From sequence record SRR2962707_2339: a stretch of DNA of 56,424 nt, one strand, 5' to 3'. This document shows, piece by piece, positions 1-56,424 of the stretch. Within the stretch, counting starts at the first letter, position 1; every line of letters starts with the position of its first letter. The notes below the pieces were generated by a model, which saw only the letters and a list, made by a program, of their open reading frames with translations, did not search any database and was not told where the DNA came from. Both the position numbers and the translations under genes were made by a program.

Positions 1-393
1 ATGCCGGAATGGGGCATGCTGCCGATCCCGAAGAAACTTCTGAAACAGGGCGTGCGCGATATGTTGCGGATGTCGGATGCCCGGATGAGCGGCACCAGTT
101 ACGGTGCGTGTATCCTGCATGTCTCGCCGGAAAGTCATGTCGGCGGACCGCTGGCTTTGCTGAAAACCGGCGATATCGTCAAGATCGATATTCCCAACCG
201 CACCATCGACATGCTGGTCAGCGATGCGGAACTGGCAGAGCGGCGCGCCAACTGGACACCGCCGAAGGCCAAATTCGAACGCGGCTACGGCTGGATGTTC
301 TCAAGGCACATCAAACAGGCCGACGAAGGCTGCGATTTCGATTATCTGGAGACCTCGTTCGGCGGACCGACGCCTGAACCTGATATTTTCTGA
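1..393 (+). CDS. IlvD/Edd-family dehydratase (sugar-acid, L-arabinonate-type), C-terminal part; truncated by window start
   Basis: MPEWGMLPIP, SDARMSGTSYG, HVSPE..GGPLAL..GD and ADEGCDFD motifs of IlvD/Edd family. Confidence 0.85.
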   Translation: MPEWGMLPIPKKLLKQGVRDMLRMSDARMSGTSYGACILHVSPESHVGGPLALLKTGDIVKIDIPNRTIDMLVSDAELAERRANWTPPKAKFERGYGWMFSRHIKQADEGCDFDYLETSFGGPTPEPDIF

Positions 394-411
394 TCGAACG
401 GAGAGACACCT

Positions 412-1137
412 ATGAGTGCCAGTGACCTCAGCGCCGACACGCGCGAGAAATTGATGAGAGTATCGACGGCAACCCTGTGCACGGCACTTTTCAAGGTCGG
501 GCTCAAGAACCAGTTCATTCAGGATGTGCATCCCCTGTCACAGAAAGGGGAAAACATGGTCGGTCAGGCCTATACGCTCAGATACATCCCTGCGCGTGAA
601 GATCTGAACCCGATCTCGGTTTTTCAGGACCCGGCCCATCCGCAACGTGTCGGGGTCGAGGAATGCCCCCCGGGTTATGTGATGGTGATCGACAGCCGCA
701 AGGACCCGCGCGCCGCCAGTGCCGGATCGATTCTGGTGACACGGCTGATGAAGCGGGGCTGTGCCGGTGTCGTCACCGACGGCGGCTTCCGGGATGCGCC
801 TGAAATCGCCGGACTGGACATACCGGCCTATCACAACCGCCCGTCGGCACCGACCAACCTGACGCGTCACCAGGCGATCGAGCTGAACGGCCCGATCGGT
901 TGCGGTGATGTCGCGGTATTTCCGGGCGATGTCGTGGTCGGTGACGGCGAAGGGGTCGTCATCATTCCGTTGCACATGGCTGACGAGATTGCCGCCGAAG
1001 GGGCCGAAATGACGGCGTTCGAGGATTTCGTCACTGAGCGGGTCAAAGCTGGCGAGACCATTATCGGTCTTTATCCGCCAACCCGTGAAGAGAGCAAAAC
1101 CGCCTATGCAGCGTGGCGCAAAAAGAACGGCCGTTGA
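412..1137 (+). CDS. RraA-like / HMG-CHA aldolase family protein
   Basis: GQAYTLRYIP, ASAGSILV, GVVTDGGFRD, VFPGDVVVGDGEGVVIIP; GGAGA RBS. Confidence 0.85.
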   Translation: MSASDLSADTREKLMRVSTATLCTALFKVGLKNQFIQDVHPLSQKGENMVGQAYTLRYIPAREDLNPISVFQDPAHPQRVGVEECPPGYVMVIDSRKDPRAASAGSILVTRLMKRGCAGVVTDGGFRDAPEIAGLDIPAYHNRPSAPTNLTRHQAIELNGPIGCGDVAVFPGDVVVGDGEGVVIIPLHMADEIAAEGAEMTAFEDFVTERVKAGETIIGLYPPTREESKTAYAAWRKKNGR

Positions 1138-1179
1138 TGTCAACGGTCCCACGCTGACGCACGACAAGGATATGAAGGG

Positions 1180-1890
1180 ATGAATGGTATGAGTGACTTT
1201 ACAGAAGACGATCTGAAAATTCTGACCCAGTGGGACACGCCGACGATCTGCAATGCGCTTGAAGAAATCATCCCCGAGCGCCGCGGTCATGGTTACACCA
1301 CGGAACAGCTTGTCCCGCTCGATCCCAACCTGCCGCCGATCTGCGGTTATGCACGGACGGTGATGATCCGGGCCGCTGAACCTTCGGCGGATACCATCGA
1401 GCAGGCTGCCGCCAAGCGTCTGCCGTACTATGAATATGTCTCGCAAAAGCCGGGGCCGAGCATCGTCGTCGTTCAGGACATCGACCCGCGTCCAGGCCAT
1501 GGGGCGTTCTGGGGTGAGGTGCATACCCATGTGCACAAGGGACTGGGTGCGCTGGGCGCCGTCACCAACGGTTCAATCCGCGACATTCCCGACAGCGTGC
1601 GGGGCTTCAACCTGCTCGGTGGCAAGATCGGGCCGAGCCATGCATACGTTCACGTCGTCGATTTCGACTGCCAGGTGACGGTTTATGGTCTGACGGTATC
1701 GACCAACGACATCGTGCATGCGGATCTGCATGGCGCGGTGATGATCCCGGCGGATGCGGTCAGGAAAATTCCCGACGTTGTCGCCAAGCATCAGCGCAAG
1801 GAAGCGAAAATCCTCGATGCGGCGAAAAGTCCTGATTTCAATTTCGAGAAGCTGAAAGCGGCCATTGGTGCGTCGAAGGAAGTTCACTAG
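1180..1890 (+). CDS. RraA-like / HMG aldolase family protein (second, divergent paralog)
   Basis: DTPTICNALE, GAFWGEV, GAVTNGSIRD, DIVHADLHGAVMIP. Confidence 0.8.
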   Translation: MNGMSDFTEDDLKILTQWDTPTICNALEEIIPERRGHGYTTEQLVPLDPNLPPICGYARTVMIRAAEPSADTIEQAAAKRLPYYEYVSQKPGPSIVVVQDIDPRPGHGAFWGEVHTHVHKGLGALGAVTNGSIRDIPDSVRGFNLLGGKIGPSHAYVHVVDFDCQVTVYGLTVSTNDIVHADLHGAVMIPADAVRKIPDVVAKHQRKEAKILDAAKSPDFNFEKLKAAIGASKEVH

Positions 1891-2018
1891 GAAGCGAAAA
1901 TTCACGGGGAGACAATTTTCTGTCCACATAAGGACATCGACAAGAGAGGTGGAGGCATTATACTCAGCCGCGGCGTAACCGAAATCCGGGCGTCAAGTTG
2001 ACCAAATGAGGGACAAAA

Positions 2019-2600
2019 ATGCTTTATCGAATTTTTCTTGCGGCTGCTTTACTGCTGTCGATTTCCGCCCCCGCCCATGCACATCTGTTGGCGTCCGAGC
2101 ACGGCTCATTTGCCGCCGGGTTTACGCACCCGATGTTCGGGCTCGACCATATTCTGGTCATGGTTGCCGTTGGTCTGTGGGCCTTTCGCGTCGGCGGACG
2201 TGCAACGTGGATCGTGCCGTGTGCTTTCGTGGCAATGATGGGCGCCGGATTCCTGTTTGCCCTTTCGGGAGGCAGCTTGCCCGTCGTTGAGCCGGTCATT
2301 CTGGCTTCTTTGGTCGCCCTTGGTTTGCTGATCGCTTTTGCCGTGAAGCTTCCGGTTTATCTAGCTGCCATTGTCGTTGGCGGTTTTGCTGTGTTTCATG
2401 GGTATGCCCACGGCGCGGAAATCGGTGGCGCCGGCGCACTGGCGTATGCGGCTGGGTTTGGTGTTGCCACGGCTCTATTGCATGGGCTGGGAATCGGACT
2501 TGGTCTGTCGATGGGCCGGCTTCAGGCTGTTGGCGACAAGTTGACCCGCTCAATGGGGGCTGCGACGGCCGCTGCCGGGATGATCCTTCTGCTGGGTTGA
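2019..2600 (+). CDS. HupE/UreJ family Ni/Co transporter-like membrane protein
   Basis: Signal peptide AHAH, GFTHPMFGLDHILVMVAVGLW, FHGYAHGAE, LHGLG. Confidence 0.9.
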   Translation: MLYRIFLAAALLLSISAPAHAHLLASEHGSFAAGFTHPMFGLDHILVMVAVGLWAFRVGGRATWIVPCAFVAMMGAGFLFALSGGSLPVVEPVILASLVALGLLIAFAVKLPVYLAAIVVGGFAVFHGYAHGAEIGGAGALAYAAGFGVATALLHGLGIGLGLSMGRLQAVGDKLTRSMGAATAAAGMILLLG

Positions 2601-2646
2601 TGCTCGGGGCCGGATGAAGTCCAGTCAAGCACTGATCAAGAACTGA

Positions 2647-3984
2647 TCAATGCTTGGCCGCGGGCAATCTCAGCGTAAAAACAGTCCCCTCTCCGGGGGT
2701 TGAATCAACGGCGATGCTGCCGCCGAAACTGTCAACGATCCGTTTGCATTCGGACAGGCCCAGGCCGTGACCGGGCAATGCCGTCTTGCCGTTTGCGCGC
2801 TCGAAGGCCCCGAAAATTCTGCTTTGATCCGCGGTTGAAATACCAAGGCCGTTGTCGCGAACCGACAGCAAAACCCACGCGTCTTCCCGAACGGAAGAGA
2901 CATGGATTTGCAGCGCTCGCGTCTCGTCGCGGTATTTTATGGCGTTGTCGAGCAGGTTCTGAAACACACGGGTCATCTGGAACGCCGTCGCCTGGATGTT
3001 GTGACTGACGTCGATATGAACGTCGATGTTCGTCTGTTCTATAAGGTGCCGCAGCGGTTGCAGGGCATCCTGAATGCAGGTTGCCGTGTCGACGCGTTCC
3101 GGCGCGTTGTTTTCGTGGCCGTCGCGGGATTGTTCCAGCAGATCCTGGATAAAGCGGCTCATGCGGAGGGATGCCTCGTGCGCCGTAGAAATGAACTCGT
3201 CTCTGCGGTGTTCCTGGCCTGAGGGCAGATGCACACTCGCACTCAGATAGCCGATGATGGCGTTGAGCGGTGTATTCAAATCATGCGCCACGGCCCCGGT
3301 GAATCGCTCCAGCTTATCATTCACAACGCGAAGCCGGTGTTCGGCGACGCTGTAGGTCGTCCACACATATGCGATGGTCCAGCCGATGGATGTGGCAATG
3401 CCGACAAAGATATAGACAAGCTCGAGCGAGGCCACTTCCATGTTCACCGGCAGCGGGATGTCGATAAACATCCGGACGCCGGCGCGGATCATGCTGGCGA
3501 TGCCGAAAACTGCGAATGTGAAGGCAAGGATGCGGCACCCCGGCTTCAGGTCGATGCGTGATTCCCGCAACAGAGTAAGTACAGTTACGAAGCAGATCAC
3601 CGTATAGACCGCTGAATGCAGAATGGCGACGCTGGTCAGATTCTTGTCGATGAAGAATAAATAGATATCGCCGAGGGCGCAGCCTAGAAAAGCCAGGGCT
3701 TCGAACCCGCGCAGCGGCTTCAATCCCAATAATCTGCGCATGGCCCGCGCCGTCAGAAGCATCCCGATAACGAAGCACTGGATCCCGGCATATCCGACAA
3801 AGACATTCAGCTGCGAGGTGCTGATCCCCATCATCAGTGCGCCGATGCTGCTGATGGCCATGGCGGAAGCCATTTCGGGAAGGCCCGGCGCACTTTTGCG
3901 CATTTTCCAGAACGTCATCAGAACGGCTGCCATGACAGCCTGGACGACACATAAGGATAGGAGAACCGGGGCAATGTAGAACAT
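2647..3984 (-). CDS. Membrane sensor histidine kinase (about 7 TM, HisKA, HATPase)
   Basis: Hydrophobic N-terminal ~210 aa; AHDLNTPLNAI H-box, NLLDNAIKY, DNGLGI, GHGLGL. Confidence 0.9.
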   Translation of the reverse strand: MFYIAPVLLSLCVVQAVMAAVLMTFWKMRKSAPGLPEMASAMAISSIGALMMGISTSQLNVFVGYAGIQCFVIGMLLTARAMRRLLGLKPLRGFEALAFLGCALGDIYLFFIDKNLTSVAILHSAVYTVICFVTVLTLLRESRIDLKPGCRILAFTFAVFGIASMIRAGVRMFIDIPLPVNMEVASLELVYIFVGIATSIGWTIAYVWTTYSVAEHRLRVVNDKLERFTGAVAHDLNTPLNAIIGYLSASVHLPSGQEHRRDEFISTAHEASLRMSRFIQDLLEQSRDGHENNAPERVDTATCIQDALQPLRHLIEQTNIDVHIDVSHNIQATAFQMTRVFQNLLDNAIKYRDETRALQIHVSSVREDAWVLLSVRDNGLGISTADQSRIFGAFERANGKTALPGHGLGLSECKRIVDSFGGSIAVDSTPGEGTVFTLRLPAAKH

Positions 3985-4090
3985 GGCGGGAAGCTATACG
4001 ATCCGGCGCGAACTGGGAACTGGATATTTATGGGTCAGGCACTGCACGAAATTGCCGGCGACGCTGATCTGCAAGCGATTTGGCGGATGA

Positions 4091-4531
4091 TCAGAAAGGT
4101 TCGTTCTTTATGGTGACGTCATCAAACCGGCTGCGGTCTTCGCGGGGCCGGAAACCGTTCAAAGCACCCGCACCGTCTTTCGTGACGCCACAGATCAGCC
4201 AGATAAAATCCGTTTCGTAGACCATCGCCAGATCGGTGTCGGAAGGGGTTGCCGGATGATCCGGGTGGGAATGGTAATGGCCGATGATTTCGGTGCCGTC
4301 GTTCAGGGCTTCCAGAGCGCGCATCAAATCAAAGCGAAGCTTGGGGTCGATCTCGAATCCCGTTTTCTGGTCACGTTCCGTGACGTTAAGACTTTCATGG
4401 ACACCGGTGACGGTGACCGTGCCATCCGGCTGGCGCTTGCCGCTCAACAGGCCGCAGACCTCGAATGGATAGCCTTCTTCCGCATGCCTGCGGATGCGAC
4501 CGGCCAGGCCGTCGCTGAGATATACGCTCAT
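4091..4531 (-). CDS. M67/JAB (MPN+) family metallopeptidase
   Basis: YPFEVCGLL and HYHSHPDHPATPSDTD (JAMM motif). Confidence 0.9.
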   Translation of the reverse strand: MSVYLSDGLAGRIRRHAEEGYPFEVCGLLSGKRQPDGTVTVTGVHESLNVTERDQKTGFEIDPKLRFDLMRALEALNDGTEIIGHYHSHPDHPATPSDTDLAMVYETDFIWLICGVTKDGAGALNGFRPREDRSRFDDVTIKNEPF

Positions 4532-4860
4532 CGTGGCTGGATTCGGCCGAGTACGCGTCCGTCTTCGATATCGATGACGATCACGCCGTCACAGACCGAT
4601 GCCGGGCCAAGCAGGAGATAGGCGCGGCGTCCATCGGGGCGGACATCCTCGATATAGCAATTGTCGGCAAGATCTAGAGTGCGATCACCGAAGGTGCCGG
4701 GTGCTGCGGCGGCGGACACCGGGGATGCGGCTTCCGGGCGGGTGCCGAAAAGTTTCCAGCCCGGATCGACCGACTTCTTGTACAGTCCGTATCCGATCAG
4801 GCCGACCGCGAGGACGATCAGGGCGCCCATGCCGATGACGATGGCTTTCAATGCCTGCAT
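4528..4860 (-). CDS. Hypothetical small membrane-anchored protein
   Basis: N-terminal TM helix (LKAIVIGMGALIVLAVGLIGYGLY); ATGA overlap with the JAB gene. Confidence 0.7.
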   Translation of the reverse strand: MQALKAIVIGMGALIVLAVGLIGYGLYKKSVDPGWKLFGTRPEAASPVSAAAAPGTFGDRTLDLADNCYIEDVRPDGRRAYLLLGPASVCDGVIVIDIEDGRVLGRIQPR

Positions 4861-5001
4861 AACGCTTACTCTACCTGCTTTGTGCCGGCGAAGGGCGGCC
4901 GGACGTTATCCACGGGTCTTCATCGTCGGCGGGGCAGGGCTTGTCAAGTGGCGCACACACGAGATTGGGCATTCGCCTGACAATAGGGCATAAAGGCGGA
5001 C

Positions 5002-5970
5002 ATGAGCGAACCACGCAATATCACGCTGACCGTCGACGCTGCCGATGCCGGTGCAAGGCTCGACAAGTGGCTCGCCGATGCCGCAGGCAATCTGTCACGG
5101 ACGCGTGTTCAGGCCTTGATAAACGAAGGTCATGTCACCGGTCCGGATGGCCCGGCACAGGACATGTCGCGGAAGGTCAAGGCCGATGAAACCTATATCC
5201 TGCATGTGCCGCCACCGGCGCCGGCACGCCCCGAGGCCGAGGATATCCCACTGGAGATCCTTTATGAGGATGCGGACCTGATTGTGCTGGTCAAACCGGC
5301 CGGACTGGTGGTGCACCCGGCCCCCGGGCATGCGGGCGGCACGCTGGTCAATGCGCTGCTGCACCACTGCCGGGGGTCGCTGTCGGGGATCGGCGGGGTC
5401 AGTCGGCCGGGTATTGTACACCGGCTCGACAAGGACACATCCGGCGTCATGGTCTGCGCCAAAAGCGACATCGCGCACCGCGGGCTGGTCGATCAGTTTC
5501 AGGTGCACAGCATCGACCGTGCCTATATGGCGGTGGTCTGGGGCATGCCGTCGCCCCGGGCCGGACGGATCGAAAACAACATCGGCCGTGACCCCAGGAA
5601 CCGCAAACGCATGGCGGTGATTCCGTCCGGAGGTAAACATGCGGTCACGGATTATAAGGTTATTCGGCCTATTGGTGCTGTCGCGGCACTAATGGATTGC
5701 CATTTATTCACAGGACGAACCCATCAGATCCGTGTTCAAATGTCATCAATGGGTCATCCCCTTGTTGGTGATCCTCTGTATCATAGCAGGGGAAGCCAGC
5801 GTAAAGACCGGGAAATAGTGATCCAGGGACAGCCCGGTGCGTATAAACATCAGGCGCTCCACGCCTATAAACTCGGTTTCGAGCACCCCGTGAGACAAGA
5901 AAAGCTCGAATTCGAGATTAAGCTATCAAATGAGATCAAAGAACTAATTGATAGTTTAGAACAATTATAA
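5002..5970 (+). CDS. rluD: RluA-family 23S rRNA pseudouridine synthase (RluD-type)
   Basis: S4-like N-terminus RLDKWL, KPAGLVVHPAPG, GIVHRLDKDTSG, TGRTHQIRV, LVGDPLY, QALHA. Confidence 0.88.
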   Translation: MSEPRNITLTVDAADAGARLDKWLADAAGNLSRTRVQALINEGHVTGPDGPAQDMSRKVKADETYILHVPPPAPARPEAEDIPLEILYEDADLIVLVKPAGLVVHPAPGHAGGTLVNALLHHCRGSLSGIGGVSRPGIVHRLDKDTSGVMVCAKSDIAHRGLVDQFQVHSIDRAYMAVVWGMPSPRAGRIENNIGRDPRNRKRMAVIPSGGKHAVTDYKVIRPIGAVAALMDCHLFTGRTHQIRVQMSSMGHPLVGDPLYHSRGSQRKDREIVIQGQPGAYKHQALHAYKLGFEHPVRQEKLEFEIKLSNEIKELIDSLEQL

Positions 5971-6085
5971 TATAAGAAAACCTGAGTAAATAACTCGGGT
6001 ACGCAGGCGAAAAATACATCGGAAGAGGCCACAACGCCCGGACCCGGTGTTTTTGATCGGCAACAAGCTTGGGAAGATAGGGACA

Positions 6086-6970
6086 ATGGGCACGCTCGCC
6101 AGAGACTTCAATCCAACCCCTGAGGAAAATCTCTCTCGATATCTTCAGGTCATTCGTCAATATCCAATGCTGTCACACGAAGAGGAGATCGCGCTCGCCG
6201 AACGCTGGCGTGATCATGCTGACGACGAAGCGGCGCACCAGCTGGTCAACAGCCATTTGCGGCTGGTTGCCAAGATTGCAATGGGATACCGCGGTTACGG
6301 TCTGCCGGTCGGCGAGCTGATTTCCGAAGGAAATGTCGGCATGATGCAGGCCGTCAAACGCTTTGATCCCGACAAGGGGTTCCGCCTTGCCACTTATGCC
6401 ATGTGGTGGATCAGGGCATCGATGCAGGAATACATCCTGCATTCATGGTCGCTGGTGAAAATGGGCACGACGGCGGCGCAGAAAAAACTGTTCTTCAACC
6501 TGCGCCGGATCAAAAGCGAATTGCAGGCTATCCATGACGGCGACCTGACACCGGAGCACACGACGCTGGTTGCGACACGGCTCAAGGTTTCCGAGCAGGA
6601 AGTCACCAACATGAACCGCCGTCTGGCCGGCCCGGATCATTCCCTGAACGCGCCGCTGCGTGATGACAGCGAGGGCGAATGGATCGACTGGCTCGAGGAC
6701 GATACCGAAAACCAGGAAACCCTCGTCGCCGAACGGCAGGAAGCGTCGAGCCGACACAGAATGCTGGTGGGGGCGATGAAATGTCTGACCGACCGAGAGC
6801 GCCATATCCTGACGGAACGGCGGCTCAAGGATGAACCGATGACCCTGCAGGATTTGAGCGACGTCTATGGGATCAGCCGCGAACGGGTCCGTCAGATCGA
6901 GGTCCGGGCCTTTGAAAAAATCCGTAAATCCGTCCGGAATGCGGCCATCAAGGAACACATGGTCAACTAG
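6086..6970 (+). CDS. rpoH: RNA polymerase sigma-32 factor
   Basis: SHLRLVAKIAMGYRGYG, FRLATYAMWWIRA, RpoH box QKKLFFNLR, SRERVRQIE; follows rluD. Confidence 0.95.
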   Translation: MGTLARDFNPTPEENLSRYLQVIRQYPMLSHEEEIALAERWRDHADDEAAHQLVNSHLRLVAKIAMGYRGYGLPVGELISEGNVGMMQAVKRFDPDKGFRLATYAMWWIRASMQEYILHSWSLVKMGTTAAQKKLFFNLRRIKSELQAIHDGDLTPEHTTLVATRLKVSEQEVTNMNRRLAGPDHSLNAPLRDDSEGEWIDWLEDDTENQETLVAERQEASSRHRMLVGAMKCLTDRERHILTERRLKDEPMTLQDLSDVYGISRERVRQIEVRAFEKIRKSVRNAAIKEHMVN

Positions 6971-6991
6971 GTATCCCGCGCCGCTGGCCGT

Positions 6992-7734
6992 TTATTCGAC
7001 ATCGAAATCTCCGTCTACCGGCGGCTGTGAACGGTACAGTTTCCCGAACCGTCGCAACGGCTTTCCCTTGAGCGCGGTTCGTGTCCGGTCATACAGTTCC
7101 TGAGCCAAAACCGGTGAATGGCTTTTCAGTATCTGAAAGAAATCCCGGACATCACTGAAGCCCTGTTTGCCGCCGTCCGTGATCGACGCGGCGATGATCC
7201 GCTCCAGGCCATCGATATGCCCGCCGTTTGTCAGAGCCTCGCACAGGCGCCGGTTGGACTGAAATGTCTCCGGGCTGATGGCCGGTAACAGCGTCCGTCT
7301 GAGCGGCGAAGCCACGGGGGCGTAAGTGGTCTCTTCCAGCAGTTTGGCCCGGGCCCGGCGCATACCGCCGTCAAGGACCGTTCTGGCGCCTCTGGGGCCG
7401 TGCTTTCCATGACGGCACGGTGCGACAGTGGCAAACGGCCGCGTGCCAGGGCGCGGCGGACAGCGCGTTCCGTATCATCGCCGGGCGATATGTTTTCCCC
7501 GGCAATGACGCCCGGCAGGGTTTTGCGCACATGACGGATCGCCTGAAAGATCGCATTTCGGGTCAGCGCCGGGCTGGCAGATTCATCCAGCAGTCCGGCA
7601 CTGGCGAGGGTGCGGGTGATGATGTGCAGATCTTCGGGTATATTGGCCGCATCCGGGCCGACAGCATCGCGAAGTACGGGCCGGACCGGCCGGTTGTCTC
7701 GCTTGGGTATGGTATAGGCGTCAAAATTTCCCAT
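6992..7734 (-). pseudogene. Hypothetical protein split over two frames (probable 1-bp frameshift near 7394-7397)
   Basis: ORFs 7231-7734 and 6992-7363 join into one continuous frame if one base is added in the GGGG run at 7394-7397; GGAGA RBS upstream of the ATG at 7734. Confidence 0.55.
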
Positions 7735-7876
7735 GTAAGTTCTCCTTCCCAGGCGGAGTCTTCAAAGAGCACATGCCAATAGCGGACACCTTTAACAAGG
7801 TGTCTTGTGGATAAATCTACTTTATCGGGAAATATATTAAAAGTCGTAATTAACTATTTAACATATTAAAAGTTTA

Positions 7877-8704
7877 TCAAAGGTCGTATCCACTTCGGCG
7901 GATATAGGCCGAGAAGCTTTGCCTCTCGGTGTTTGCGGTCTGGCGGGACTTGTCGTCGGACCAGCCGTAATCTTCCTTGGTGCCGTAGCGCTCTGGTTCG
8001 CGCTGATTGCGAAAGACGTTGGTCTCGTTGCGGCGGCGGTCATAGCTTTCGATTTCGTCATCTAGGGTGCTGTCGTCGTAGCTGTCCTTGTGGACCGTCA
8101 GGCGCATCGGCAGGCGGACACTGATGGCCGGGTCGTCCGCCGGGTGGCCGACACACAATCCGGCGAAGGGAAACACGCCGTCCGGCAGACCGGCCAGTTC
8201 AACGATTTCATCCGTCATTTCACGTGCGGCGCTGATCGGGCAGCAGCCCAGACCTTCCGCCTCGGCGGCGGTGATGAAATTCTGCATGACGATGGCCGCA
8301 TCGGCGGCGGCGTTCAGGAAAGCGTCGAGTGGGTCATGGGCGAAGGCCGTACCGCGCAAATCGCAGACCCGACGGATGCGTCGCCCGTCACCGCAAAACA
8401 GCAGAAACACCGGTGCCTGTTTGATCCACGGCATGGACGGAAACAGGTCCGTGACCTTGTCGCGTTTGGCCGGATCATCGAACTGGATGATCGCGACCTG
8501 TTGCAGGTCGGACTTGGCGGGGGCCGACAGGGCACAGGCATAGAGCACATCCAGCACGCTTTGCGGGATCGGGGTGTCACTGTATCTGCGTCGGGACCGG
8601 TGTCGAAGCTGCTGTGCGTGCACGCCCTCGGCCGGACGGTCCCCGCCGATGTCGGTCGGTTCGGCGAAGCGGGCGGCGATCAGATCATTGATGGTGTCGG
8701 TCAT
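7877..8704 (-). CDS. Nitroreductase family protein (NfsA/FRP-like)
   Basis: HRSRRRYS, SAPAKSDLQ, AEAEGLGCCPIS, GLCVGHP, RLP. Confidence 0.9.
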   Translation of the reverse strand: MTDTINDLIAARFAEPTDIGGDRPAEGVHAQQLRHRSRRRYSDTPIPQSVLDVLYACALSAPAKSDLQQVAIIQFDDPAKRDKVTDLFPSMPWIKQAPVFLLFCGDGRRIRRVCDLRGTAFAHDPLDAFLNAAADAAIVMQNFITAAEAEGLGCCPISAAREMTDEIVELAGLPDGVFPFAGLCVGHPADDPAISVRLPMRLTVHKDSYDDSTLDDEIESYDRRRNETNVFRNQREPERYGTKEDYGWSDDKSRQTANTERQSFSAYIRRSGYDL

Positions 8705-8705
8705 G

Positions 8706-9971
8706 TCAGGTCTCCTGGGGATCCGTTTCGTGTTTCGAGCGGCGCGCGTTGAGCGCCGCGGCGGCCGTCATGATGATGATGACGACGGGAAAGGCGATGC
8801 CGGGAATATCGGGGAACGCTGCCACGACGGCACTGGCGGCGGCGCCTGCGGACATCTGCAGTGCCCCCAGCAGGGCGGTCGCGGTGCCGGCGCGGGCCTT
8901 GAACGGGGACAGGGCACCGGACACGCCGAGCGGCAGCACCAGCCCGAGCCCGTAGCCGAAGATGATCATGAAGGCCATGAGCGAGCTGACCGTGGCAAAT
9001 CCGCTGAGCACCAGCGTCAGCATGCCGATCCCGGAGCCGCACATCATCAGGGCGCTGTAGATAATGAACCGGGATGACCCCGCGAACCGCTCGCTGAACC
9101 GCGCCACCGTCATCGCCCCCAGCATGAAAGCGCCGGAATGCAGGATCGCCAGCAGGCCGAACTCGGACGGGCGCAGTCCCAGCTGATTGATCATCAGTTC
9201 GGGAGCGCCTGAATGGAACGCATAGAGCGATCCCAGCGCCAGGGCGTTGGTCATGGCGAAGCGCCGGAATGTGCGGTCCTTGATGATCGACAGGTATGTC
9301 GCCGCGATCTGCGGCGGGGATATTTTTTCGCTGGACGGTGTGCCTGTTTCCGGCAGGGCAAAAAAGCACAGGCAAAGCATCACCGCACCCATGGCCATGG
9401 TCACGAGGATGTTGGCCTCCCAACCCATGTATTCCTGAATCAGCCCGCCGATGGCCGGCGCGATACCGGGAACGATGCCCATGGTTACCGTCAAAAGCCC
9501 GAAAATCCGGACCAGGGCGGCGCCCTGAAAGGCATCACGGGCAATGGCACGGGCGATGACGAATCCGGCAGCAGCGCCCAGACCCTGCAACAGACGGGCC
9601 ACTAGAAGCCATTCAAGACTGCCCGCCAGCGCGGCGATCCCGCCAAGCACCGTATACAGAATCAGCCCCGGTATCAGGATAGGGCGGCGGCCGAACCGGT
9701 CGGATAACGGCCCGACGATCAACTGTCCGCTGGCAAACCCGATCAGGAATACCGACAGCACCAGCCGTTCGCTGCCAGGTAGCAGCTGCAATTCGACACC
9801 GATCGCAGGCAGCGACGGCAGCACGATATTCAGCGCCATCTGCCCAAGCGTTCCAAGCGCCATCAACAGACAGACCGCGAGGCCGCTGAGCGGGATCAAG
9901 GGATGATGGTCAGCTTTGTCTGGTGAATCGGGGGGCGGGGTCGTCGGCTGTGACAAAAGGCGGGTCTCCAA
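8706..9971 (-). CDS. MFS multidrug efflux transporter, Bcr/CflA family
   Basis: LPSLPAI, GQLIVGPLSDRFGRRP (MFS motif A), ARAIARD, APAIGG, LPET; ~12 TM. Confidence 0.9.
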   Translation of the reverse strand: METRLLSQPTTPPPDSPDKADHHPLIPLSGLAVCLLMALGTLGQMALNIVLPSLPAIGVELQLLPGSERLVLSVFLIGFASGQLIVGPLSDRFGRRPILIPGLILYTVLGGIAALAGSLEWLLVARLLQGLGAAAGFVIARAIARDAFQGAALVRIFGLLTVTMGIVPGIAPAIGGLIQEYMGWEANILVTMAMGAVMLCLCFFALPETGTPSSEKISPPQIAATYLSIIKDRTFRRFAMTNALALGSLYAFHSGAPELMINQLGLRPSEFGLLAILHSGAFMLGAMTVARFSERFAGSSRFIIYSALMMCGSGIGMLTLVLSGFATVSSLMAFMIIFGYGLGLVLPLGVSGALSPFKARAGTATALLGALQMSAGAAASAVVAAFPDIPGIAFPVVIIIMTAAAALNARRSKHETDPQET

Positions 9972-10175
9972 AACGGTCGGCTGGATGACGTAAAGGGATA
10001 CATTTCAGTATCTATATGATGGATGTGGAAAGCAGGGGCGGCAAGGCCGCAGTCGCGGTGTGGGGCAGGGGTATGAGACCGTGTCAGCGCGGTTGACGAT
10101 GGCCGGTGTAGCCCGTACATTCCCGCCGTCTTTTCCGGCCATCCCCTGTTCACGATCAGGGCGCCGGGCCCGCGT

Positions 10176-10265
10176 GGAGGGGTGGCCGAGTGGCTGAAGG
10201 CGCTGGTTTGCTAAACCAGTATACGGGAAACTGTATCGAGGGTTCGAATCCCTTCCCCTCCGCCA
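10176..10265 (+). tRNA. tRNA-Ser(GCT)
   Basis: GGAGGGG/CCCCTCC acceptor stem with GCCA end, anticodon arm CTGGT-TTGCTAA-ACCAG, long variable arm, GGTTCGAATCC T-loop. Confidence 0.97.
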
Positions 10266-10389
10266 TTTATCTCTAATATTCCCTACACAAAGAAATTACC
10301 GGCATTATTCGCGACTGGACCGCGACTTGGCATTACGCTGCGGCATCTGAAACGACTGGTGTCACGCTTTCCGGTGTGATTTTGGCTTT

Positions 10390-10549
10390 TGTCTCAAATG
10401 GACTTTTGAGACAGTTCGCTTATCCCCAAGAACAGGGAATTTACAGGGGAAAGTTATGGACTTTAGCCTGATTACGGCAAAAACGATGTCTTTGGCCCCA
10501 TTTCCCTGTTCATTTAGTAATAGGGAATCCGTTTTTGTTTATCAGGGGA
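10390..10549. repeat. tRNA-adjacent repeat cluster: 9-bp inverted repeat plus ACAGGG(G)AA / TTCCCTGT motifs
   Basis: TGTCTCAAA-N6-TTTGAGACA (10390-10413); AACAGGGAATTTACAGGGGAAA (10431-10452); TTTCCCTGTT...ATAGGGAA...TCAGGGGA (10501-10549). Confidence 0.6.
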
Positions 10550-10590
10550 CTGTAACATCGGTGTGGCCGGCAACTTTCTTGAGGCGGCAC

Positions 10591-13500
10591 TTAAGACGAG
10601 AAAGCCTTAACGTCTGTATCTAGGTTGTTTCTGACGAATTGAGCCAGCTGATTGTTGTGGTAAGGCTTTCTGATCAACGGGAATGTGTTCTTAAGCGATA
10701 CTTCCGGGTCTGCCTCTAACCCTGCATATCCCGATGCCATGCAGATCCTGATCTTGGGATATGTATTCTGAACCATTCGGGCGAGATTATATCCGTCGAT
10801 CCCCCCCGGCATAACCACATCTGTGAGCATTAGATCTATGTCTGGGTTTGCGTCCAAAAGTTCTATTGCCTGCGCCCCACAATTCGCGGTCAGGACAGTA
10901 TACCCCAGGTTGCGGAGTGTCGCTGCAGCGATCTTCAACAACTCTTCCTCGTCATCGACAACCAGCACCGTTTCCGAACCGTAAAAATCCGACAGGGTAT
11001 CTTCGCCATTCTGAACTTTCATTACAGGTGACTGGTCTTCCTTCGCGACCGGCAGGTATATGCTGAACGTACTCCCCACACCAGGCGCGGAATTGACCGT
11101 GACAAGACCGCCACAGCGTTTTGCAAAACCGTAGACCATGGAAAGCCCCAGGCCCGTCCCCTTGTTCTTATCCTTGGTAGAAAAGAAAGGCTCGAAAATA
11201 TGTTCGCGAATTTCTGCGGGCATACCAATGCCATTATCGATGACCATGATTGCAATATATTGACCGGGAGAAAGTTCCCTCAGATCGACTTCCACGGAAT
11301 CGTCAACAGTGATGGTCCCCGTCTTGATGGTGATCTTGCCACCATCCGGGATGGCATCTCGGGCATTGATGCAAAGATTCGTAATCGCATCTTCAAGATC
11401 ACCCTGCTCCGCCAACGCATTTGGAATGTCTTCGTCCAGAAGCAATTCGACCGCAACCAGTTCCGTAAGAGATTTCTGCAGCAGTTCATGCAGGTCACGA
11501 AGCGTTTCGTTGACATTCACCGGCGCGATTTCCATCGGCTCCTGCCTGGAAAAATTCAACAGTCGCCGGGTCAGGATGGCGCCTCGGGTCGCGGCGTTCA
11601 GCGCCTTCTCAGCCTGTTGGGCGGGCAAGCTGTCTGTATCGGTAACCATGCGAATGAGATCAAGATTGCCGATAATGATACCTAGAATATTGTTGAAATC
11701 GTGGGCGATGCCACCAACCAGTTGCCCAACGGCTTCCATCTTCTGCGACTGGCGGAGCTTATGTTCCATGCTTTTCTGATCGCTCAGATCGATCGTCGAG
11801 GCGATGAATGACGATTTGCCATCTATCATCATCTGTGCGATGCCAAGACTGACAGGGAAGGTTTCGCCATTCTTTCGTACTGCAACGACTTCCCGGCCTC
11901 TGCCGATAATCTTGGCTTGTCCGGTATCCAGAAAATTCCTGATATATTGATCGTGGCTGGTTCGGTCATCGCCTGCCGCGAGCATGGATACGTTCCTGCC
12001 GATCGCTTCATCCGGCGTATAACCGAATATCCGCGTTGCTTCCTTGTTGAAGGCGGTAATGGTCCCTGCCTGGTCGGCAACAACCACACCGACAGTCACA
12101 TTCTGAAACGCAGAGCGCAGTTGCAATTCAGCCTGATTAAGCTTTTCGTAGGCTTCATTCTCAGACGTCATATCACGCCCGGTACCGCGGTAGCCGAGAA
12201 ATTTTCCGTCATCGTCGTAGATTGGCTTCCCGGAAACAGACACATACATCCTTGGCGCTTCGGGATACTTCATCCAGTATCTGAAATCTTGAAACGGTCG
12301 TTGCGCGTCCAGATCAGCCAAATGGGAGCGCCACTTTGAATTGTTGACGGCCTCGTCCGCGAATTCCACTCGACGCTTACCTATACAGTATGACGTATCA
12401 TAATCCGGGACATACATGTTGCCTGTGTCCAGATTAACAAAAAGGTGGTCCGGACCGGATTCCCAAAACCAGTCTGAAGCCGTATCGACAAAATCCCTGA
12501 ACCTCTGCTCGCTGGCGCGTAGTTCCTGTTCCCGTTTTTTAAGATCGGTAATGTCCGTGCGGATACCGACAATGCCCCCGTCAGGCAACCGCTCTTCGGA
12601 GATATTCAGCCATCGGCCGTCGTATAGTTGCTGCTCGACGGTCATGGCCTCGGCATGCTGTTCGAGACGCTTCTGCAACCACGCATCTTCTCTCCCGTAA
12701 GCGCCCGGGAAAGCACCGACGGCCAGTCCGTTGCGCAGGATTTCCTCAAACGTAACCCCGGGCTGGATAGTGTTTTCATGTAAGTCGTAGATCATGCGAA
12801 ACTTCTCGTTACACACGACAAGCCGGTCATCCGCGTCAAAATACGCGAACCCTTCGCTCATGGAACTCAGCGCTTTATCAAGAAGTTCCTGTGAAGCCCT
12901 TGCATCAAGAAGTAATTGCTCCGACTTTGCTTCCGCTGCTCGTGCGCGCAACGACACCAATAGAGCACTTCGGTAAGTGAAAATGGTGGCCGGTACGATG
13001 ATCAATACGGCGATCAGCGCCGCGACAATGGCTGCATGTGTGAATGGTTGCAGCAAGTCGTTGAGTTGTTGCTCAACGATCAATGCGAAAGGCGTGCCGG
13101 GTATCGACTGGTATGACACCAGAAGTTCACGGCCGTGGCTGTCGGTCAACTGGTCATTTCCAGACTCGCCGGCCAACGCACGCCTCATCAGGTGCCCATA
13201 CTCGGTGTTATACGGCACGGGAACATCATGCTCTTGCTCTTCCCCCCTGATGACCTGATGAATCAAGATATCGACAACGCCATTACCATCCTGAACGATG
13301 AGGATTTCCCCGGTGCTGCCGATCCCCAATGGTTCGGAAAATGCTTCTTTGATTAATGGAATCGTCGTTTCTTGCAGGTCTTTCATGCCGCCCTGCGGAT
13401 CATGTATCAGATTCTCTTCTGTAACTGTCGTGACAAGTCTGGTGGCCAATGTCGCAATCTGTGAGAGGTTATTGGCACTGTTATCCAATACTGCCCTGTA

Positions 13501-13638
13501 AAGCACGATACTGACGATTGCCCCCACAACGGCAGTTGATAGACAGAGCGCAAGGACGATCTTGACCAGAAGATTCGGCTGGTTCGAGGCGAACGGCAGT
13601 CTTATTTTCTTGTCCGCGATGTCAGGTGTTAGCTTCAA
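10591..13638 (-). CDS. Hybrid sensor kinase (TM-periplasmic-TM, 3 PAS incl. FixL-like heme PAS, HisKA, HATPase, REC)
   Basis: [12 protein letters not shown]-box, NARDA, FFSTK..GTGLGL, VDDEE/TDVVMPG; third [29 protein letters not shown]. Confidence 0.9.
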
Positions 13639-14097
13639 GAGCCCATCCCTGCCTGCGTTCCGCCATGGCCCGGAATCGCTGTCGCGGCGTATCGTTGATA
13701 TACACTTAAGACACCTGATGCAGTTTCTTTACAGCGCCGGAAAGGAATTCGTCTGTGTCTAAACATAACTAATTCCGAAAACCCAATTACTTAAATGACC
13801 CGAATAAATAATAAACACCATTCGAAGGCCACCGGCGACGGCGACAGTACTCACCACATAATTTCGGATATCCCATACATGCAATTCGCACAAGTAGGGG
13901 TTATTGCGTAGATCGGTATCCGAATATTTAACTGCTTGAATCGTAAGGGTGCGGGAATATGTCCAGACTTACCCCTATTAGTATTGTGGTCTTTTAGTCG
14001 GGTTCTATAATACCCGTATGCGTATTGTTACCTATCTGCCGGTTTAATGTTCCGCCTTTAACGGGTTGCTCCGAAACGCACCTAAGAAGTTGATCAA

Positions 14098-14547
14098 ATG
14101 TTCAGGGAATTACGAAAGTATACATTACGAGACCGTTTGCATCTTTTGCATGAACTTTCCCATACCGGCAGTTATGAATGGGAGAGCATTTGCGGGCATG
14201 CCGTCACACTTGACGTCATGACGGCAATCAGTGGTTTGGACAAGGGAACAGGCCCCAAATTTATCCGCGTTGGCGGCTCTGTCTCATCGCTTACAGGTTA
14301 CACGGCAGCGGAATTGACGGGCGTTAACCCCAATATTCTTCAATGTTCAGAAACAAGCACGGAGACTTTGCCCCGCCTGATGTTGGATATATCCACCACA
14401 GGCAAGGGCGAGATAAAAATCGTCAACCAACGCAAATCGGGTGAACTTTATGGGTGCCACATCCTGGCATCGAAATCCGTATTCGACCCGGGTCATCATG
14501 AGTATTTCATGGCATTCCTGGGTGAATGCCCGCTCGACGAATGTTAG
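14098..14547 (+). CDS. Stand-alone PAS protein, LOV-like but lacking the photoactive Cys
   Basis: LTGYTAAELTGVNPNILQCSET...IVNQRKSG aligns with LOV GYxxEEILGRNCRFLQGPET...LNYRKDG. Confidence 0.65.
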   Translation: MFRELRKYTLRDRLHLLHELSHTGSYEWESICGHAVTLDVMTAISGLDKGTGPKFIRVGGSVSSLTGYTAAELTGVNPNILQCSETSTETLPRLMLDISTTGKGEIKIVNQRKSGELYGCHILASKSVFDPGHHEYFMAFLGECPLDEC

Positions 14548-14624
14548 CCGGCGCCGCTTAACCACTCCCACCGCGGCACACGCCCATCAGTATTCCGCTA
14601 CCGGACATCGGATTCCGGCACTGC

Positions 14625-14639
14625 TTACATATCTTTACA
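14625..14639 (+). promoter_or_regulatory. TTACA-N5-TTACA direct repeat upstream of the triple-PAS chemoreceptor
   Basis: TTACA TATCT TTACA. Confidence 0.6.
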
Positions 14640-14793
14640 TATTCTAATGGGCGGGAAACACGGCTGCTGAGTGTTTCTGCCATAGTGCATGCCAATTGCA
14701 AATGTGAATGCAAAGGTCCGCTACCAGTATTTCGTCTTTGGGCCATGATCGAAAAATCATTTGGGCGCTTGAGAGCGCAAACAGGAGCAGAAG

Positions 14794-16749
14794 ATGGAAC
14801 TACAAGCCACCACAGCGCATGTATCGTCGACTCCGAAGCCGGTAAAGCTCATGAAGCCCAAGGCCCCCAATGTCGCCAAGGCTAAATTCAACAGTGTTGA
14901 CAATGGTCCGTCTGAAAACATCGCCGAAATGTCGGCGATGATCGAGGCTTTGAATCGTTCACAGGCCGTTATCGAGTTCAATATGGATGGCACCATTCGA
15001 TCAGCGAATAAGCTTTTCCTCGGCGCTATGGGCTATACGCTTGATGAAATCGTCGGCCAGCATCACAGCATGTTTGTCGATCCGGCGTATGCAAAAAGCG
15101 CTGAATACAAAGATTTCTGGGCAAAGCTGAATGACGGCAAGTTCCAGGCTGCGGAATACAAGCGACTTGGCAAGGGCGGCAAGGAAGTTTTTATCCAAGC
15201 TTCCTATAACCCGATCTTCGATCAGAACGGCAAGCCATTCAAAGTCGTAAAATATGCGACGGACGTCACCGCACAGAAACTCAGGAATGTTGATTACGAA
15301 GGACAGATCGCGGCGATTTCCAAGTCACAGGCGGTCATCGAATTCAACATGGATGGAACCATTCTGAATGCCAACGATTTGTTCCTGAATGTCATGGGGT
15401 ATTCGCTTGATGAAATCAAAGGCAAGCATCACAGCATGTTTGCCGAACCCGATTTGGCAAGAAGCCCCGACTACAAACAGTTCTGGGCAAAACTGAATGC
15501 AGGTGACTTCCAGGCAGGTGAATACAAGCGCCTCGGCAAGGGCGGCAAGGAAGTCTACATCCAGGCTTCATACAATCCGATCCTTGATACTAATGGAAAG
15601 CCTTTCAAGGTCGTAAAATATGCGACGGACATCACCGCTCAGAAGTTGAAAAACGCCGATTACAAAGGCCAGATCGAAGCCATCAGCAAGTCACAAGCCG
15701 TTATCGAATTTGATATGAACGGCACCATCAGGACAGCAAACGACCTGTTCCTTGGCGTCATGGGTTACTCATTAAGTGAAATTCAGGGCAAGCATCACAG
15801 CATGTTCGCAGAACCTGAATACGCGCAGAGTGTCGAGTACAATCAGTTCTGGGAACAACTGCGTGCCGGCCAGTATCAAGCTGCTGAATACAAGCGCATC
15901 GGCAAGGGCGGGAAGGAAGTCTATATCCAGGCCTCTTACAATCCCATTCTCGATCTCAACGGCAAACCGGTCAAAGTCGTTAAGTACGCAACAGATATCA
16001 CCGCCCAGGTTGTCGCGCGCAATCACCGAGCGGAATCCATCAAGACCATAGACGGTGACCTGACCGAAATTTCCGGCGAGATCACCAATGTAAGCGAACT
16101 TGTGACGGACGCCGCGAGCGCCGCGACGCAGACTGCATCGAACGTCCAGGCAATGGCTGCGGCTGCGGAAGAAATGACGGCTTCCATTCAGGAAATCAGC
16201 CAGCAGGTAACGCGCTCGACAAACATCGCCCAGACCGCAGTCAGTCAGACCGAGGCCAGCAACGAGGCGATCTCGGCACTCTCAGAAGCGGCCCAGCGTA
16301 TCGGCGACGTCGTCGAACTGATCAGCGATATCGCCTCACAGACCAATCTTCTTGCGTTGAATGCCACGATCGAAGCCGCCCGCGCAGGCGAGGCCGGCAA
16401 GGGATTTGCCGTGGTTGCTTCGGAAGTGAAGAACCTGGCCAATCAGACCGCAAAGGCGACCGCTGATATCAGTACCCAGATATCTGGTATCCAGGACTCT
16501 ACAAATGCATCCGTCGAAGCGATGAAAAGCGTCACAAGCACAATCGGCGAGATCAACGAGATTTCAACCTCGATCTCTGCGGCCGTTGAAGAGCAGTCGA
16601 AAGTTACCGAGGAAATCTCGATGAACATGCAAACCGCCTCATCCGGTGTCGATCAAATCGCCAAAGGCACCTCGGAAATTTCAGCGGCCATGGAAAACGT
16701 CGAGAAATCCACGAAAAGGGTCAAAGACGCCACAAGCCAGATCGCATGA
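14794..16749 (+). CDS. Soluble methyl-accepting chemotaxis protein with three tandem PAS domains (BdlA-like PAS type)
   Basis: 3x SQAVIEF..DG...GYxLxEIxGxHHSMF...[11 protein letters not shown] tip [34 protein letters not shown]; no TM. Confidence 0.93.
14959..16010 (+). repeat. Intragenic tandem triplication, 366-bp period (PAS repeats)
   Basis: TCACAxGCxGTxATCGAxTT units start at 14959, 15325 and 15691. Confidence 0.85.
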
Positions 16750-16778
16750 GTACATATGTTTGCCTCCCCTGACTACTA

Positions 16779-16814
16779 CCCGCGCGCCAGACAAAGGCAC
16801 GCGGGATTTTGTTT
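16779..16814 (+). terminator. Possible intrinsic terminator after the MCP gene
   Basis: CCCGCGCGCC-AGACAAA-GGCACGCGGG stem (one mismatch) followed by ATTTTGTTT. Confidence 0.45.
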
Positions 16815-16854
16815 GTACCCTTATGTGCTGTAGTCTTGATATTGATGAGGCAAG

Positions 16855-19800
16855 GTGCCAACCGAAATGCCAATGAAAAATAAAAAACATTCCACGGCAA
16901 CGGACATAGCGAGCGATGCGCGCTCGCCTGATGATGAGACAAATTTGAATCTCCTCGGCGAAATGCGATGGGAATACGACCCGGAAAATGGAGTGTTCCT
17001 GTCCGTATCAATCCCCGAGGAAACATATCTGGGCTACACCAAGGAAGAATGGCTCAATGCTAATATGTGGCCCGATCTGGTTCATCCCAACGATCGGGGG
17101 CGCATCTCGTCCAAACGGGAAAAAGCCCACGAGGACAACAAGAGAATCGATTCCGAGTACCGGTTCAGGAATTCAAACGGCGAATTTAGCTGGGTCAGGG
17201 AACTCTCCTGCGCAAGCATAAATGAAGATGGCGCCCCGCGCGTTAAGGGCTATTTCTTCGATGTTACGGATTATCAGAGCATTCGCGCGCTGGTCACTGA
17301 ACGCGATAGCCCATACCGCAATCTTGTGGATGCGATGCCCGATCCATTTTTGATTCAGCAGAACGACGTTATCGTTTTTGCCAATCCTGCCGCAGAGTTC
17401 CTGTTGGGTGAAGGTCATGAAGAGTCTCTGATCGGCTTGAGCGTGGATAAGATATTCACGGACCGTCATCATGCCCAAGCCCGGATAGACACTGTCTCAT
17501 CCGGTGGCCAAAGCCTGTGCACCTCGAACGAAACCGTTCATTCCATAAAAGGAAAATCAATCGACGCGGAAATCGTCAGTTGCAAGACAATGTGGGGAAG
17601 TGGCCCCGCGGTGCAGTCGGTGATCCGGGATCTTACGTGGCTGTCAGAAATGCTGAATATGCTGCGCGAAGAGAAGAATCTGAGCAAGCTTGTCCTTGAT
17701 CATATCATCGAAGGTGTATGTGTGGTTGATCAAGCGGGGATCATCAAATCCGTCAATCCATCTGCAGCAAAAATCCTCGGCATTTCCGATACAAATGCCA
17801 AAGGGCAGTCAATACACAGCATTCTGCATTTACACACGGAATCAGGCGGACGGGATGACATCAGGAATTCAGACGCCGATTGCATCTACTGTAAACAGAA
17901 CCGTCTGGGCAAGAATTACCAATTGGAAAAGGCCTATTTGCCAGACAATGACGGAACAGAGCGATTTCTGCGCTGCGAGAGCACGCCGATTTATAACAAC
18001 AAGCAACTATTCGGCGCCGTGATCACAATTCGCGACCTGACCCAAATCAGACAGCGAGATATCGAAATCCATAATCTGACAAGAGCGATCGAGCAAAGCC
18101 CGGTTGCACTTGCCGTCACGGATATCAACGGGGCGTTGGAATATGTGAACCCCGAATTCTCTGATTTAATTGGCATTTCCTTCTCCGACTATCAGGGGAA
18201 GTCTTCTCCCCTTCTGACCTCCGAAACGCTCACCAATAAGACTTTCAAGTCTATGTGGCGGACATTGAAAGCCGGCAAAAAATGGGAAGGAGAAATTCCC
18301 AACTTCCTGTCCAACGGCCGTCGCATATGGATCCGCGGCATCGTATCGCCCCTGAAGGACGAAAACGGCAAGGTCACCAGGTATCTGGGGATGTACGTCG
18401 ACGTAACCAGCGAACAGTATGCCCAGGCGCTGCAAAAGGCGACCGAGAGCAAGCTGACGATGATCTTTAATTCCATCGGCAATGCCATCTTCATGATTAC
18501 TGATGACGGAAAAATCGAAGCGGTCAACCCAGCATGCATAAAGATGTTTGGTTACGAAAATGAAGTTCTCGACCGGATCAACATCACCGACATCCTGCCA
18601 GAATTCAGCCTAGACATTTACAAAGAGACATCACTTAACGGGGCATCGACTTCGTCGACAAAGGAAACATATGGGATCAATAAGGAAGGCATCCACATCC
18701 CGGTGTTGCTCACCGTTGGCAGAATGCCCCAGCCATCATGGCAGCTTGAGGACAGACGTAACAGGGATCGGAAATCCTATATCTGCACTATTCAGGACAT
18801 CACTGCCCAAAAGGAAGCTCAGAACGCCATCGAGAACGCGCAGAAGATGGATGCACTGGGGCAACTGACGGGAGGATTGGCACACGATTTCAACAACCTT
18901 CTCGGCATCGTCATCGGCAATCTGGATCTGGTAAAAGAGGACCTGCCGGATGACTCACCGCTCGTGAATTATGTCTCAACGGCGCTACGGGCATCGCTTC
19001 GTGGCGCGGATCTGTCTCGAAGCCTACTAGATTTCTCCCGTAGTGCCTCAATCAATACGGAAATGGTTGATGCCAATGAAGTTATCGAAGAACTCCAGGT
19101 TATGTTGCAGCCGGCGCTGACCAGGCGCATCAACATGACAAAGCAGATCGCTTCAGGTCTTTGGCATGCCTCATTGAACAAAAGCGAATTCATATCAGCT
19201 CTGATGAACCTGATCCTCAATGCCCGCGATGCAATGCCATCGGGGGGGGATATTTTGATATCGACCGAGAACCTCAGCATTTCCGAACCTAAGCCACTGG
19301 AACTCGGAATTTGCCTGCCTGGTGATTATATCTGCATCACCGTCAAAGACACCGGCACAGGTATGGATCAATCCACGCTCGATAAAATGTTTGAGCCATT
19401 TTATACGACAAAACCGAAAGGCAAGGGTACTGGACTTGGGCTGAGCACTGTCTTCGGGTTCGTTCACCGCGCAGGTGGCTTCATTGATGTGTCATCCGAA
19501 TTGAATAAAGGAACATCAATTTCGCTGATAATTCCCCGTGCAGAGGATGAGCAGCCAAAAGTCGAAGAATTAGATAACATAGATGTTTCATCGTCTATCA
19601 AGTCTGGAGAATTACTCGTCGTAGACGATGAAGTGGAACTTGCGGAATTCTGCAAATTCACCCTGGAGCGGGAAGGCTATTCGGTCCATATGGCCTATAA
19701 CGGGCGTCAGGCGCTAGATGTTCTGGAAGCTCATCCGAATATATCGGTAATGGTTACGGATGTCGTCATGCCCGGTGATCTGGATGGCATCGACTTGTGT

Positions 19801-19974
19801 GCAGAGGTCGGTCGAAGAAACCAAGCTGTTAAGGTGATTCTGACAACCGGATTCACCGAAAAAATCACTAACCGGGATTCATTGCCGGAAAACTGCATGG
19901 AACTTATGCGTAAACCTTTCCGCGCAGAGGAACTCGCAAGAGTAGTCGCCGCCGTCGACGCCCGGCATAAATAA
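16855..19974 (+). CDS. Soluble multi-PAS hybrid histidine kinase (about 5 PAS, HisKA, HATPase, REC)
   Basis: LVHPNDR PAS; NifL-like PAS (AIEQSPVALAVTD...SMWRTLKAGKKWEGEI); [40 protein letters not shown]; exact start uncertain (16855/16867/16873). Confidence 0.9.
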   Translation: MPTEMPMKNKKHSTATDIASDARSPDDETNLNLLGEMRWEYDPENGVFLSVSIPEETYLGYTKEEWLNANMWPDLVHPNDRGRISSKREKAHEDNKRIDSEYRFRNSNGEFSWVRELSCASINEDGAPRVKGYFFDVTDYQSIRALVTERDSPYRNLVDAMPDPFLIQQNDVIVFANPAAEFLLGEGHEESLIGLSVDKIFTDRHHAQARIDTVSSGGQSLCTSNETVHSIKGKSIDAEIVSCKTMWGSGPAVQSVIRDLTWLSEMLNMLREEKNLSKLVLDHIIEGVCVVDQAGIIKSVNPSAAKILGISDTNAKGQSIHSILHLHTESGGRDDIRNSDADCIYCKQNRLGKNYQLEKAYLPDNDGTERFLRCESTPIYNNKQLFGAVITIRDLTQIRQRDIEIHNLTRAIEQSPVALAVTDINGALEYVNPEFSDLIGISFSDYQGKSSPLLTSETLTNKTFKSMWRTLKAGKKWEGEIPNFLSNGRRIWIRGIVSPLKDENGKVTRYLGMYVDVTSEQYAQALQKATESKLTMIFNSIGNAIFMITDDGKIEAVNPACIKMFGYENEVLDRINITDILPEFSLDIYKETSLNGASTSSTKETYGINKEGIHIPVLLTVGRMPQPSWQLEDRRNRDRKSYICTIQDITAQKEAQNAIENAQKMDALGQLTGGLAHDFNNLLGIVIGNLDLVKEDLPDDSPLVNYVSTALRASLRGADLSRSLLDFSRSASINTEMVDANEVIEELQVMLQPALTRRINMTKQIASGLWHASLNKSEFISALMNLILNARDAMPSGGDILISTENLSISEPKPLELGICLPGDYICITVKDTGTGMDQSTLDKMFEPFYTTKPKGKGTGLGLSTVFGFVHRAGGFIDVSSELNKGTSISLIIPRAEDEQPKVEELDNIDVSSSIKSGELLVVDDEVELAEFCKFTLEREGYSVHMAYNGRQALDVLEAHPNISVMVTDVVMPGDLDGIDLCAEVGRRNQAVKVILTTGFTEKITNRDSLPENCMELMRKPFRAEELARVVAAVDARHK

Positions 19975-20069
19975 ATTTACTTACTTTTACATATTGGCAA
20001 AGACGAATCATCTTTCACATACCTGGCTCTACTATGTTTCGACGATGTTATTGATGACGGAAATGCCCC

Positions 20070-20456
20070 ATGACAAAACTTGCTCTAATTGTTGAAGACA
20101 ACGGCGGGACAGCAGCCTTCATTGCAGAGTGCATGGAACGGATGGGGTATCAGTGCATTTGCAAACGCACATTCGAGGCCGCTATGGACACCGTCCATGA
20201 CGCCAACCTTGAAGTAGCGATCATCGATATTTTCCTCCCCGGCATGGGCGGGATTGAGGGGATCCGGCAATTGAAGGCAATCAATGATAACTGCCGTGTC
20301 CTCGCTGTTTCTGGGGGCTTTCAACCAATGACCGGCCTGACAGCCCTGAAAGCCGCACAGCGTATCGGTGCCGACGCCGTTTTGCCGAAGCCTTTTCGCC
20401 TGCATCAAATCCGGGAAGTCATTAATGGATTCAACGCCTCCAGCACGTATGAATAA
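20070..20456 (+). CDS. Single-domain response regulator
   Basis: IVEDN, IIDIFLPGMGG, AVSGG, LPKPF. Confidence 0.9.
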   Translation: MTKLALIVEDNGGTAAFIAECMERMGYQCICKRTFEAAMDTVHDANLEVAIIDIFLPGMGGIEGIRQLKAINDNCRVLAVSGGFQPMTGLTALKAAQRIGADAVLPKPFRLHQIREVINGFNASSTYE

Positions 20457-20522
20457 CATCGGCCGTTCGGCATACGGATCACACCGAAGCTAAACGATCT
20501 CTCTCACTAAACAGAATACCCC

Positions 20523-20542
20523 ACCCCCAGCATGCTGGGGGT
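20523..20542. repeat. Perfect 20-bp palindrome
   Basis: ACCCCCAGCATGCTGGGGGT equals its own reverse complement. Confidence 0.8.
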
Positions 20543-20581
20543 TTCCCTATGCGCATGCCAATCGGGCCAGTTCTGAATGAA

Positions 20582-20596
20582 TTACAAATCTTTACA
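20582..20596 (+). promoter_or_regulatory. TTACA-N5-TTACA direct repeat upstream of the mcp-cheA operon
   Basis: TTACA AATCT TTACA. Confidence 0.6.
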
Positions 20597-20702
20597 TTAT
20601 CGAGATTTAGAAAAATCGACGGCTTACACGGGCATGTCATTTTCTAGGCACGGAAATGCAGAGAATTTCCACCAGTAACCGAGCCGGAACGAGGCAAAAA
20701 AC

Positions 20703-21860
20703 ATGTTGGATCAGACCACCACGGATGACGGCGTCACCTCTGAAAAGAGTGCCAAACAAGACGACCAGACACTCATGATCATGGAGCAGATGCTGGATCA
20801 GATGCCGATCAATGTAATGTTCGTTGAGCCAGTGAATTTCACCATTACATATGTTAACCGGACAAGCATCCAAACACTGACCCCGATTGCCGATCTGCTA
20901 CCGGCCCCGCCGGAACAGCTCAAAGGCCGTTGCATGGACATTTTCCATGCCAAACCTGAGCACCAGCGGAAGATCGTCGGCGATCCGACGAAGCTTCCCT
21001 GGAAATCCCGTATAACCCTGGGTCCGCAAAGCCTTGATCTGCTCGTCAGCGCCATTCATGGCCGTAATGGTGAGTATCTTGGTGCCATGCTGACATGGGA
21101 TGTGGTTACCGAGAAAGTCGAGCTCGCCAAGAACTTCGAAACCAACATTAAATCGGTGGTGGAGAGCGTCCTTGCAGCATCCAAAGATATGCAACAGAGC
21201 TCGGAAAGCATGGCCAGATCGTCCACCGAGACCAGCGATAAAGCCAGCGCCGTCGCCGCCGCTTCTGGACAATTGACGGCAGCCATTAACGAAATTTCTG
21301 AACAGGTAACACGTTCCGCCACGATTTCGAGCAATGCGGTCACCGAGGCCAGCCGCTCTAATGAAATGGTGCAGGGACTGGCGGAAGCAGCTGAGCGCAT
21401 CGGAGAAGTCGTCGTGCTGATCAATGACATCGCGAGCCAGACCAATCTGCTGGCACTGAACGCCACTATCGAGGCTGCACGTGCCGGCGATGCGGGCAAG
21501 GGCTTCGCCGTTGTTGCTTCGGAGGTAAAGAACCTCGCCAACCAGACAGCCAAGGCGACGGACGAAATTGCCAGCCAGGTTGGTGAAATTCAGAATGCGA
21601 CCAAGGACTCGGTTGCCGCGATCCAGAAGATTTCGACGACTATCGATGAAGTCAGCCAGATCTCCACGGCGATTTCGTCCGCGGTTGAAGAGCAAAGTGC
21701 GGCAACACGTGAAGTCTCACAGAACATTTCTGGTGTGACGTCTGCATCGAGCGAGTCGGGTGAAATGGCGGCGCAACTTCTGACCGCTGCGACCGGCCTC
21801 TCCGAACAAGCCGATGCATTGCAGAACGAAGTCAACGCTTTCATGGAAAAGATGGACTAA
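20703..21860 (+). CDS. Soluble chemoreceptor with Aer2-type heme PAS domain
   Basis: MDIFHAKPEHQR (cf. Aer2 IDVFHKNPAHQR) and conserved Trp in LTWDVVT; MCP tip motif; no TM. Confidence 0.88.
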   Translation: MLDQTTTDDGVTSEKSAKQDDQTLMIMEQMLDQMPINVMFVEPVNFTITYVNRTSIQTLTPIADLLPAPPEQLKGRCMDIFHAKPEHQRKIVGDPTKLPWKSRITLGPQSLDLLVSAIHGRNGEYLGAMLTWDVVTEKVELAKNFETNIKSVVESVLAASKDMQQSSESMARSSTETSDKASAVAAASGQLTAAINEISEQVTRSATISSNAVTEASRSNEMVQGLAEAAERIGEVVVLINDIASQTNLLALNATIEAARAGDAGKGFAVVASEVKNLANQTAKATDEIASQVGEIQNATKDSVAAIQKISTTIDEVSQISTAISSAVEEQSAATREVSQNISGVTSASSESGEMAAQLLTAATGLSEQADALQNEVNAFMEKMD

Positions 21861-21900
21861 CGGATAGCACGCAAACGTAATTTTACTCAGGGCGAAACCA

Positions 21901-24684
21901 ATGGATGATCTTCTTCAAGAATTTATCGCTGAAGCGACCGAAAATCTGGCCGTCATTGACCAGGAACTGGTCCGTCTCGAACAGTATCCAAATGATACGG
22001 AGATTCTCGGGAACATTTTTCGCCTCGTACACACGGTCAAAGGCACATGCGGCTTTCTTGGTCTGTCACGGCTCGAGAAGGTTGCCCATTCAGGTGAAAA
22101 TGTTCTCGGCAAATTCCGAGATGGTGAGCTTGAAGTCAAACCGGCGGCCGTTACCGTCATTCTGGAGTGCATTGATCGTATCCGCGATATTCTCGCCGCG
22201 ATCGAAGAATCCGGCGCCGAGCCGGACGGAGATGACTCCAAACTGATCAACAGCCTGGATGCACTGCTGGAAGTTGACGAGGCGGCACCTGCCGACATCG
22301 TGTCTGAACAACCTTCCTCGGATAATGCCGGGGATAACAACAGTGGGCAGATGTCCGTGAACGAATTCGGTGCCCCTGTCGCAGCCGAATTCATGGCAGA
22401 GTTCGAAGCCGCGATGGCGAATGAGCCCGCTGCCTCTAAAAAGACCCCTGATGAAGCCAATGCGGCAGACGTATCTGCTAAAGAGGCACCCGTTGAGGAA
22501 GCCCCTTCTTCTCCGGAAGCGACCTCTACCCTGACCAACTCCTCTCCGGTTGACGATGCCCCCAGCCCCCCATTGGGCAGCCCTTCGACCGGAGAGGACG
22601 AGGCCGGATTAAGCGCATCGACCCAGAAACGCGAGCCTGTGGCGTCTGCGTCAAGCCTGCGCATCAACGTCGATGTGTTGGAAAACCTGATGACCCTGGT
22701 TTCCGAACTGGTTCTGGCCCGCAACCAGCTATTACAGATGGTACGCGGCTATGATGATCACGAGTTTGCCGTGCCGCTTCAACTTTTGAGCCACATCACG
22801 ACCGATTTGCAGGAAGGTGTCATGCAAACGCGCATGCAGCCGATCGGCAATGCCTGGTCAAAACTGCCCCGGATCGTGCGTGACCTGTCGGTGGCTTCAG
22901 GCAAAAAGATCGATCTGGTTATGGACGGTGCGGAAACCGAACTGGACCGCCAAATTCTCGATCTGATCAAGGACCCGCTCACGCACATGGTCCGCAATTC
23001 CGCCGACCATGGCCTTGAAGGACCGGAAGAGCGCCTTGCCGCAGGAAAATCGGAAAGCGGCAAGATCAGACTCAATGCATTTCACGAAGGCGGGCATATC
23101 ATTGTCGAGATTTCCGACGATGGCCGCGGCCTGAATACGGATCGTATCCGTCAGAAAATCATCGAAAAGGAAATCCTGCCGGAAGCGAATGTGGCAGCCC
23201 TGTCCGATCAGCAGGTGCAGCAATACATCTTCCATCCGGGGTTTTCGACCGCCGAGAAGATTACGAATGTCTCGGGCCGGGGCGTCGGCATGGACGTGGT
23301 TCGCACCAACATCGAACAGATCAATGGGTCCATCGATCTGCGCTCTGTCAAAGGCGAAGGCACCACGGTCACCATCAAGATCCCTTTGACGCTGGCAATC
23401 ATTTCCGCGCTGCTGGTCAAATGCAAAACCCAGCGCTTTGCCATCCCGCAGTTCAGTGTCATCGAACTGGTCCGGACTGCTTCCAACTCCGAACACCAGA
23501 TCGAATACATCCACAAAATGCCGGTCCTGCATCTTCGTAACCAGCTTCTGCCGTTGGTGCGGCTAGACCGGCTGCTTGGCCTTGATGACGACACCGAGGA
23601 ACAACTGTCCGAAGAGAGCTTCGTTGTCGTCGCGAAGACAGGCAACGCGACCTTTGGGATCGTCGTCGACAAGGTATTCGACACCGAAGAAATCGTCGTC
23701 AAACCGGTTTCTCCGATACTCAGGAACATCCGTCAGTTTTCCGGCAATACGATCCTGGGTGATGGCAGCGTGATCATGATCCTGGATCCGAATGGCATCG
23801 CGGCTGAAATCGGTGATATCGAAACCAGCCTGCAATCCAAGGCTGATAACGAAAAGAACGCCGGGATTGATGATAAAAAAGTGCCGCTGCTGTTGTTCAA
23901 AGGTGAAGGCGATGAACCGATGGCTGTGCCGTTGGTCCTGGTGGCGAGGCTTGAAGATATCGCCAGCAAGGACATCGAGCACTCGGGCGGTTACAATCTG
24001 GTTCAGTATCGCGGCAACCTGATGCCTCTGATCAGCCTCGGTGAAGGTGATGATCTACCGGATCGCGACTCGCATCCTGTTCTGGTATTCTCCGATCGCG
24101 GTCGCCAGTTTGGGCTCGTCGTCAATGAGGTCCTCGACATCGTTGAAGACGTGATCAATGTCGAAATGCCAAGCAAGCGCAAGGGGACTTTGGGGAGTGC
24201 TGTGATCAACGGCAAGGCCACTGATGTCCTGGACTCTGGCCACTTCATTCACAAGGCACTGGGCGACAGGTTCGTTTCAGCGACACCGGCTGACAACGCC
24301 AGCAACGGCCGACCGAAAGCTTTGCTTGTTGATGACAGTAATTTCTTTCGCAGCCTGATTACGCCGCTGCTCTCGGTTGAAGGATGGGATGTCACCTCGG
24401 TTGCATCAGCCAAGGACGCATTGAACCTGCGCGACGACAACAAGCACTTCCATCTGATTATCAGCGACATCGACATGCCAGATATGGATGGTTTTGATTT
24501 CGGCACGAATGTTCGTAACGACAATCGTTGGGGGTCGACACCACTGATTGCACTCTCGGCGAAGACGACGTCGGCAGATATCAACAGAGCACACGATATC
24601 GGGTTTACCGATTACGTTGCGAAGAACGACCGTGAAGGGTTGATCCGGTCAATCCGTTCAATACTGAGTGAAAAAGCGGCCTGA
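21901..24684 (+). CDS. cheA: Chemotaxis kinase CheA with two CheW domains and C-terminal REC
   Basis: Hpt FRLVHTVKGTCGFL; TRMQPIG; HMVRNSADHGLE; SGRGVGMDVV; IPLTLAI; ISDIDMPDMDG. Confidence 0.97.
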   Translation: MDDLLQEFIAEATENLAVIDQELVRLEQYPNDTEILGNIFRLVHTVKGTCGFLGLSRLEKVAHSGENVLGKFRDGELEVKPAAVTVILECIDRIRDILAAIEESGAEPDGDDSKLINSLDALLEVDEAAPADIVSEQPSSDNAGDNNSGQMSVNEFGAPVAAEFMAEFEAAMANEPAASKKTPDEANAADVSAKEAPVEEAPSSPEATSTLTNSSPVDDAPSPPLGSPSTGEDEAGLSASTQKREPVASASSLRINVDVLENLMTLVSELVLARNQLLQMVRGYDDHEFAVPLQLLSHITTDLQEGVMQTRMQPIGNAWSKLPRIVRDLSVASGKKIDLVMDGAETELDRQILDLIKDPLTHMVRNSADHGLEGPEERLAAGKSESGKIRLNAFHEGGHIIVEISDDGRGLNTDRIRQKIIEKEILPEANVAALSDQQVQQYIFHPGFSTAEKITNVSGRGVGMDVVRTNIEQINGSIDLRSVKGEGTTVTIKIPLTLAIISALLVKCKTQRFAIPQFSVIELVRTASNSEHQIEYIHKMPVLHLRNQLLPLVRLDRLLGLDDDTEEQLSEESFVVVAKTGNATFGIVVDKVFDTEEIVVKPVSPILRNIRQFSGNTILGDGSVIMILDPNGIAAEIGDIETSLQSKADNEKNAGIDDKKVPLLLFKGEGDEPMAVPLVLVARLEDIASKDIEHSGGYNLVQYRGNLMPLISLGEGDDLPDRDSHPVLVFSDRGRQFGLVVNEVLDIVEDVINVEMPSKRKGTLGSAVINGKATDVLDSGHFIHKALGDRFVSATPADNASNGRPKALLVDDSNFFRSLITPLLSVEGWDVTSVASAKDALNLRDDNKHFHLIISDIDMPDMDGFDFGTNVRNDNRWGSTPLIALSAKTTSADINRAHDIGFTDYVAKNDREGLIRSIRSILSEKAA

Positions 24685-24709
24685 GTCCGGCCTCGGAAGG
24701 AACACGAAG

Positions 24710-25210
24710 ATGCAAGGTACAGACCTGAAATTGTCCGAACAGCAGGCTCATGGTGACAACATTCACTTTCTGCAGGGCGCAAATGTCAGTCAGATATTGA
24801 CGACGACCGTCGGCAATCAGATTTTCGGCATGAAAGTACTTACCGTACAGGACATACTGCGCCCCCGGCATGTCGCGCATGTTCCCCAGGCGCCCTCGGA
24901 TGTGGCAGGTCTTATCAACCTGCGAGGCAGAATCGTCACCGTCGTCGACCTGCGGCACTGGCTTGGGTTTGATCACACGGATCCCAGCGAACAGATGCAT
25001 ATCGTCGTCGAGCACGAAGGTGAGCTTTACAGTTTCCTTGTGGACTCTGTCGGCGACGTGGTTGCCCTGGCAAATGATGAAGTCGAGGCCGTTCCCCCCA
25101 ATTTGCCTGAACAGTGGCGATCGATAGCAACGGATGTCCTTCGCTATGAAGACGATCTGATCCTCATCATCGATGCATCTATCTTGCTCAAAACTTTGGC
25201 GAACAACTGA
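24710..25210 (+). CDS. cheW: CheW coupling protein
   Basis: VPQAPSDVAGLINLRGRIVTVVDLR, LVDSVGDV. Confidence 0.95.
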   Translation: MQGTDLKLSEQQAHGDNIHFLQGANVSQILTTTVGNQIFGMKVLTVQDILRPRHVAHVPQAPSDVAGLINLRGRIVTVVDLRHWLGFDHTDPSEQMHIVVEHEGELYSFLVDSVGDVVALANDEVEAVPPNLPEQWRSIATDVLRYEDDLILIIDASILLKTLANN

Positions 25211-25235
25211 AAACTTTATTCACGGAGTAAAACCA

Positions 25236-25622
25236 ATGGCAGTAGACAAAGCAATGCGTGTTCTGGCCGTCGACGATTACCAGACCATGCTCAGAATTAT
25301 TTCGAACCTGCTCCAGCAACTCGGATTTCGTAACATCGACACGGCTTCCAGCGGCGATGAGGCTTTGGACAAGATCAATTCCAATGATTACGGGCTGATC
25401 ATATCCGATTGGAACATGGAACCGATGACCGGGCTGCAACTCCTGGAAAAGGTGCGTGCAAACGACAATACCAAGTCCGTTCCGTTCATCATGGTGACAG
25501 CGGAAAGCAAGACGGAGAATGTTGTCAAAGCGCGCCAGGCCGGCGTCAGCAACTACATTGTCAAACCGTTCAATGCAGAGACGCTGAAACAGAAAATCAC
25601 ATCGGTTCTCGGTGAGTTCTGA
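25236..25622 (+). CDS. cheY: CheY response regulator (CheZ-linked type)
   Basis: VDDYQTMLRII, ISDWNMEPMTG, MVTAESK, YIVKPFNAETL; GGAG RBS. Confidence 0.92.
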   Translation: MAVDKAMRVLAVDDYQTMLRIISNLLQQLGFRNIDTASSGDEALDKINSNDYGLIISDWNMEPMTGLQLLEKVRANDNTKSVPFIMVTAESKTENVVKARQAGVSNYIVKPFNAETLKQKITSVLGEF

Positions 25623-25656
25623 GGATCAACCCTTTGTAACCGCGAGGTCCAATGCC

Positions 25657-26439
25657 ATGAAAAAAGCCCGGCGATTTACGATTGAATCTGATCAGGGGGA
25701 AGCCTTTGATCAAACTGAACCGGTCCGCGAGACCGGGAAGGCGGATCAATTGGAGGCAACCACCAGACCGGCTTCGGAACTGACGATCGAAAAGATCAGA
25801 GAAATAGTAACATCGATTGTCCGGGAAGAATTGAATAACTGGACCCCCCCCGTCTCCAAGGGGGGTGTTGCTGAAATCGTCAGCTCGATCGATGACAGTG
25901 ATCCAGCCAAGGATATATTTACCGAGCTTGCCGAGATCCAGGAGTATATCGCCAATTCAAAAGTGGAAATTGCGGCTCTCAAACCAGCAGATGGTGAAGA
26001 CACGAAGTTTTCCACGGCGAAACAGGAACTTCAGGAGATCGTTGACGCGACGGCCAAGGCGACCAACGACATTTTGAGCGAATCCGAACGAATCGTGGAA
26101 GTATGTTCATCCCTGGCCGAAAAACTGGGGAACAGTCAGATTGAGCTGGTCAGCGAGGAAATTTCTACGCTGGAAATGTCAGGCACTCAGATCATGCTTG
26201 CCTGTGGATTCCAGGATCTCACCGGTCAGCGCATCACTAAAGTCGTCAATACAATGATCTTTGTTGAAGAACGGATCAATAAACTGATGGAGCTTTGGAA
26301 TATCCAGAACGGAACGGATGACGGCGCACTGGTCAACGTACGCGCTGAAGACAAGCGACCGGATAAGGATTTGTTGAACGGACCTCAGAGCGAAGGCGAA
26401 GGCATATCCCAGAACGATATCGACGCAATGTTTGCGTAA
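25657..26439 (+). CDS. cheZ: CheZ phosphatase (alphaproteobacterial type)
   Basis: ACGFQDLTGQRITKVV (DxxxQ catalytic motif) and C-terminal LLNGPQ...SQNDIDAMF. Confidence 0.88.
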   Translation: MKKARRFTIESDQGEAFDQTEPVRETGKADQLEATTRPASELTIEKIREIVTSIVREELNNWTPPVSKGGVAEIVSSIDDSDPAKDIFTELAEIQEYIANSKVEIAALKPADGEDTKFSTAKQELQEIVDATAKATNDILSESERIVEVCSSLAEKLGNSQIELVSEEISTLEMSGTQIMLACGFQDLTGQRITKVVNTMIFVEERINKLMELWNIQNGTDDGALVNVRAEDKRPDKDLLNGPQSEGEGISQNDIDAMFA

Positions 26440-26476
26440 AATAAATCGTCCCGGCTGGTCAGATCACAACGCCAAT

Positions 26477-27592
26477 ATGAGGAATTTAACCTTGGAAGCT
26501 TTGCTTACATCGGAAGACATCAGGAAGCTGACGAATAGCTCCACGCCTATCACACGTCTAGAGACCGCCGATAAAGTCTCGAAAGTCTATACCGCCGGCA
26601 AGTTGACCGAACAGGAACGTGAAATTGCCAATAGCATATTTCATATCCTTGTATCCGATCATTCGGATATCGTTAGAGAGAATATTTCAAATCACCTCAA
26701 GGACAGCAAATTGCTGCCACATGACCTTGCATTGAAGCTTGCCAGGGACATTGAAGACAGCGTCGCACTTCCAATGCTTCATTGCTCGCAAGTGCTGACA
26801 GACGACGACCTGATAGATATTGTCCGAATGGCGATTGCTTCGCGTCAAAATGCAATAGCAGACAGGGAAACCGTCTCCTCGAATGTTTCGAATGAGTTGG
26901 TGATACACGGCAATGAAGACGTTGTGGCAACGCTGATCGCGAACGAAGGTGCGGACATTGATGCAACCACTTTTGAGTCGGCTTTTACACGCTACGTTGG
27001 CAACGAAAAATTCGACCAGGCCGTGATTTCGCGCGACCGCATTCCGGCAACCGTTCGCTCCAAGATCGTAACAGCGCTGACTGGCCATATACTCAACCAG
27101 CTATCATCAGCCAATGACATCTCTCCATCCATTCTTTCGGACATCGTCATTCAGACCCATGATAAGCTTTTGCTGGAAATGTCTGAAATCTCGACCGAGA
27201 CCTCGGTGGTTGAATTTGTCGAGAACCTAAACCGCAACGGACATCTGAATCAGTCGCTGATCATACGGGCATTGTGCCAAGGCGACATTCTGTTTTTCGA
27301 AGTCGCAATGTCAATGCTCGCTGGTGTTCCGGTGGAAAACGCCAGCAAACTGATCAATGACGCGGGGGGCGCCGGGTTTCGTGCATTATATGAAAAAGCG
27401 GGACTTGATGAGCATTACTATAACTTTTTTGTCGCCGCATATCGTATATGCCGGGAGCTTCTCGAGAGCGGCGAAGACTACGATCAGGCGTATTTTCGCC
27501 GCAAGCTTATCGAACGCTTCCTTACTGAAGAATCTGAGTTTGTCGATCAACTCGACAAGGACGATCTGGAGTATCTGATCGGCAAGATCTGA
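26477..27592 (+). CDS. DUF2336-family protein
   Basis: LPHDLALKLARDIEDSVALPMLHCSQVLTDDDL, AIADRETVS, LIANEGA, LIIRALCQGDILFFEVAMSMLAGVP. Confidence 0.8.
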   Translation: MRNLTLEALLTSEDIRKLTNSSTPITRLETADKVSKVYTAGKLTEQEREIANSIFHILVSDHSDIVRENISNHLKDSKLLPHDLALKLARDIEDSVALPMLHCSQVLTDDDLIDIVRMAIASRQNAIADRETVSSNVSNELVIHGNEDVVATLIANEGADIDATTFESAFTRYVGNEKFDQAVISRDRIPATVRSKIVTALTGHILNQLSSANDISPSILSDIVIQTHDKLLLEMSEISTETSVVEFVENLNRNGHLNQSLIIRALCQGDILFFEVAMSMLAGVPVENASKLINDAGGAGFRALYEKAGLDEHYYNFFVAAYRICRELLESGEDYDQAYFRRKLIERFLTEESEFVDQLDKDDLEYLIGKI

Positions 27593-27607
27593 GTAAAAAA
27601 GAACCCC

Positions 27608-28342
27608 TCAGGGCTTTTTGACCTTTGCGACGAAAGAATAGCCGGCATTACGAACGGTCTTGATATACACAGGACAAGCCGGGTCATCGTCGAGTTTCTT
27701 CCGCAATTTGCCGATGACCACATCGACGCTGCGATCATATGGCATCCAGTCTCGGCCTGACACCATATCGATGATGCTGTCACGGCTAAGAATCTTCCCG
27801 GCATGGTCGACAAGCGACTTCAGCACACGGAATTCATGGGTGGTGAGATTAACCGGGGTGCCGTTGTCTCTGCTCAACAACTGGCGTTGATGATCGAAAT
27901 TCCAATCCCCGATCTTGTAGCTGCCTTCGCCATTATCCTGATCGACATCCGGCTCAGATGCCGTAGTCGCGTTCAGGCGCCGAATAACTGTATTCAATCG
28001 GGCTATCAACTCGCGGGCATGGAAGGGTTTGGTGATATAATCGTCAGCGCCGATTTCCAGGCCGACAACCCTGTCGATCACGTCATCTTTGCCGGAAATG
28101 ATGATAAACGGCAGTTTGTAAGTGCGCTGTAGTTCACGCGCCAGATCCAGACCTGAGTCCTCAGGCAACACAAGATCCAGCAGAACCAGTACCGGTAATT
28201 TTTCAGCAAGCTGCTCACGCATTCCCTTGCCGCTGGAGGCCGTTCTAAGTGAAAACCCCTCACGACTGAGGATATTCCTGATGGTGTCCTGCATGTCGGG
28301 GTCATCTTCGACCAGTAGGATATCCAAACTCTGAACGTCCAT
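27608..28342 (-). CDS. OmpR/PhoB-family DNA-binding response regulator
   Basis: VEDD, LLDLVLP, DRVVGLEIGADDYITKPF; wHTH LTTHEFRVL...DRSVDVVIGKLRKKL...IKTVRNAGY. Confidence 0.95.
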   Translation of the reverse strand: MDVQSLDILLVEDDPDMQDTIRNILSREGFSLRTASSGKGMREQLAEKLPVLVLLDLVLPEDSGLDLARELQRTYKLPFIIISGKDDVIDRVVGLEIGADDYITKPFHARELIARLNTVIRRLNATTASEPDVDQDNGEGSYKIGDWNFDHQRQLLSRDNGTPVNLTTHEFRVLKSLVDHAGKILSRDSIIDMVSGRDWMPYDRSVDVVIGKLRKKLDDDPACPVYIKTVRNAGYSFVAKVKKP

Positions 28343-28457
28343 GTCTTACCTTGTAAAAATCACGCAATAATACCTTAAGTTGAGTATCTGTATTCGATAA
28401 ACAACATAGAATAAATGGCCGCAAACGACCGCAAAACACAAGAAAAAAGGCACTCGC

Positions 28458-28504
28458 TTACATTTCTTTACAGATTCGGATCAATCACAAATCACCAAAT
28501 TACA
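28458..28504 (+). promoter_or_regulatory. TTACA-N5-TTACA repeat plus extra half-sites between the OmpR-type gene and the hyp-hyp-cheY-cheB-cheR unit
   Basis: TTACA TTTCT TTACA at 28458-28472; TCACA at 28485; TTACA at 28500. Confidence 0.65.
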
Positions 28505-28558
28505 GACCCACACTAAAGTGACCTGGATGTTTAATCCCAATTAACAGTCAGGTTCGAC

Positions 28559-29644
28559 ATGTCATCACTCCACGAAAGAAAGATTTCGGCATCAGAAGCC
28601 CAATCCTCCCTGGATAGTGATCTGCAGCATGATCTCGATCAGTTTCATGTTCTGCCGCTCGTTGGACTACCACTACAGACGCGCGCGCTCGCAAGTGCAC
28701 GTTTGATCAAAAGCCAGACACTGGAACCTGCGATTGAAATTTTCCGCGATCACGATACTGGCAGCGGCTTGATTTCGATCAAAGACCTTCCTCAGCAGTT
28801 TGGTACGGGACAAGAGGTGACAGACGATCTCCAAATCCTCCGTCGCCTGGGGCGGCTGCACAGCTACGATCCATTCAGTCTCCGCATCACGTTGCGAGAG
28901 CTCGGCCTCCTGACCGAGAACCTGGTTCAGGTAAACCTTTCCGATGAGAAACAACACCAGCTGGAAACCTTCATGCAGAATTTTACGCGACCGTTGATCC
29001 AGCAGGTATTTACGGACAACGCCCACGAGGTGCAAAGCTTTGAAGATCTTCTGAATGTCTTCAAGAATCCCGATGCCGACCAGGTAAGGAAAAACCTGAC
29101 GCTTCTGGCATCGAAATTAAAAATCGAAATCTTTGAAATCCCAAAATTCCTTGAAGATTTCAGCGATGTCTTTCTGTCGCTTTCCTATTATCGCGACACG
29201 ATCGACATGCTTGAACCGAAACTGACACTTTTGAACGAATCCCTGGCTGATCTCCGCGGAAATTATCAATACAAGCAAAATGCGTCGGTGATGAAATCGT
29301 GTGAGGATACGGTTGAATGGGTTAATCGCATTTTCGTCTTCGTCGTCGGCCGCCTGGAAAGTTTTGCACAGAGCACCGAGAACCTCTGGCAGAACATGAA
29401 TGCCGACAACTTCAATAAAGTCCGAAATCTGATCAGCAGCTACCACGTTTCACTGGGCGGCATGCTGTGCGCCCTCAGCGTCAAGTTGAATGCCTGGGCT
29501 GAAATCTTCCCCAACCCGAAGCTCGGCAGCCCGATGAAGCGGATCGAATTCCTGACATCCGACATGCGTCAAGGGATCGACAGGATCGACACTCTGTTTG
29601 ACGAAACACCGGCTCTCGCCAGCCTTAACGAAGCGAACGCTTAA
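28559..29644 (+). CDS. Hypothetical soluble protein (361 aa) inside the che cluster
   Basis: Long ORF with coding-like composition, helical-looking, no motif recognised. Confidence 0.8.
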   Translation: MSSLHERKISASEAQSSLDSDLQHDLDQFHVLPLVGLPLQTRALASARLIKSQTLEPAIEIFRDHDTGSGLISIKDLPQQFGTGQEVTDDLQILRRLGRLHSYDPFSLRITLRELGLLTENLVQVNLSDEKQHQLETFMQNFTRPLIQQVFTDNAHEVQSFEDLLNVFKNPDADQVRKNLTLLASKLKIEIFEIPKFLEDFSDVFLSLSYYRDTIDMLEPKLTLLNESLADLRGNYQYKQNASVMKSCEDTVEWVNRIFVFVVGRLESFAQSTENLWQNMNADNFNKVRNLISSYHVSLGGMLCALSVKLNAWAEIFPNPKLGSPMKRIEFLTSDMRQGIDRIDTLFDETPALASLNEANA

Positions 29645-29667
29645 GTATGCATATCAGGGGCGACACC

Positions 29668-30705
29668 ATGGATACAGCATTCGAACAAAACCCGGATTTA
29701 AAAAGTACAGGCGCCACGGATGCGGCATCCCCGATCCCGGAAACCGTATCATTTCAAAATCCGTTCTTCACGTTTTGCGAGGAAATCGCCTTCGAACGCC
29801 GCGATGGTGAGGAAGCGCCGGTCATGGTCGTACCGATGGCGGAGCAGTCCATTTCCATGCATTTCCCCGGCGTTATTCGCGAGCTGAACCTGGCTGAAAC
29901 GGATCATGATTACATCATGCTCGAAGCCATCTCGCAGTCCCTCGATTTCGTATGCATCCTTCACGTCGGCGATCCGATCCCGAGCGAGATCAGAAACGGC
30001 AAAGCCTCCTGGCAGATTTATGACCGGCATATAACGATCGCGCGTCACAAATTGATGCTGAAGTTGCTGTCCTGGATCAATGGCACCGATGATATCATTG
30101 CCGATCCCAATGAAATTGCGTCGATCCTGGACGATGCGGAAAACCGTAAAAAAATCGACAAGGCCTTCGTATCGATTGCCGAAACCCTTGGTTACGGGAA
30201 AGACCAGAAAGAACAAGTCGTTTCACTGGTTGAAACGCTCGCTGACGAGTTGTCTTACATCGAAGCACTCCGCGAAATATATGGCGAAGTCAAAACGATC
30301 GTACCTACCGTAAATCAGATCATTAAATGCTCCCGTTTTGACGACTTCACACGTGAAAGTGCGAACAGTGTCAAACGTCTGCTGCATCAGGCCATCCGTG
30401 AGTATGGGCAGGAATTCCTGCAATTGGACGCACAAACCGGTGAAATTATCGCCGTGCTGAAGAATGTTGACTCACAAATTCAGTACATTCGGCAAATGCG
30501 GGATGATCTGGCACGCCGGTTACTGGCGTGGAGCGACATTGAACGCAAATGGCGCAAGCTGAACATCAAAGAGCGCAATGGCGTCGAAGAAGCACTCATT
30601 GAAACCTATCGATTTCTCGCACTTCGTTTTCTTCCGGCAATGAGCTGGAAGCTCGTGTCTCAGACGCTGGATGAGCATGTGAACAAAACAGAGTCCGTTT
30701 GGTAA
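29668..30705 (+). CDS. Hypothetical soluble protein (345 aa), 12 bp upstream of cheY
   Basis: Long ORF, AGGGG RBS, helical C-half, no motif recognised. Confidence 0.8.
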   Translation: MDTAFEQNPDLKSTGATDAASPIPETVSFQNPFFTFCEEIAFERRDGEEAPVMVVPMAEQSISMHFPGVIRELNLAETDHDYIMLEAISQSLDFVCILHVGDPIPSEIRNGKASWQIYDRHITIARHKLMLKLLSWINGTDDIIADPNEIASILDDAENRKKIDKAFVSIAETLGYGKDQKEQVVSLVETLADELSYIEALREIYGEVKTIVPTVNQIIKCSRFDDFTRESANSVKRLLHQAIREYGQEFLQLDAQTGEIIAVLKNVDSQIQYIRQMRDDLARRLLAWSDIERKWRKLNIKERNGVEEALIETYRFLALRFLPAMSWKLVSQTLDEHVNKTESVW

Positions 30706-30717
30706 GGAATTACACCG

Positions 30718-31083
30718 ATGAAAACTTTCTTGATTGTAGACGATTCAAGAACAGTACGGTCCATTACATCCAACATTCTGAGAGACCTGCAATTAGAGAC
30801 CATTGAAGCGGAAAACGGCGCGGATGCGCTAGAGATCTGCCGCAACAAAATGCCCGATGCAATCCTGATGGATTGGAACATGCCCGTTATGAATGGGCTG
30901 GATTGCTTAAAACATCTTCGCCAAATGCCTGGCGGAGACCAGCCTATCGTCGTCTTCTGCACGACTGAAAACGATGTCGAACACATGCAGCAGGCCATCA
31001 ATGCCGGCGCGAACGAATTCATTATGAAGCCGTTTGACAACGAAATCATGCTTTCAAAACTCAAAACAGTAGGACTGCTTTAA
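30718..31083 (+). CDS. cheY: CheY response regulator
   Basis: IVDDSRTVR, LMDWNMPVMNG, FCTTEND, FIMKPFD; directly precedes cheB-cheR. Confidence 0.92.
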   Translation: MKTFLIVDDSRTVRSITSNILRDLQLETIEAENGADALEICRNKMPDAILMDWNMPVMNGLDCLKHLRQMPGGDQPIVVFCTTENDVEHMQQAINAGANEFIMKPFDNEIMLSKLKTVGLL

Positions 31084-32214
31084 ATGAAGTCTGACATCAA
31101 CGTCACTCACGATGCGGCCTCAAAAATCCGCGTCATGCTGGTCGATGATTCGCCGACGATCCGCGGCATGAACGCGCGTATTCTTAGTCGTGAAGAGCGG
31201 ATCGAAATCGTGGCTTCCGTCGGCAATGGCGAACTGGCCGTGCAGCGAATGGGACAAGGGGATATCGATCTGATCGTCCTCGATATTGAAATGCCCGTCA
31301 TGGACGGACTTACAGCCATTCCACTGCTGTTGGCGAAGGACAAAAACGTAAAGATCCTTATGTCGTCCACGCTGACACAGCGCGGCGCAGAAGTCAGCCT
31401 TAGGGCGCTCCAACTCGGTGCTGCCGATTTCATCGGAAAGCCGTCGTCCGGGTCTGATGGCAACGGCACAACCATTGAGGCATATCGCAGGGAAATCGTC
31501 GAAAAAGCACTTAGCCTGGGCGCAACTGCTTTGAAAGCGCATACACCCATTAAATCCCAAGAGCGTAAGGTCGACGCCGCAACAGCCCATAGCAAACCCG
31601 CATTGGTATATGACTCATCCCGCATTGCGCCGAACATCATCGCCATCGGCTCTTCGACAGGTGGCCCGCAGGCATTGCTCAAGCTGTTTCGTGAATTAGA
31701 CAGCGGGATCTCGTGTCCGATTGTCATAACGCAACACATGCCAGCACAGTTCACTTCCATTCTTGCGAAGCACATTGACGGCGTTACGAATATGACATGT
31801 ACGGAAGCCAAGAATGGCGATGTGCTCGAGGGGGGGCACATTTATGTCGCCCCCGGCGACTACCACATGGTGATTGTTCCGGATGGAACCCGCCATCGCA
31901 TCAGGCTCAATCAGGACCCTCCGGAGAATTTCTGCCGTCCGGCAGTTGATCCAATGTTCAGGTCGGTGGCCTCATGCTTTGGCAAACGAGCACTTTGCGC
32001 AGTACTGACCGGCATGGGCCGGGATGGTGCGGCCGGCGCAGAGAAAATTGCTGAAAGCGGCGGCTGCGTGATCGCCCAGGACGAAGAGTCCAGTGTCGTA
32101 TGGGGCATGCCAGGCGCTACCTACCAGACCGGCGTTTGTACCGCCGTCCTGCCGATCTCGAAAATTGCGGCATTCATCAACAGTGCTTCAAGGGGTGAAA
32201 GCCATGACACCTGA
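31084..32214 (+). CDS. cheB: CheB methylesterase (REC + catalytic domain)
   Basis: LDIEMPVMDG; catalytic triad in GSSTGGP, TQHMP, GMGRDG; VWGMP. Confidence 0.97.
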   Translation: MKSDINVTHDAASKIRVMLVDDSPTIRGMNARILSREERIEIVASVGNGELAVQRMGQGDIDLIVLDIEMPVMDGLTAIPLLLAKDKNVKILMSSTLTQRGAEVSLRALQLGAADFIGKPSSGSDGNGTTIEAYRREIVEKALSLGATALKAHTPIKSQERKVDAATAHSKPALVYDSSRIAPNIIAIGSSTGGPQALLKLFRELDSGISCPIVITQHMPAQFTSILAKHIDGVTNMTCTEAKNGDVLEGGHIYVAPGDYHMVIVPDGTRHRIRLNQDPPENFCRPAVDPMFRSVASCFGKRALCAVLTGMGRDGAAGAEKIAESGGCVIAQDEESSVVWGMPGATYQTGVCTAVLPISKIAAFINSASRGESHDT

Positions 32215-33034
32215 GAACTTCACTTTCATCAGCGAATTGCTGCACAAGAAGTCCGGGCTCGTTCTCGGGCAGGAAAAAGCCTATCTCCTCGAAAACCGGC
32301 TGATGCCGGTCGCACGCAAACATGATCTGCCGAACCTCGATTGCCTGGTCGATGCCCTTCGCATAAAGCCCAAGGGCTCACTCTGCGATGAAATCGTCGA
32401 TGTAATGACCACGAACGAATCTTTATTCTTTCGCGATAGCAAACCCTTCGAACAACTCAAGACCACGACGTTGCCGTATTTTCTCAAGGCTCGTGCGTCA
32501 CACCGTAAACTGAGAATCTGGAGTGCCGCCGCCTCCACTGGTCAGGAACCATATTCCATTGCCATGGTCATCGGCGAACAGGGCGACAAGTTCAAAGATT
32601 GGCAGGTAGAAATTCTCGGAACCGACCTGTCGCAAGTGGCTCTGGATCGCGCAAAATCAGGAATTTACACACAATTTGAAGTGCAGCGGGGCATGGGTGT
32701 GCAGATGCTCCTCAAATACTTTTCTCAAGATGGTGACAAGTGGAAAGTCAACGAAGATATCCGCAAACGGGCTCGGTTTGAAATCTTCAATCTCCTCGAT
32801 GATCCCACACGGTTTGGGATGTTCGACATCGTCTTTTGCCGCAATGTTCTCATTTATTTTGACAAGGACACCAAAGCGGCCGTCCTGGAACGGATCAGCC
32901 GCGTTCTGGCACCGGATGGTGTGTTGTTCCTGGGCGCAGCCGAAACAATCCTTGGGCTGGATACGGTTTTCCGGCCGATCGAAGGCGCACGCGGCACATT
33001 CGGCCTGCCAGAAACGGCCATGGCTTCCGGGTGA
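32204..33034 (+). CDS. cheR: CheR methyltransferase
   Basis: TTNESLFFRD, IWSAAASTGQEPYSIAM, FDIVFCRNVLIYF. Confidence 0.97.
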   Translation: MTPENFTFISELLHKKSGLVLGQEKAYLLENRLMPVARKHDLPNLDCLVDALRIKPKGSLCDEIVDVMTTNESLFFRDSKPFEQLKTTTLPYFLKARASHRKLRIWSAAASTGQEPYSIAMVIGEQGDKFKDWQVEILGTDLSQVALDRAKSGIYTQFEVQRGMGVQMLLKYFSQDGDKWKVNEDIRKRARFEIFNLLDDPTRFGMFDIVFCRNVLIYFDKDTKAAVLERISRVLAPDGVLFLGAAETILGLDTVFRPIEGARGTFGLPETAMASG

Positions 33035-33044
33035 ATTTCAAAAA

Positions 33045-33069
33045 TTACATTAGCTTACATTTCTCAATA
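33045..33069 (+). promoter_or_regulatory. TTACA-N5-TTACA direct repeat upstream of the PAS + MCP pair
   Basis: TTACA TTAGC TTACA TTTCT CAATA. Confidence 0.55.
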
Positions 33070-33173
33070 TTAAATTCCAGAACACTAATATTAATGGACC
33101 TCTCATGTCTTATTGTCTGATCAGTATTATTAGTTGAACAAAAAACACCACTACATGAATGATGGAGTGAATT

Positions 33174-33710
33174 ATGGCTAAACGGGAAAATATCCAGCTT
33201 ACCGGGCATGAGCAGACCTTCGATCCCGACGAGATCATTGTCTCCAAGACGGATCTGGACGGCAAGATCACGTACGGGAACAGGTGCTTTTATCGCCTTG
33301 CCGGCCTCGATGAAAAAGAGTGTCTGAACGTACAGCACAATATCGTACGCCACCCCAACATGCCTCGTGCGGTCTTTGACCTGCTCTGGAGCACCATCAA
33401 AGGCGGCCAGGAGATCTTCGCTTATGTGATGAACCTCTCTGCTAACGGCGATCATTACTGGGTGTTCGCACATGTCACCCCAAGCCGTGACGGGAGCGGC
33501 AATATCGTCGGCTATCATTCCAACCGGCGGGTCCCGAACCGCGAAGTTCTGAATACGCATATCATTCCGCTGTATGACCAGCTCGCGAATATTGAAAACA
33601 GCAATTCCAGCCCAAAAGACGGCCTTGCTGCATCGAGAAAGGTCATCGATGACCTTCTGGCTGAAAAGAAAGTCGGCTTCAACGAACTCATGTTCTCACT
33701 GGGAGTATAG
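33174..33710 (+). CDS. Stand-alone Aer-type (FAD) PAS protein, CetB-like
   Basis: IVSKTDLDGKITYGN, HNIVRHPNMPRAVFDLLW, NGDHYWVFAHVTP, GYHSNRR. Confidence 0.88.
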   Translation: MAKRENIQLTGHEQTFDPDEIIVSKTDLDGKITYGNRCFYRLAGLDEKECLNVQHNIVRHPNMPRAVFDLLWSTIKGGQEIFAYVMNLSANGDHYWVFAHVTPSRDGSGNIVGYHSNRRVPNREVLNTHIIPLYDQLANIENSNSSPKDGLAASRKVIDDLLAEKKVGFNELMFSLGV

Positions 33711-33713
33711 AAA

Positions 33714-34925
33714 ATGTATCAAGCAGTTGCTAAAGACCAAATGGACGATATTGAAGCCGGATCAGGAGAAAGTCTTGCCGACGAAAACTCGGCTATGGCT
33801 GTCAGCAACGCCCTGCAGGTCATCAAACGTGCAGCCGCCGGCGACTTTGAAGCACGTATTATAAACATCGAAGCGACCGGCGAACTCGGTGAGTTGCTGT
33901 ACTCGGTGAACGATCTCATTGACCGCTGTGATGCGTACCTGCGTGAATCGGCCGCATGCATGCAGCATGTCAGCATGAACAAGTATTTCCGCAAGATCAT
34001 CGAAACCAGCATGCAAGGGTCATTCCTTAATGCCAGCCAAACGGTGAATGGCGCACTGAATGCCATTCAGGACAAGGTTGCCGACTTCAATTCGTTAACC
34101 AGCACATTTGAAGAGACAGTTGGCGGCGTTGTCGGCACTGTTTCCAGCGCGGCGACCGAGCTTTCATGTTCCTCGGAAGCTCTCAGCGATCTGGCACAAA
34201 ATACCAGCGAGATGTCTTCAACCGTTGCCGCAGCAGCCGAGGAAGCTTCCGTTAACCTGCAGACTGTCGCATCTTCGGCAGAAGAGCTGACGGCGTCGAT
34301 CTCTGAAATCAGTCAGCAAATTTCACATGCATCAAAAGTCGCTATCGATGCTTCAAGCTTGTCCGACGACGTGTCTTCAAAGGTTTCCGCACTGGAAGAT
34401 GCGACTAAAGAGATTGCAAAAATCGTCAGCCTGATCAACGAGATCGCATCGCAGACCAACCTGTTGGCACTCAATGCAACGATCGAAGCCGCCCGGGCCG
34501 GTGAGGCCGGGAAAGGGTTCGCCGTTGTTGCCTCCGAGGTGAAAGCTCTAGCTCAGCAGACGGCAAAAGCCACCGATCAGATCGACGGCTTCGTCAAGAA
34601 CATCCAGGGCGCCACGAATATCACGGTCGAAGGCATCACGAATATTTCCGTGAAAGTGAAGGAAATTTCTGATGCCAATACGACCATCGCCGCTGCCGTC
34701 GAAGAGCAAAGTGCAGCAACCAACGAAATCACGCGCAGCATTGAACAAGCTTCTGAAGGTACACGTGAAGTTACATCGAATATTGTCGAAGTATCGACGT
34801 CCTCTCGGGAAACCGGGAGTAACGCCTCAGAAGTCAACGCGGCCGCAAACGAACTTTCACAGCAGTCCGAGAAATTGCGGTCTGTCGTAGACGAGTTTCT
34901 CGTTGCCGCAAGGAAAGTCGTCTAA
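33714..34925 (+). CDS. Soluble HAMP-containing methyl-accepting chemotaxis protein
   Basis: [10 protein letters not shown]...[22 protein letters not shown] tip motif; no TM; 3 bp after the PAS gene. Confidence 0.9.
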
Positions 34926-34951
34926 GGCCAGCTTCAACAGTCACGGGGTGT

Positions 34952-35176
34952 ATGTACATGTACTTTAGCACATCACAAATGCACCAAATGGCTTTGAAGT
35001 TATTTTCCGACGCCGCTGAGGTCTGTTTCAATTGCCCAAGTCAATCCACCGAGTCATCCGGCTCGGTGGATGTGTGCGTCATCTGCAAAGCAAATAGCGC
35101 AATCAAATGTGCAACCGATATCATCAGCTCTTTGGAGCGAAATGAGAAAGCCCTCTTCAATGAAATTCTTTTTTGA
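34952..35176 (+). CDS. Small Cys-rich hypothetical protein (CxxC...CxxC...C)
   Basis: 26 bp after the MCP stop, GGGG RBS-like; CFNC-x13-CVIC-x7-C. Confidence 0.4.
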   Translation: MYMYFSTSQMHQMALKLFSDAAEVCFNCPSQSTESSGSVDVCVICKANSAIKCATDIISSLERNEKALFNEILF

Positions 35177-35307
35177 GGGTACAGCACTCAAGTGCAGGCA
35201 AATTAAATCCCTGGCGGCCGTCTTATTTCCAATGCCGACCTCAGGATTCCTGGTCCTCTAAGAAAAATAGCCCGTTCCTGATGCTTGAAGGTCTTTCATG
35301 ACGGGGT

Positions 35308-36354
35308 TCAATCGTCTTTTTCAGAATGACGGTCTTCGAGAAGGCTGAGAATAGTATCCGAGGATTTGTATATATCTTCGACGTATGCCGCGTATTCGGC
35401 GGTGAGCTGCCCACTAATCTGCTTGGCGTTAAGCAGTATAGTTTCAATCTGCTCGCGTATCATGTCTGATATCTCAACATTAATGTTGTTCGGGGCGTGC
35501 AGAATATCGTTCGCCGTTTTCCCTCTATGGCTGACACCGATTGCCCCATCAATAGTTTGCAAAGAATTCCTACCGATACCTCTATACCCAAGAAACTTAC
35601 CTGAATTGGTAAAATATGGTTTTCCGCTGATCCGAATTGAGTGCGCATGACCGGATGGAGAATTGATAACGAAAATATGCTCTCGAATGACGGCCCTTAA
35701 ATTTATTTTCTGTTCGAGTATCTGACGCTGCATTTCAAAGTCGTTTGATAAAAAGTCGACAATATTTTTCCCGACAACATACTCGGGGCTCAATTCCTGG
35801 TTCTTGTCGATGCTTTTGCTGATAAATTGAATCACGTTTTCATTGTCGGTTTCCCACAGCCAATCTGAAGCCGCCTCCGCAAAGTCTCTAAAGCGGTCGT
35901 TCAGCGTTTCGATTTCCGCGATGGTTTGCTGGCGTGTAGAATTTGATTGTACTGTTGAAATCGCATTGTCGACCAACTTGGGAAGATTATTGTAGCTGTC
36001 CTGCCCTTTGATGAGATAATCGTTTGCGCCGAGTTTTATCGCTTTAACAGCCGTTTCTTCCGAGCCTCTTCCTGTAAGGACGAAAATCGGGATATCCCGT
36101 GCAATATTTCGTATATGAGCGACCAGATCCAGACCCGTGCCATCATGCAAACCCATGTCCGTGATGACCGCGTCATAAGTATTGCAATGAAAACTGGCTA
36201 AAGCTTGCTTGATACTCACCTGAGTATCCACGCTGGCTTTTCCATTTTGTCGCAAAAACTCCCTTTCAATCAGGATGCTGTCAAATTCATCATCTTCCAC
36301 CAGTAATAACCTTGGCCCCTCCTTCTGCGGGGTAATTACTTTATTTTGCATCAT
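35308..36354 (-). CDS. REC-PAS protein with a degenerate HisKA-like C-terminus
   Basis: VEDD, TDMGL, LTGRGSEETAVKAIKLGANDYLIK; PAS RFRDFAEAASDWLWETD...GYRGIG. Confidence 0.85.
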   Translation of the reverse strand: MMQNKVITPQKEGPRLLLVEDDEFDSILIEREFLRQNGKASVDTQVSIKQALASFHCNTYDAVITDMGLHDGTGLDLVAHIRNIARDIPIFVLTGRGSEETAVKAIKLGANDYLIKGQDSYNNLPKLVDNAISTVQSNSTRQQTIAEIETLNDRFRDFAEAASDWLWETDNENVIQFISKSIDKNQELSPEYVVGKNIVDFLSNDFEMQRQILEQKINLRAVIREHIFVINSPSGHAHSIRISGKPYFTNSGKFLGYRGIGRNSLQTIDGAIGVSHRGKTANDILHAPNNINVEISDMIREQIETILLNAKQISGQLTAEYAAYVEDIYKSSDTILSLLEDRHSEKDD

Positions 36355-36803
36355 GCCCTCCTTTTTATTTTGTTATATTTACACCAGTAGTTCGCCATCA
36401 CTCTGGCAACGTCATACAACCCGTCTGCTCCCACTGGTTTCACGATGTAGCTTTTTGCACCAAGTTCATAGGCACGCTGAATATCGAATGGGTCGGAGGA
36501 TGATGTGAACACCACAACCGGCACGAATACGTTTTCTTTTCTATCATTTAATCTGCGTAGAACTTCGTGACCGTCGACATGACGCATTTTGAGATCAAGG
36601 ACAATAAAAGCCGGCTCAATCGTTGCACTGCTGCCGATTTCGTCATCCGGCAACAACAATGCGAGCGCATCCTGACCGTCTTCAGCAACGCAGATGTTCA
36701 TATCAGGGTCGACTTTTTCAAATGACCTTTTTAGCAAAATCCAATCCGCCGGCTCATCATCGACAATCAGCACGTCACATCCTGCCTTCATATCACTGTC
36801 CAT
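36351..36803 (-). CDS. Single-domain response regulator, Rcp1-like
   Basis: VDDEPAD, VLDLKMRHVDGHEVL, VVFTSSSDPFDIQRAYELGAKSYIVKPV, terminal YW. Confidence 0.88.
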   Translation of the reverse strand: MDSDMKAGCDVLIVDDEPADWILLKRSFEKVDPDMNICVAEDGQDALALLLPDDEIGSSATIEPAFIVLDLKMRHVDGHEVLRRLNDRKENVFVPVVVFTSSSDPFDIQRAYELGAKSYIVKPVGADGLYDVARVMANYWCKYNKIKRRA

Positions 36804-36837
36804 TTTTTTGAATTTCTATTTTTCAATTACCCAGCCC

Positions 36838-38331
36838 CTAGACCGGTTTGCGTTTCGGCAAAACAACCGTAAAGCAGGTGCCGCCACTGGGTGATGAAGC
36901 CAATGAAATGCTTCCCTTATGAAAACTGATCCCCTTTTGCACAATCGCCAGGCCTATACCGGTGCCTGGATACTTCGAACGATGGTGTAGCCGATGAAAT
37001 ATCTGGAAAACCTTATCCCGGCAGTCTTCAGGAATACCGATTCCATTATCCGCAATCGAGATTTCAACTTCGTGCGTGCGTACTTTGCCGAGCAGTTCCA
37101 CGACTGGTCGGGCATTGGGGCGCGCGAATTTGATCGCATTGCCGATCAGATTCTGGAAAACACCCAGCAGGGACGCCTGATGCCCATCTATCTCGCACCA
37201 TTCTCCGTCAACATTGATCACGGCGCCCATTTCCTCGATCAGAGATCTGTGATTGTTGATCGCGTGGTCGATCAATTGACGAACCGGCATCTTTTTGAAG
37301 GGAAGATCGTCGCGCCCTATGCGACTGTACTCCAGCAAGTCATCGATCATTTCCCCCATGTGACTGACACCGTCTCCGATGTGAGCCAGATATTCCTTGG
37401 CCGTTTCATCCAGGATTGAGGTGTAATCCTCTTCGAGGGCATTCGAAAATCCGGCGATGGCGCGCAACGGCGCCTTGAGGTCGTGGGCTACGGAATATGA
37501 GAATGCAGCGAGTTCCCGGACATTATCCTCGATTTCCTGTTGTGCGCGCTTACGTTCTGTAATGTCGCGAATGATGCCAACAAAAACCGGCCGACCCTTT
37601 TCGAGAGCTTCACCGACTGATAATTCCATTGGAAAGACAGAGCCGTCCTTCCGCCGCCCCATGACTTCACGTCCGATACCAATAATTTTCTTCACACCGG
37701 TATCGCGATAGTTTTTTAGATATCCATCATGTTCATCCGCATACGGCGCCGGCATAAGTACATCAACATTGCAGCCAATGACTTCGCTCGAGGTATAGCC
37801 GAAAAGCTGTTCACATGCCGGATTGAAAATTTGAATTTTGGCATCGGCATTGATGATAATCACACCATCTACGGCCGTATCAATAACTGCCCGGATACGC
37901 GCTTCGCTCTCACGCAATGAATCTTCAGCCGCCTTGCGCTCGGTGATATCGCGAATGATGCCGACATAGAAGCGCGCACCATGTTCTCCTGCTTCACCGA
38001 CGGAAAGTTCCATGGGGAATGTGGATCCGTCCTTGCGCATGCCGGAAACCTCGCGGCCAATGCCGATTATCTTCTTGGCGCCGGTAGTTGTATAATTCGA
38101 GAGATATCCGTCATGCTCTTCGCGATAGGGCGGCGGCATGAGGGTTTTGATGTTCTTGCCGATGATGTCTTTGGCAGAGTACTTGAAAAGTTTTTCACAG
38201 GCAGGATTGAAAAGCTGAATCGTGCCCACTTCATTGATAATGATGATCCCATCTACCGCAGTTTTGATGATGACGTCCAGCTGGCCCGATGCGCCTTGAT
38301 AGCTGGGATCTGTCTTGCTGTTCATCTCCAC
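36838..38331 (-). CDS. Soluble histidine kinase with two tandem FixL-type heme PAS domains
   Basis: 2x LMP.PY..EHDGYL.NY..TG.KKIIGIGREV.G.RKDGS.FPMELSVGE; FSYSVAHDLKAPLRAI H-box; YPGTGIGL. Confidence 0.92.
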   Translation of the reverse strand: MEMNSKTDPSYQGASGQLDVIIKTAVDGIIIINEVGTIQLFNPACEKLFKYSAKDIIGKNIKTLMPPPYREEHDGYLSNYTTTGAKKIIGIGREVSGMRKDGSTFPMELSVGEAGEHGARFYVGIIRDITERKAAEDSLRESEARIRAVIDTAVDGVIIINADAKIQIFNPACEQLFGYTSSEVIGCNVDVLMPAPYADEHDGYLKNYRDTGVKKIIGIGREVMGRRKDGSVFPMELSVGEALEKGRPVFVGIIRDITERKRAQQEIEDNVRELAAFSYSVAHDLKAPLRAIAGFSNALEEDYTSILDETAKEYLAHIGDGVSHMGEMIDDLLEYSRIGRDDLPFKKMPVRQLIDHAINNHRSLIEEMGAVINVDGEWCEIDGHQASLLGVFQNLIGNAIKFARPNARPVVELLGKVRTHEVEISIADNGIGIPEDCRDKVFQIFHRLHHRSKYPGTGIGLAIVQKGISFHKGSISLASSPSGGTCFTVVLPKRKPV

Positions 38332-38768
38332 TTGCAGTCTCGCCTATCTTATATTTATGGACGCTTCTCTTCCCACAATTGCTACATTGTTGTTGTCGCA
38401 CTAACTTTTTTAATTATTTCAATATCTTGCACGTCATCTTCAAGTATGACTGCAATTTACACTTCTGCCTTATCGATAAGTATATTGAATCATTTTCATA
38501 GTTAAATACGTACATCCACCAATACGAAAGATGTCTTCGATTAACGACAATCAGGATGGGGGGAGGGGGGCTAGTGTACAGAAATAGAATGAAATTCTAT
38601 GTAGCTATATATTTAGATTGGAACCGGCATAATGATCACCAGGTTCAGCGATTATCTCAGAGGCCACAGTATCACCTGCGTTGACCCGGAGAAATTTTCT
38701 AACTGGAATTTCTGCAAGAAAATGTAATTGGCGAATGGAGGACCATGGCCTGCAATTTTCATGAGCAA

Positions 38769-39182
38769 CTATGCATCCTGTTCCTTAGGAGCATTTAACA
38801 AACCGCTGCGATCCGGGTCCGGATAACCCATGATTTGAACCAGCTTTTGATAAATCGCCGTTAACCTCGAAACATCCTGTTCACTAAGCATTGGGTTGCC
38901 GGCACGGACTGCTTCAACGAACGCTTCAAGACCCTGTTGCATATGTATGGGCAAAATACCGACCATCTTGTGTTTATCGCCGATTATTTTCAGGTACTTG
39001 TCGAGTTCGACATTATCGTCGTGCCTAAAGATAACGGTCTTCAAAGCAATCTCGAACATTCGCTTTTGCGCGTTAACGTCCCTGAATCGATCAACGATTT
39101 TCGGATATTGCGCATACAGACACTTATAGAATGTTTCCGTTGCAACACTTACGTCAATCGCCCTGATTTCGGACTCGGCCAT
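38769..39182 (-). CDS. Single-domain globin
   Basis: B10 Tyr (TFYKCL), CD1 Phe (YPKIVDRF), E7 Gln (NAQKRMF), F8 His (IGDKHKMVGI). Confidence 0.75.
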   Translation of the reverse strand: MAESEIRAIDVSVATETFYKCLYAQYPKIVDRFRDVNAQKRMFEIALKTVIFRHDDNVELDKYLKIIGDKHKMVGILPIHMQQGLEAFVEAVRAGNPMLSEQDVSRLTAIYQKLVQIMGYPDPDRSGLLNAPKEQDA

Positions 39183-39185
39183 TGC

Positions 39186-40532
39186 TCACTCACCCTTTGC
39201 GGTGTTTTCCTGCAGGCGCTCCGCCAGGTTTTTTCTGAAATTCGACAACATGCTGTCTTCAGAGCACTGGGTGTGCTGCCGCAGCAAGTTTATCTCTTCG
39301 GCATTTTTATGAAGCGTGGACAGGACATCCAGGTCGATCTTCCCGCGCTGGCCGAAGTTGTCCAACATGCCCAGGCATGTCGAAAGTTCCAGTCCTTGGC
39401 GATATGGGCGGTTCTCCGTCAATGCGGTGAAGATATCGGCAATCGCCAGTATGCGTGCCTCTATGCCTATTTGGTCGGCCGCAAGACCATATGGATATCC
39501 TGACCCGTCAATAAATTCGTGGTGTTGAGATGCCCATTTTTCAATATCTTCCATACCGTCCACATTATGGAGAATCTTTTTCGTATAGAAGGAATGGCAA
39601 TTCATCACGAGGCGCTCTTCCTCGCTTAGTTCCCCCGGTTTTTCCAGAATTTCTCCCGGGACAGCGAGTTTACCAATATCGTGCAGATAACCGGCTATCT
39701 TTACCTGCAGACACAGTTCTTCATCCAAACCATGTGCAAGAGCGAGTGCTTGGGCGACGATCGCAACCCCGGATGAGTGGCTTGCTGTAAAGCGGCTGCG
39801 TGAATCGATTATAAACGCATAGACTTTCGATAAGTTCTCAAGTTCCTCGAAGCTCAATCGCGTATCGCGAATAGATGATAGATTCCTGATCGAACTGTCC
39901 AGTAGCGCGGTATCCATTTCCAGCCAGAAAGAAGGCCGTGCGGATAAATCGCAGAATGCTTCGACAAGATGCGGAGGGAACAACCTGCCTGCACCGTTTT
40001 TGATACGATCTCTAATCTGAATTGCCTGGCCGGTCAGCGGAATATTCTGATCAATCTGGACCGCGACACGATCGGCTAGCTGAATGACATGACTGATCGG
40101 ATTGACGAAACGGCCGTTGTGGCATTCCCCCCTTCCCCAGTCCCAAGCGACGTGATGATCTCCGACGACCTGCGCAAGCCCAGCCAACGGCTCGACAGAT
40201 TCCAGAATAGACTCGCCGATGAAGGCATGATCAGTGGACAGTTGCTTATCATACTCATGCAGAGCCAACCGGTCAGCGAGATAAGAGGCGCCAATGTCGT
40301 GGACCATTGCAGAAGCGAATAGCTTTTCATATGCCTCTTGATCGTCCGATATCTCATGATGCAAGCAGGCGGCAATATAGCACGTGAGTTTGTGATGATT
40401 GCCGAAGCGGATGTTGACCATGTCCAATGCCGTCGAAAGAGACATAAACATATCGAGGAAGGACACACCGTCTTTAGGCGGCCGATTAAGGGGATCCAAA
40501 TTGTCCGTTCGGGTGCCTAAAAACGCATTCAT
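39186..40532 (-). CDS. Double-HD HD-GYP phosphodiesterase (probably c-di-GMP)
   Basis: N-terminal degenerate HD (MVHDIGA); C-terminal HS..VA, YLHDIGK, HHEFIDGSGYPYG, ADIFTALTENRPYR. Confidence 0.9.
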   Translation of the reverse strand: MNAFLGTRTDNLDPLNRPPKDGVSFLDMFMSLSTALDMVNIRFGNHHKLTCYIAACLHHEISDDQEAYEKLFASAMVHDIGASYLADRLALHEYDKQLSTDHAFIGESILESVEPLAGLAQVVGDHHVAWDWGRGECHNGRFVNPISHVIQLADRVAVQIDQNIPLTGQAIQIRDRIKNGAGRLFPPHLVEAFCDLSARPSFWLEMDTALLDSSIRNLSSIRDTRLSFEELENLSKVYAFIIDSRSRFTASHSSGVAIVAQALALAHGLDEELCLQVKIAGYLHDIGKLAVPGEILEKPGELSEEERLVMNCHSFYTKKILHNVDGMEDIEKWASQHHEFIDGSGYPYGLAADQIGIEARILAIADIFTALTENRPYRQGLELSTCLGMLDNFGQRGKIDLDVLSTLHKNAEEINLLRQHTQCSEDSMLSNFRKNLAERLQENTAKGE

Positions 40533-40649
40533 TTCAAGTAAAGTTCCTAACTTCGCTTATTCACGGCATTGAGGGTTTGGCCTTTTGACCGGGTGCAACA
40601 TGTTTCTACTACAGGCAGGTAAAAGGCAGATTTCCTGTATTTGCCGAAA

Positions 40650-40664
40650 TGTGAAGTTATGTAA
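40650..40664 (-). promoter_or_regulatory. One-mismatch TTACA-N5-TCACA repeat upstream of HD-GYP/globin
   Basis: Minus strand reads TTACA TAACT TCACA. Confidence 0.45.
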
Positions 40665-40669
40665 CTCGT

Positions 40670-43336
40670 CTAGGAACCGGCTCCGATCGATTTCAGAAAA
40701 TCATTCACCGATGCCTCGATGGCTTCGTTGTTCTCCGGCTCAGGCTGCGCTTCGGGTACTGGCGTTTGGAGTTCGACGACTTTCGGCTGGTGGATAATTT
40801 CCCCCATCGTCCGATTGATCATGAGCGCCAGTTCCGTGCGGTTGATCGGCTTCGTGACCACGCAGTTCATGCCGGCCTCAATATAGCCTTTCTTGTTTTC
40901 GGCCATGGCATCCGCTGTCAGTGCAATGATGGGGATGGATTTCTTCTCATTCTCCATGGCACGGATCTTACGGGTTGCATCAGGCCCCGACATGACAGGC
41001 ATTCTGATGTCCATCAAGATAAGGTCGTACGTGCCTTTGTTGTGCATTTCGATACCCAGCATCCCATTTTCAGCGATATCGCAGGTATGGCCAAAACCGG
41101 TAATGATTGATGAAATGATCTGTTGATTGAGCTTGTTGTCGTCGACGATCAGGATGTGCAATGGCCTGACGGCATGAAATGTCGTCGCGTTCATCAATGT
41201 CGATTTTTTGCGTAAATTTCTCACGTCACCACTCAAATACGGCAACTCGAACCAGAAACAGCTTCCTTTTCCATAGATACTGTTGACGCCGATCTGCCCA
41301 CCCAGCATTTCGATCAGTTTTTTCGATATCGACAATCCGAGCCCGGTTCCCTCGAAGCGGCGGGTGATTGATGCATCTGCTTGGGTAAATTCGGCAAACA
41401 GCTTGCCCACATCCTCTTGCTTGATACCGATCCCGGTATCTCGAACTTCGAATCTCAGTACAGGCTTATCTGTTCCCTTAGAAACACTGGATACGCTCAC
41501 CGTCACCTCTCCGGTTTCGGTAAATTTGACAGCGTTACCAACAAGGTTGACCAGAATCTGTCGGATCCGTGTCGGATCTGAACGGATACCGTGTGGCACA
41601 TCAGGTTGAATATTGGCTTTTATTTCGAGCCCATGAGGGCCATTCGCCTGTTTTCTGGAGAACAGTCCGACAACGTCATGGACCAGTCCGTGCAGGTCCA
41701 AATCCATCAGCTCGATCTTGAATTTTCCTGAATCGAGTTTCGACATATCGAGAATATCATTGATGATGCCGAGAAGTGACATTGATGATTCTTTGATGAC
41801 TTCGACCTGCATGCGGGCATTCTTGGAAAGATTGCTCTCGAGGAGAATTTCGGCAAAGCCGATGATACTTGTCATCGGCGTTCTTATTTCATGGCTCATT
41901 GAAGCCAGGAATTCCGATTTTGACCGCTCTGCCGCTTCAGCTTTGTTTCGAAGTTCGGCTTCCGTCTCGGCAAATTTCTGCAGTTCTGCTGCTTGCTCCT
42001 CAACACGGCGCTGCGCCTCCTTGATCTCTTCCAACTGCTGAACCAGTAGGGAAGATCGTTCCGCCAGAACATTCTCCTTTTCTTTCTCGGCGGTAATGTC
42101 CGTGCGGACGCTGATATACTGGATTGGTTTGTTTGCTTCGCCGATCAACGGGACGATTGTGGAAGCAACCCAGTAGCGGTTGCCATCCTTTGCCTGGTTA
42201 CAAATTTCACCGTGCCAGACTTGGCCGGAGGCAATCGTACGCCACATTTCCTTAAAGAACGATTTTGTGTGGCAGCCAGAATTAATTAACCTGTGGTTGG
42301 CGCCGATGATCTCCTCATAGCTATAGCCGGATAGGTCACAAAACTTCTTGTTCGCGTAGAGAATGTTGCCTTTGACGTCCGTGACGCTAACGATTGCGTG
42401 CTCGTCGATCGCGAGCTTCTGAAAGTTGAGCTCGTTAACAGCTTTATTCCGTTCTGACAGCAACCGCCCAACAAAGAAAAGGGGGATTACGATCAACGCC
42501 ATCACGAGCATGTATCTGAGAACAATTGCGCTTTCATTGGTGGCGCGTGTCGGCCAGCCTTGATGTGGCACGGCTAATATCTGCCAATTACCATAAGGCA
42601 GAGATACTGTGGCCACCTCCGGTGACAAGTCGAGAATATCGCTGTTTCCCAAAAAGAACTGTCCGTCCGCACCCTCTGCGTCCCGGCCACGGATCGCGAG
42701 GTGCATTTCCTGTTCTAGTTCAGGCAAACCACTGGCAGCGAACAGTTTATCGACGTCTATCACAGCCGATAACAGTCCCCAGAACTTATGGCGGCCCAAA
42801 TCTTCCTGAACTGAATAAACAGGCACCCTTGCGATGATTCCAACCCCGCCTTGAACCAGCTTAACGGGGCCGGCAATCACCATTCTGTTTTCTTCAATGG
42901 CCCTCAGTGCCAACTCTCTCTGGGCATCATTCTTATTAAAATCCAGACCAATGGCGGATCGATTTCCCTCAAGCGGGTACATGAGCCGAATGACAAGACC
43001 GGGTGCACCTCCGATGTTACGGATCTGGTATTTATCCTGGAACAATTCACGCGCTAGCGACTCGAACCGCGATTGATTTATTTCAGGTTCCGTTGCGACA
43101 GCGGCAACCATGCCCATGACCAAATTCGCATTGATGGCAATATTCTGCTCAAGCGCGGCGCGGACAGTATTCAGCCGCTCGGCAACGGTTTTACGTGCAT
43201 CAAACAAAGCCAGGCGTCGTGACTCGATGATTGAGCTCGACAAAAGAAAGACGATACATGTGCTTGCAAAAATCGCCAGCCCGTAGGCAACCCATGAATT
43301 CAAAAGGGCAGGTTTGTGTTCGGCAATACGCTTCAT
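40670..43336 (-). CDS. Hybrid sensor kinase (TM-CHASE-TM, PAS, HisKA, HATPase, REC)
   Basis: CHASE YPLEGNRSAIGLD...AGPVKLVQGG...FWG; PAS EMWRTIASGQVWHGEICN; SMSHEIRTPM; RRFEGTGLGL; LMDIRMP; alternative GTG start at 43378. Confidence 0.92.
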   Translation of the reverse strand: MKRIAEHKPALLNSWVAYGLAIFASTCIVFLLSSSIIESRRLALFDARKTVAERLNTVRAALEQNIAINANLVMGMVAAVATEPEINQSRFESLARELFQDKYQIRNIGGAPGLVIRLMYPLEGNRSAIGLDFNKNDAQRELALRAIEENRMVIAGPVKLVQGGVGIIARVPVYSVQEDLGRHKFWGLLSAVIDVDKLFAASGLPELEQEMHLAIRGRDAEGADGQFFLGNSDILDLSPEVATVSLPYGNWQILAVPHQGWPTRATNESAIVLRYMLVMALIVIPLFFVGRLLSERNKAVNELNFQKLAIDEHAIVSVTDVKGNILYANKKFCDLSGYSYEEIIGANHRLINSGCHTKSFFKEMWRTIASGQVWHGEICNQAKDGNRYWVASTIVPLIGEANKPIQYISVRTDITAEKEKENVLAERSSLLVQQLEEIKEAQRRVEEQAAELQKFAETEAELRNKAEAAERSKSEFLASMSHEIRTPMTSIIGFAEILLESNLSKNARMQVEVIKESSMSLLGIINDILDMSKLDSGKFKIELMDLDLHGLVHDVVGLFSRKQANGPHGLEIKANIQPDVPHGIRSDPTRIRQILVNLVGNAVKFTETGEVTVSVSSVSKGTDKPVLRFEVRDTGIGIKQEDVGKLFAEFTQADASITRRFEGTGLGLSISKKLIEMLGGQIGVNSIYGKGSCFWFELPYLSGDVRNLRKKSTLMNATTFHAVRPLHILIVDDNKLNQQIISSIITGFGHTCDIAENGMLGIEMHNKGTYDLILMDIRMPVMSGPDATRKIRAMENEKKSIPIIALTADAMAENKKGYIEAGMNCVVTKPINRTELALMINRTMGEIIHQPKVVELQTPVPEAQPEPENNEAIEASVNDFLKSIGAGS

Positions 43337-43350
43337 TTGCCTTACCCTAG

Positions 43351-43896
43351 TTATATATTTCCCAGAAATTCTGAACACTCTTCTTCATTGACGGCGATGG
43401 TTTGTTTGCGGAGTTCGAACTCGTTCACCACCAAACGAGCGAGCGTCTCGAGATGTGCAATTTGCGTTTCGAACAGATCGCGCTGGACATAATCAATGGC
43501 GCAGAGGGCACCTATCCGGAAACCGTCGGGCGTGATCAGCGGCGCACCGGCGTAAAAGCGGATGCCGGGCCAACCCATAACCAGAGGATTAAGCGAAAAT
43601 CGCTGATCATCCCTTGCGTCCGGTACGACGAGCACATTGCTGTCGAGGATCGTGTGCGCACAGAAAGACTCGCAACGCGACGTGTCCCATTTCGGCATGC
43701 CTATATTGGATATGAACCACAGTCTGTCACGGTCGACGATGGAAATAGCGGCGACAGGGACTTTCAGCAAATCAATAACGAGGTTGGCGATACGGTCGTA
43801 CGTCACTTCCCGGGTAATATCCAGAATCTGGTACTCGTACAGCTTTCTGACCCGCAGATCTTCGCTGGTTGGCAGCTTTGCAGGAATGAAACCCAT
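43351..43896 (-). CDS. Stand-alone GAF domain protein
   Basis: EDLRVRKLYEYQILD, SFCAHTIL, VVPDARDDQRF..NPLV...PGIRFYAGAPL. Confidence 0.88.
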   Translation of the reverse strand: MGFIPAKLPTSEDLRVRKLYEYQILDITREVTYDRIANLVIDLLKVPVAAISIVDRDRLWFISNIGMPKWDTSRCESFCAHTILDSNVLVVPDARDDQRFSLNPLVMGWPGIRFYAGAPLITPDGFRIGALCAIDYVQRDLFETQIAHLETLARLVVNEFELRKQTIAVNEEECSEFLGNI

Positions 43897-44134
43897 GTGA
43901 CATCTCCGTTCATAACGTCCGATCCGTCTTTGATTACGTCATGTTTGGCATCCATTTGTATCCGGAGTGTTTTTCCAATATTCAAAAATGTAAGCGCACA
44001 GGCATCCCATTTGCGGCGCCTCAACGCATGCTGCCTGCACCAATGCCATTGAATATCAAGCATCGCCGAATATGAGCCGATTTCTCTGCTTTCATGCATC
44101 AAAATCACCGACCGTTTAGGTGGCCGACGTCCAC

Positions 44135-44149
44135 TTACATTTCTTTACA
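44135..44149 (+). promoter_or_regulatory. TTACA-N5-TTACA direct repeat (16-mer identical to the 28457-28472 site)
   Basis: CTTACATTTCTTTACA. Confidence 0.55.
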
Positions 44150-44603
44150 ACTTTGATTTCGGGAAAAATCCCCAGGCGACATAACTGGGCGATACTTGGC
44201 TACAGTCGGATGTTTGAATTTTTTAAAGCACGGACCAAAACGAACGCGGCATTGAAGAAGCATCGAAACACAATCTGGTTAACCCGTCATGCGACTAACG
44301 CCAATTCAGATGATAACGAAAGGTCTACGGGATGATTGTCCTCGGCATTCAAATGGTATTTCTTGAAATTCCTCCGGCACCTTATGAACCGGAAATACTT
44401 CTTCCAGACTCAGATGCACAAAAGAGCGGTTTGTTCGCTTCGTCATTCTTTAAAAGATCTCCGTCAGTTAAGCCTCGCGGTGATCGGCAACCCGGCAGTG
44501 TTCCGTTATCTTTTCAAAATGATGCCAGGAGAAAGGAACAGATTGATTGAAGCGGCAGCCGAATTGACGATTGCGTCTTCTCGTCCTTTATCGTCCAGGT
44601 TTA

Positions 44604-45290
44604 TTAGGCGCATTTTTGCAGTTCATTCGGGAACAAGACTTCGACAACGGTGCCTTGCTGGGCATAGCTCTCAATGTTGATGCGGCCGCCGTGCATTTCG
44701 GCGAGGCCGCGCACGATCGGCATATTTTCATTCGCTGAACGAAGCGCCATCTGCGCTTCGGCGACCGAGGATGCGATGCGGGATTTCTCTTTCTTTGTGA
44801 TTTCGAACATCTTGGCGAATTCAGCCGCAGCTTCACCGGTCACTTCAAGTGCACGCGCCTGGTCGATGGTCATCGGGTGCTTGACGAGTTTGATCTGCGG
44901 TTCTGCGATCCCTGTGCGCCAGGCCTGCATGTGTCCGCTAAGTTTTTCGAGTGAAGCCCGTAGTTCTGACGAACTGGATGGATCTTCCATCTCTGCGCTC
45001 AGGGCAGCATCGAACTGCTTTGCGCTTTCCGTGTAATTATCGATGTATGAGACATCGCCGGTGATCAGAAGGCCCCGGATTGCCGTTTGCTGTGCGGCGG
45101 CAAGGCGCAGCACTTCATCCAGGCTCACTTCCGATGTCATGTGGGCCACGACATCGTCACTGGTTTTTTGAACGAATGACATCGTCGCAAATGTGATCGT
45201 GCTGACGATGGCCATGGTCAAGACGATGAGCGTGAAAGCACCAATGATCTTCTTGCCGATTTTCACGTTACTCAGACTGAGTTTTTTCAT
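44604..45290 (-). pseudogene. Chimeric remnant: MCP N-terminus (TM1 + helical periplasmic domain) fused to a HATPase C-terminal tail
   Basis: NVKIGKKIIGAF TM1 and RGLLITGD..Y CHASE3-like segment, then abruptly PIVRGLAEMHGGRINIES..QGTVVEVLFP; no TM2, HAMP or MCP domain. Confidence 0.7.
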
Positions 45291-45322
45291 TTTCAGGTTC
45301 CTATCTGGGGGCGACTTGATGC

Positions 45323-45958
45323 TTAGTTGATGAGGGCTTGTGCGTAGCGTCGTGACAACTCGGTGATGTTGACTTCGACGGTAATCGCGCCAAGAGCTTT
45401 ATTGGTTTCCGGGTCGCTGACGGTCATGTTGATCTGTACGCGTTGCGTCCCGGTTCCCTTGTGAAATTCTGGCTCGTCAATAAAGATGGCATCCGGTGCA
45501 ACCTTGTAGGTTTTCTGCCATTTCCCTTCATCGCCCTGCCAGTAATCCGATGTAACGCTGCTCAGGCCGACGTTCAGGCCGACGTTGTCCATGACGAAAA
45601 TCTCGCTGTACAGGCCCAGTGAGTTTGCCTGTATGCGGGTGAGATACGTTGAAAGCGGACTGCCGAACAATTGCGCGATCAGGGGCTGAACGTCTTCTTT
45701 CCGTTCGGCACGCCACATTTTGTCCATTTCGATGATTTTTTCCTCGGACAACCCTGCATGACGCTTGTTCTGGGCTTTGAGGGCGATGAGGACGACAGGG
45801 TGACGGGACCATTCAGCAATTTTGGGCACCACATGCTCTTTGAGAACGGTGCGCATGGCGTCATCCGCTTTTGCCGAGGGGGTGGAAATTGCGAACATAG
45901 ACAGTGCGACAGCGACAGCAGCGGCGCTGCGTCGGGTTCTGGTGAAAAAGTTGAGCAT
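45323..45958 (-). CDS. Secreted stand-alone PDC/Cache-type sensor protein
   Basis: Signal peptide (AKA/D); MDKMWRAE, EIFVMDNVGLNVGLSSVTSDYWQGDEGKW, GAITVEVN; GGAGG RBS. Confidence 0.75.
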   Translation of the reverse strand: MLNFFTRTRRSAAAVAVALSMFAISTPSAKADDAMRTVLKEHVVPKIAEWSRHPVVLIALKAQNKRHAGLSEEKIIEMDKMWRAERKEDVQPLIAQLFGSPLSTYLTRIQANSLGLYSEIFVMDNVGLNVGLSSVTSDYWQGDEGKWQKTYKVAPDAIFIDEPEFHKGTGTQRVQINMTVSDPETNKALGAITVEVNITELSRRYAQALIN

Positions 45959-46148
45959 TTAAGCCTCCAATAAAAATTCAGTTGGAGGACACTACGAGGA
46001 CAATCTTTCAGGCAGTTTTCCGCAATGTTTCGAATTGTGTCGTGATTTTAAATTGCAGGTGATCAGGACATGTAATGCCAGCTTTCACCCGAAAGTGATG
46101 ATGCGTGCCGGCTTTTGAGCGCGTTATATCGGTGCCATTTAAGTCAGC

Positions 46149-47051
46149 TCAATTAAAGCTGTCGTCTTGGCGGGCCATGTCAGCGACGACATTTCGAAAT
46201 CCGGTAACGATTGGTGATTTGTCGTTTGTACGCCAGGCAAGCGCAACCTGCACGGGGGCAGGGGATTCTTCGATCTCAATAAAATGAATGCCCGGGACAT
46301 TAAGGTTCCTGGCCACGGAGGGGATGACGGCAACGCCAATCCCGGCACGCACCAGACCAAGAACGGTATGTATCTGCGTCGCATATTGACGCACCCGCGG
46401 GGCAAAGCCGGCGCGTTCACACATGGCAATGATTCTCGAGTGAAAGAGCGGACTTTGTTTTTGTGAGAAGAACACCCAGTCGACACCCCGCAGCGCACTT
46501 ATCGAAGCCGTCTGATGCTTGGCCAGAGGGTGCGTATCCGGTGTGACGATCAGGAACGGCTCTTCACGGATGATCATTGTTTCGAGCCGGGGGTCATCGA
46601 CCGGTGGCCTCAGGATCGCAACGTCGATGATGTTTTCGTTGAGCGCTTCGATCTGATCCCAGATCGTGTATTCATTCAGCACCAGCTCGACATCCGGATA
46701 CTTCGCACAATAATGCTCGAGGATGACCGGGGTCACACTGTAAGTCGACGAGTGGATAAACCCGATGCTGAGGCGCCCAGCTTCACCGGCATTTGCGCGG
46801 CGGACATCGGCGCCGGCTTTTTCAATATCTTCAAGAATGCGCAGGGCACGGTCCAGATAGAGCCGTCCGGCTGGCGTCAGCCGGACGCTGCGCTGTGTCC
46901 GCTCAAGAAGCTGCGCACCCAGTGAGCTCTCGAGCTGACGAATTTGCCGGCTCAAAGCGGGCTGCGCCACGTGCAGGCGTGCGGCTGCGCGGGTGAAATG
47001 AAGTTCTTCGGCAACCGCGACAAAGTAATGGATTTGTTTGAGGCTCTGCAT
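46149..47051 (-). CDS. LysR-family transcriptional regulator
   Basis: YFVAVAEELHFTRAAARLHVAQPALSRQIRQLE HTH and substrate-binding domain. Confidence 0.95.
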   Translation of the reverse strand: MQSLKQIHYFVAVAEELHFTRAAARLHVAQPALSRQIRQLESSLGAQLLERTQRSVRLTPAGRLYLDRALRILEDIEKAGADVRRANAGEAGRLSIGFIHSSTYSVTPVILEHYCAKYPDVELVLNEYTIWDQIEALNENIIDVAILRPPVDDPRLETMIIREEPFLIVTPDTHPLAKHQTASISALRGVDWVFFSQKQSPLFHSRIIAMCERAGFAPRVRQYATQIHTVLGLVRAGIGVAVIPSVARNLNVPGIHFIEIEESPAPVQVALAWRTNDKSPIVTGFRNVVADMARQDDSFN

Positions 47052-47063
47052 CTGACACCCCCT

Positions 47064-47084
47064 TTGATAGCAAAAAAGTATCAA
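47064..47084. promoter_or_regulatory. LysR recognition site (T-N11-A inverted repeat)
   Basis: TTGATA-GCAAAAAAG-TATCAA between the divergent lysR and rraA-like genes. Confidence 0.7.
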
Positions 47085-47175
47085 TAGAGGTTAAACTATA
47101 TATTGGACGTCTAATAGAGCTATTTCGTAGGGTCCTATGAACAGGACGAAAAGTCTGATTTTTTGGGAGAGAAAT

Positions 47176-47844
47176 ATGTCTATTGGTTTTCGTATCGTCA
47201 GCGACTGTGCGCGTGCGGATCAGTCTCTTGTCGATGCTTTTGCGGAAATCCCGACAGCCATTATCAGTGACAACATGAACCGCATGTTTGCGGGCGGGCC
47301 GACATTGCGGCCGATGCATAAATCCGGGGGATTGGCCGGTAACGCGCTAACCGTCAGAACCTGCCCGGGTGACAACCTGATGATCCACAAAGCTGCGGAT
47401 ATTGCCCAACCCGGCGATGTTATCGTCGTGGACGCCGCCGGTGATCTGACGAACAGTCTGGTTGGCGAGATTCTTGTGTCATACGCCCGTTCCCGGGGTG
47501 TTGTCGGCTATGTCATTGACGGCGCCGTCCGGGATCTCGATGCGATTGCTCAGGATACCTTTCCGATATATGCCGCCGGTGTCTCTCACCGTGGGCCGTA
47601 CAAGGACGGCCCCGGCGAAATCAATGTCCCTGTATCCATCGGCGGGATGGTCGTTCATCCGGGCGATATCATTATCGGCGATCTGGACGGCGTGCTGGCG
47701 GTGCCGCTGGACCATGCTGAAACGATCCTTGCCTCAGCCAAGGCGCAACAGGACAAGGAAGCGGCAATCATGGACGCGATTTCCAAGGGAACATGGGACC
47801 GTTCCTGGGTCGATGAGATTCTGAAAAGTAAGGGTCTTCAATAA
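47176..47844 (+). CDS. RraA/HMG-aldolase family protein
   Basis: PGDNLMIH, LVGEIL, IDGAVRD, GPYKDGPGEIN, PGDIIIGDLDG. Confidence 0.9.
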   Translation: MSIGFRIVSDCARADQSLVDAFAEIPTAIISDNMNRMFAGGPTLRPMHKSGGLAGNALTVRTCPGDNLMIHKAADIAQPGDVIVVDAAGDLTNSLVGEILVSYARSRGVVGYVIDGAVRDLDAIAQDTFPIYAAGVSHRGPYKDGPGEINVPVSIGGMVVHPGDIIIGDLDGVLAVPLDHAETILASAKAQQDKEAAIMDAISKGTWDRSWVDEILKSKGLQ

Positions 47845-47953
47845 AACGGTTGTGGACTCCGGGCATCAGCCTGGATCAACCGCAACGAAATTCATGGATG
47901 TAGAAATTCCGGCGCAGTTCAGCTGCGAGGGTGAAACAGGAGGAGGAACACAG

Positions 47954-48901
47954 ATGAAATTCAAAACAATTATCGCTGCAATTGCAGCCACGGTTCTGAC
48001 GGTCAGCTATACAAGTGCCGTCAAAGCCGAATGGAAGCCGGATCGTCCTATTCAGATCACGGTCGGTTTTTCACCGGGTGGCGGCACGGATGCCACGGCT
48101 CGCCTTATTGCTTCGGCAAGCCAGGAGTTCTTTTCGGTTCCGCTGGTCGTCGTAAACCGGCCGGGCGCATCAGGCACTCTCGCTGCTGAAATCGTCGCGA
48201 ACGCGGCGCCGGATGGGTATACCCTGCTTGTCGCCGGTGGGAGTGAAAGCACTTCAGTGCCAAATCACCTCAAGACCAACTACAAGCTGTCCCAGTTCCG
48301 TGGCGTGGTTCGCGTCAACCGTGAACATATGGTCATCGTGACCAAGGCTGGCAGCGGTCTTGATAGTGTCGACAAAATCGTTGAACGCGCAAAGGCCAAT
48401 CCCGGCGCACTGAGCTATGGCTCATCGGGTCCTGCAAGCATTCTGCATTCCGCGTTTCTGGTGTTCGAGAAAGAAGCCGGGATACAGATGAAGCACGTTC
48501 CCTATAAAGGCGGTGCCCCTGCTCTGGCAGCCCTGTTGGGTGGTCATATCGACATGACGATCCTGACCGGTGCAGATGCAGCGACCCAGTCGGCGGCTGG
48601 AAATGTCGTTGCCGTTGCAACGACCTCGGACCGTGCCCCGCAGATTCCGGATGTGAAGTCTCTGAGCGAACAGGGCTACAACGTCAATCTGGAAAACATG
48701 AAAGGCCTTGTCGCGCCGGCCGATACCCCTGACGAAGTTGTCGCCTACCTGCATGAGCGCTTCAGGAAAGCCATGGAAAGCGAAACTTTCGCGCGATTGG
48801 CAAAGCGTGCCAAGATCGTGCCGGGTTATCTGAATGGTGATGACTTCGAAAAAGCGATGAAGGGCATGTCCGCCTCTATCGCTGCTGCGCTCGGCAAGTG
48901 A
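47954..48901 (+). CDS. tctC: Tripartite tricarboxylate transporter substrate-binding protein
   Basis: FSPGGGTDATAR, VNRPGASG, PDGYTLL, HVPYKGGAPA; signal peptide; AGGAGG RBS. Confidence 0.92.
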   Translation: MKFKTIIAAIAATVLTVSYTSAVKAEWKPDRPIQITVGFSPGGGTDATARLIASASQEFFSVPLVVVNRPGASGTLAAEIVANAAPDGYTLLVAGGSESTSVPNHLKTNYKLSQFRGVVRVNREHMVIVTKAGSGLDSVDKIVERAKANPGALSYGSSGPASILHSAFLVFEKEAGIQMKHVPYKGGAPALAALLGGHIDMTILTGADAATQSAAGNVVAVATTSDRAPQIPDVKSLSEQGYNVNLENMKGLVAPADTPDEVVAYLHERFRKAMESETFARLAKRAKIVPGYLNGDDFEKAMKGMSASIAAALGK

Positions 48902-48922
48902 TTGGCAGGGTAGGATCGTAAC

Positions 48923-49387
48923 GTGAGCATGAATGGGACCCGTATCGCCGGTATCGCCGGTATCTTTGTTTCCGTCATCTTTCTGATGATGATGGTGCCA
49001 AACATCGAAGAGAATCGCTTCACCGGCGGCGGGGCCCAATTCTATACGGTCGGCCCGGCTTTCGTGCCGTACTTCGCAGGCGCCTTTACGCTGCTTTTCA
49101 GCGTTCTCATGACGCTCTCCGCCGGAGCTCAACAAGAAACCGGCAGCGGAGAAGGGATCAAAAAGGCCGTCATGTTCATGGTTATTCTGACGGCCTTCTG
49201 CTTCGGCATAGAAATTCTGGGCTTCCTGTTGGCTGCCGTATTCTTTCTGGGCGGGACGTTTATCTGCTTTCGGGCAGGCCGGCCTTTGCTCTCAGCCGTG
49301 ATCGCCGTTAGCGCGCCTATCGCTATAGATTTGCTTCTCAGGAAGGTGTTCCTCGTGCCTTTGCCAACGGCACCATTCCTTAATTAG
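48923..49387 (+). CDS. tctB: Tripartite tricarboxylate transporter small membrane subunit
   Basis: About 4 TM, VGPAFVP, LGFLLA, VFLVPLP. Confidence 0.8.
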   Translation: MSMNGTRIAGIAGIFVSVIFLMMMVPNIEENRFTGGGAQFYTVGPAFVPYFAGAFTLLFSVLMTLSAGAQQETGSGEGIKKAVMFMVILTAFCFGIEILGFLLAAVFFLGGTFICFRAGRPLLSAVIAVSAPIAIDLLLRKVFLVPLPTAPFLN

Positions 49388-49493
49388 CGCACATTTTCTG
49401 AAAGTAATTCGCACGGTTAATCGTGTCTGCGCCTGAACTCCAGAGCCGTTTAGAACGCCTCTGCCGGCGTGACCCATTCGAATGAAGGAAGCC

Positions 49494-50390
49494 ATGACAC
49501 AGAAAATCGGATTCATCGGCCTGGGCGTGATGGGAAGCGGGATGGCCCGCAATATCATGAAGGCTGGGTTTGAGCTTGCCGCCATGGCCAGAAACGAGGC
49601 CAAAGCCGACGCGTTCAGAAACGCAGGGGCGGCAGTCTATGAAACGCCTGCCCAGATCGCCGAACAGGCGGACATCATCGTTACGTGCGTACCGGATGCC
49701 AGTGCAGTGCAAAGCGTTATCTGCGGTCCCGGCGGCTTGCTGGATGGCAACTGGACGAATGGTCTGCTCATTGACTGCAGCACGATTGCACCGCACGAAG
49801 CGCAAGAACACGCCGACGTGCTGAAAGCATCAGGCTCACGTGTTGTGGATGCGCCCGTCAGTGGCGGTCGGAAAGGCGCCGAAGACGGCACGCTGACCAT
49901 CATGACGGGCGGTGAGAGCGACGATATCGCCCGCGCCATGCCTGTACTTGAAGCCATGGGAACGAACATTCATCACCTTGGGCCGCTAGGCGCCGGGCAG
50001 GCTGTTAAAGCCGCGAATCAGATGATGGTCGCCGTTAATCTGATGGGGGCGTGTGAAGCTGTGGCGCTGGTTCGTGCTGCAGGCGTTGATCCACGTCAGA
50101 TGTGCAAGGTGCTCTCAACCGGAGCAGCGCGCAGCGGCGTTCTGGAAGCACATGCCATTCGTTATCTGGATGGCGCCCTTGAGGGCGGCTTTCGTGCCGA
50201 ACTGATGGCCAAGGACCTCGGCATCGTCAGTTCGGTAGGACATCACCACGGCACGGTGCAGCCGGCAGCCAATCTGGCGCAGCAGATGATGCTGGCGCTT
50301 TGCAATTGCGGGATGGGGGGCTTGGACAGCGCTGCGCTTGGCCTTCTTTATGACCGCCTGAACGGCGTCTCTCCGGAAGCAAAGGGTTGA
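49494..50390 (+). CDS. NAD(P)-dependent beta-hydroxyacid dehydrogenase (3-hydroxyisobutyrate dehydrogenase / tartronate semialdehyde reductase family)
   Basis: IGFIGLGVMG, DCSTI, DAPVSGG, GQAVKAANQ, MAKDL. Confidence 0.9.
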   Translation: MTQKIGFIGLGVMGSGMARNIMKAGFELAAMARNEAKADAFRNAGAAVYETPAQIAEQADIIVTCVPDASAVQSVICGPGGLLDGNWTNGLLIDCSTIAPHEAQEHADVLKASGSRVVDAPVSGGRKGAEDGTLTIMTGGESDDIARAMPVLEAMGTNIHHLGPLGAGQAVKAANQMMVAVNLMGACEAVALVRAAGVDPRQMCKVLSTGAARSGVLEAHAIRYLDGALEGGFRAELMAKDLGIVSSVGHHHGTVQPAANLAQQMMLALCNCGMGGLDSAALGLLYDRLNGVSPEAKG

Positions 50391-50392
50391 GC

Positions 50393-51436
50393 ATGCGTAA
50401 TTTCCCCATCGCGGATTTAAGAGACTTCTCGAACCGGGTTTTTGAGGCCGGCGGGCTGAGCGCCGATGATGCTGAAACAGTCACGGATGTTTTGATCCAT
50501 GCGGACTTACGTGGCCATGCATCACATGGATTGACCCGGATTCCGATTTATCTCGAACGGATATGCAAGGGAGCCGTCAATGCATCTCCCCAGATCAGGA
50601 TCAATCGGCCTGCACCGGGAATTCTGGAAGTTAACGGCGACAACGGTCCCGGGCCCGTGGTCAGCTTACGCGCAATCAATGCGGCCATCGAAACGGCCTT
50701 GGAACAGGGCGTGTGTGCGGCAGCGGTGCAACACAGCAATCACAACGGCGCCGGATCATACTATGTAGAACGTGCGCTTAGCGCCGGATGCATTGCTTTC
50801 GCCTTTACCAACGCACCGCCTTCGATGGCGCTGCATGGCGGCCGCAAGGTTGCGATCGGAACCAATCCGGTGACTTTCGGAGCCCCGGCGGCAAAGGCGC
50901 AGCCTGTTCTTCTTGATATGGCGACATCCGTTGTGGCACGCGGCAAGATCGTCGAAGCCGCCAAGCGCGGCGATACCATACCGGATGGGTGGGCACTTGA
51001 TAGCGAAGGACGCCCGACAACGGATGCGGTCTCCGCGGAAAAGGGTGTCGTTCTGCCGATGGCTGGGGCCAAGGGATCAGGACTGGCACTTATGGTGGAA
51101 ATACTATCCGGTGTTTTGTCAGGTGGACGGTTTGCCGGGGATCTCGGCAATTTGTATTCCGATTTCGAGCAACCCCAGGATATTGGCCATTTCTATCTGG
51201 TGATTGCGCCGTCTCTATTCAGTGCCGTTCCGGATTTCCCTGCGCGTATGGACAAGCTGATAGACGAAATGAAAGCCAGTCCCGCCGCCGTCGGGGGTGA
51301 GACGATCAAGTTGCCTGGTGAGCCTGAAATTGAAAAAACGCTGGCTGCACAACAGTCCGGTATCGCGCTGTCCGATAACGTCATTCTTGATTTGGCAGCG
51401 GCTGCGGCATCCGTCGGGGTTGAACCACTGGCGTGA
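50393..51436 (+). CDS. Ldh_2 (AllD/ComC/YiaK-like) 2-hydroxyacid oxidoreductase
   Basis: ADLRGHASHG, HSNHNG, GTNPV, LDMATS, KGSGLALMVEIL, LPGE. Confidence 0.9.
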   Translation: MRNFPIADLRDFSNRVFEAGGLSADDAETVTDVLIHADLRGHASHGLTRIPIYLERICKGAVNASPQIRINRPAPGILEVNGDNGPGPVVSLRAINAAIETALEQGVCAAAVQHSNHNGAGSYYVERALSAGCIAFAFTNAPPSMALHGGRKVAIGTNPVTFGAPAAKAQPVLLDMATSVVARGKIVEAAKRGDTIPDGWALDSEGRPTTDAVSAEKGVVLPMAGAKGSGLALMVEILSGVLSGGRFAGDLGNLYSDFEQPQDIGHFYLVIAPSLFSAVPDFPARMDKLIDEMKASPAAVGGETIKLPGEPEIEKTLAAQQSGIALSDNVILDLAAAAASVGVEPLA

Positions 51437-51519
51437 ACAGCGCGGGTGGCACTGCAAATGATTGGGCCTGTGACATTCACCCTGATAAAAGATGAAGGTA
51501 CGGTCCGGGGGGACACAAG

Positions 51520-53019
51520 ATGGACATACTCTTAAACGCATTCATGGCCCAGATGCAGCCGGCAGTCCTTTTGACGCTGGTATGCTGTGTCATCATCGGC
51601 ATGATTATCGGGGCCATCCCGGGGCTGACAGTCAGTATCGCAGTCGCCCTTGCTGTTCCCGTTGCGATATTCATGCCGACAGAAATCGCATTGGCGATGC
51701 TGGTCAGCCTTTATGGCGCAGGGGTCTATGGGGGCAGTGTCTCGGCGATCCTGCTACGTGCGCCCGGGACACCGGCATCGGCGGCGACGGCATTTGACGG
51801 TTTTCCCATGGCCCAGGCGGGGATGGCGACCAAGGCTCTCAGGATATCTCTTCTCGCATCCACCTTCGGTTCCGTCTTCAGTATTCTGCTTCTGATAACC
51901 GTGGCGCCGGTTCTGGCCAATTTTGCGCTTCGCTTCGGCCCGGTCGAGATGGCGTCCATCCTGCTGTTCACCTTCACCATTATCGGCACCATTTCCGGCT
52001 CATCGATGATTAAAGGGCTTTTCTCTGCTGCTGTAGGTATGGCGCTGGCGACGATCGGCAGCGACCCGATGATCGGGACGCCGCGGTTTACTTTCGGCAT
52101 GACCGAGTTGCTGGATGGACTGACATACATCCCCCTGCTGGTGGGGCTGTTCGCGCTCGCGGAAGTGATTAAGGAAGCGGCTGACGGCTTCAAACAGGAC
52201 GTTGAGCGAATTGAAGTGCATGACGAGGATCGGTCGAAAAACCGCATAAGCGGCGCCGACATCAAACAGATATTACCACCGATGGTGCGGGGATCTCTGA
52301 TCGGCTCATTCATCGGCCTTTTGCCGGGTATCGGTTCGACGATTGCGGCCTTTCTTGCTTACGCCGACGCGAAACGCGCGGCGGGGAAATCGGGGAAATT
52401 CGGTGAAGGGGATATCCGGGGCATCGCCGCTCCGGAAAGCTCCAACAACGCTGTCGGCGGCGCAACTTTCATTCCGACACTGGCACTGGGTATTCCCGGG
52501 GATGCGGTAACGGCGATCCTGCTCGGCGCAATGGTCATGCTTGGTGTAACGCCGGGGCCTTTGCTGTTCGTTACGAACCCGGATGTCGTTTACACCATCT
52601 ATATCGTTCTTTGCATGTCGACGTTACTTATGCTGCTGATCGGTCTGGTCGCAACGCGTCCGCTGACGCTGGTATTGAGACTGCCGAAAATTTATCTCCT
52701 GCCGCTTGTGTCGCTCACGTGTGTTGCGGGCAGCTATGTCGTGCGAAATAATTTTGTCGACGTTATCGTCATGCTGCTTGCCGGTGTGCTGGGTTTTGTC
52801 TTTAACCGGGTCGGGATACCGGTCACGCCTCTGCTCATTTCGTTTATCATTACGCCGCCGTTTGAAGAGGCTGTGCGCCAGGCATTGACGCAATCGGAGG
52901 GCTCGTTGAGCGTGTTTCTGACCAACCCCGTTGCTTTGGGATCAATTGCGGCGGCACTGCTGGTCGTGGGGCTGGTGGTGCGTGCGCGGACGCTCCGCTC
53001 GATCCCTGATGAAGATTGA
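51520..53019 (+). CDS. tctA: Tripartite tricarboxylate transporter large permease
   Basis: GAIPGLT, YGGSVSAILLRAPGTPASAAT..DG, APESSNNA, LGIPGD, TPGP. Confidence 0.93.
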   Translation: MDILLNAFMAQMQPAVLLTLVCCVIIGMIIGAIPGLTVSIAVALAVPVAIFMPTEIALAMLVSLYGAGVYGGSVSAILLRAPGTPASAATAFDGFPMAQAGMATKALRISLLASTFGSVFSILLLITVAPVLANFALRFGPVEMASILLFTFTIIGTISGSSMIKGLFSAAVGMALATIGSDPMIGTPRFTFGMTELLDGLTYIPLLVGLFALAEVIKEAADGFKQDVERIEVHDEDRSKNRISGADIKQILPPMVRGSLIGSFIGLLPGIGSTIAAFLAYADAKRAAGKSGKFGEGDIRGIAAPESSNNAVGGATFIPTLALGIPGDAVTAILLGAMVMLGVTPGPLLFVTNPDVVYTIYIVLCMSTLLMLLIGLVATRPLTLVLRLPKIYLLPLVSLTCVAGSYVVRNNFVDVIVMLLAGVLGFVFNRVGIPVTPLLISFIITPPFEEAVRQALTQSEGSLSVFLTNPVALGSIAAALLVVGLVVRARTLRSIPDED

Positions 53020-53049
53020 GAACTGCCGAAGCCTGTCCATGAAAAACGC

Positions 53050-54009
53050 ATGCCCATGAATGCAACGGATATGATGCATCCCAGGATGCGAAAAGCCCTT
53101 GAACAGAATAATGCCCTGCAACCGGTCGGCGTGAACCGGGACAGCTTACCGTTTCAAGATATCCGCAGGATTTTTGCCGAAACACGAAAATTCTGGAACA
53201 CGCCAGCTCTCTCGCTGCACCGGGTTTATGACCGAAGCATTCAAGGCAAGACCCGAACGATACCAGTGCGGTTTTATCACCCGAACGAACATCCGAAACC
53301 CGCCGTTATCGTTTATTGCCACGGTGGCGGATGGGTCCTGGGCAGCAGCGAAACGCACGATCCGATTTTACGCGAGGTCGCGCGGGCGACGGGTTATCTG
53401 GTGATCGGTGTGGATTATGCGCTTGCCCCGGAAAACCCGTTTCCGGCCGCCCTGGATGATGTTCGAGATGTACTGGAATACGTTTTCTCTCCATCCATGT
53501 CGGACCAGGTCAATCAGGATGCGGTTTTCGTCGGCGGCGACTCTTCCGGGGCAAACATTGTGTTGTCCGCTGCGATGAGTTTTGAGCAGAAGAATAAAGG
53601 GGCCATCAAGGCCGGGTTTTCATATTACGGGGTTCTCGATGCCGAACTGGATTCACCTTCCATGCACCGTTACGGCAGCGGTGCGTATGGTTTGTCCTTA
53701 GAGCGGATGTCATTTTACTGGGACCAATACGTGCCGGATGTTTCAAAGCGAGACGATCCGCGGATCAATTTATGTGAAGGGGATGAGGCCGGCAGATTTC
53801 CCACGTATGTGGTTGCGGCAGAGTGTGACCCATTGTGTGACAGCTCCGTCAGATTTGCGGCAGCCAATAATGTTTTTAAAGTGAATTGCCAATTGGATAC
53901 GCGGCTCGGCATGGGGCATGCGTTCATGGGATACGGTCGCATGCTGGAACAAGAAGTGGCTGATGTTGCCAACTGCACGGCCAGCTTTTTGCAGGATGTG
54001 CTACAGTGA
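53050..54009 (+). CDS. HSL-family alpha/beta hydrolase (acetyl esterase-like)
   Basis: HGGGW, DYALAPENPFP, GDSSGAN, DPLCD, GMGHAF. Confidence 0.9.
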   Translation: MPMNATDMMHPRMRKALEQNNALQPVGVNRDSLPFQDIRRIFAETRKFWNTPALSLHRVYDRSIQGKTRTIPVRFYHPNEHPKPAVIVYCHGGGWVLGSSETHDPILREVARATGYLVIGVDYALAPENPFPAALDDVRDVLEYVFSPSMSDQVNQDAVFVGGDSSGANIVLSAAMSFEQKNKGAIKAGFSYYGVLDAELDSPSMHRYGSGAYGLSLERMSFYWDQYVPDVSKRDDPRINLCEGDEAGRFPTYVVAAECDPLCDSSVRFAAANNVFKVNCQLDTRLGMGHAFMGYGRMLEQEVADVANCTASFLQDVLQ

Positions 54010-54074
54010 CGGCCCGAATTTTTTGGGCCCCGATTGATCACGCAGATACAGGCCCTGAACGACGGAAGCCGGAA

Positions 54075-56366
54075 TTATAACTTGCGCTCCATCTGTACGA
54101 TCTTGCCGGCCTGGACGGTGGTTTCGGGCGGGAAAGTGACAGTGATACGCGTTCCGGCCCGGAGTTTGCTCTCAATCGATAATTGTCCGCCCAGAAGAAC
54201 GACCTGGGATTTAACAAGGTGCAAGCCGAGGCCGCTGCCGTGATAGACCCTGCTCAAAGGACCCTCAACCTGATGGAATGGTTCAAGTACTCGTTCGATC
54301 TGATCCGGCGGAATGCCGATACCGCTGTCCGAGACAATTATTTGTGTTCCGCCATCTGGAGTTAAATATGCATTCAGACTGACGTCGCCATTCGCCGGCG
54401 TGAATTTAATCGCGTTGGAAAGCAGATTGAGAATGATCTGCTTTACGATCCGGGGGTCTGTCCAGAGGGTGTCTATGCCCTCGTCGACTTCAGACGTAAT
54501 TTGCAGTTTATCCGCTCCGGGGTAGCCCGAGGCGATCCTGATGCACTCTGAAATGACCGATTGAAAATCAACCGCTGCTGCGTGAACTTCCTGTTTGCCG
54601 GCGGCAAGTCGGGAAACCTCGAGAAGATCGTTGATGATGGACAGAAGATGCGAACCGCTGGTGAAGATGTCTTCTGCATAGCTTTTATATTTGACGGAGC
54701 CGACGGGTCCAAAAATTTCGGATTTAATCGACTCGGAGAAACCCAGGATCGCATTTAGCGGTGTTCTGAGTTCGTGAGACATGTTGGCGATAAATTCATT
54801 CTTGGCACGATTAGATTCGATCGCCTGTTCAGCTGCCTTGCTCAGTACTTCCTCTGTCTGCTTGTGCACCGAAATATCGGTTATCGCATAAATCGTGAAA
54901 TGCCGCGGTGCGGTTCGTCTTTCGAAAGGTCCGGTTTCAGGTTCGATAGAGACCGCGGAGATGTTAATCTCGACCGGCAATGTGGTGTCGCCGCCAATCT
55001 TGAGCGATGTGTAAACCTTATCGTTTTTAGGGGTCGGTTCTTCGAGCGATAAATCATCATCTGCCGGCAGGATAACCTTCGCCGCATCGCGATCGAGCAT
55101 TTTATCTCTGTCTATTTTTAACATTTCACCAGCTGCCTTGTTGGCGAAACGGACCTTGCCGGTATGATCGGCGACGATGATGCCGGTGAAGCTGTTGTCG
55201 GCGATGGCCTGGTTCAGTGCGCGGCGTTCGCGAATTTCGGCGGAGCGCTTGAAGACGACCAACGCCTGTATATCCAGCTGTTTTGTCAGGCCATGAACAT
55301 AACAGTAAGCGGTCGTCACCAGTGTTGCGCCGGCAGGCATATCTATCGGGTAATAGGACTGCAGGATCATTGGCAACGTTATGATGAGTGCGACCAGGGC
55401 CATAAAGGTGATGGTGCCGCGGATGTGTGGCAGGCGAACGAACAAGCCGCTTAAAACAATGCCAAACAGCAAAGCGACAGCCAGGACGAAGATCGTATCC
55501 GCCTGCATGATGGACCGGCCCAACAGAATGGATTCGGCGGCCTGAGCCTGCAGGTCAGGGCCGCTGAGAGCACCGTAAACAGGCACGGCGATTTCATCCC
55601 CGAGTTCCAGCGCCGTGGCGCCGATGATGACGTATTTTCCCTTGATCGCTTCCGGGTCGAATGTGCCGCGCACGATATCGACGAAAGAGACCCGGGGGAT
55701 CGTTTCCGGCCGGATGCTGAAGTCAATGTAGAATGAATCTGTGCCATCGGTCGTGCGGCCGATCACTTCCGGCGCGAAAGCTGGAACGAACCCGTCATCC
55801 CAGGCGTGCAGCCGCTCATACTTTCGAACCAGACCATCTGCCGCGGGCGCAAGGTTAACCGAGGCCAAGGGTGCGTGCTCGGCAATTCCACGCATAGGCA
55901 CGGTCGTGCTGACTTCGCCGCCCCGATGTGATGCCCATTGTTTGAATACAGGCAAAATGATTCTGACGTCGGAATTTTTGACGGCTGCGATCAGGTCATT
56001 GTCGGCAGTTCCAGGGGAGGATGAGCTGAAATCAATATCGACGCCGATACGTGCAGCACCCGCAGCACTAAGATTGTTGATGGCTTGTGCATGGAGTGAC
56101 CGCGTCCATGGCCATTCGCCGAGTTGTTGAAGGCTGACGGAATCAATCTGGACAACAACAACCTGTTGTGACGCTTCGCGGGGGAACAGTAGGAACCTTA
56201 GGTCGACCAGAGCCCGGTCCATACCAGGCAGAATGCCGACAACATATAAACCAGCAAGAAGTAGCGACATCGCAATGATATGGAGCCATTGCGCAGCGAA
56301 ATCCCGCAACGTCTGCGCTATTCCGCCCCCAAGGGCTTGATCCGAAAAATTCGTCGGCTCTTTCAT
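54075..56366 (-). CDS. CHASE2-TM-PAS sensor histidine kinase
   Basis: VQIDSVSLQQLGEWPWTRSLHA, DGLVR, GKYVIIGATA; NMSHELRTPLNAILGFS; NLLSNAIKFT; GSGLGL. Confidence 0.92.
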   Translation of the reverse strand: MKEPTNFSDQALGGGIAQTLRDFAAQWLHIIAMSLLLAGLYVVGILPGMDRALVDLRFLLFPREASQQVVVVQIDSVSLQQLGEWPWTRSLHAQAINNLSAAGAARIGVDIDFSSSSPGTADNDLIAAVKNSDVRIILPVFKQWASHRGGEVSTTVPMRGIAEHAPLASVNLAPAADGLVRKYERLHAWDDGFVPAFAPEVIGRTTDGTDSFYIDFSIRPETIPRVSFVDIVRGTFDPEAIKGKYVIIGATALELGDEIAVPVYGALSGPDLQAQAAESILLGRSIMQADTIFVLAVALLFGIVLSGLFVRLPHIRGTITFMALVALIITLPMILQSYYPIDMPAGATLVTTAYCYVHGLTKQLDIQALVVFKRSAEIRERRALNQAIADNSFTGIIVADHTGKVRFANKAAGEMLKIDRDKMLDRDAAKVILPADDDLSLEEPTPKNDKVYTSLKIGGDTTLPVEINISAVSIEPETGPFERRTAPRHFTIYAITDISVHKQTEEVLSKAAEQAIESNRAKNEFIANMSHELRTPLNAILGFSESIKSEIFGPVGSVKYKSYAEDIFTSGSHLLSIINDLLEVSRLAAGKQEVHAAAVDFQSVISECIRIASGYPGADKLQITSEVDEGIDTLWTDPRIVKQIILNLLSNAIKFTPANGDVSLNAYLTPDGGTQIIVSDSGIGIPPDQIERVLEPFHQVEGPLSRVYHGSGLGLHLVKSQVVLLGGQLSIESKLRAGTRITVTFPPETTVQAGKIVQMERKL

Positions 56367-56369
56367 GGA

Positions 56370-56424
56370 CTAGGAATTACCGTTGCCGTTACCGCCGCCG
56401 TTACCGTTGCCACCGCCGTTGCCG
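56370..56424 (-). CDS. C-terminal Gly/Asn-repeat tail of an upstream gene (truncated by window end)
   Basis: Minus strand reads GNGGGNGNGGGNGNGNS-stop, ending 3 bp before the CHASE2 kinase ATG. Confidence 0.6.
   Translation of the reverse strand, partial: GNGGGNGNGGGNGNGNS

Follow-up and report, generated by a model that had tools for sequence, protein, structure and literature searches.

Within a 56,424-nt stretch of DNA (sequence record SRR2962707_2339; hereafter the window), copies of the direct repeat TTACA-N5-TTACA probably bind a head-to-tail dimer of the OmpR/PhoB-family response regulator encoded at 27608-28342, which would activate sigma-70-type promoters without a -35 element; the predicted regulon is centred on a block of chemotaxis and sensor genes and would reach an unlinked receiver gene (we put the probability of this reading at about 0.7; Table 1). 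The original prediction had assigned these repeats, as operators of a self-contained regulon, to the same regulator. Comparative genomics supports OmpR/PhoB-family sites with 27608-28342 as the best candidate reader, but not the wording of a self-contained regulon.

Perfect boxes were confirmed at 14625, 20582, 28458, 33045 and 44135 (all on the + strand, with spacers TATCT, AATCT, TTTCT, TTAGC and TTTCT), as were the identity of the 16-mers at 28457 and 44134 and the one-mismatch copies at 19977(+), 38713(-) and 40650(-). Five perfect boxes compare with a shuffle mean of 0.01 (five were reached in 0 of 100 shuffles), and nine matches at up to one mismatch with a shuffle mean of 1.33. The enrichment is restricted to a spacer of 5 nt: when spacers of 0-12 nt were scanned, perfect pairs numbered five at 5 nt, one at 2 nt and none at the other 11 lengths. 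AT-richness does not account for the boxes, because 1,000 dinucleotide shuffles of the intergenic bases of 10300-46100 (3,547 nt, 44.5% GC) gave a mean of 0.007 and a maximum of 1, against the five observed. All five perfect copies are intergenic, as had been said of every copy, but an additional one-mismatch copy at 45541(-), previously overlooked, lies inside an ORF. Likewise, most boxes end 78-154 nt before the start codon of a co-oriented operon (80-155 bp in the original description), except that 44135(+) faces no recognisable gene and 38713(-) sits 381 nt ahead of the next one. A weaker copy placed at 43979 does not keep register: the element to which its TTACA (43989-43993) belongs as second half-site is anchored 10 nt farther upstream and lacks the first half-site. 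The regulator, thought to lie beside the densest site cluster, has one box and one extra half-site. At least one strain difference in 13700-33600 (at 14631) falls within a box spacer.

Each box opens an element of ~62 bp, oriented with the downstream operon, in which half-sites at 0 and +10 are followed by an A-tract (+27..34), a third TTACA (+42..46), 9 nt, and a -10-like hexamer (+56..61), with no -35; at 33045 it is the second repeat, 33055, that sets the promoter register. A consensus promoter scan found no -35/-10 pair at any box and nothing above shuffle level, and because such a pair is absent at every box, the block promoters look activator-dependent; the term operator understates what has an activated promoter's geometry. 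When a 62-bp scoring matrix trained on five relatives only was run over the window (112,720 positions), seven window sites ranked first (scores 16.8-52.9), followed by 33055 (12.8) and the rest (at most 7.3), and, scored on the box-independent downstream part, those seven sites were among the highest 0.4% of the 6,954 intergenic positions. An Rfam search of the window returned tRNA only.

Table 1. Genes of the block, predicted promoter elements and landmarks in the window; target assignments are predictions.
Coordinates	Strand	Feature	Details
10176..10265	+	tRNA-Ser(GCT)	Left edge of low-GC block
14625..14686	+	Promoter element before triple-PAS chemoreceptor	Perfect box 14625-14639, A-tract, degenerate third half-site, -10-like CATAGT 14681-14686
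14794..16749	+	Triple-PAS cytoplasmic chemoreceptor (target)	
16855..19974	+	Multi-PAS hybrid histidine kinase	Conserved in 5/5 related clusters, 49-52%
19977..20038	+	Promoter element before single-domain receiver	One-mismatch box, -10-like TATGTT 20033-20038
20070..20456	+	Single-domain receiver (target)	
20582..20643	+	Best promoter element, before MCP-cheA-cheW-cheY-cheZ-DUF2336	Perfect box, AGAAAAAT, third TTACA 20624, TG-extended -10-like CATTTT
20703..27592	+	MCP, cheA, cheW, cheY, cheZ, DUF2336/SpbR-like (target operon)	
27608..28342	-	Orphan OmpR/PhoB-family response regulator, 244 aa	Receiver + winged helix RSVDVVIGK
28458..28519	+	Promoter element before hyp-hyp-cheY-cheB-cheR	Perfect box, third TTACA 28500, -10-like TAAAGT
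28559..33034	+	Two conserved Rhodospirillales proteins, then cheY, cheB, cheR (target operon)	
33045..33116	+	Element before split PAS + chemoreceptor pair	Perfect box 33045-33059, degenerate third repeat, -10-like TATTGT
33174..34925	+	PAS protein + chemoreceptor, split over two genes (likely target)	
35308..38331	-	PAS kinase, receiver, receiver-PAS (possible target)	
38666..38727	-	Promoter element before PAS kinase operon (381 nt)	One-mismatch box, AGAAAATT, TG-extended TACTGT
38769..40532	-	HD-GYP phosphodiesterase + 137-aa globin-like protein (likely targets)	Globin match weak, E 9e-4
40603..40664	-	Promoter element before HD-GYP + globin-like gene	One-mismatch box, CAGGAAAT, TTACC, -10-like TAGAAA
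40670..43896	-	GAF protein + CHASE-PAS hybrid kinase (likely targets)	
43942..44003	-	Partial element before GAF + CHASE hybrid kinase	Second half-site 43989-43993 only, in-register A-tract, ATACA, -10-like CAAACA
44135..44196	+	Complete-looking element, no recognisable downstream gene	Perfect box, GGAAAAAT, CGACA, GATACT
44593..46046	-	Scar of another chemotaxis cluster	Two G279-type cluster ends, 88-91% nucleotide identity, joined across ~21.5 kb

Motif conservation in homologous gene clusters, proposed earlier as a check, was borne out: five related genomes (G221, G235, G134, G123 and G443), whose regulators are 71-73% identical, carry boxes at the same, orthologous promoters, and the box sequences are conserved while their flanks diverge. 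Perfect boxes were found in all five at the 20582 promoter, at the 14625 promoter (4/5 initially, 5/5 once realigned) and upstream of the kinase orthologous to the target of the partial element at 43942..44003; the 28458 box, 115 nt before the start codon of the divergent regulator, recurs as an identical 15-mer in 5/5; and the 19977 promoter has a one-mismatch box in four and a weaker one in G235. The 33045 element is not conserved in the three relatives possessing that gene pair, and the genes behind 38666..38727 have no ortholog in the relatives' clusters. The element at 44135..44196 is probably what remains of two divergent promoters; the transcript predicted from it has no stable fold (z +1.5), and its six frames are unmatched in the loci compared.

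The regulator combines a receiver (PF00072, E 2e-26) with a C-terminal winged-helix Trans_reg_C domain (PF00486, E 3e-24), and its phosphorylation pocket is intact (D13/D14, D56, S83, Y102 and K105), with these residues conserved across 11 close homologs (two acidic positions at at least 90%). Its gene lies between DUF2336 (convergent) and a hypothetical gene (divergent), with no adjacent membrane sensor gene, and its best NCBIfam scores (OmpR, 193.7; ArcA, 184.4; TorR, 183 bits) are all far under the curated cut-offs. In its tree clade (29 rows, support 100/99), all nine members whose DNA was examined had a perfect box within 120 nt of the regulator start, including three, found by protein search, that are only 47-52% identical; by comparison, a perfect box lay within 320 nt at 4 of 150 generic OmpR-family loci (from 160 loci, 35-45% relatives collected with generic peptide patterns, 150 of which had enough upstream DNA). 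One further genome (G023), which only the motif brought to light, encodes a regulator of 47% identity with the same R-S-V-D-V-x-I-G-K helix, its gene between two boxes. Among the 20 genomes closest by RpoH, a box-plus-promoter pattern, derived from the positive genomes themselves (which may be one clade), matched 3-5 times in each of the five ortholog-bearing genomes and not at all in 14 of the 15 without an ortholog. In the nearest relative, G279 (97% by RpoH), the che operon is present (CheA 80%), and the regulator, DUF2336 and intergenic boxes are absent. Because boxes track the regulator clade and are missing where G279 lacks the regulator, the 27608-28342 protein is likely the activator and the best candidate binder. 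As a separate observation, the G279 cheA intergenic region contains an AAACA-N5-AAACA repeat without an in-register -10.

The CpxR box, GTAAA-N5-GTAAA, had been offered as the point of comparison, and each of its half-sites differs by one base from the block box read on the reverse strand; the closest published box, however, is not that of CpxR. It is that of RstA, TACA-N6-TACA (consensus TACATNTNGTTACA; PMC4117788), which all five perfect boxes contain, although the full consensus TACATNTNGTTACA with its G is unmatched. The E. coli/Klebsiella RstA box and the block boxes also have in common a 10-bp period on the coding strand. At the E. coli asr promoter, as described in PMC9026648, RstA activates, with a spacer of 9 bp and a second box that extends to -22; the RstA box lies 57 nt before the -10 at asr and the block boxes 56 nt, and the downstream site is attributed to PhoB at asr and is a third TTACA in the block promoters. 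RstA shares with the block regulator the OmpR-family winged helix and the same recognition-helix residues (base-reading Arg199 and Val203 are retained as R204 and V208), whereas Lys212 replaces RstA Arg207, and T stands before the second half-site in block boxes where the RstA box has G. The block regulator is not an RstA ortholog (receiver, 30%; DNA-binding domain, 43%; NCBIfam, 153.8 bits against a cut-off of 330), has no adjacent RstB-type sensor and, unlike RstA, has chemotaxis and sensor genes as its predicted targets. E. coli OmpR, CpxR, ArcA and TorR form the 10-bp-period branch, whereas the block regulator falls in a separate tree clade, without an adjacent cognate sensor.

The CtrA consensus site, TTAA-N7-TTAA, has no perfect match in the window, and the block regulator is not CtrA (120.5 bits against a cut-off of 350). 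CtrA is nevertheless described as controlling alphaproteobacterial motility and chemotaxis genes, the same kind of target (PMC4433202). The che operon beside ctrA is of the F5 class; the block CheA, judged by domain order (Hpt, dimer, ATPase, two CheW, receiver), is also F5-type as that type is described in PMC10542144, but the block lies away from the flagellar region in relatives. Rem, according to the account in 10.1101/2021.06.24.449765, is an orphan OmpR-like activator of chemotaxis genes in the alphaproteobacteria Sinorhizobium and Agrobacterium; it acts through direct repeats that precede the start sites, carries Glu at its phosphorylation position and also controls flagellar genes. Compared by description rather than by sequence, the block regulator keeps Asp56 where Rem has Glu, and 20 kb of the flhA-ctrA region in four relatives contained no box at up to one mismatch. 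A literature search (subscription journals lay outside its scope) returned no paper on the regulon, regulator or gene set and none with the exact TTACA-N5-TTACA string; the box type (RstA) and the mode of activation are already known.

In the mechanism that we propose, a phosphorylated dimer would take the strong upstream box, and the second, weak site beside RNA polymerase would fill next. With the hexamer taken as -12..-7, the box would span -68..-54 and the third half-site -26..-22, and transcription would start ~68 nt after the box start, which puts the predicted starts near 14693, 20045, 20650, 28526 and 33123 (+) and near 38659, 40596 and 43935 (-). Phosphate would come from a block hybrid kinase, most likely the multi-PAS kinase (16855-19974), because more distant clade members also adjoin such a kinase with a box before it; such an arrangement would create feedback. 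As output, the F5-type che operons, the cytoplasmic PAS receptors, the receivers and an HD-GYP enzyme would be expressed together, with the block as the regulon's centre and a reach that includes at least one unlinked receiver gene in relatives. The description of a c-di-GMP block draws on this single HD-GYP protein; no GGDEF or EAL domain was found among the 48 proteins scanned. The 361-aa and 352-aa hypothetical proteins matched no family in Pfam or NCBIfam, and the Atlas gave no useful hit; a model of the former (pLDDT 80) matched only helical bundles (Z up to 9.9; no Foldseek match at E 0.001), so a role for it as phosphotransferase has no support.

The bare 15-mer is common, with at least one copy in 66 of 96 family genomes and 6-8 copies in several without an ortholog. 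Boxes ending in GTTACA are kept upstream of a type I secretion locus in relatives without the regulator and, because they persist there, a host protein presumably reads a very similar site. Elsewhere in the Rhodospirillales, a TTTACA-type box also stands upstream of transporter and metal-resistance-like genes whose surrounding DNA, as far as examined, encodes no such regulator; a T-versus-G rule at box position +9 splits block from host boxes within the genus and fails across the order. A host-wide OmpR-family regulator reading TTACA-N4-GTTACA could drive the block, alone or with the local protein: relatives retain GTTACA-type boxes whether or not they have the block, some of these boxes directly precede other OmpR-family genes (G235, G199 and G052) and some share the 0/+10/+42 layout, G112 retains two perfect full elements without an ortholog (best match 44%; the G112 cluster is broken, and neither FlhA nor CheA was found), and E. 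coli RstA and OmpR are described as acting through one csgD motif (PMC13425233). We consider this unlikely, given that G279 has host-type boxes but none in its che cluster, that block boxes favour C-T before the second half-site (G there in 0 of 5 perfect window boxes) and that the box tracks the local regulator clade in 9/9 cases. It is quite improbable that the local regulator binds the boxes and represses: the +42 half-site, between the -35 and -10 positions, could block RNA polymerase, as the operator wording would fit, but no box has a consensus -35/-10 pair and the layout matches asr, which is described as activated by RstA in vitro (PMC13425233). A chance or AT-rich origin, or a recombination or repeat element without regulatory role, is already effectively refuted; TTACA alone occurs 67 times in the window and G279 has isolated perfect boxes inside genes, but shuffle controls, a single spacer length, gene-strand agreement, the fixed -10-like distance and conservation despite diverging flanks all speak against it.

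A closed regulon confined to a mobile island, the strict form of the original prediction, is very improbable. The block has 50% GC compared with ~58% on its left, next to a tRNA hot spot, and in the five relatives, in whose genomes block-versus-genome frequency was measured, 20 of the 41 perfect boxes lie within ~14 kb per genome. Self-contained is nonetheless an overstatement, since only those 20 fall in the block; an unlinked receiver-domain locus has a box in five relatives, with the full promoter in three genomes (G123, G235 and G112) and a box alone in G134 and G221, and further loci in the order carry the identical 15-mer. As for the island itself, the tRNA target, the GC shift and absence at this site in relatives (different DNA follows tRNA-Ser(GCT) in each of four) make it plausible; against it, no integrase was found among the 48 scanned proteins and no att repeat, the tRNA 3' end occurring once at up to three mismatches (either could lie outside the window), and in five relatives the core sits at a locus other than tRNA-Ser, only 2-4 GC points below its flanks.

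At the scar of another chemotaxis cluster (Table 1), 44604-45290 fuses the start of a chemoreceptor to the tail of a kinase. The window's lineage appears to have lost the ctrA-linked cheA/B/R, so the block is probably its sole chemotaxis system. We tentatively entertain, as somewhat doubtful, a fuller scenario: a portable cassette with its own switch (regulator, candidate PAS kinase and matching promoters) became the only chemotaxis system of a Rhodospirillales lineage, the ancestral ctrA-linked cheA/B/R having been deleted, with the unit swapped among close relatives, a G279-type cluster lost (its fused ends remaining) and the present one acquired in the window's lineage, and expression following PAS, globin and GAF input instead of the CtrA cell-cycle circuit.

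Together, these results provide a concrete predicted set of regulator, sites and targets, with predicted starts, for the chemotaxis genes of an alphaproteobacterial lineage that has received little study. They also suggest that the asr-type layout, which has no -35 but a dimer box around -61 and an additional half-site at -24, is widely reused by OmpR-family proteins of the Rhodospirillales, reuse that would aid regulon prediction in this order. Of greater interest is the evolutionary aspect, a natural case of a core behaviour that has apparently shifted from the ctrA-linked locus to a separately regulated, exchangeable block.

The five perfect TTACA-N5-TTACA boxes named in the original prediction were confirmed (shuffle mean 0.01), and the signal is genuine, beyond chance: the intergenic DNA of the chemotaxis/sensor block holds 5, against a mean of 0.007 (1,000 dinucleotide shuffles; 3,547 bases), and the 5-nt spacer alone is enriched (5 perfect pairs versus 1 across twelve other spacers tried). 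Four one-mismatch copies exist, those already predicted and one that had been overlooked and lies inside a gene. Aligned with relatives' counterparts, the sites share an element with TTACA at 0 and +10, an A-tract at +27 to +34, a third TTACA at +42 to +46 and, nine bases later, a −10-like hexamer (weighted frequencies of 0.96 for A at +57 and 0.80 for T at +61). A promoter matrix derived from five relatives (24 sites), with the window left out, placed 20582, 44135, 28458, 14625, 19977, 40650 and 38713 at the top of 112,720 positions, and the part downstream of the box, scored alone, ranked the same seven sites among the best 0.4% of intergenic positions. Judged from sequence, the box is half of a putative promoter. 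Two predicted registers shifted: for 33045, whose conservation was sought in relatives and not found, the matrix puts the promoter in register with 33055, and for 43979 it points to 43989, where the upstream half-site is absent. No evident target gene was found for 44135.

Coordinates of features in and around the block
Position	Feature	Remarks
~10.3–46 kb	Block	GC near 50% versus ~58% on its left; starts at tRNA-Ser(GCT)
14098–14547	149-aa PAS fragment	Weak LOV-kinase matches; probably a remnant
14625, 20582, 28458, 33045, 44135	Perfect boxes	
19977, 38713, 40650	One-mismatch copies	
45541	One-mismatch copy	Inside a gene
16778–16805	Stable hairpin, U-rich tail	Between triple-PAS receptor and hybrid kinase; z −3.4
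26432–27592	DUF2336 protein	Last in che operon; SpbR model 366.7 bits, cut-off 400
27608–28342 (−)	Regulator, orphan OmpR/PhoB family	
28559–30705	Two neighbouring proteins, 361 and 352 aa	No known family
44593–46046	Right edge	Matches both ends of the G279 cluster
44604–45290	Chimeric gene	CHASE3 chemoreceptor start fused in frame to the final ~39 histidine-kinase codons

A standard −35/−10 pair was sought at every site and found at none, and the geometry matches that of Escherichia coli asr, so the design would be that of a known, activator-dependent promoter type. At asr, 57 nt separate the start of the RstA box from the −10 hexamer (56 nt in the block promoters), and the second box, at −39 to −22, is followed by a 9-bp spacer (excerpt of PMC9026648). 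RstA activates asr in vitro (excerpt of PMC13425233), has the published consensus TACATNTNGTTACA (excerpt of PMC4117788) and has a base-reading Arg and Val that are retained in the regulator's recognition helix; its mode of action at asr resembles that proposed for the regulator, whose proposed role resembles that of Rem, an OmpR-like chemotaxis activator of Sinorhizobium and Agrobacterium (excerpt of 10.1101/2021.06.24.449765). On the features compared, the regulator falls short of classification as RstA, Rem or CtrA. The asr promoter (L230:458–520) has TGCCA at +42, where the block promoters have the third TTACA; speculatively, the asr site published as a PhoB box is perhaps also a weak RstA half-site.

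The regulator's phosphorylation pocket is intact, and its best profile scores (OmpR, ArcA and TorR) were all below cut-offs. Orthologs at 71–73% were found in 5 of the 96 family genomes, and four of the five also turned up among the 401 order genomes; in every case the ortholog lies in a syntenic cluster whose corresponding genes are preceded by boxes. In a 50-row tree, the orthologs form a 10-row clade (100/100) within a 29-row clade (100/99); a perfect box lies 51–119 nt before the start codon in all nine larger-clade members with DNA examined (background at generic OmpR-family loci, 4 of 150). The nine include the regulators of G052, G159 and G383 (47–52%), whose box faces a divergent gene, encoding a PAS hybrid kinase in the first two; among the more distant regulators (G350, G257, G112 C5 and G228), none of four has a box directly upstream. 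Across the 20 genomes closest by RpoH, the box-plus-promoter pattern matched 3–5 times in each of the five with an ortholog and never in 14 of the 15 without (one-sided Fisher ~4 × 10−4, weakened in that the pattern was derived from the positives, which may be one clade). The cleanest control for this association is G279, the genome nearest to the host, which has the same che genes but neither ortholog, DUF2336 gene nor intergenic box. The cheA intergenic region of its regulator-less cluster (L257:1330–1530) contains a GAAACAT-N3-GAAACAT repeat with a 10-bp period, at which another OmpR-family protein may bind; one at 37% lies 7 kb away.

The most likely mechanism, to which we give a probability of roughly 0.7, would run from a block PAS kinase through the regulator to the promoters. 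A hybrid PAS kinase would phosphorylate Asp56 (proposed from co-conservation only), the phosphorylated dimer would occupy the box at about −68 to −54, the weak site beside polymerase would be filled next, and about eight promoters would be activated, which together serve the two che operons as well as receptor and signalling genes. The main rival, that a host regulator reading the same box drives the block, is unlikely; in its favour, boxes before a type I secretion locus are kept in relatives without the regulator, so a host protein would read a similar box. Results against the main mechanism include the wide occurrence of the bare 15-mer, which turns up in 66 of 96 family genomes and reaches 6–8 copies in several that lack the ortholog. 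Of the 41 perfect boxes counted in the five ortholog genomes, 21 are located beyond the block, many of them with a GTTACA ending and no downstream design. At an unlinked kinase-receiver locus the element is complete in G123, G235 and G112; G134 and G221 have just the box (no close ortholog of the locus was found in G279, G273, G199 or G174). The regulon proposed for the block's own regulator is therefore block-centred but open, not self-contained as first proposed. G112 has two elements without the regulator, but its cluster is fragmented and searches for FlhA and CheA found neither; we read the two elements as relics.

Other loci also carry boxes. In most close relatives a giant protein (over 2,500 aa) and a type I secretion ABC gene are flanked by a pair of conserved GTTACA-type boxes separated by 27 kb (L190, L191, L192, L193). 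The 0/+10/+42 layout with GTTACA-type boxes is seen at single loci of many Rhodospirillales (at one mismatch, 53 of 401 genomes), and boxes of the TTTACA type stand before metal-resistance-like clusters and an ABC transporter (29 of 401). The metal-resistance-like region of G211, G076, G330, G151 and G348, with gene labels read from N-terminal sequences, has up to five perfect boxes (L327, L328, L333, L331, L334, L336) and a different downstream pattern (GCCATTTAC, CCAAT); no OmpR-family gene was found in the locus DNA examined, and these boxes would constitute a second regulon using the same box. TTACATTCCTTTACA is common to eleven genomes, where it lies between a hybrid kinase and an ABC transporter operon that is divergent from it (L315–L325).

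Genomes sampled from the order to which a named Magnetospirillum locus belongs have RpoH up to 97% identical, which places the host in the Rhodospirillales. Besides CheA, the block encodes four sensor kinases, three intact chemoreceptors, receivers, one HD-GYP protein and two unknown proteins, and its che operon is in two parts divided by the divergent OmpR-family gene. CheA, with two CheW domains and a C-terminal receiver, has the layout of F5-class systems (excerpt of PMC10542144). The 361- and 352-aa proteins have 215 and 520 homologs, the named ones mostly from Rhodospirillales, and their genes recur in the G279 che cluster, with second copies elsewhere in some genomes; they are possibly unrecognised chemotaxis components, and a fold search with the former returned generic helical matches only. 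The hybrid kinase 3′ of the hairpin may depend on a separate promoter; at this position relatives carry a hairpin that is conserved among them but differs from the window's, followed by CGGTTCATATT.

Beside ctrA, in the flagellar region, cheA-cheY-cheB-cheR is kept in G010, G417 and G242 (cheB internally shortened in G242), cheR is seen in G154, and all eight inspected genomes with RpoH of at least 89% retain only chpT-cheY, or chpT alone (G273). The loss of cheA, cheB and cheR from this chpT-che operon, which converges on ctrA, is lineage-wide (L270:2691–4491, L271, L272, L273, L292–L295). Block-type CheA (76–80%) occurs in six genomes with one CheA match in each; given the ctrA-linked loss, the block therefore probably supplies the lineage's only chemotaxis kinase, including, by extrapolation, that of the window's host. 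The DNA after tRNA-Ser differs in each of four relatives, and the cluster is at another location in five. The right edge joins the G279 cluster ends (88–91% nucleotide identity) across ~21.5 kb, the chimera marking the junction of that deletion relative to G279, and the CheA proteins of window and G279 are only 78–80% identical. An integrase and att repeat were sought in the window and not found. Most simply, the host would have lost a G279-type cluster by deletion and would carry the present block through transfer.

The literature searched yielded no description of this proposed regulon.
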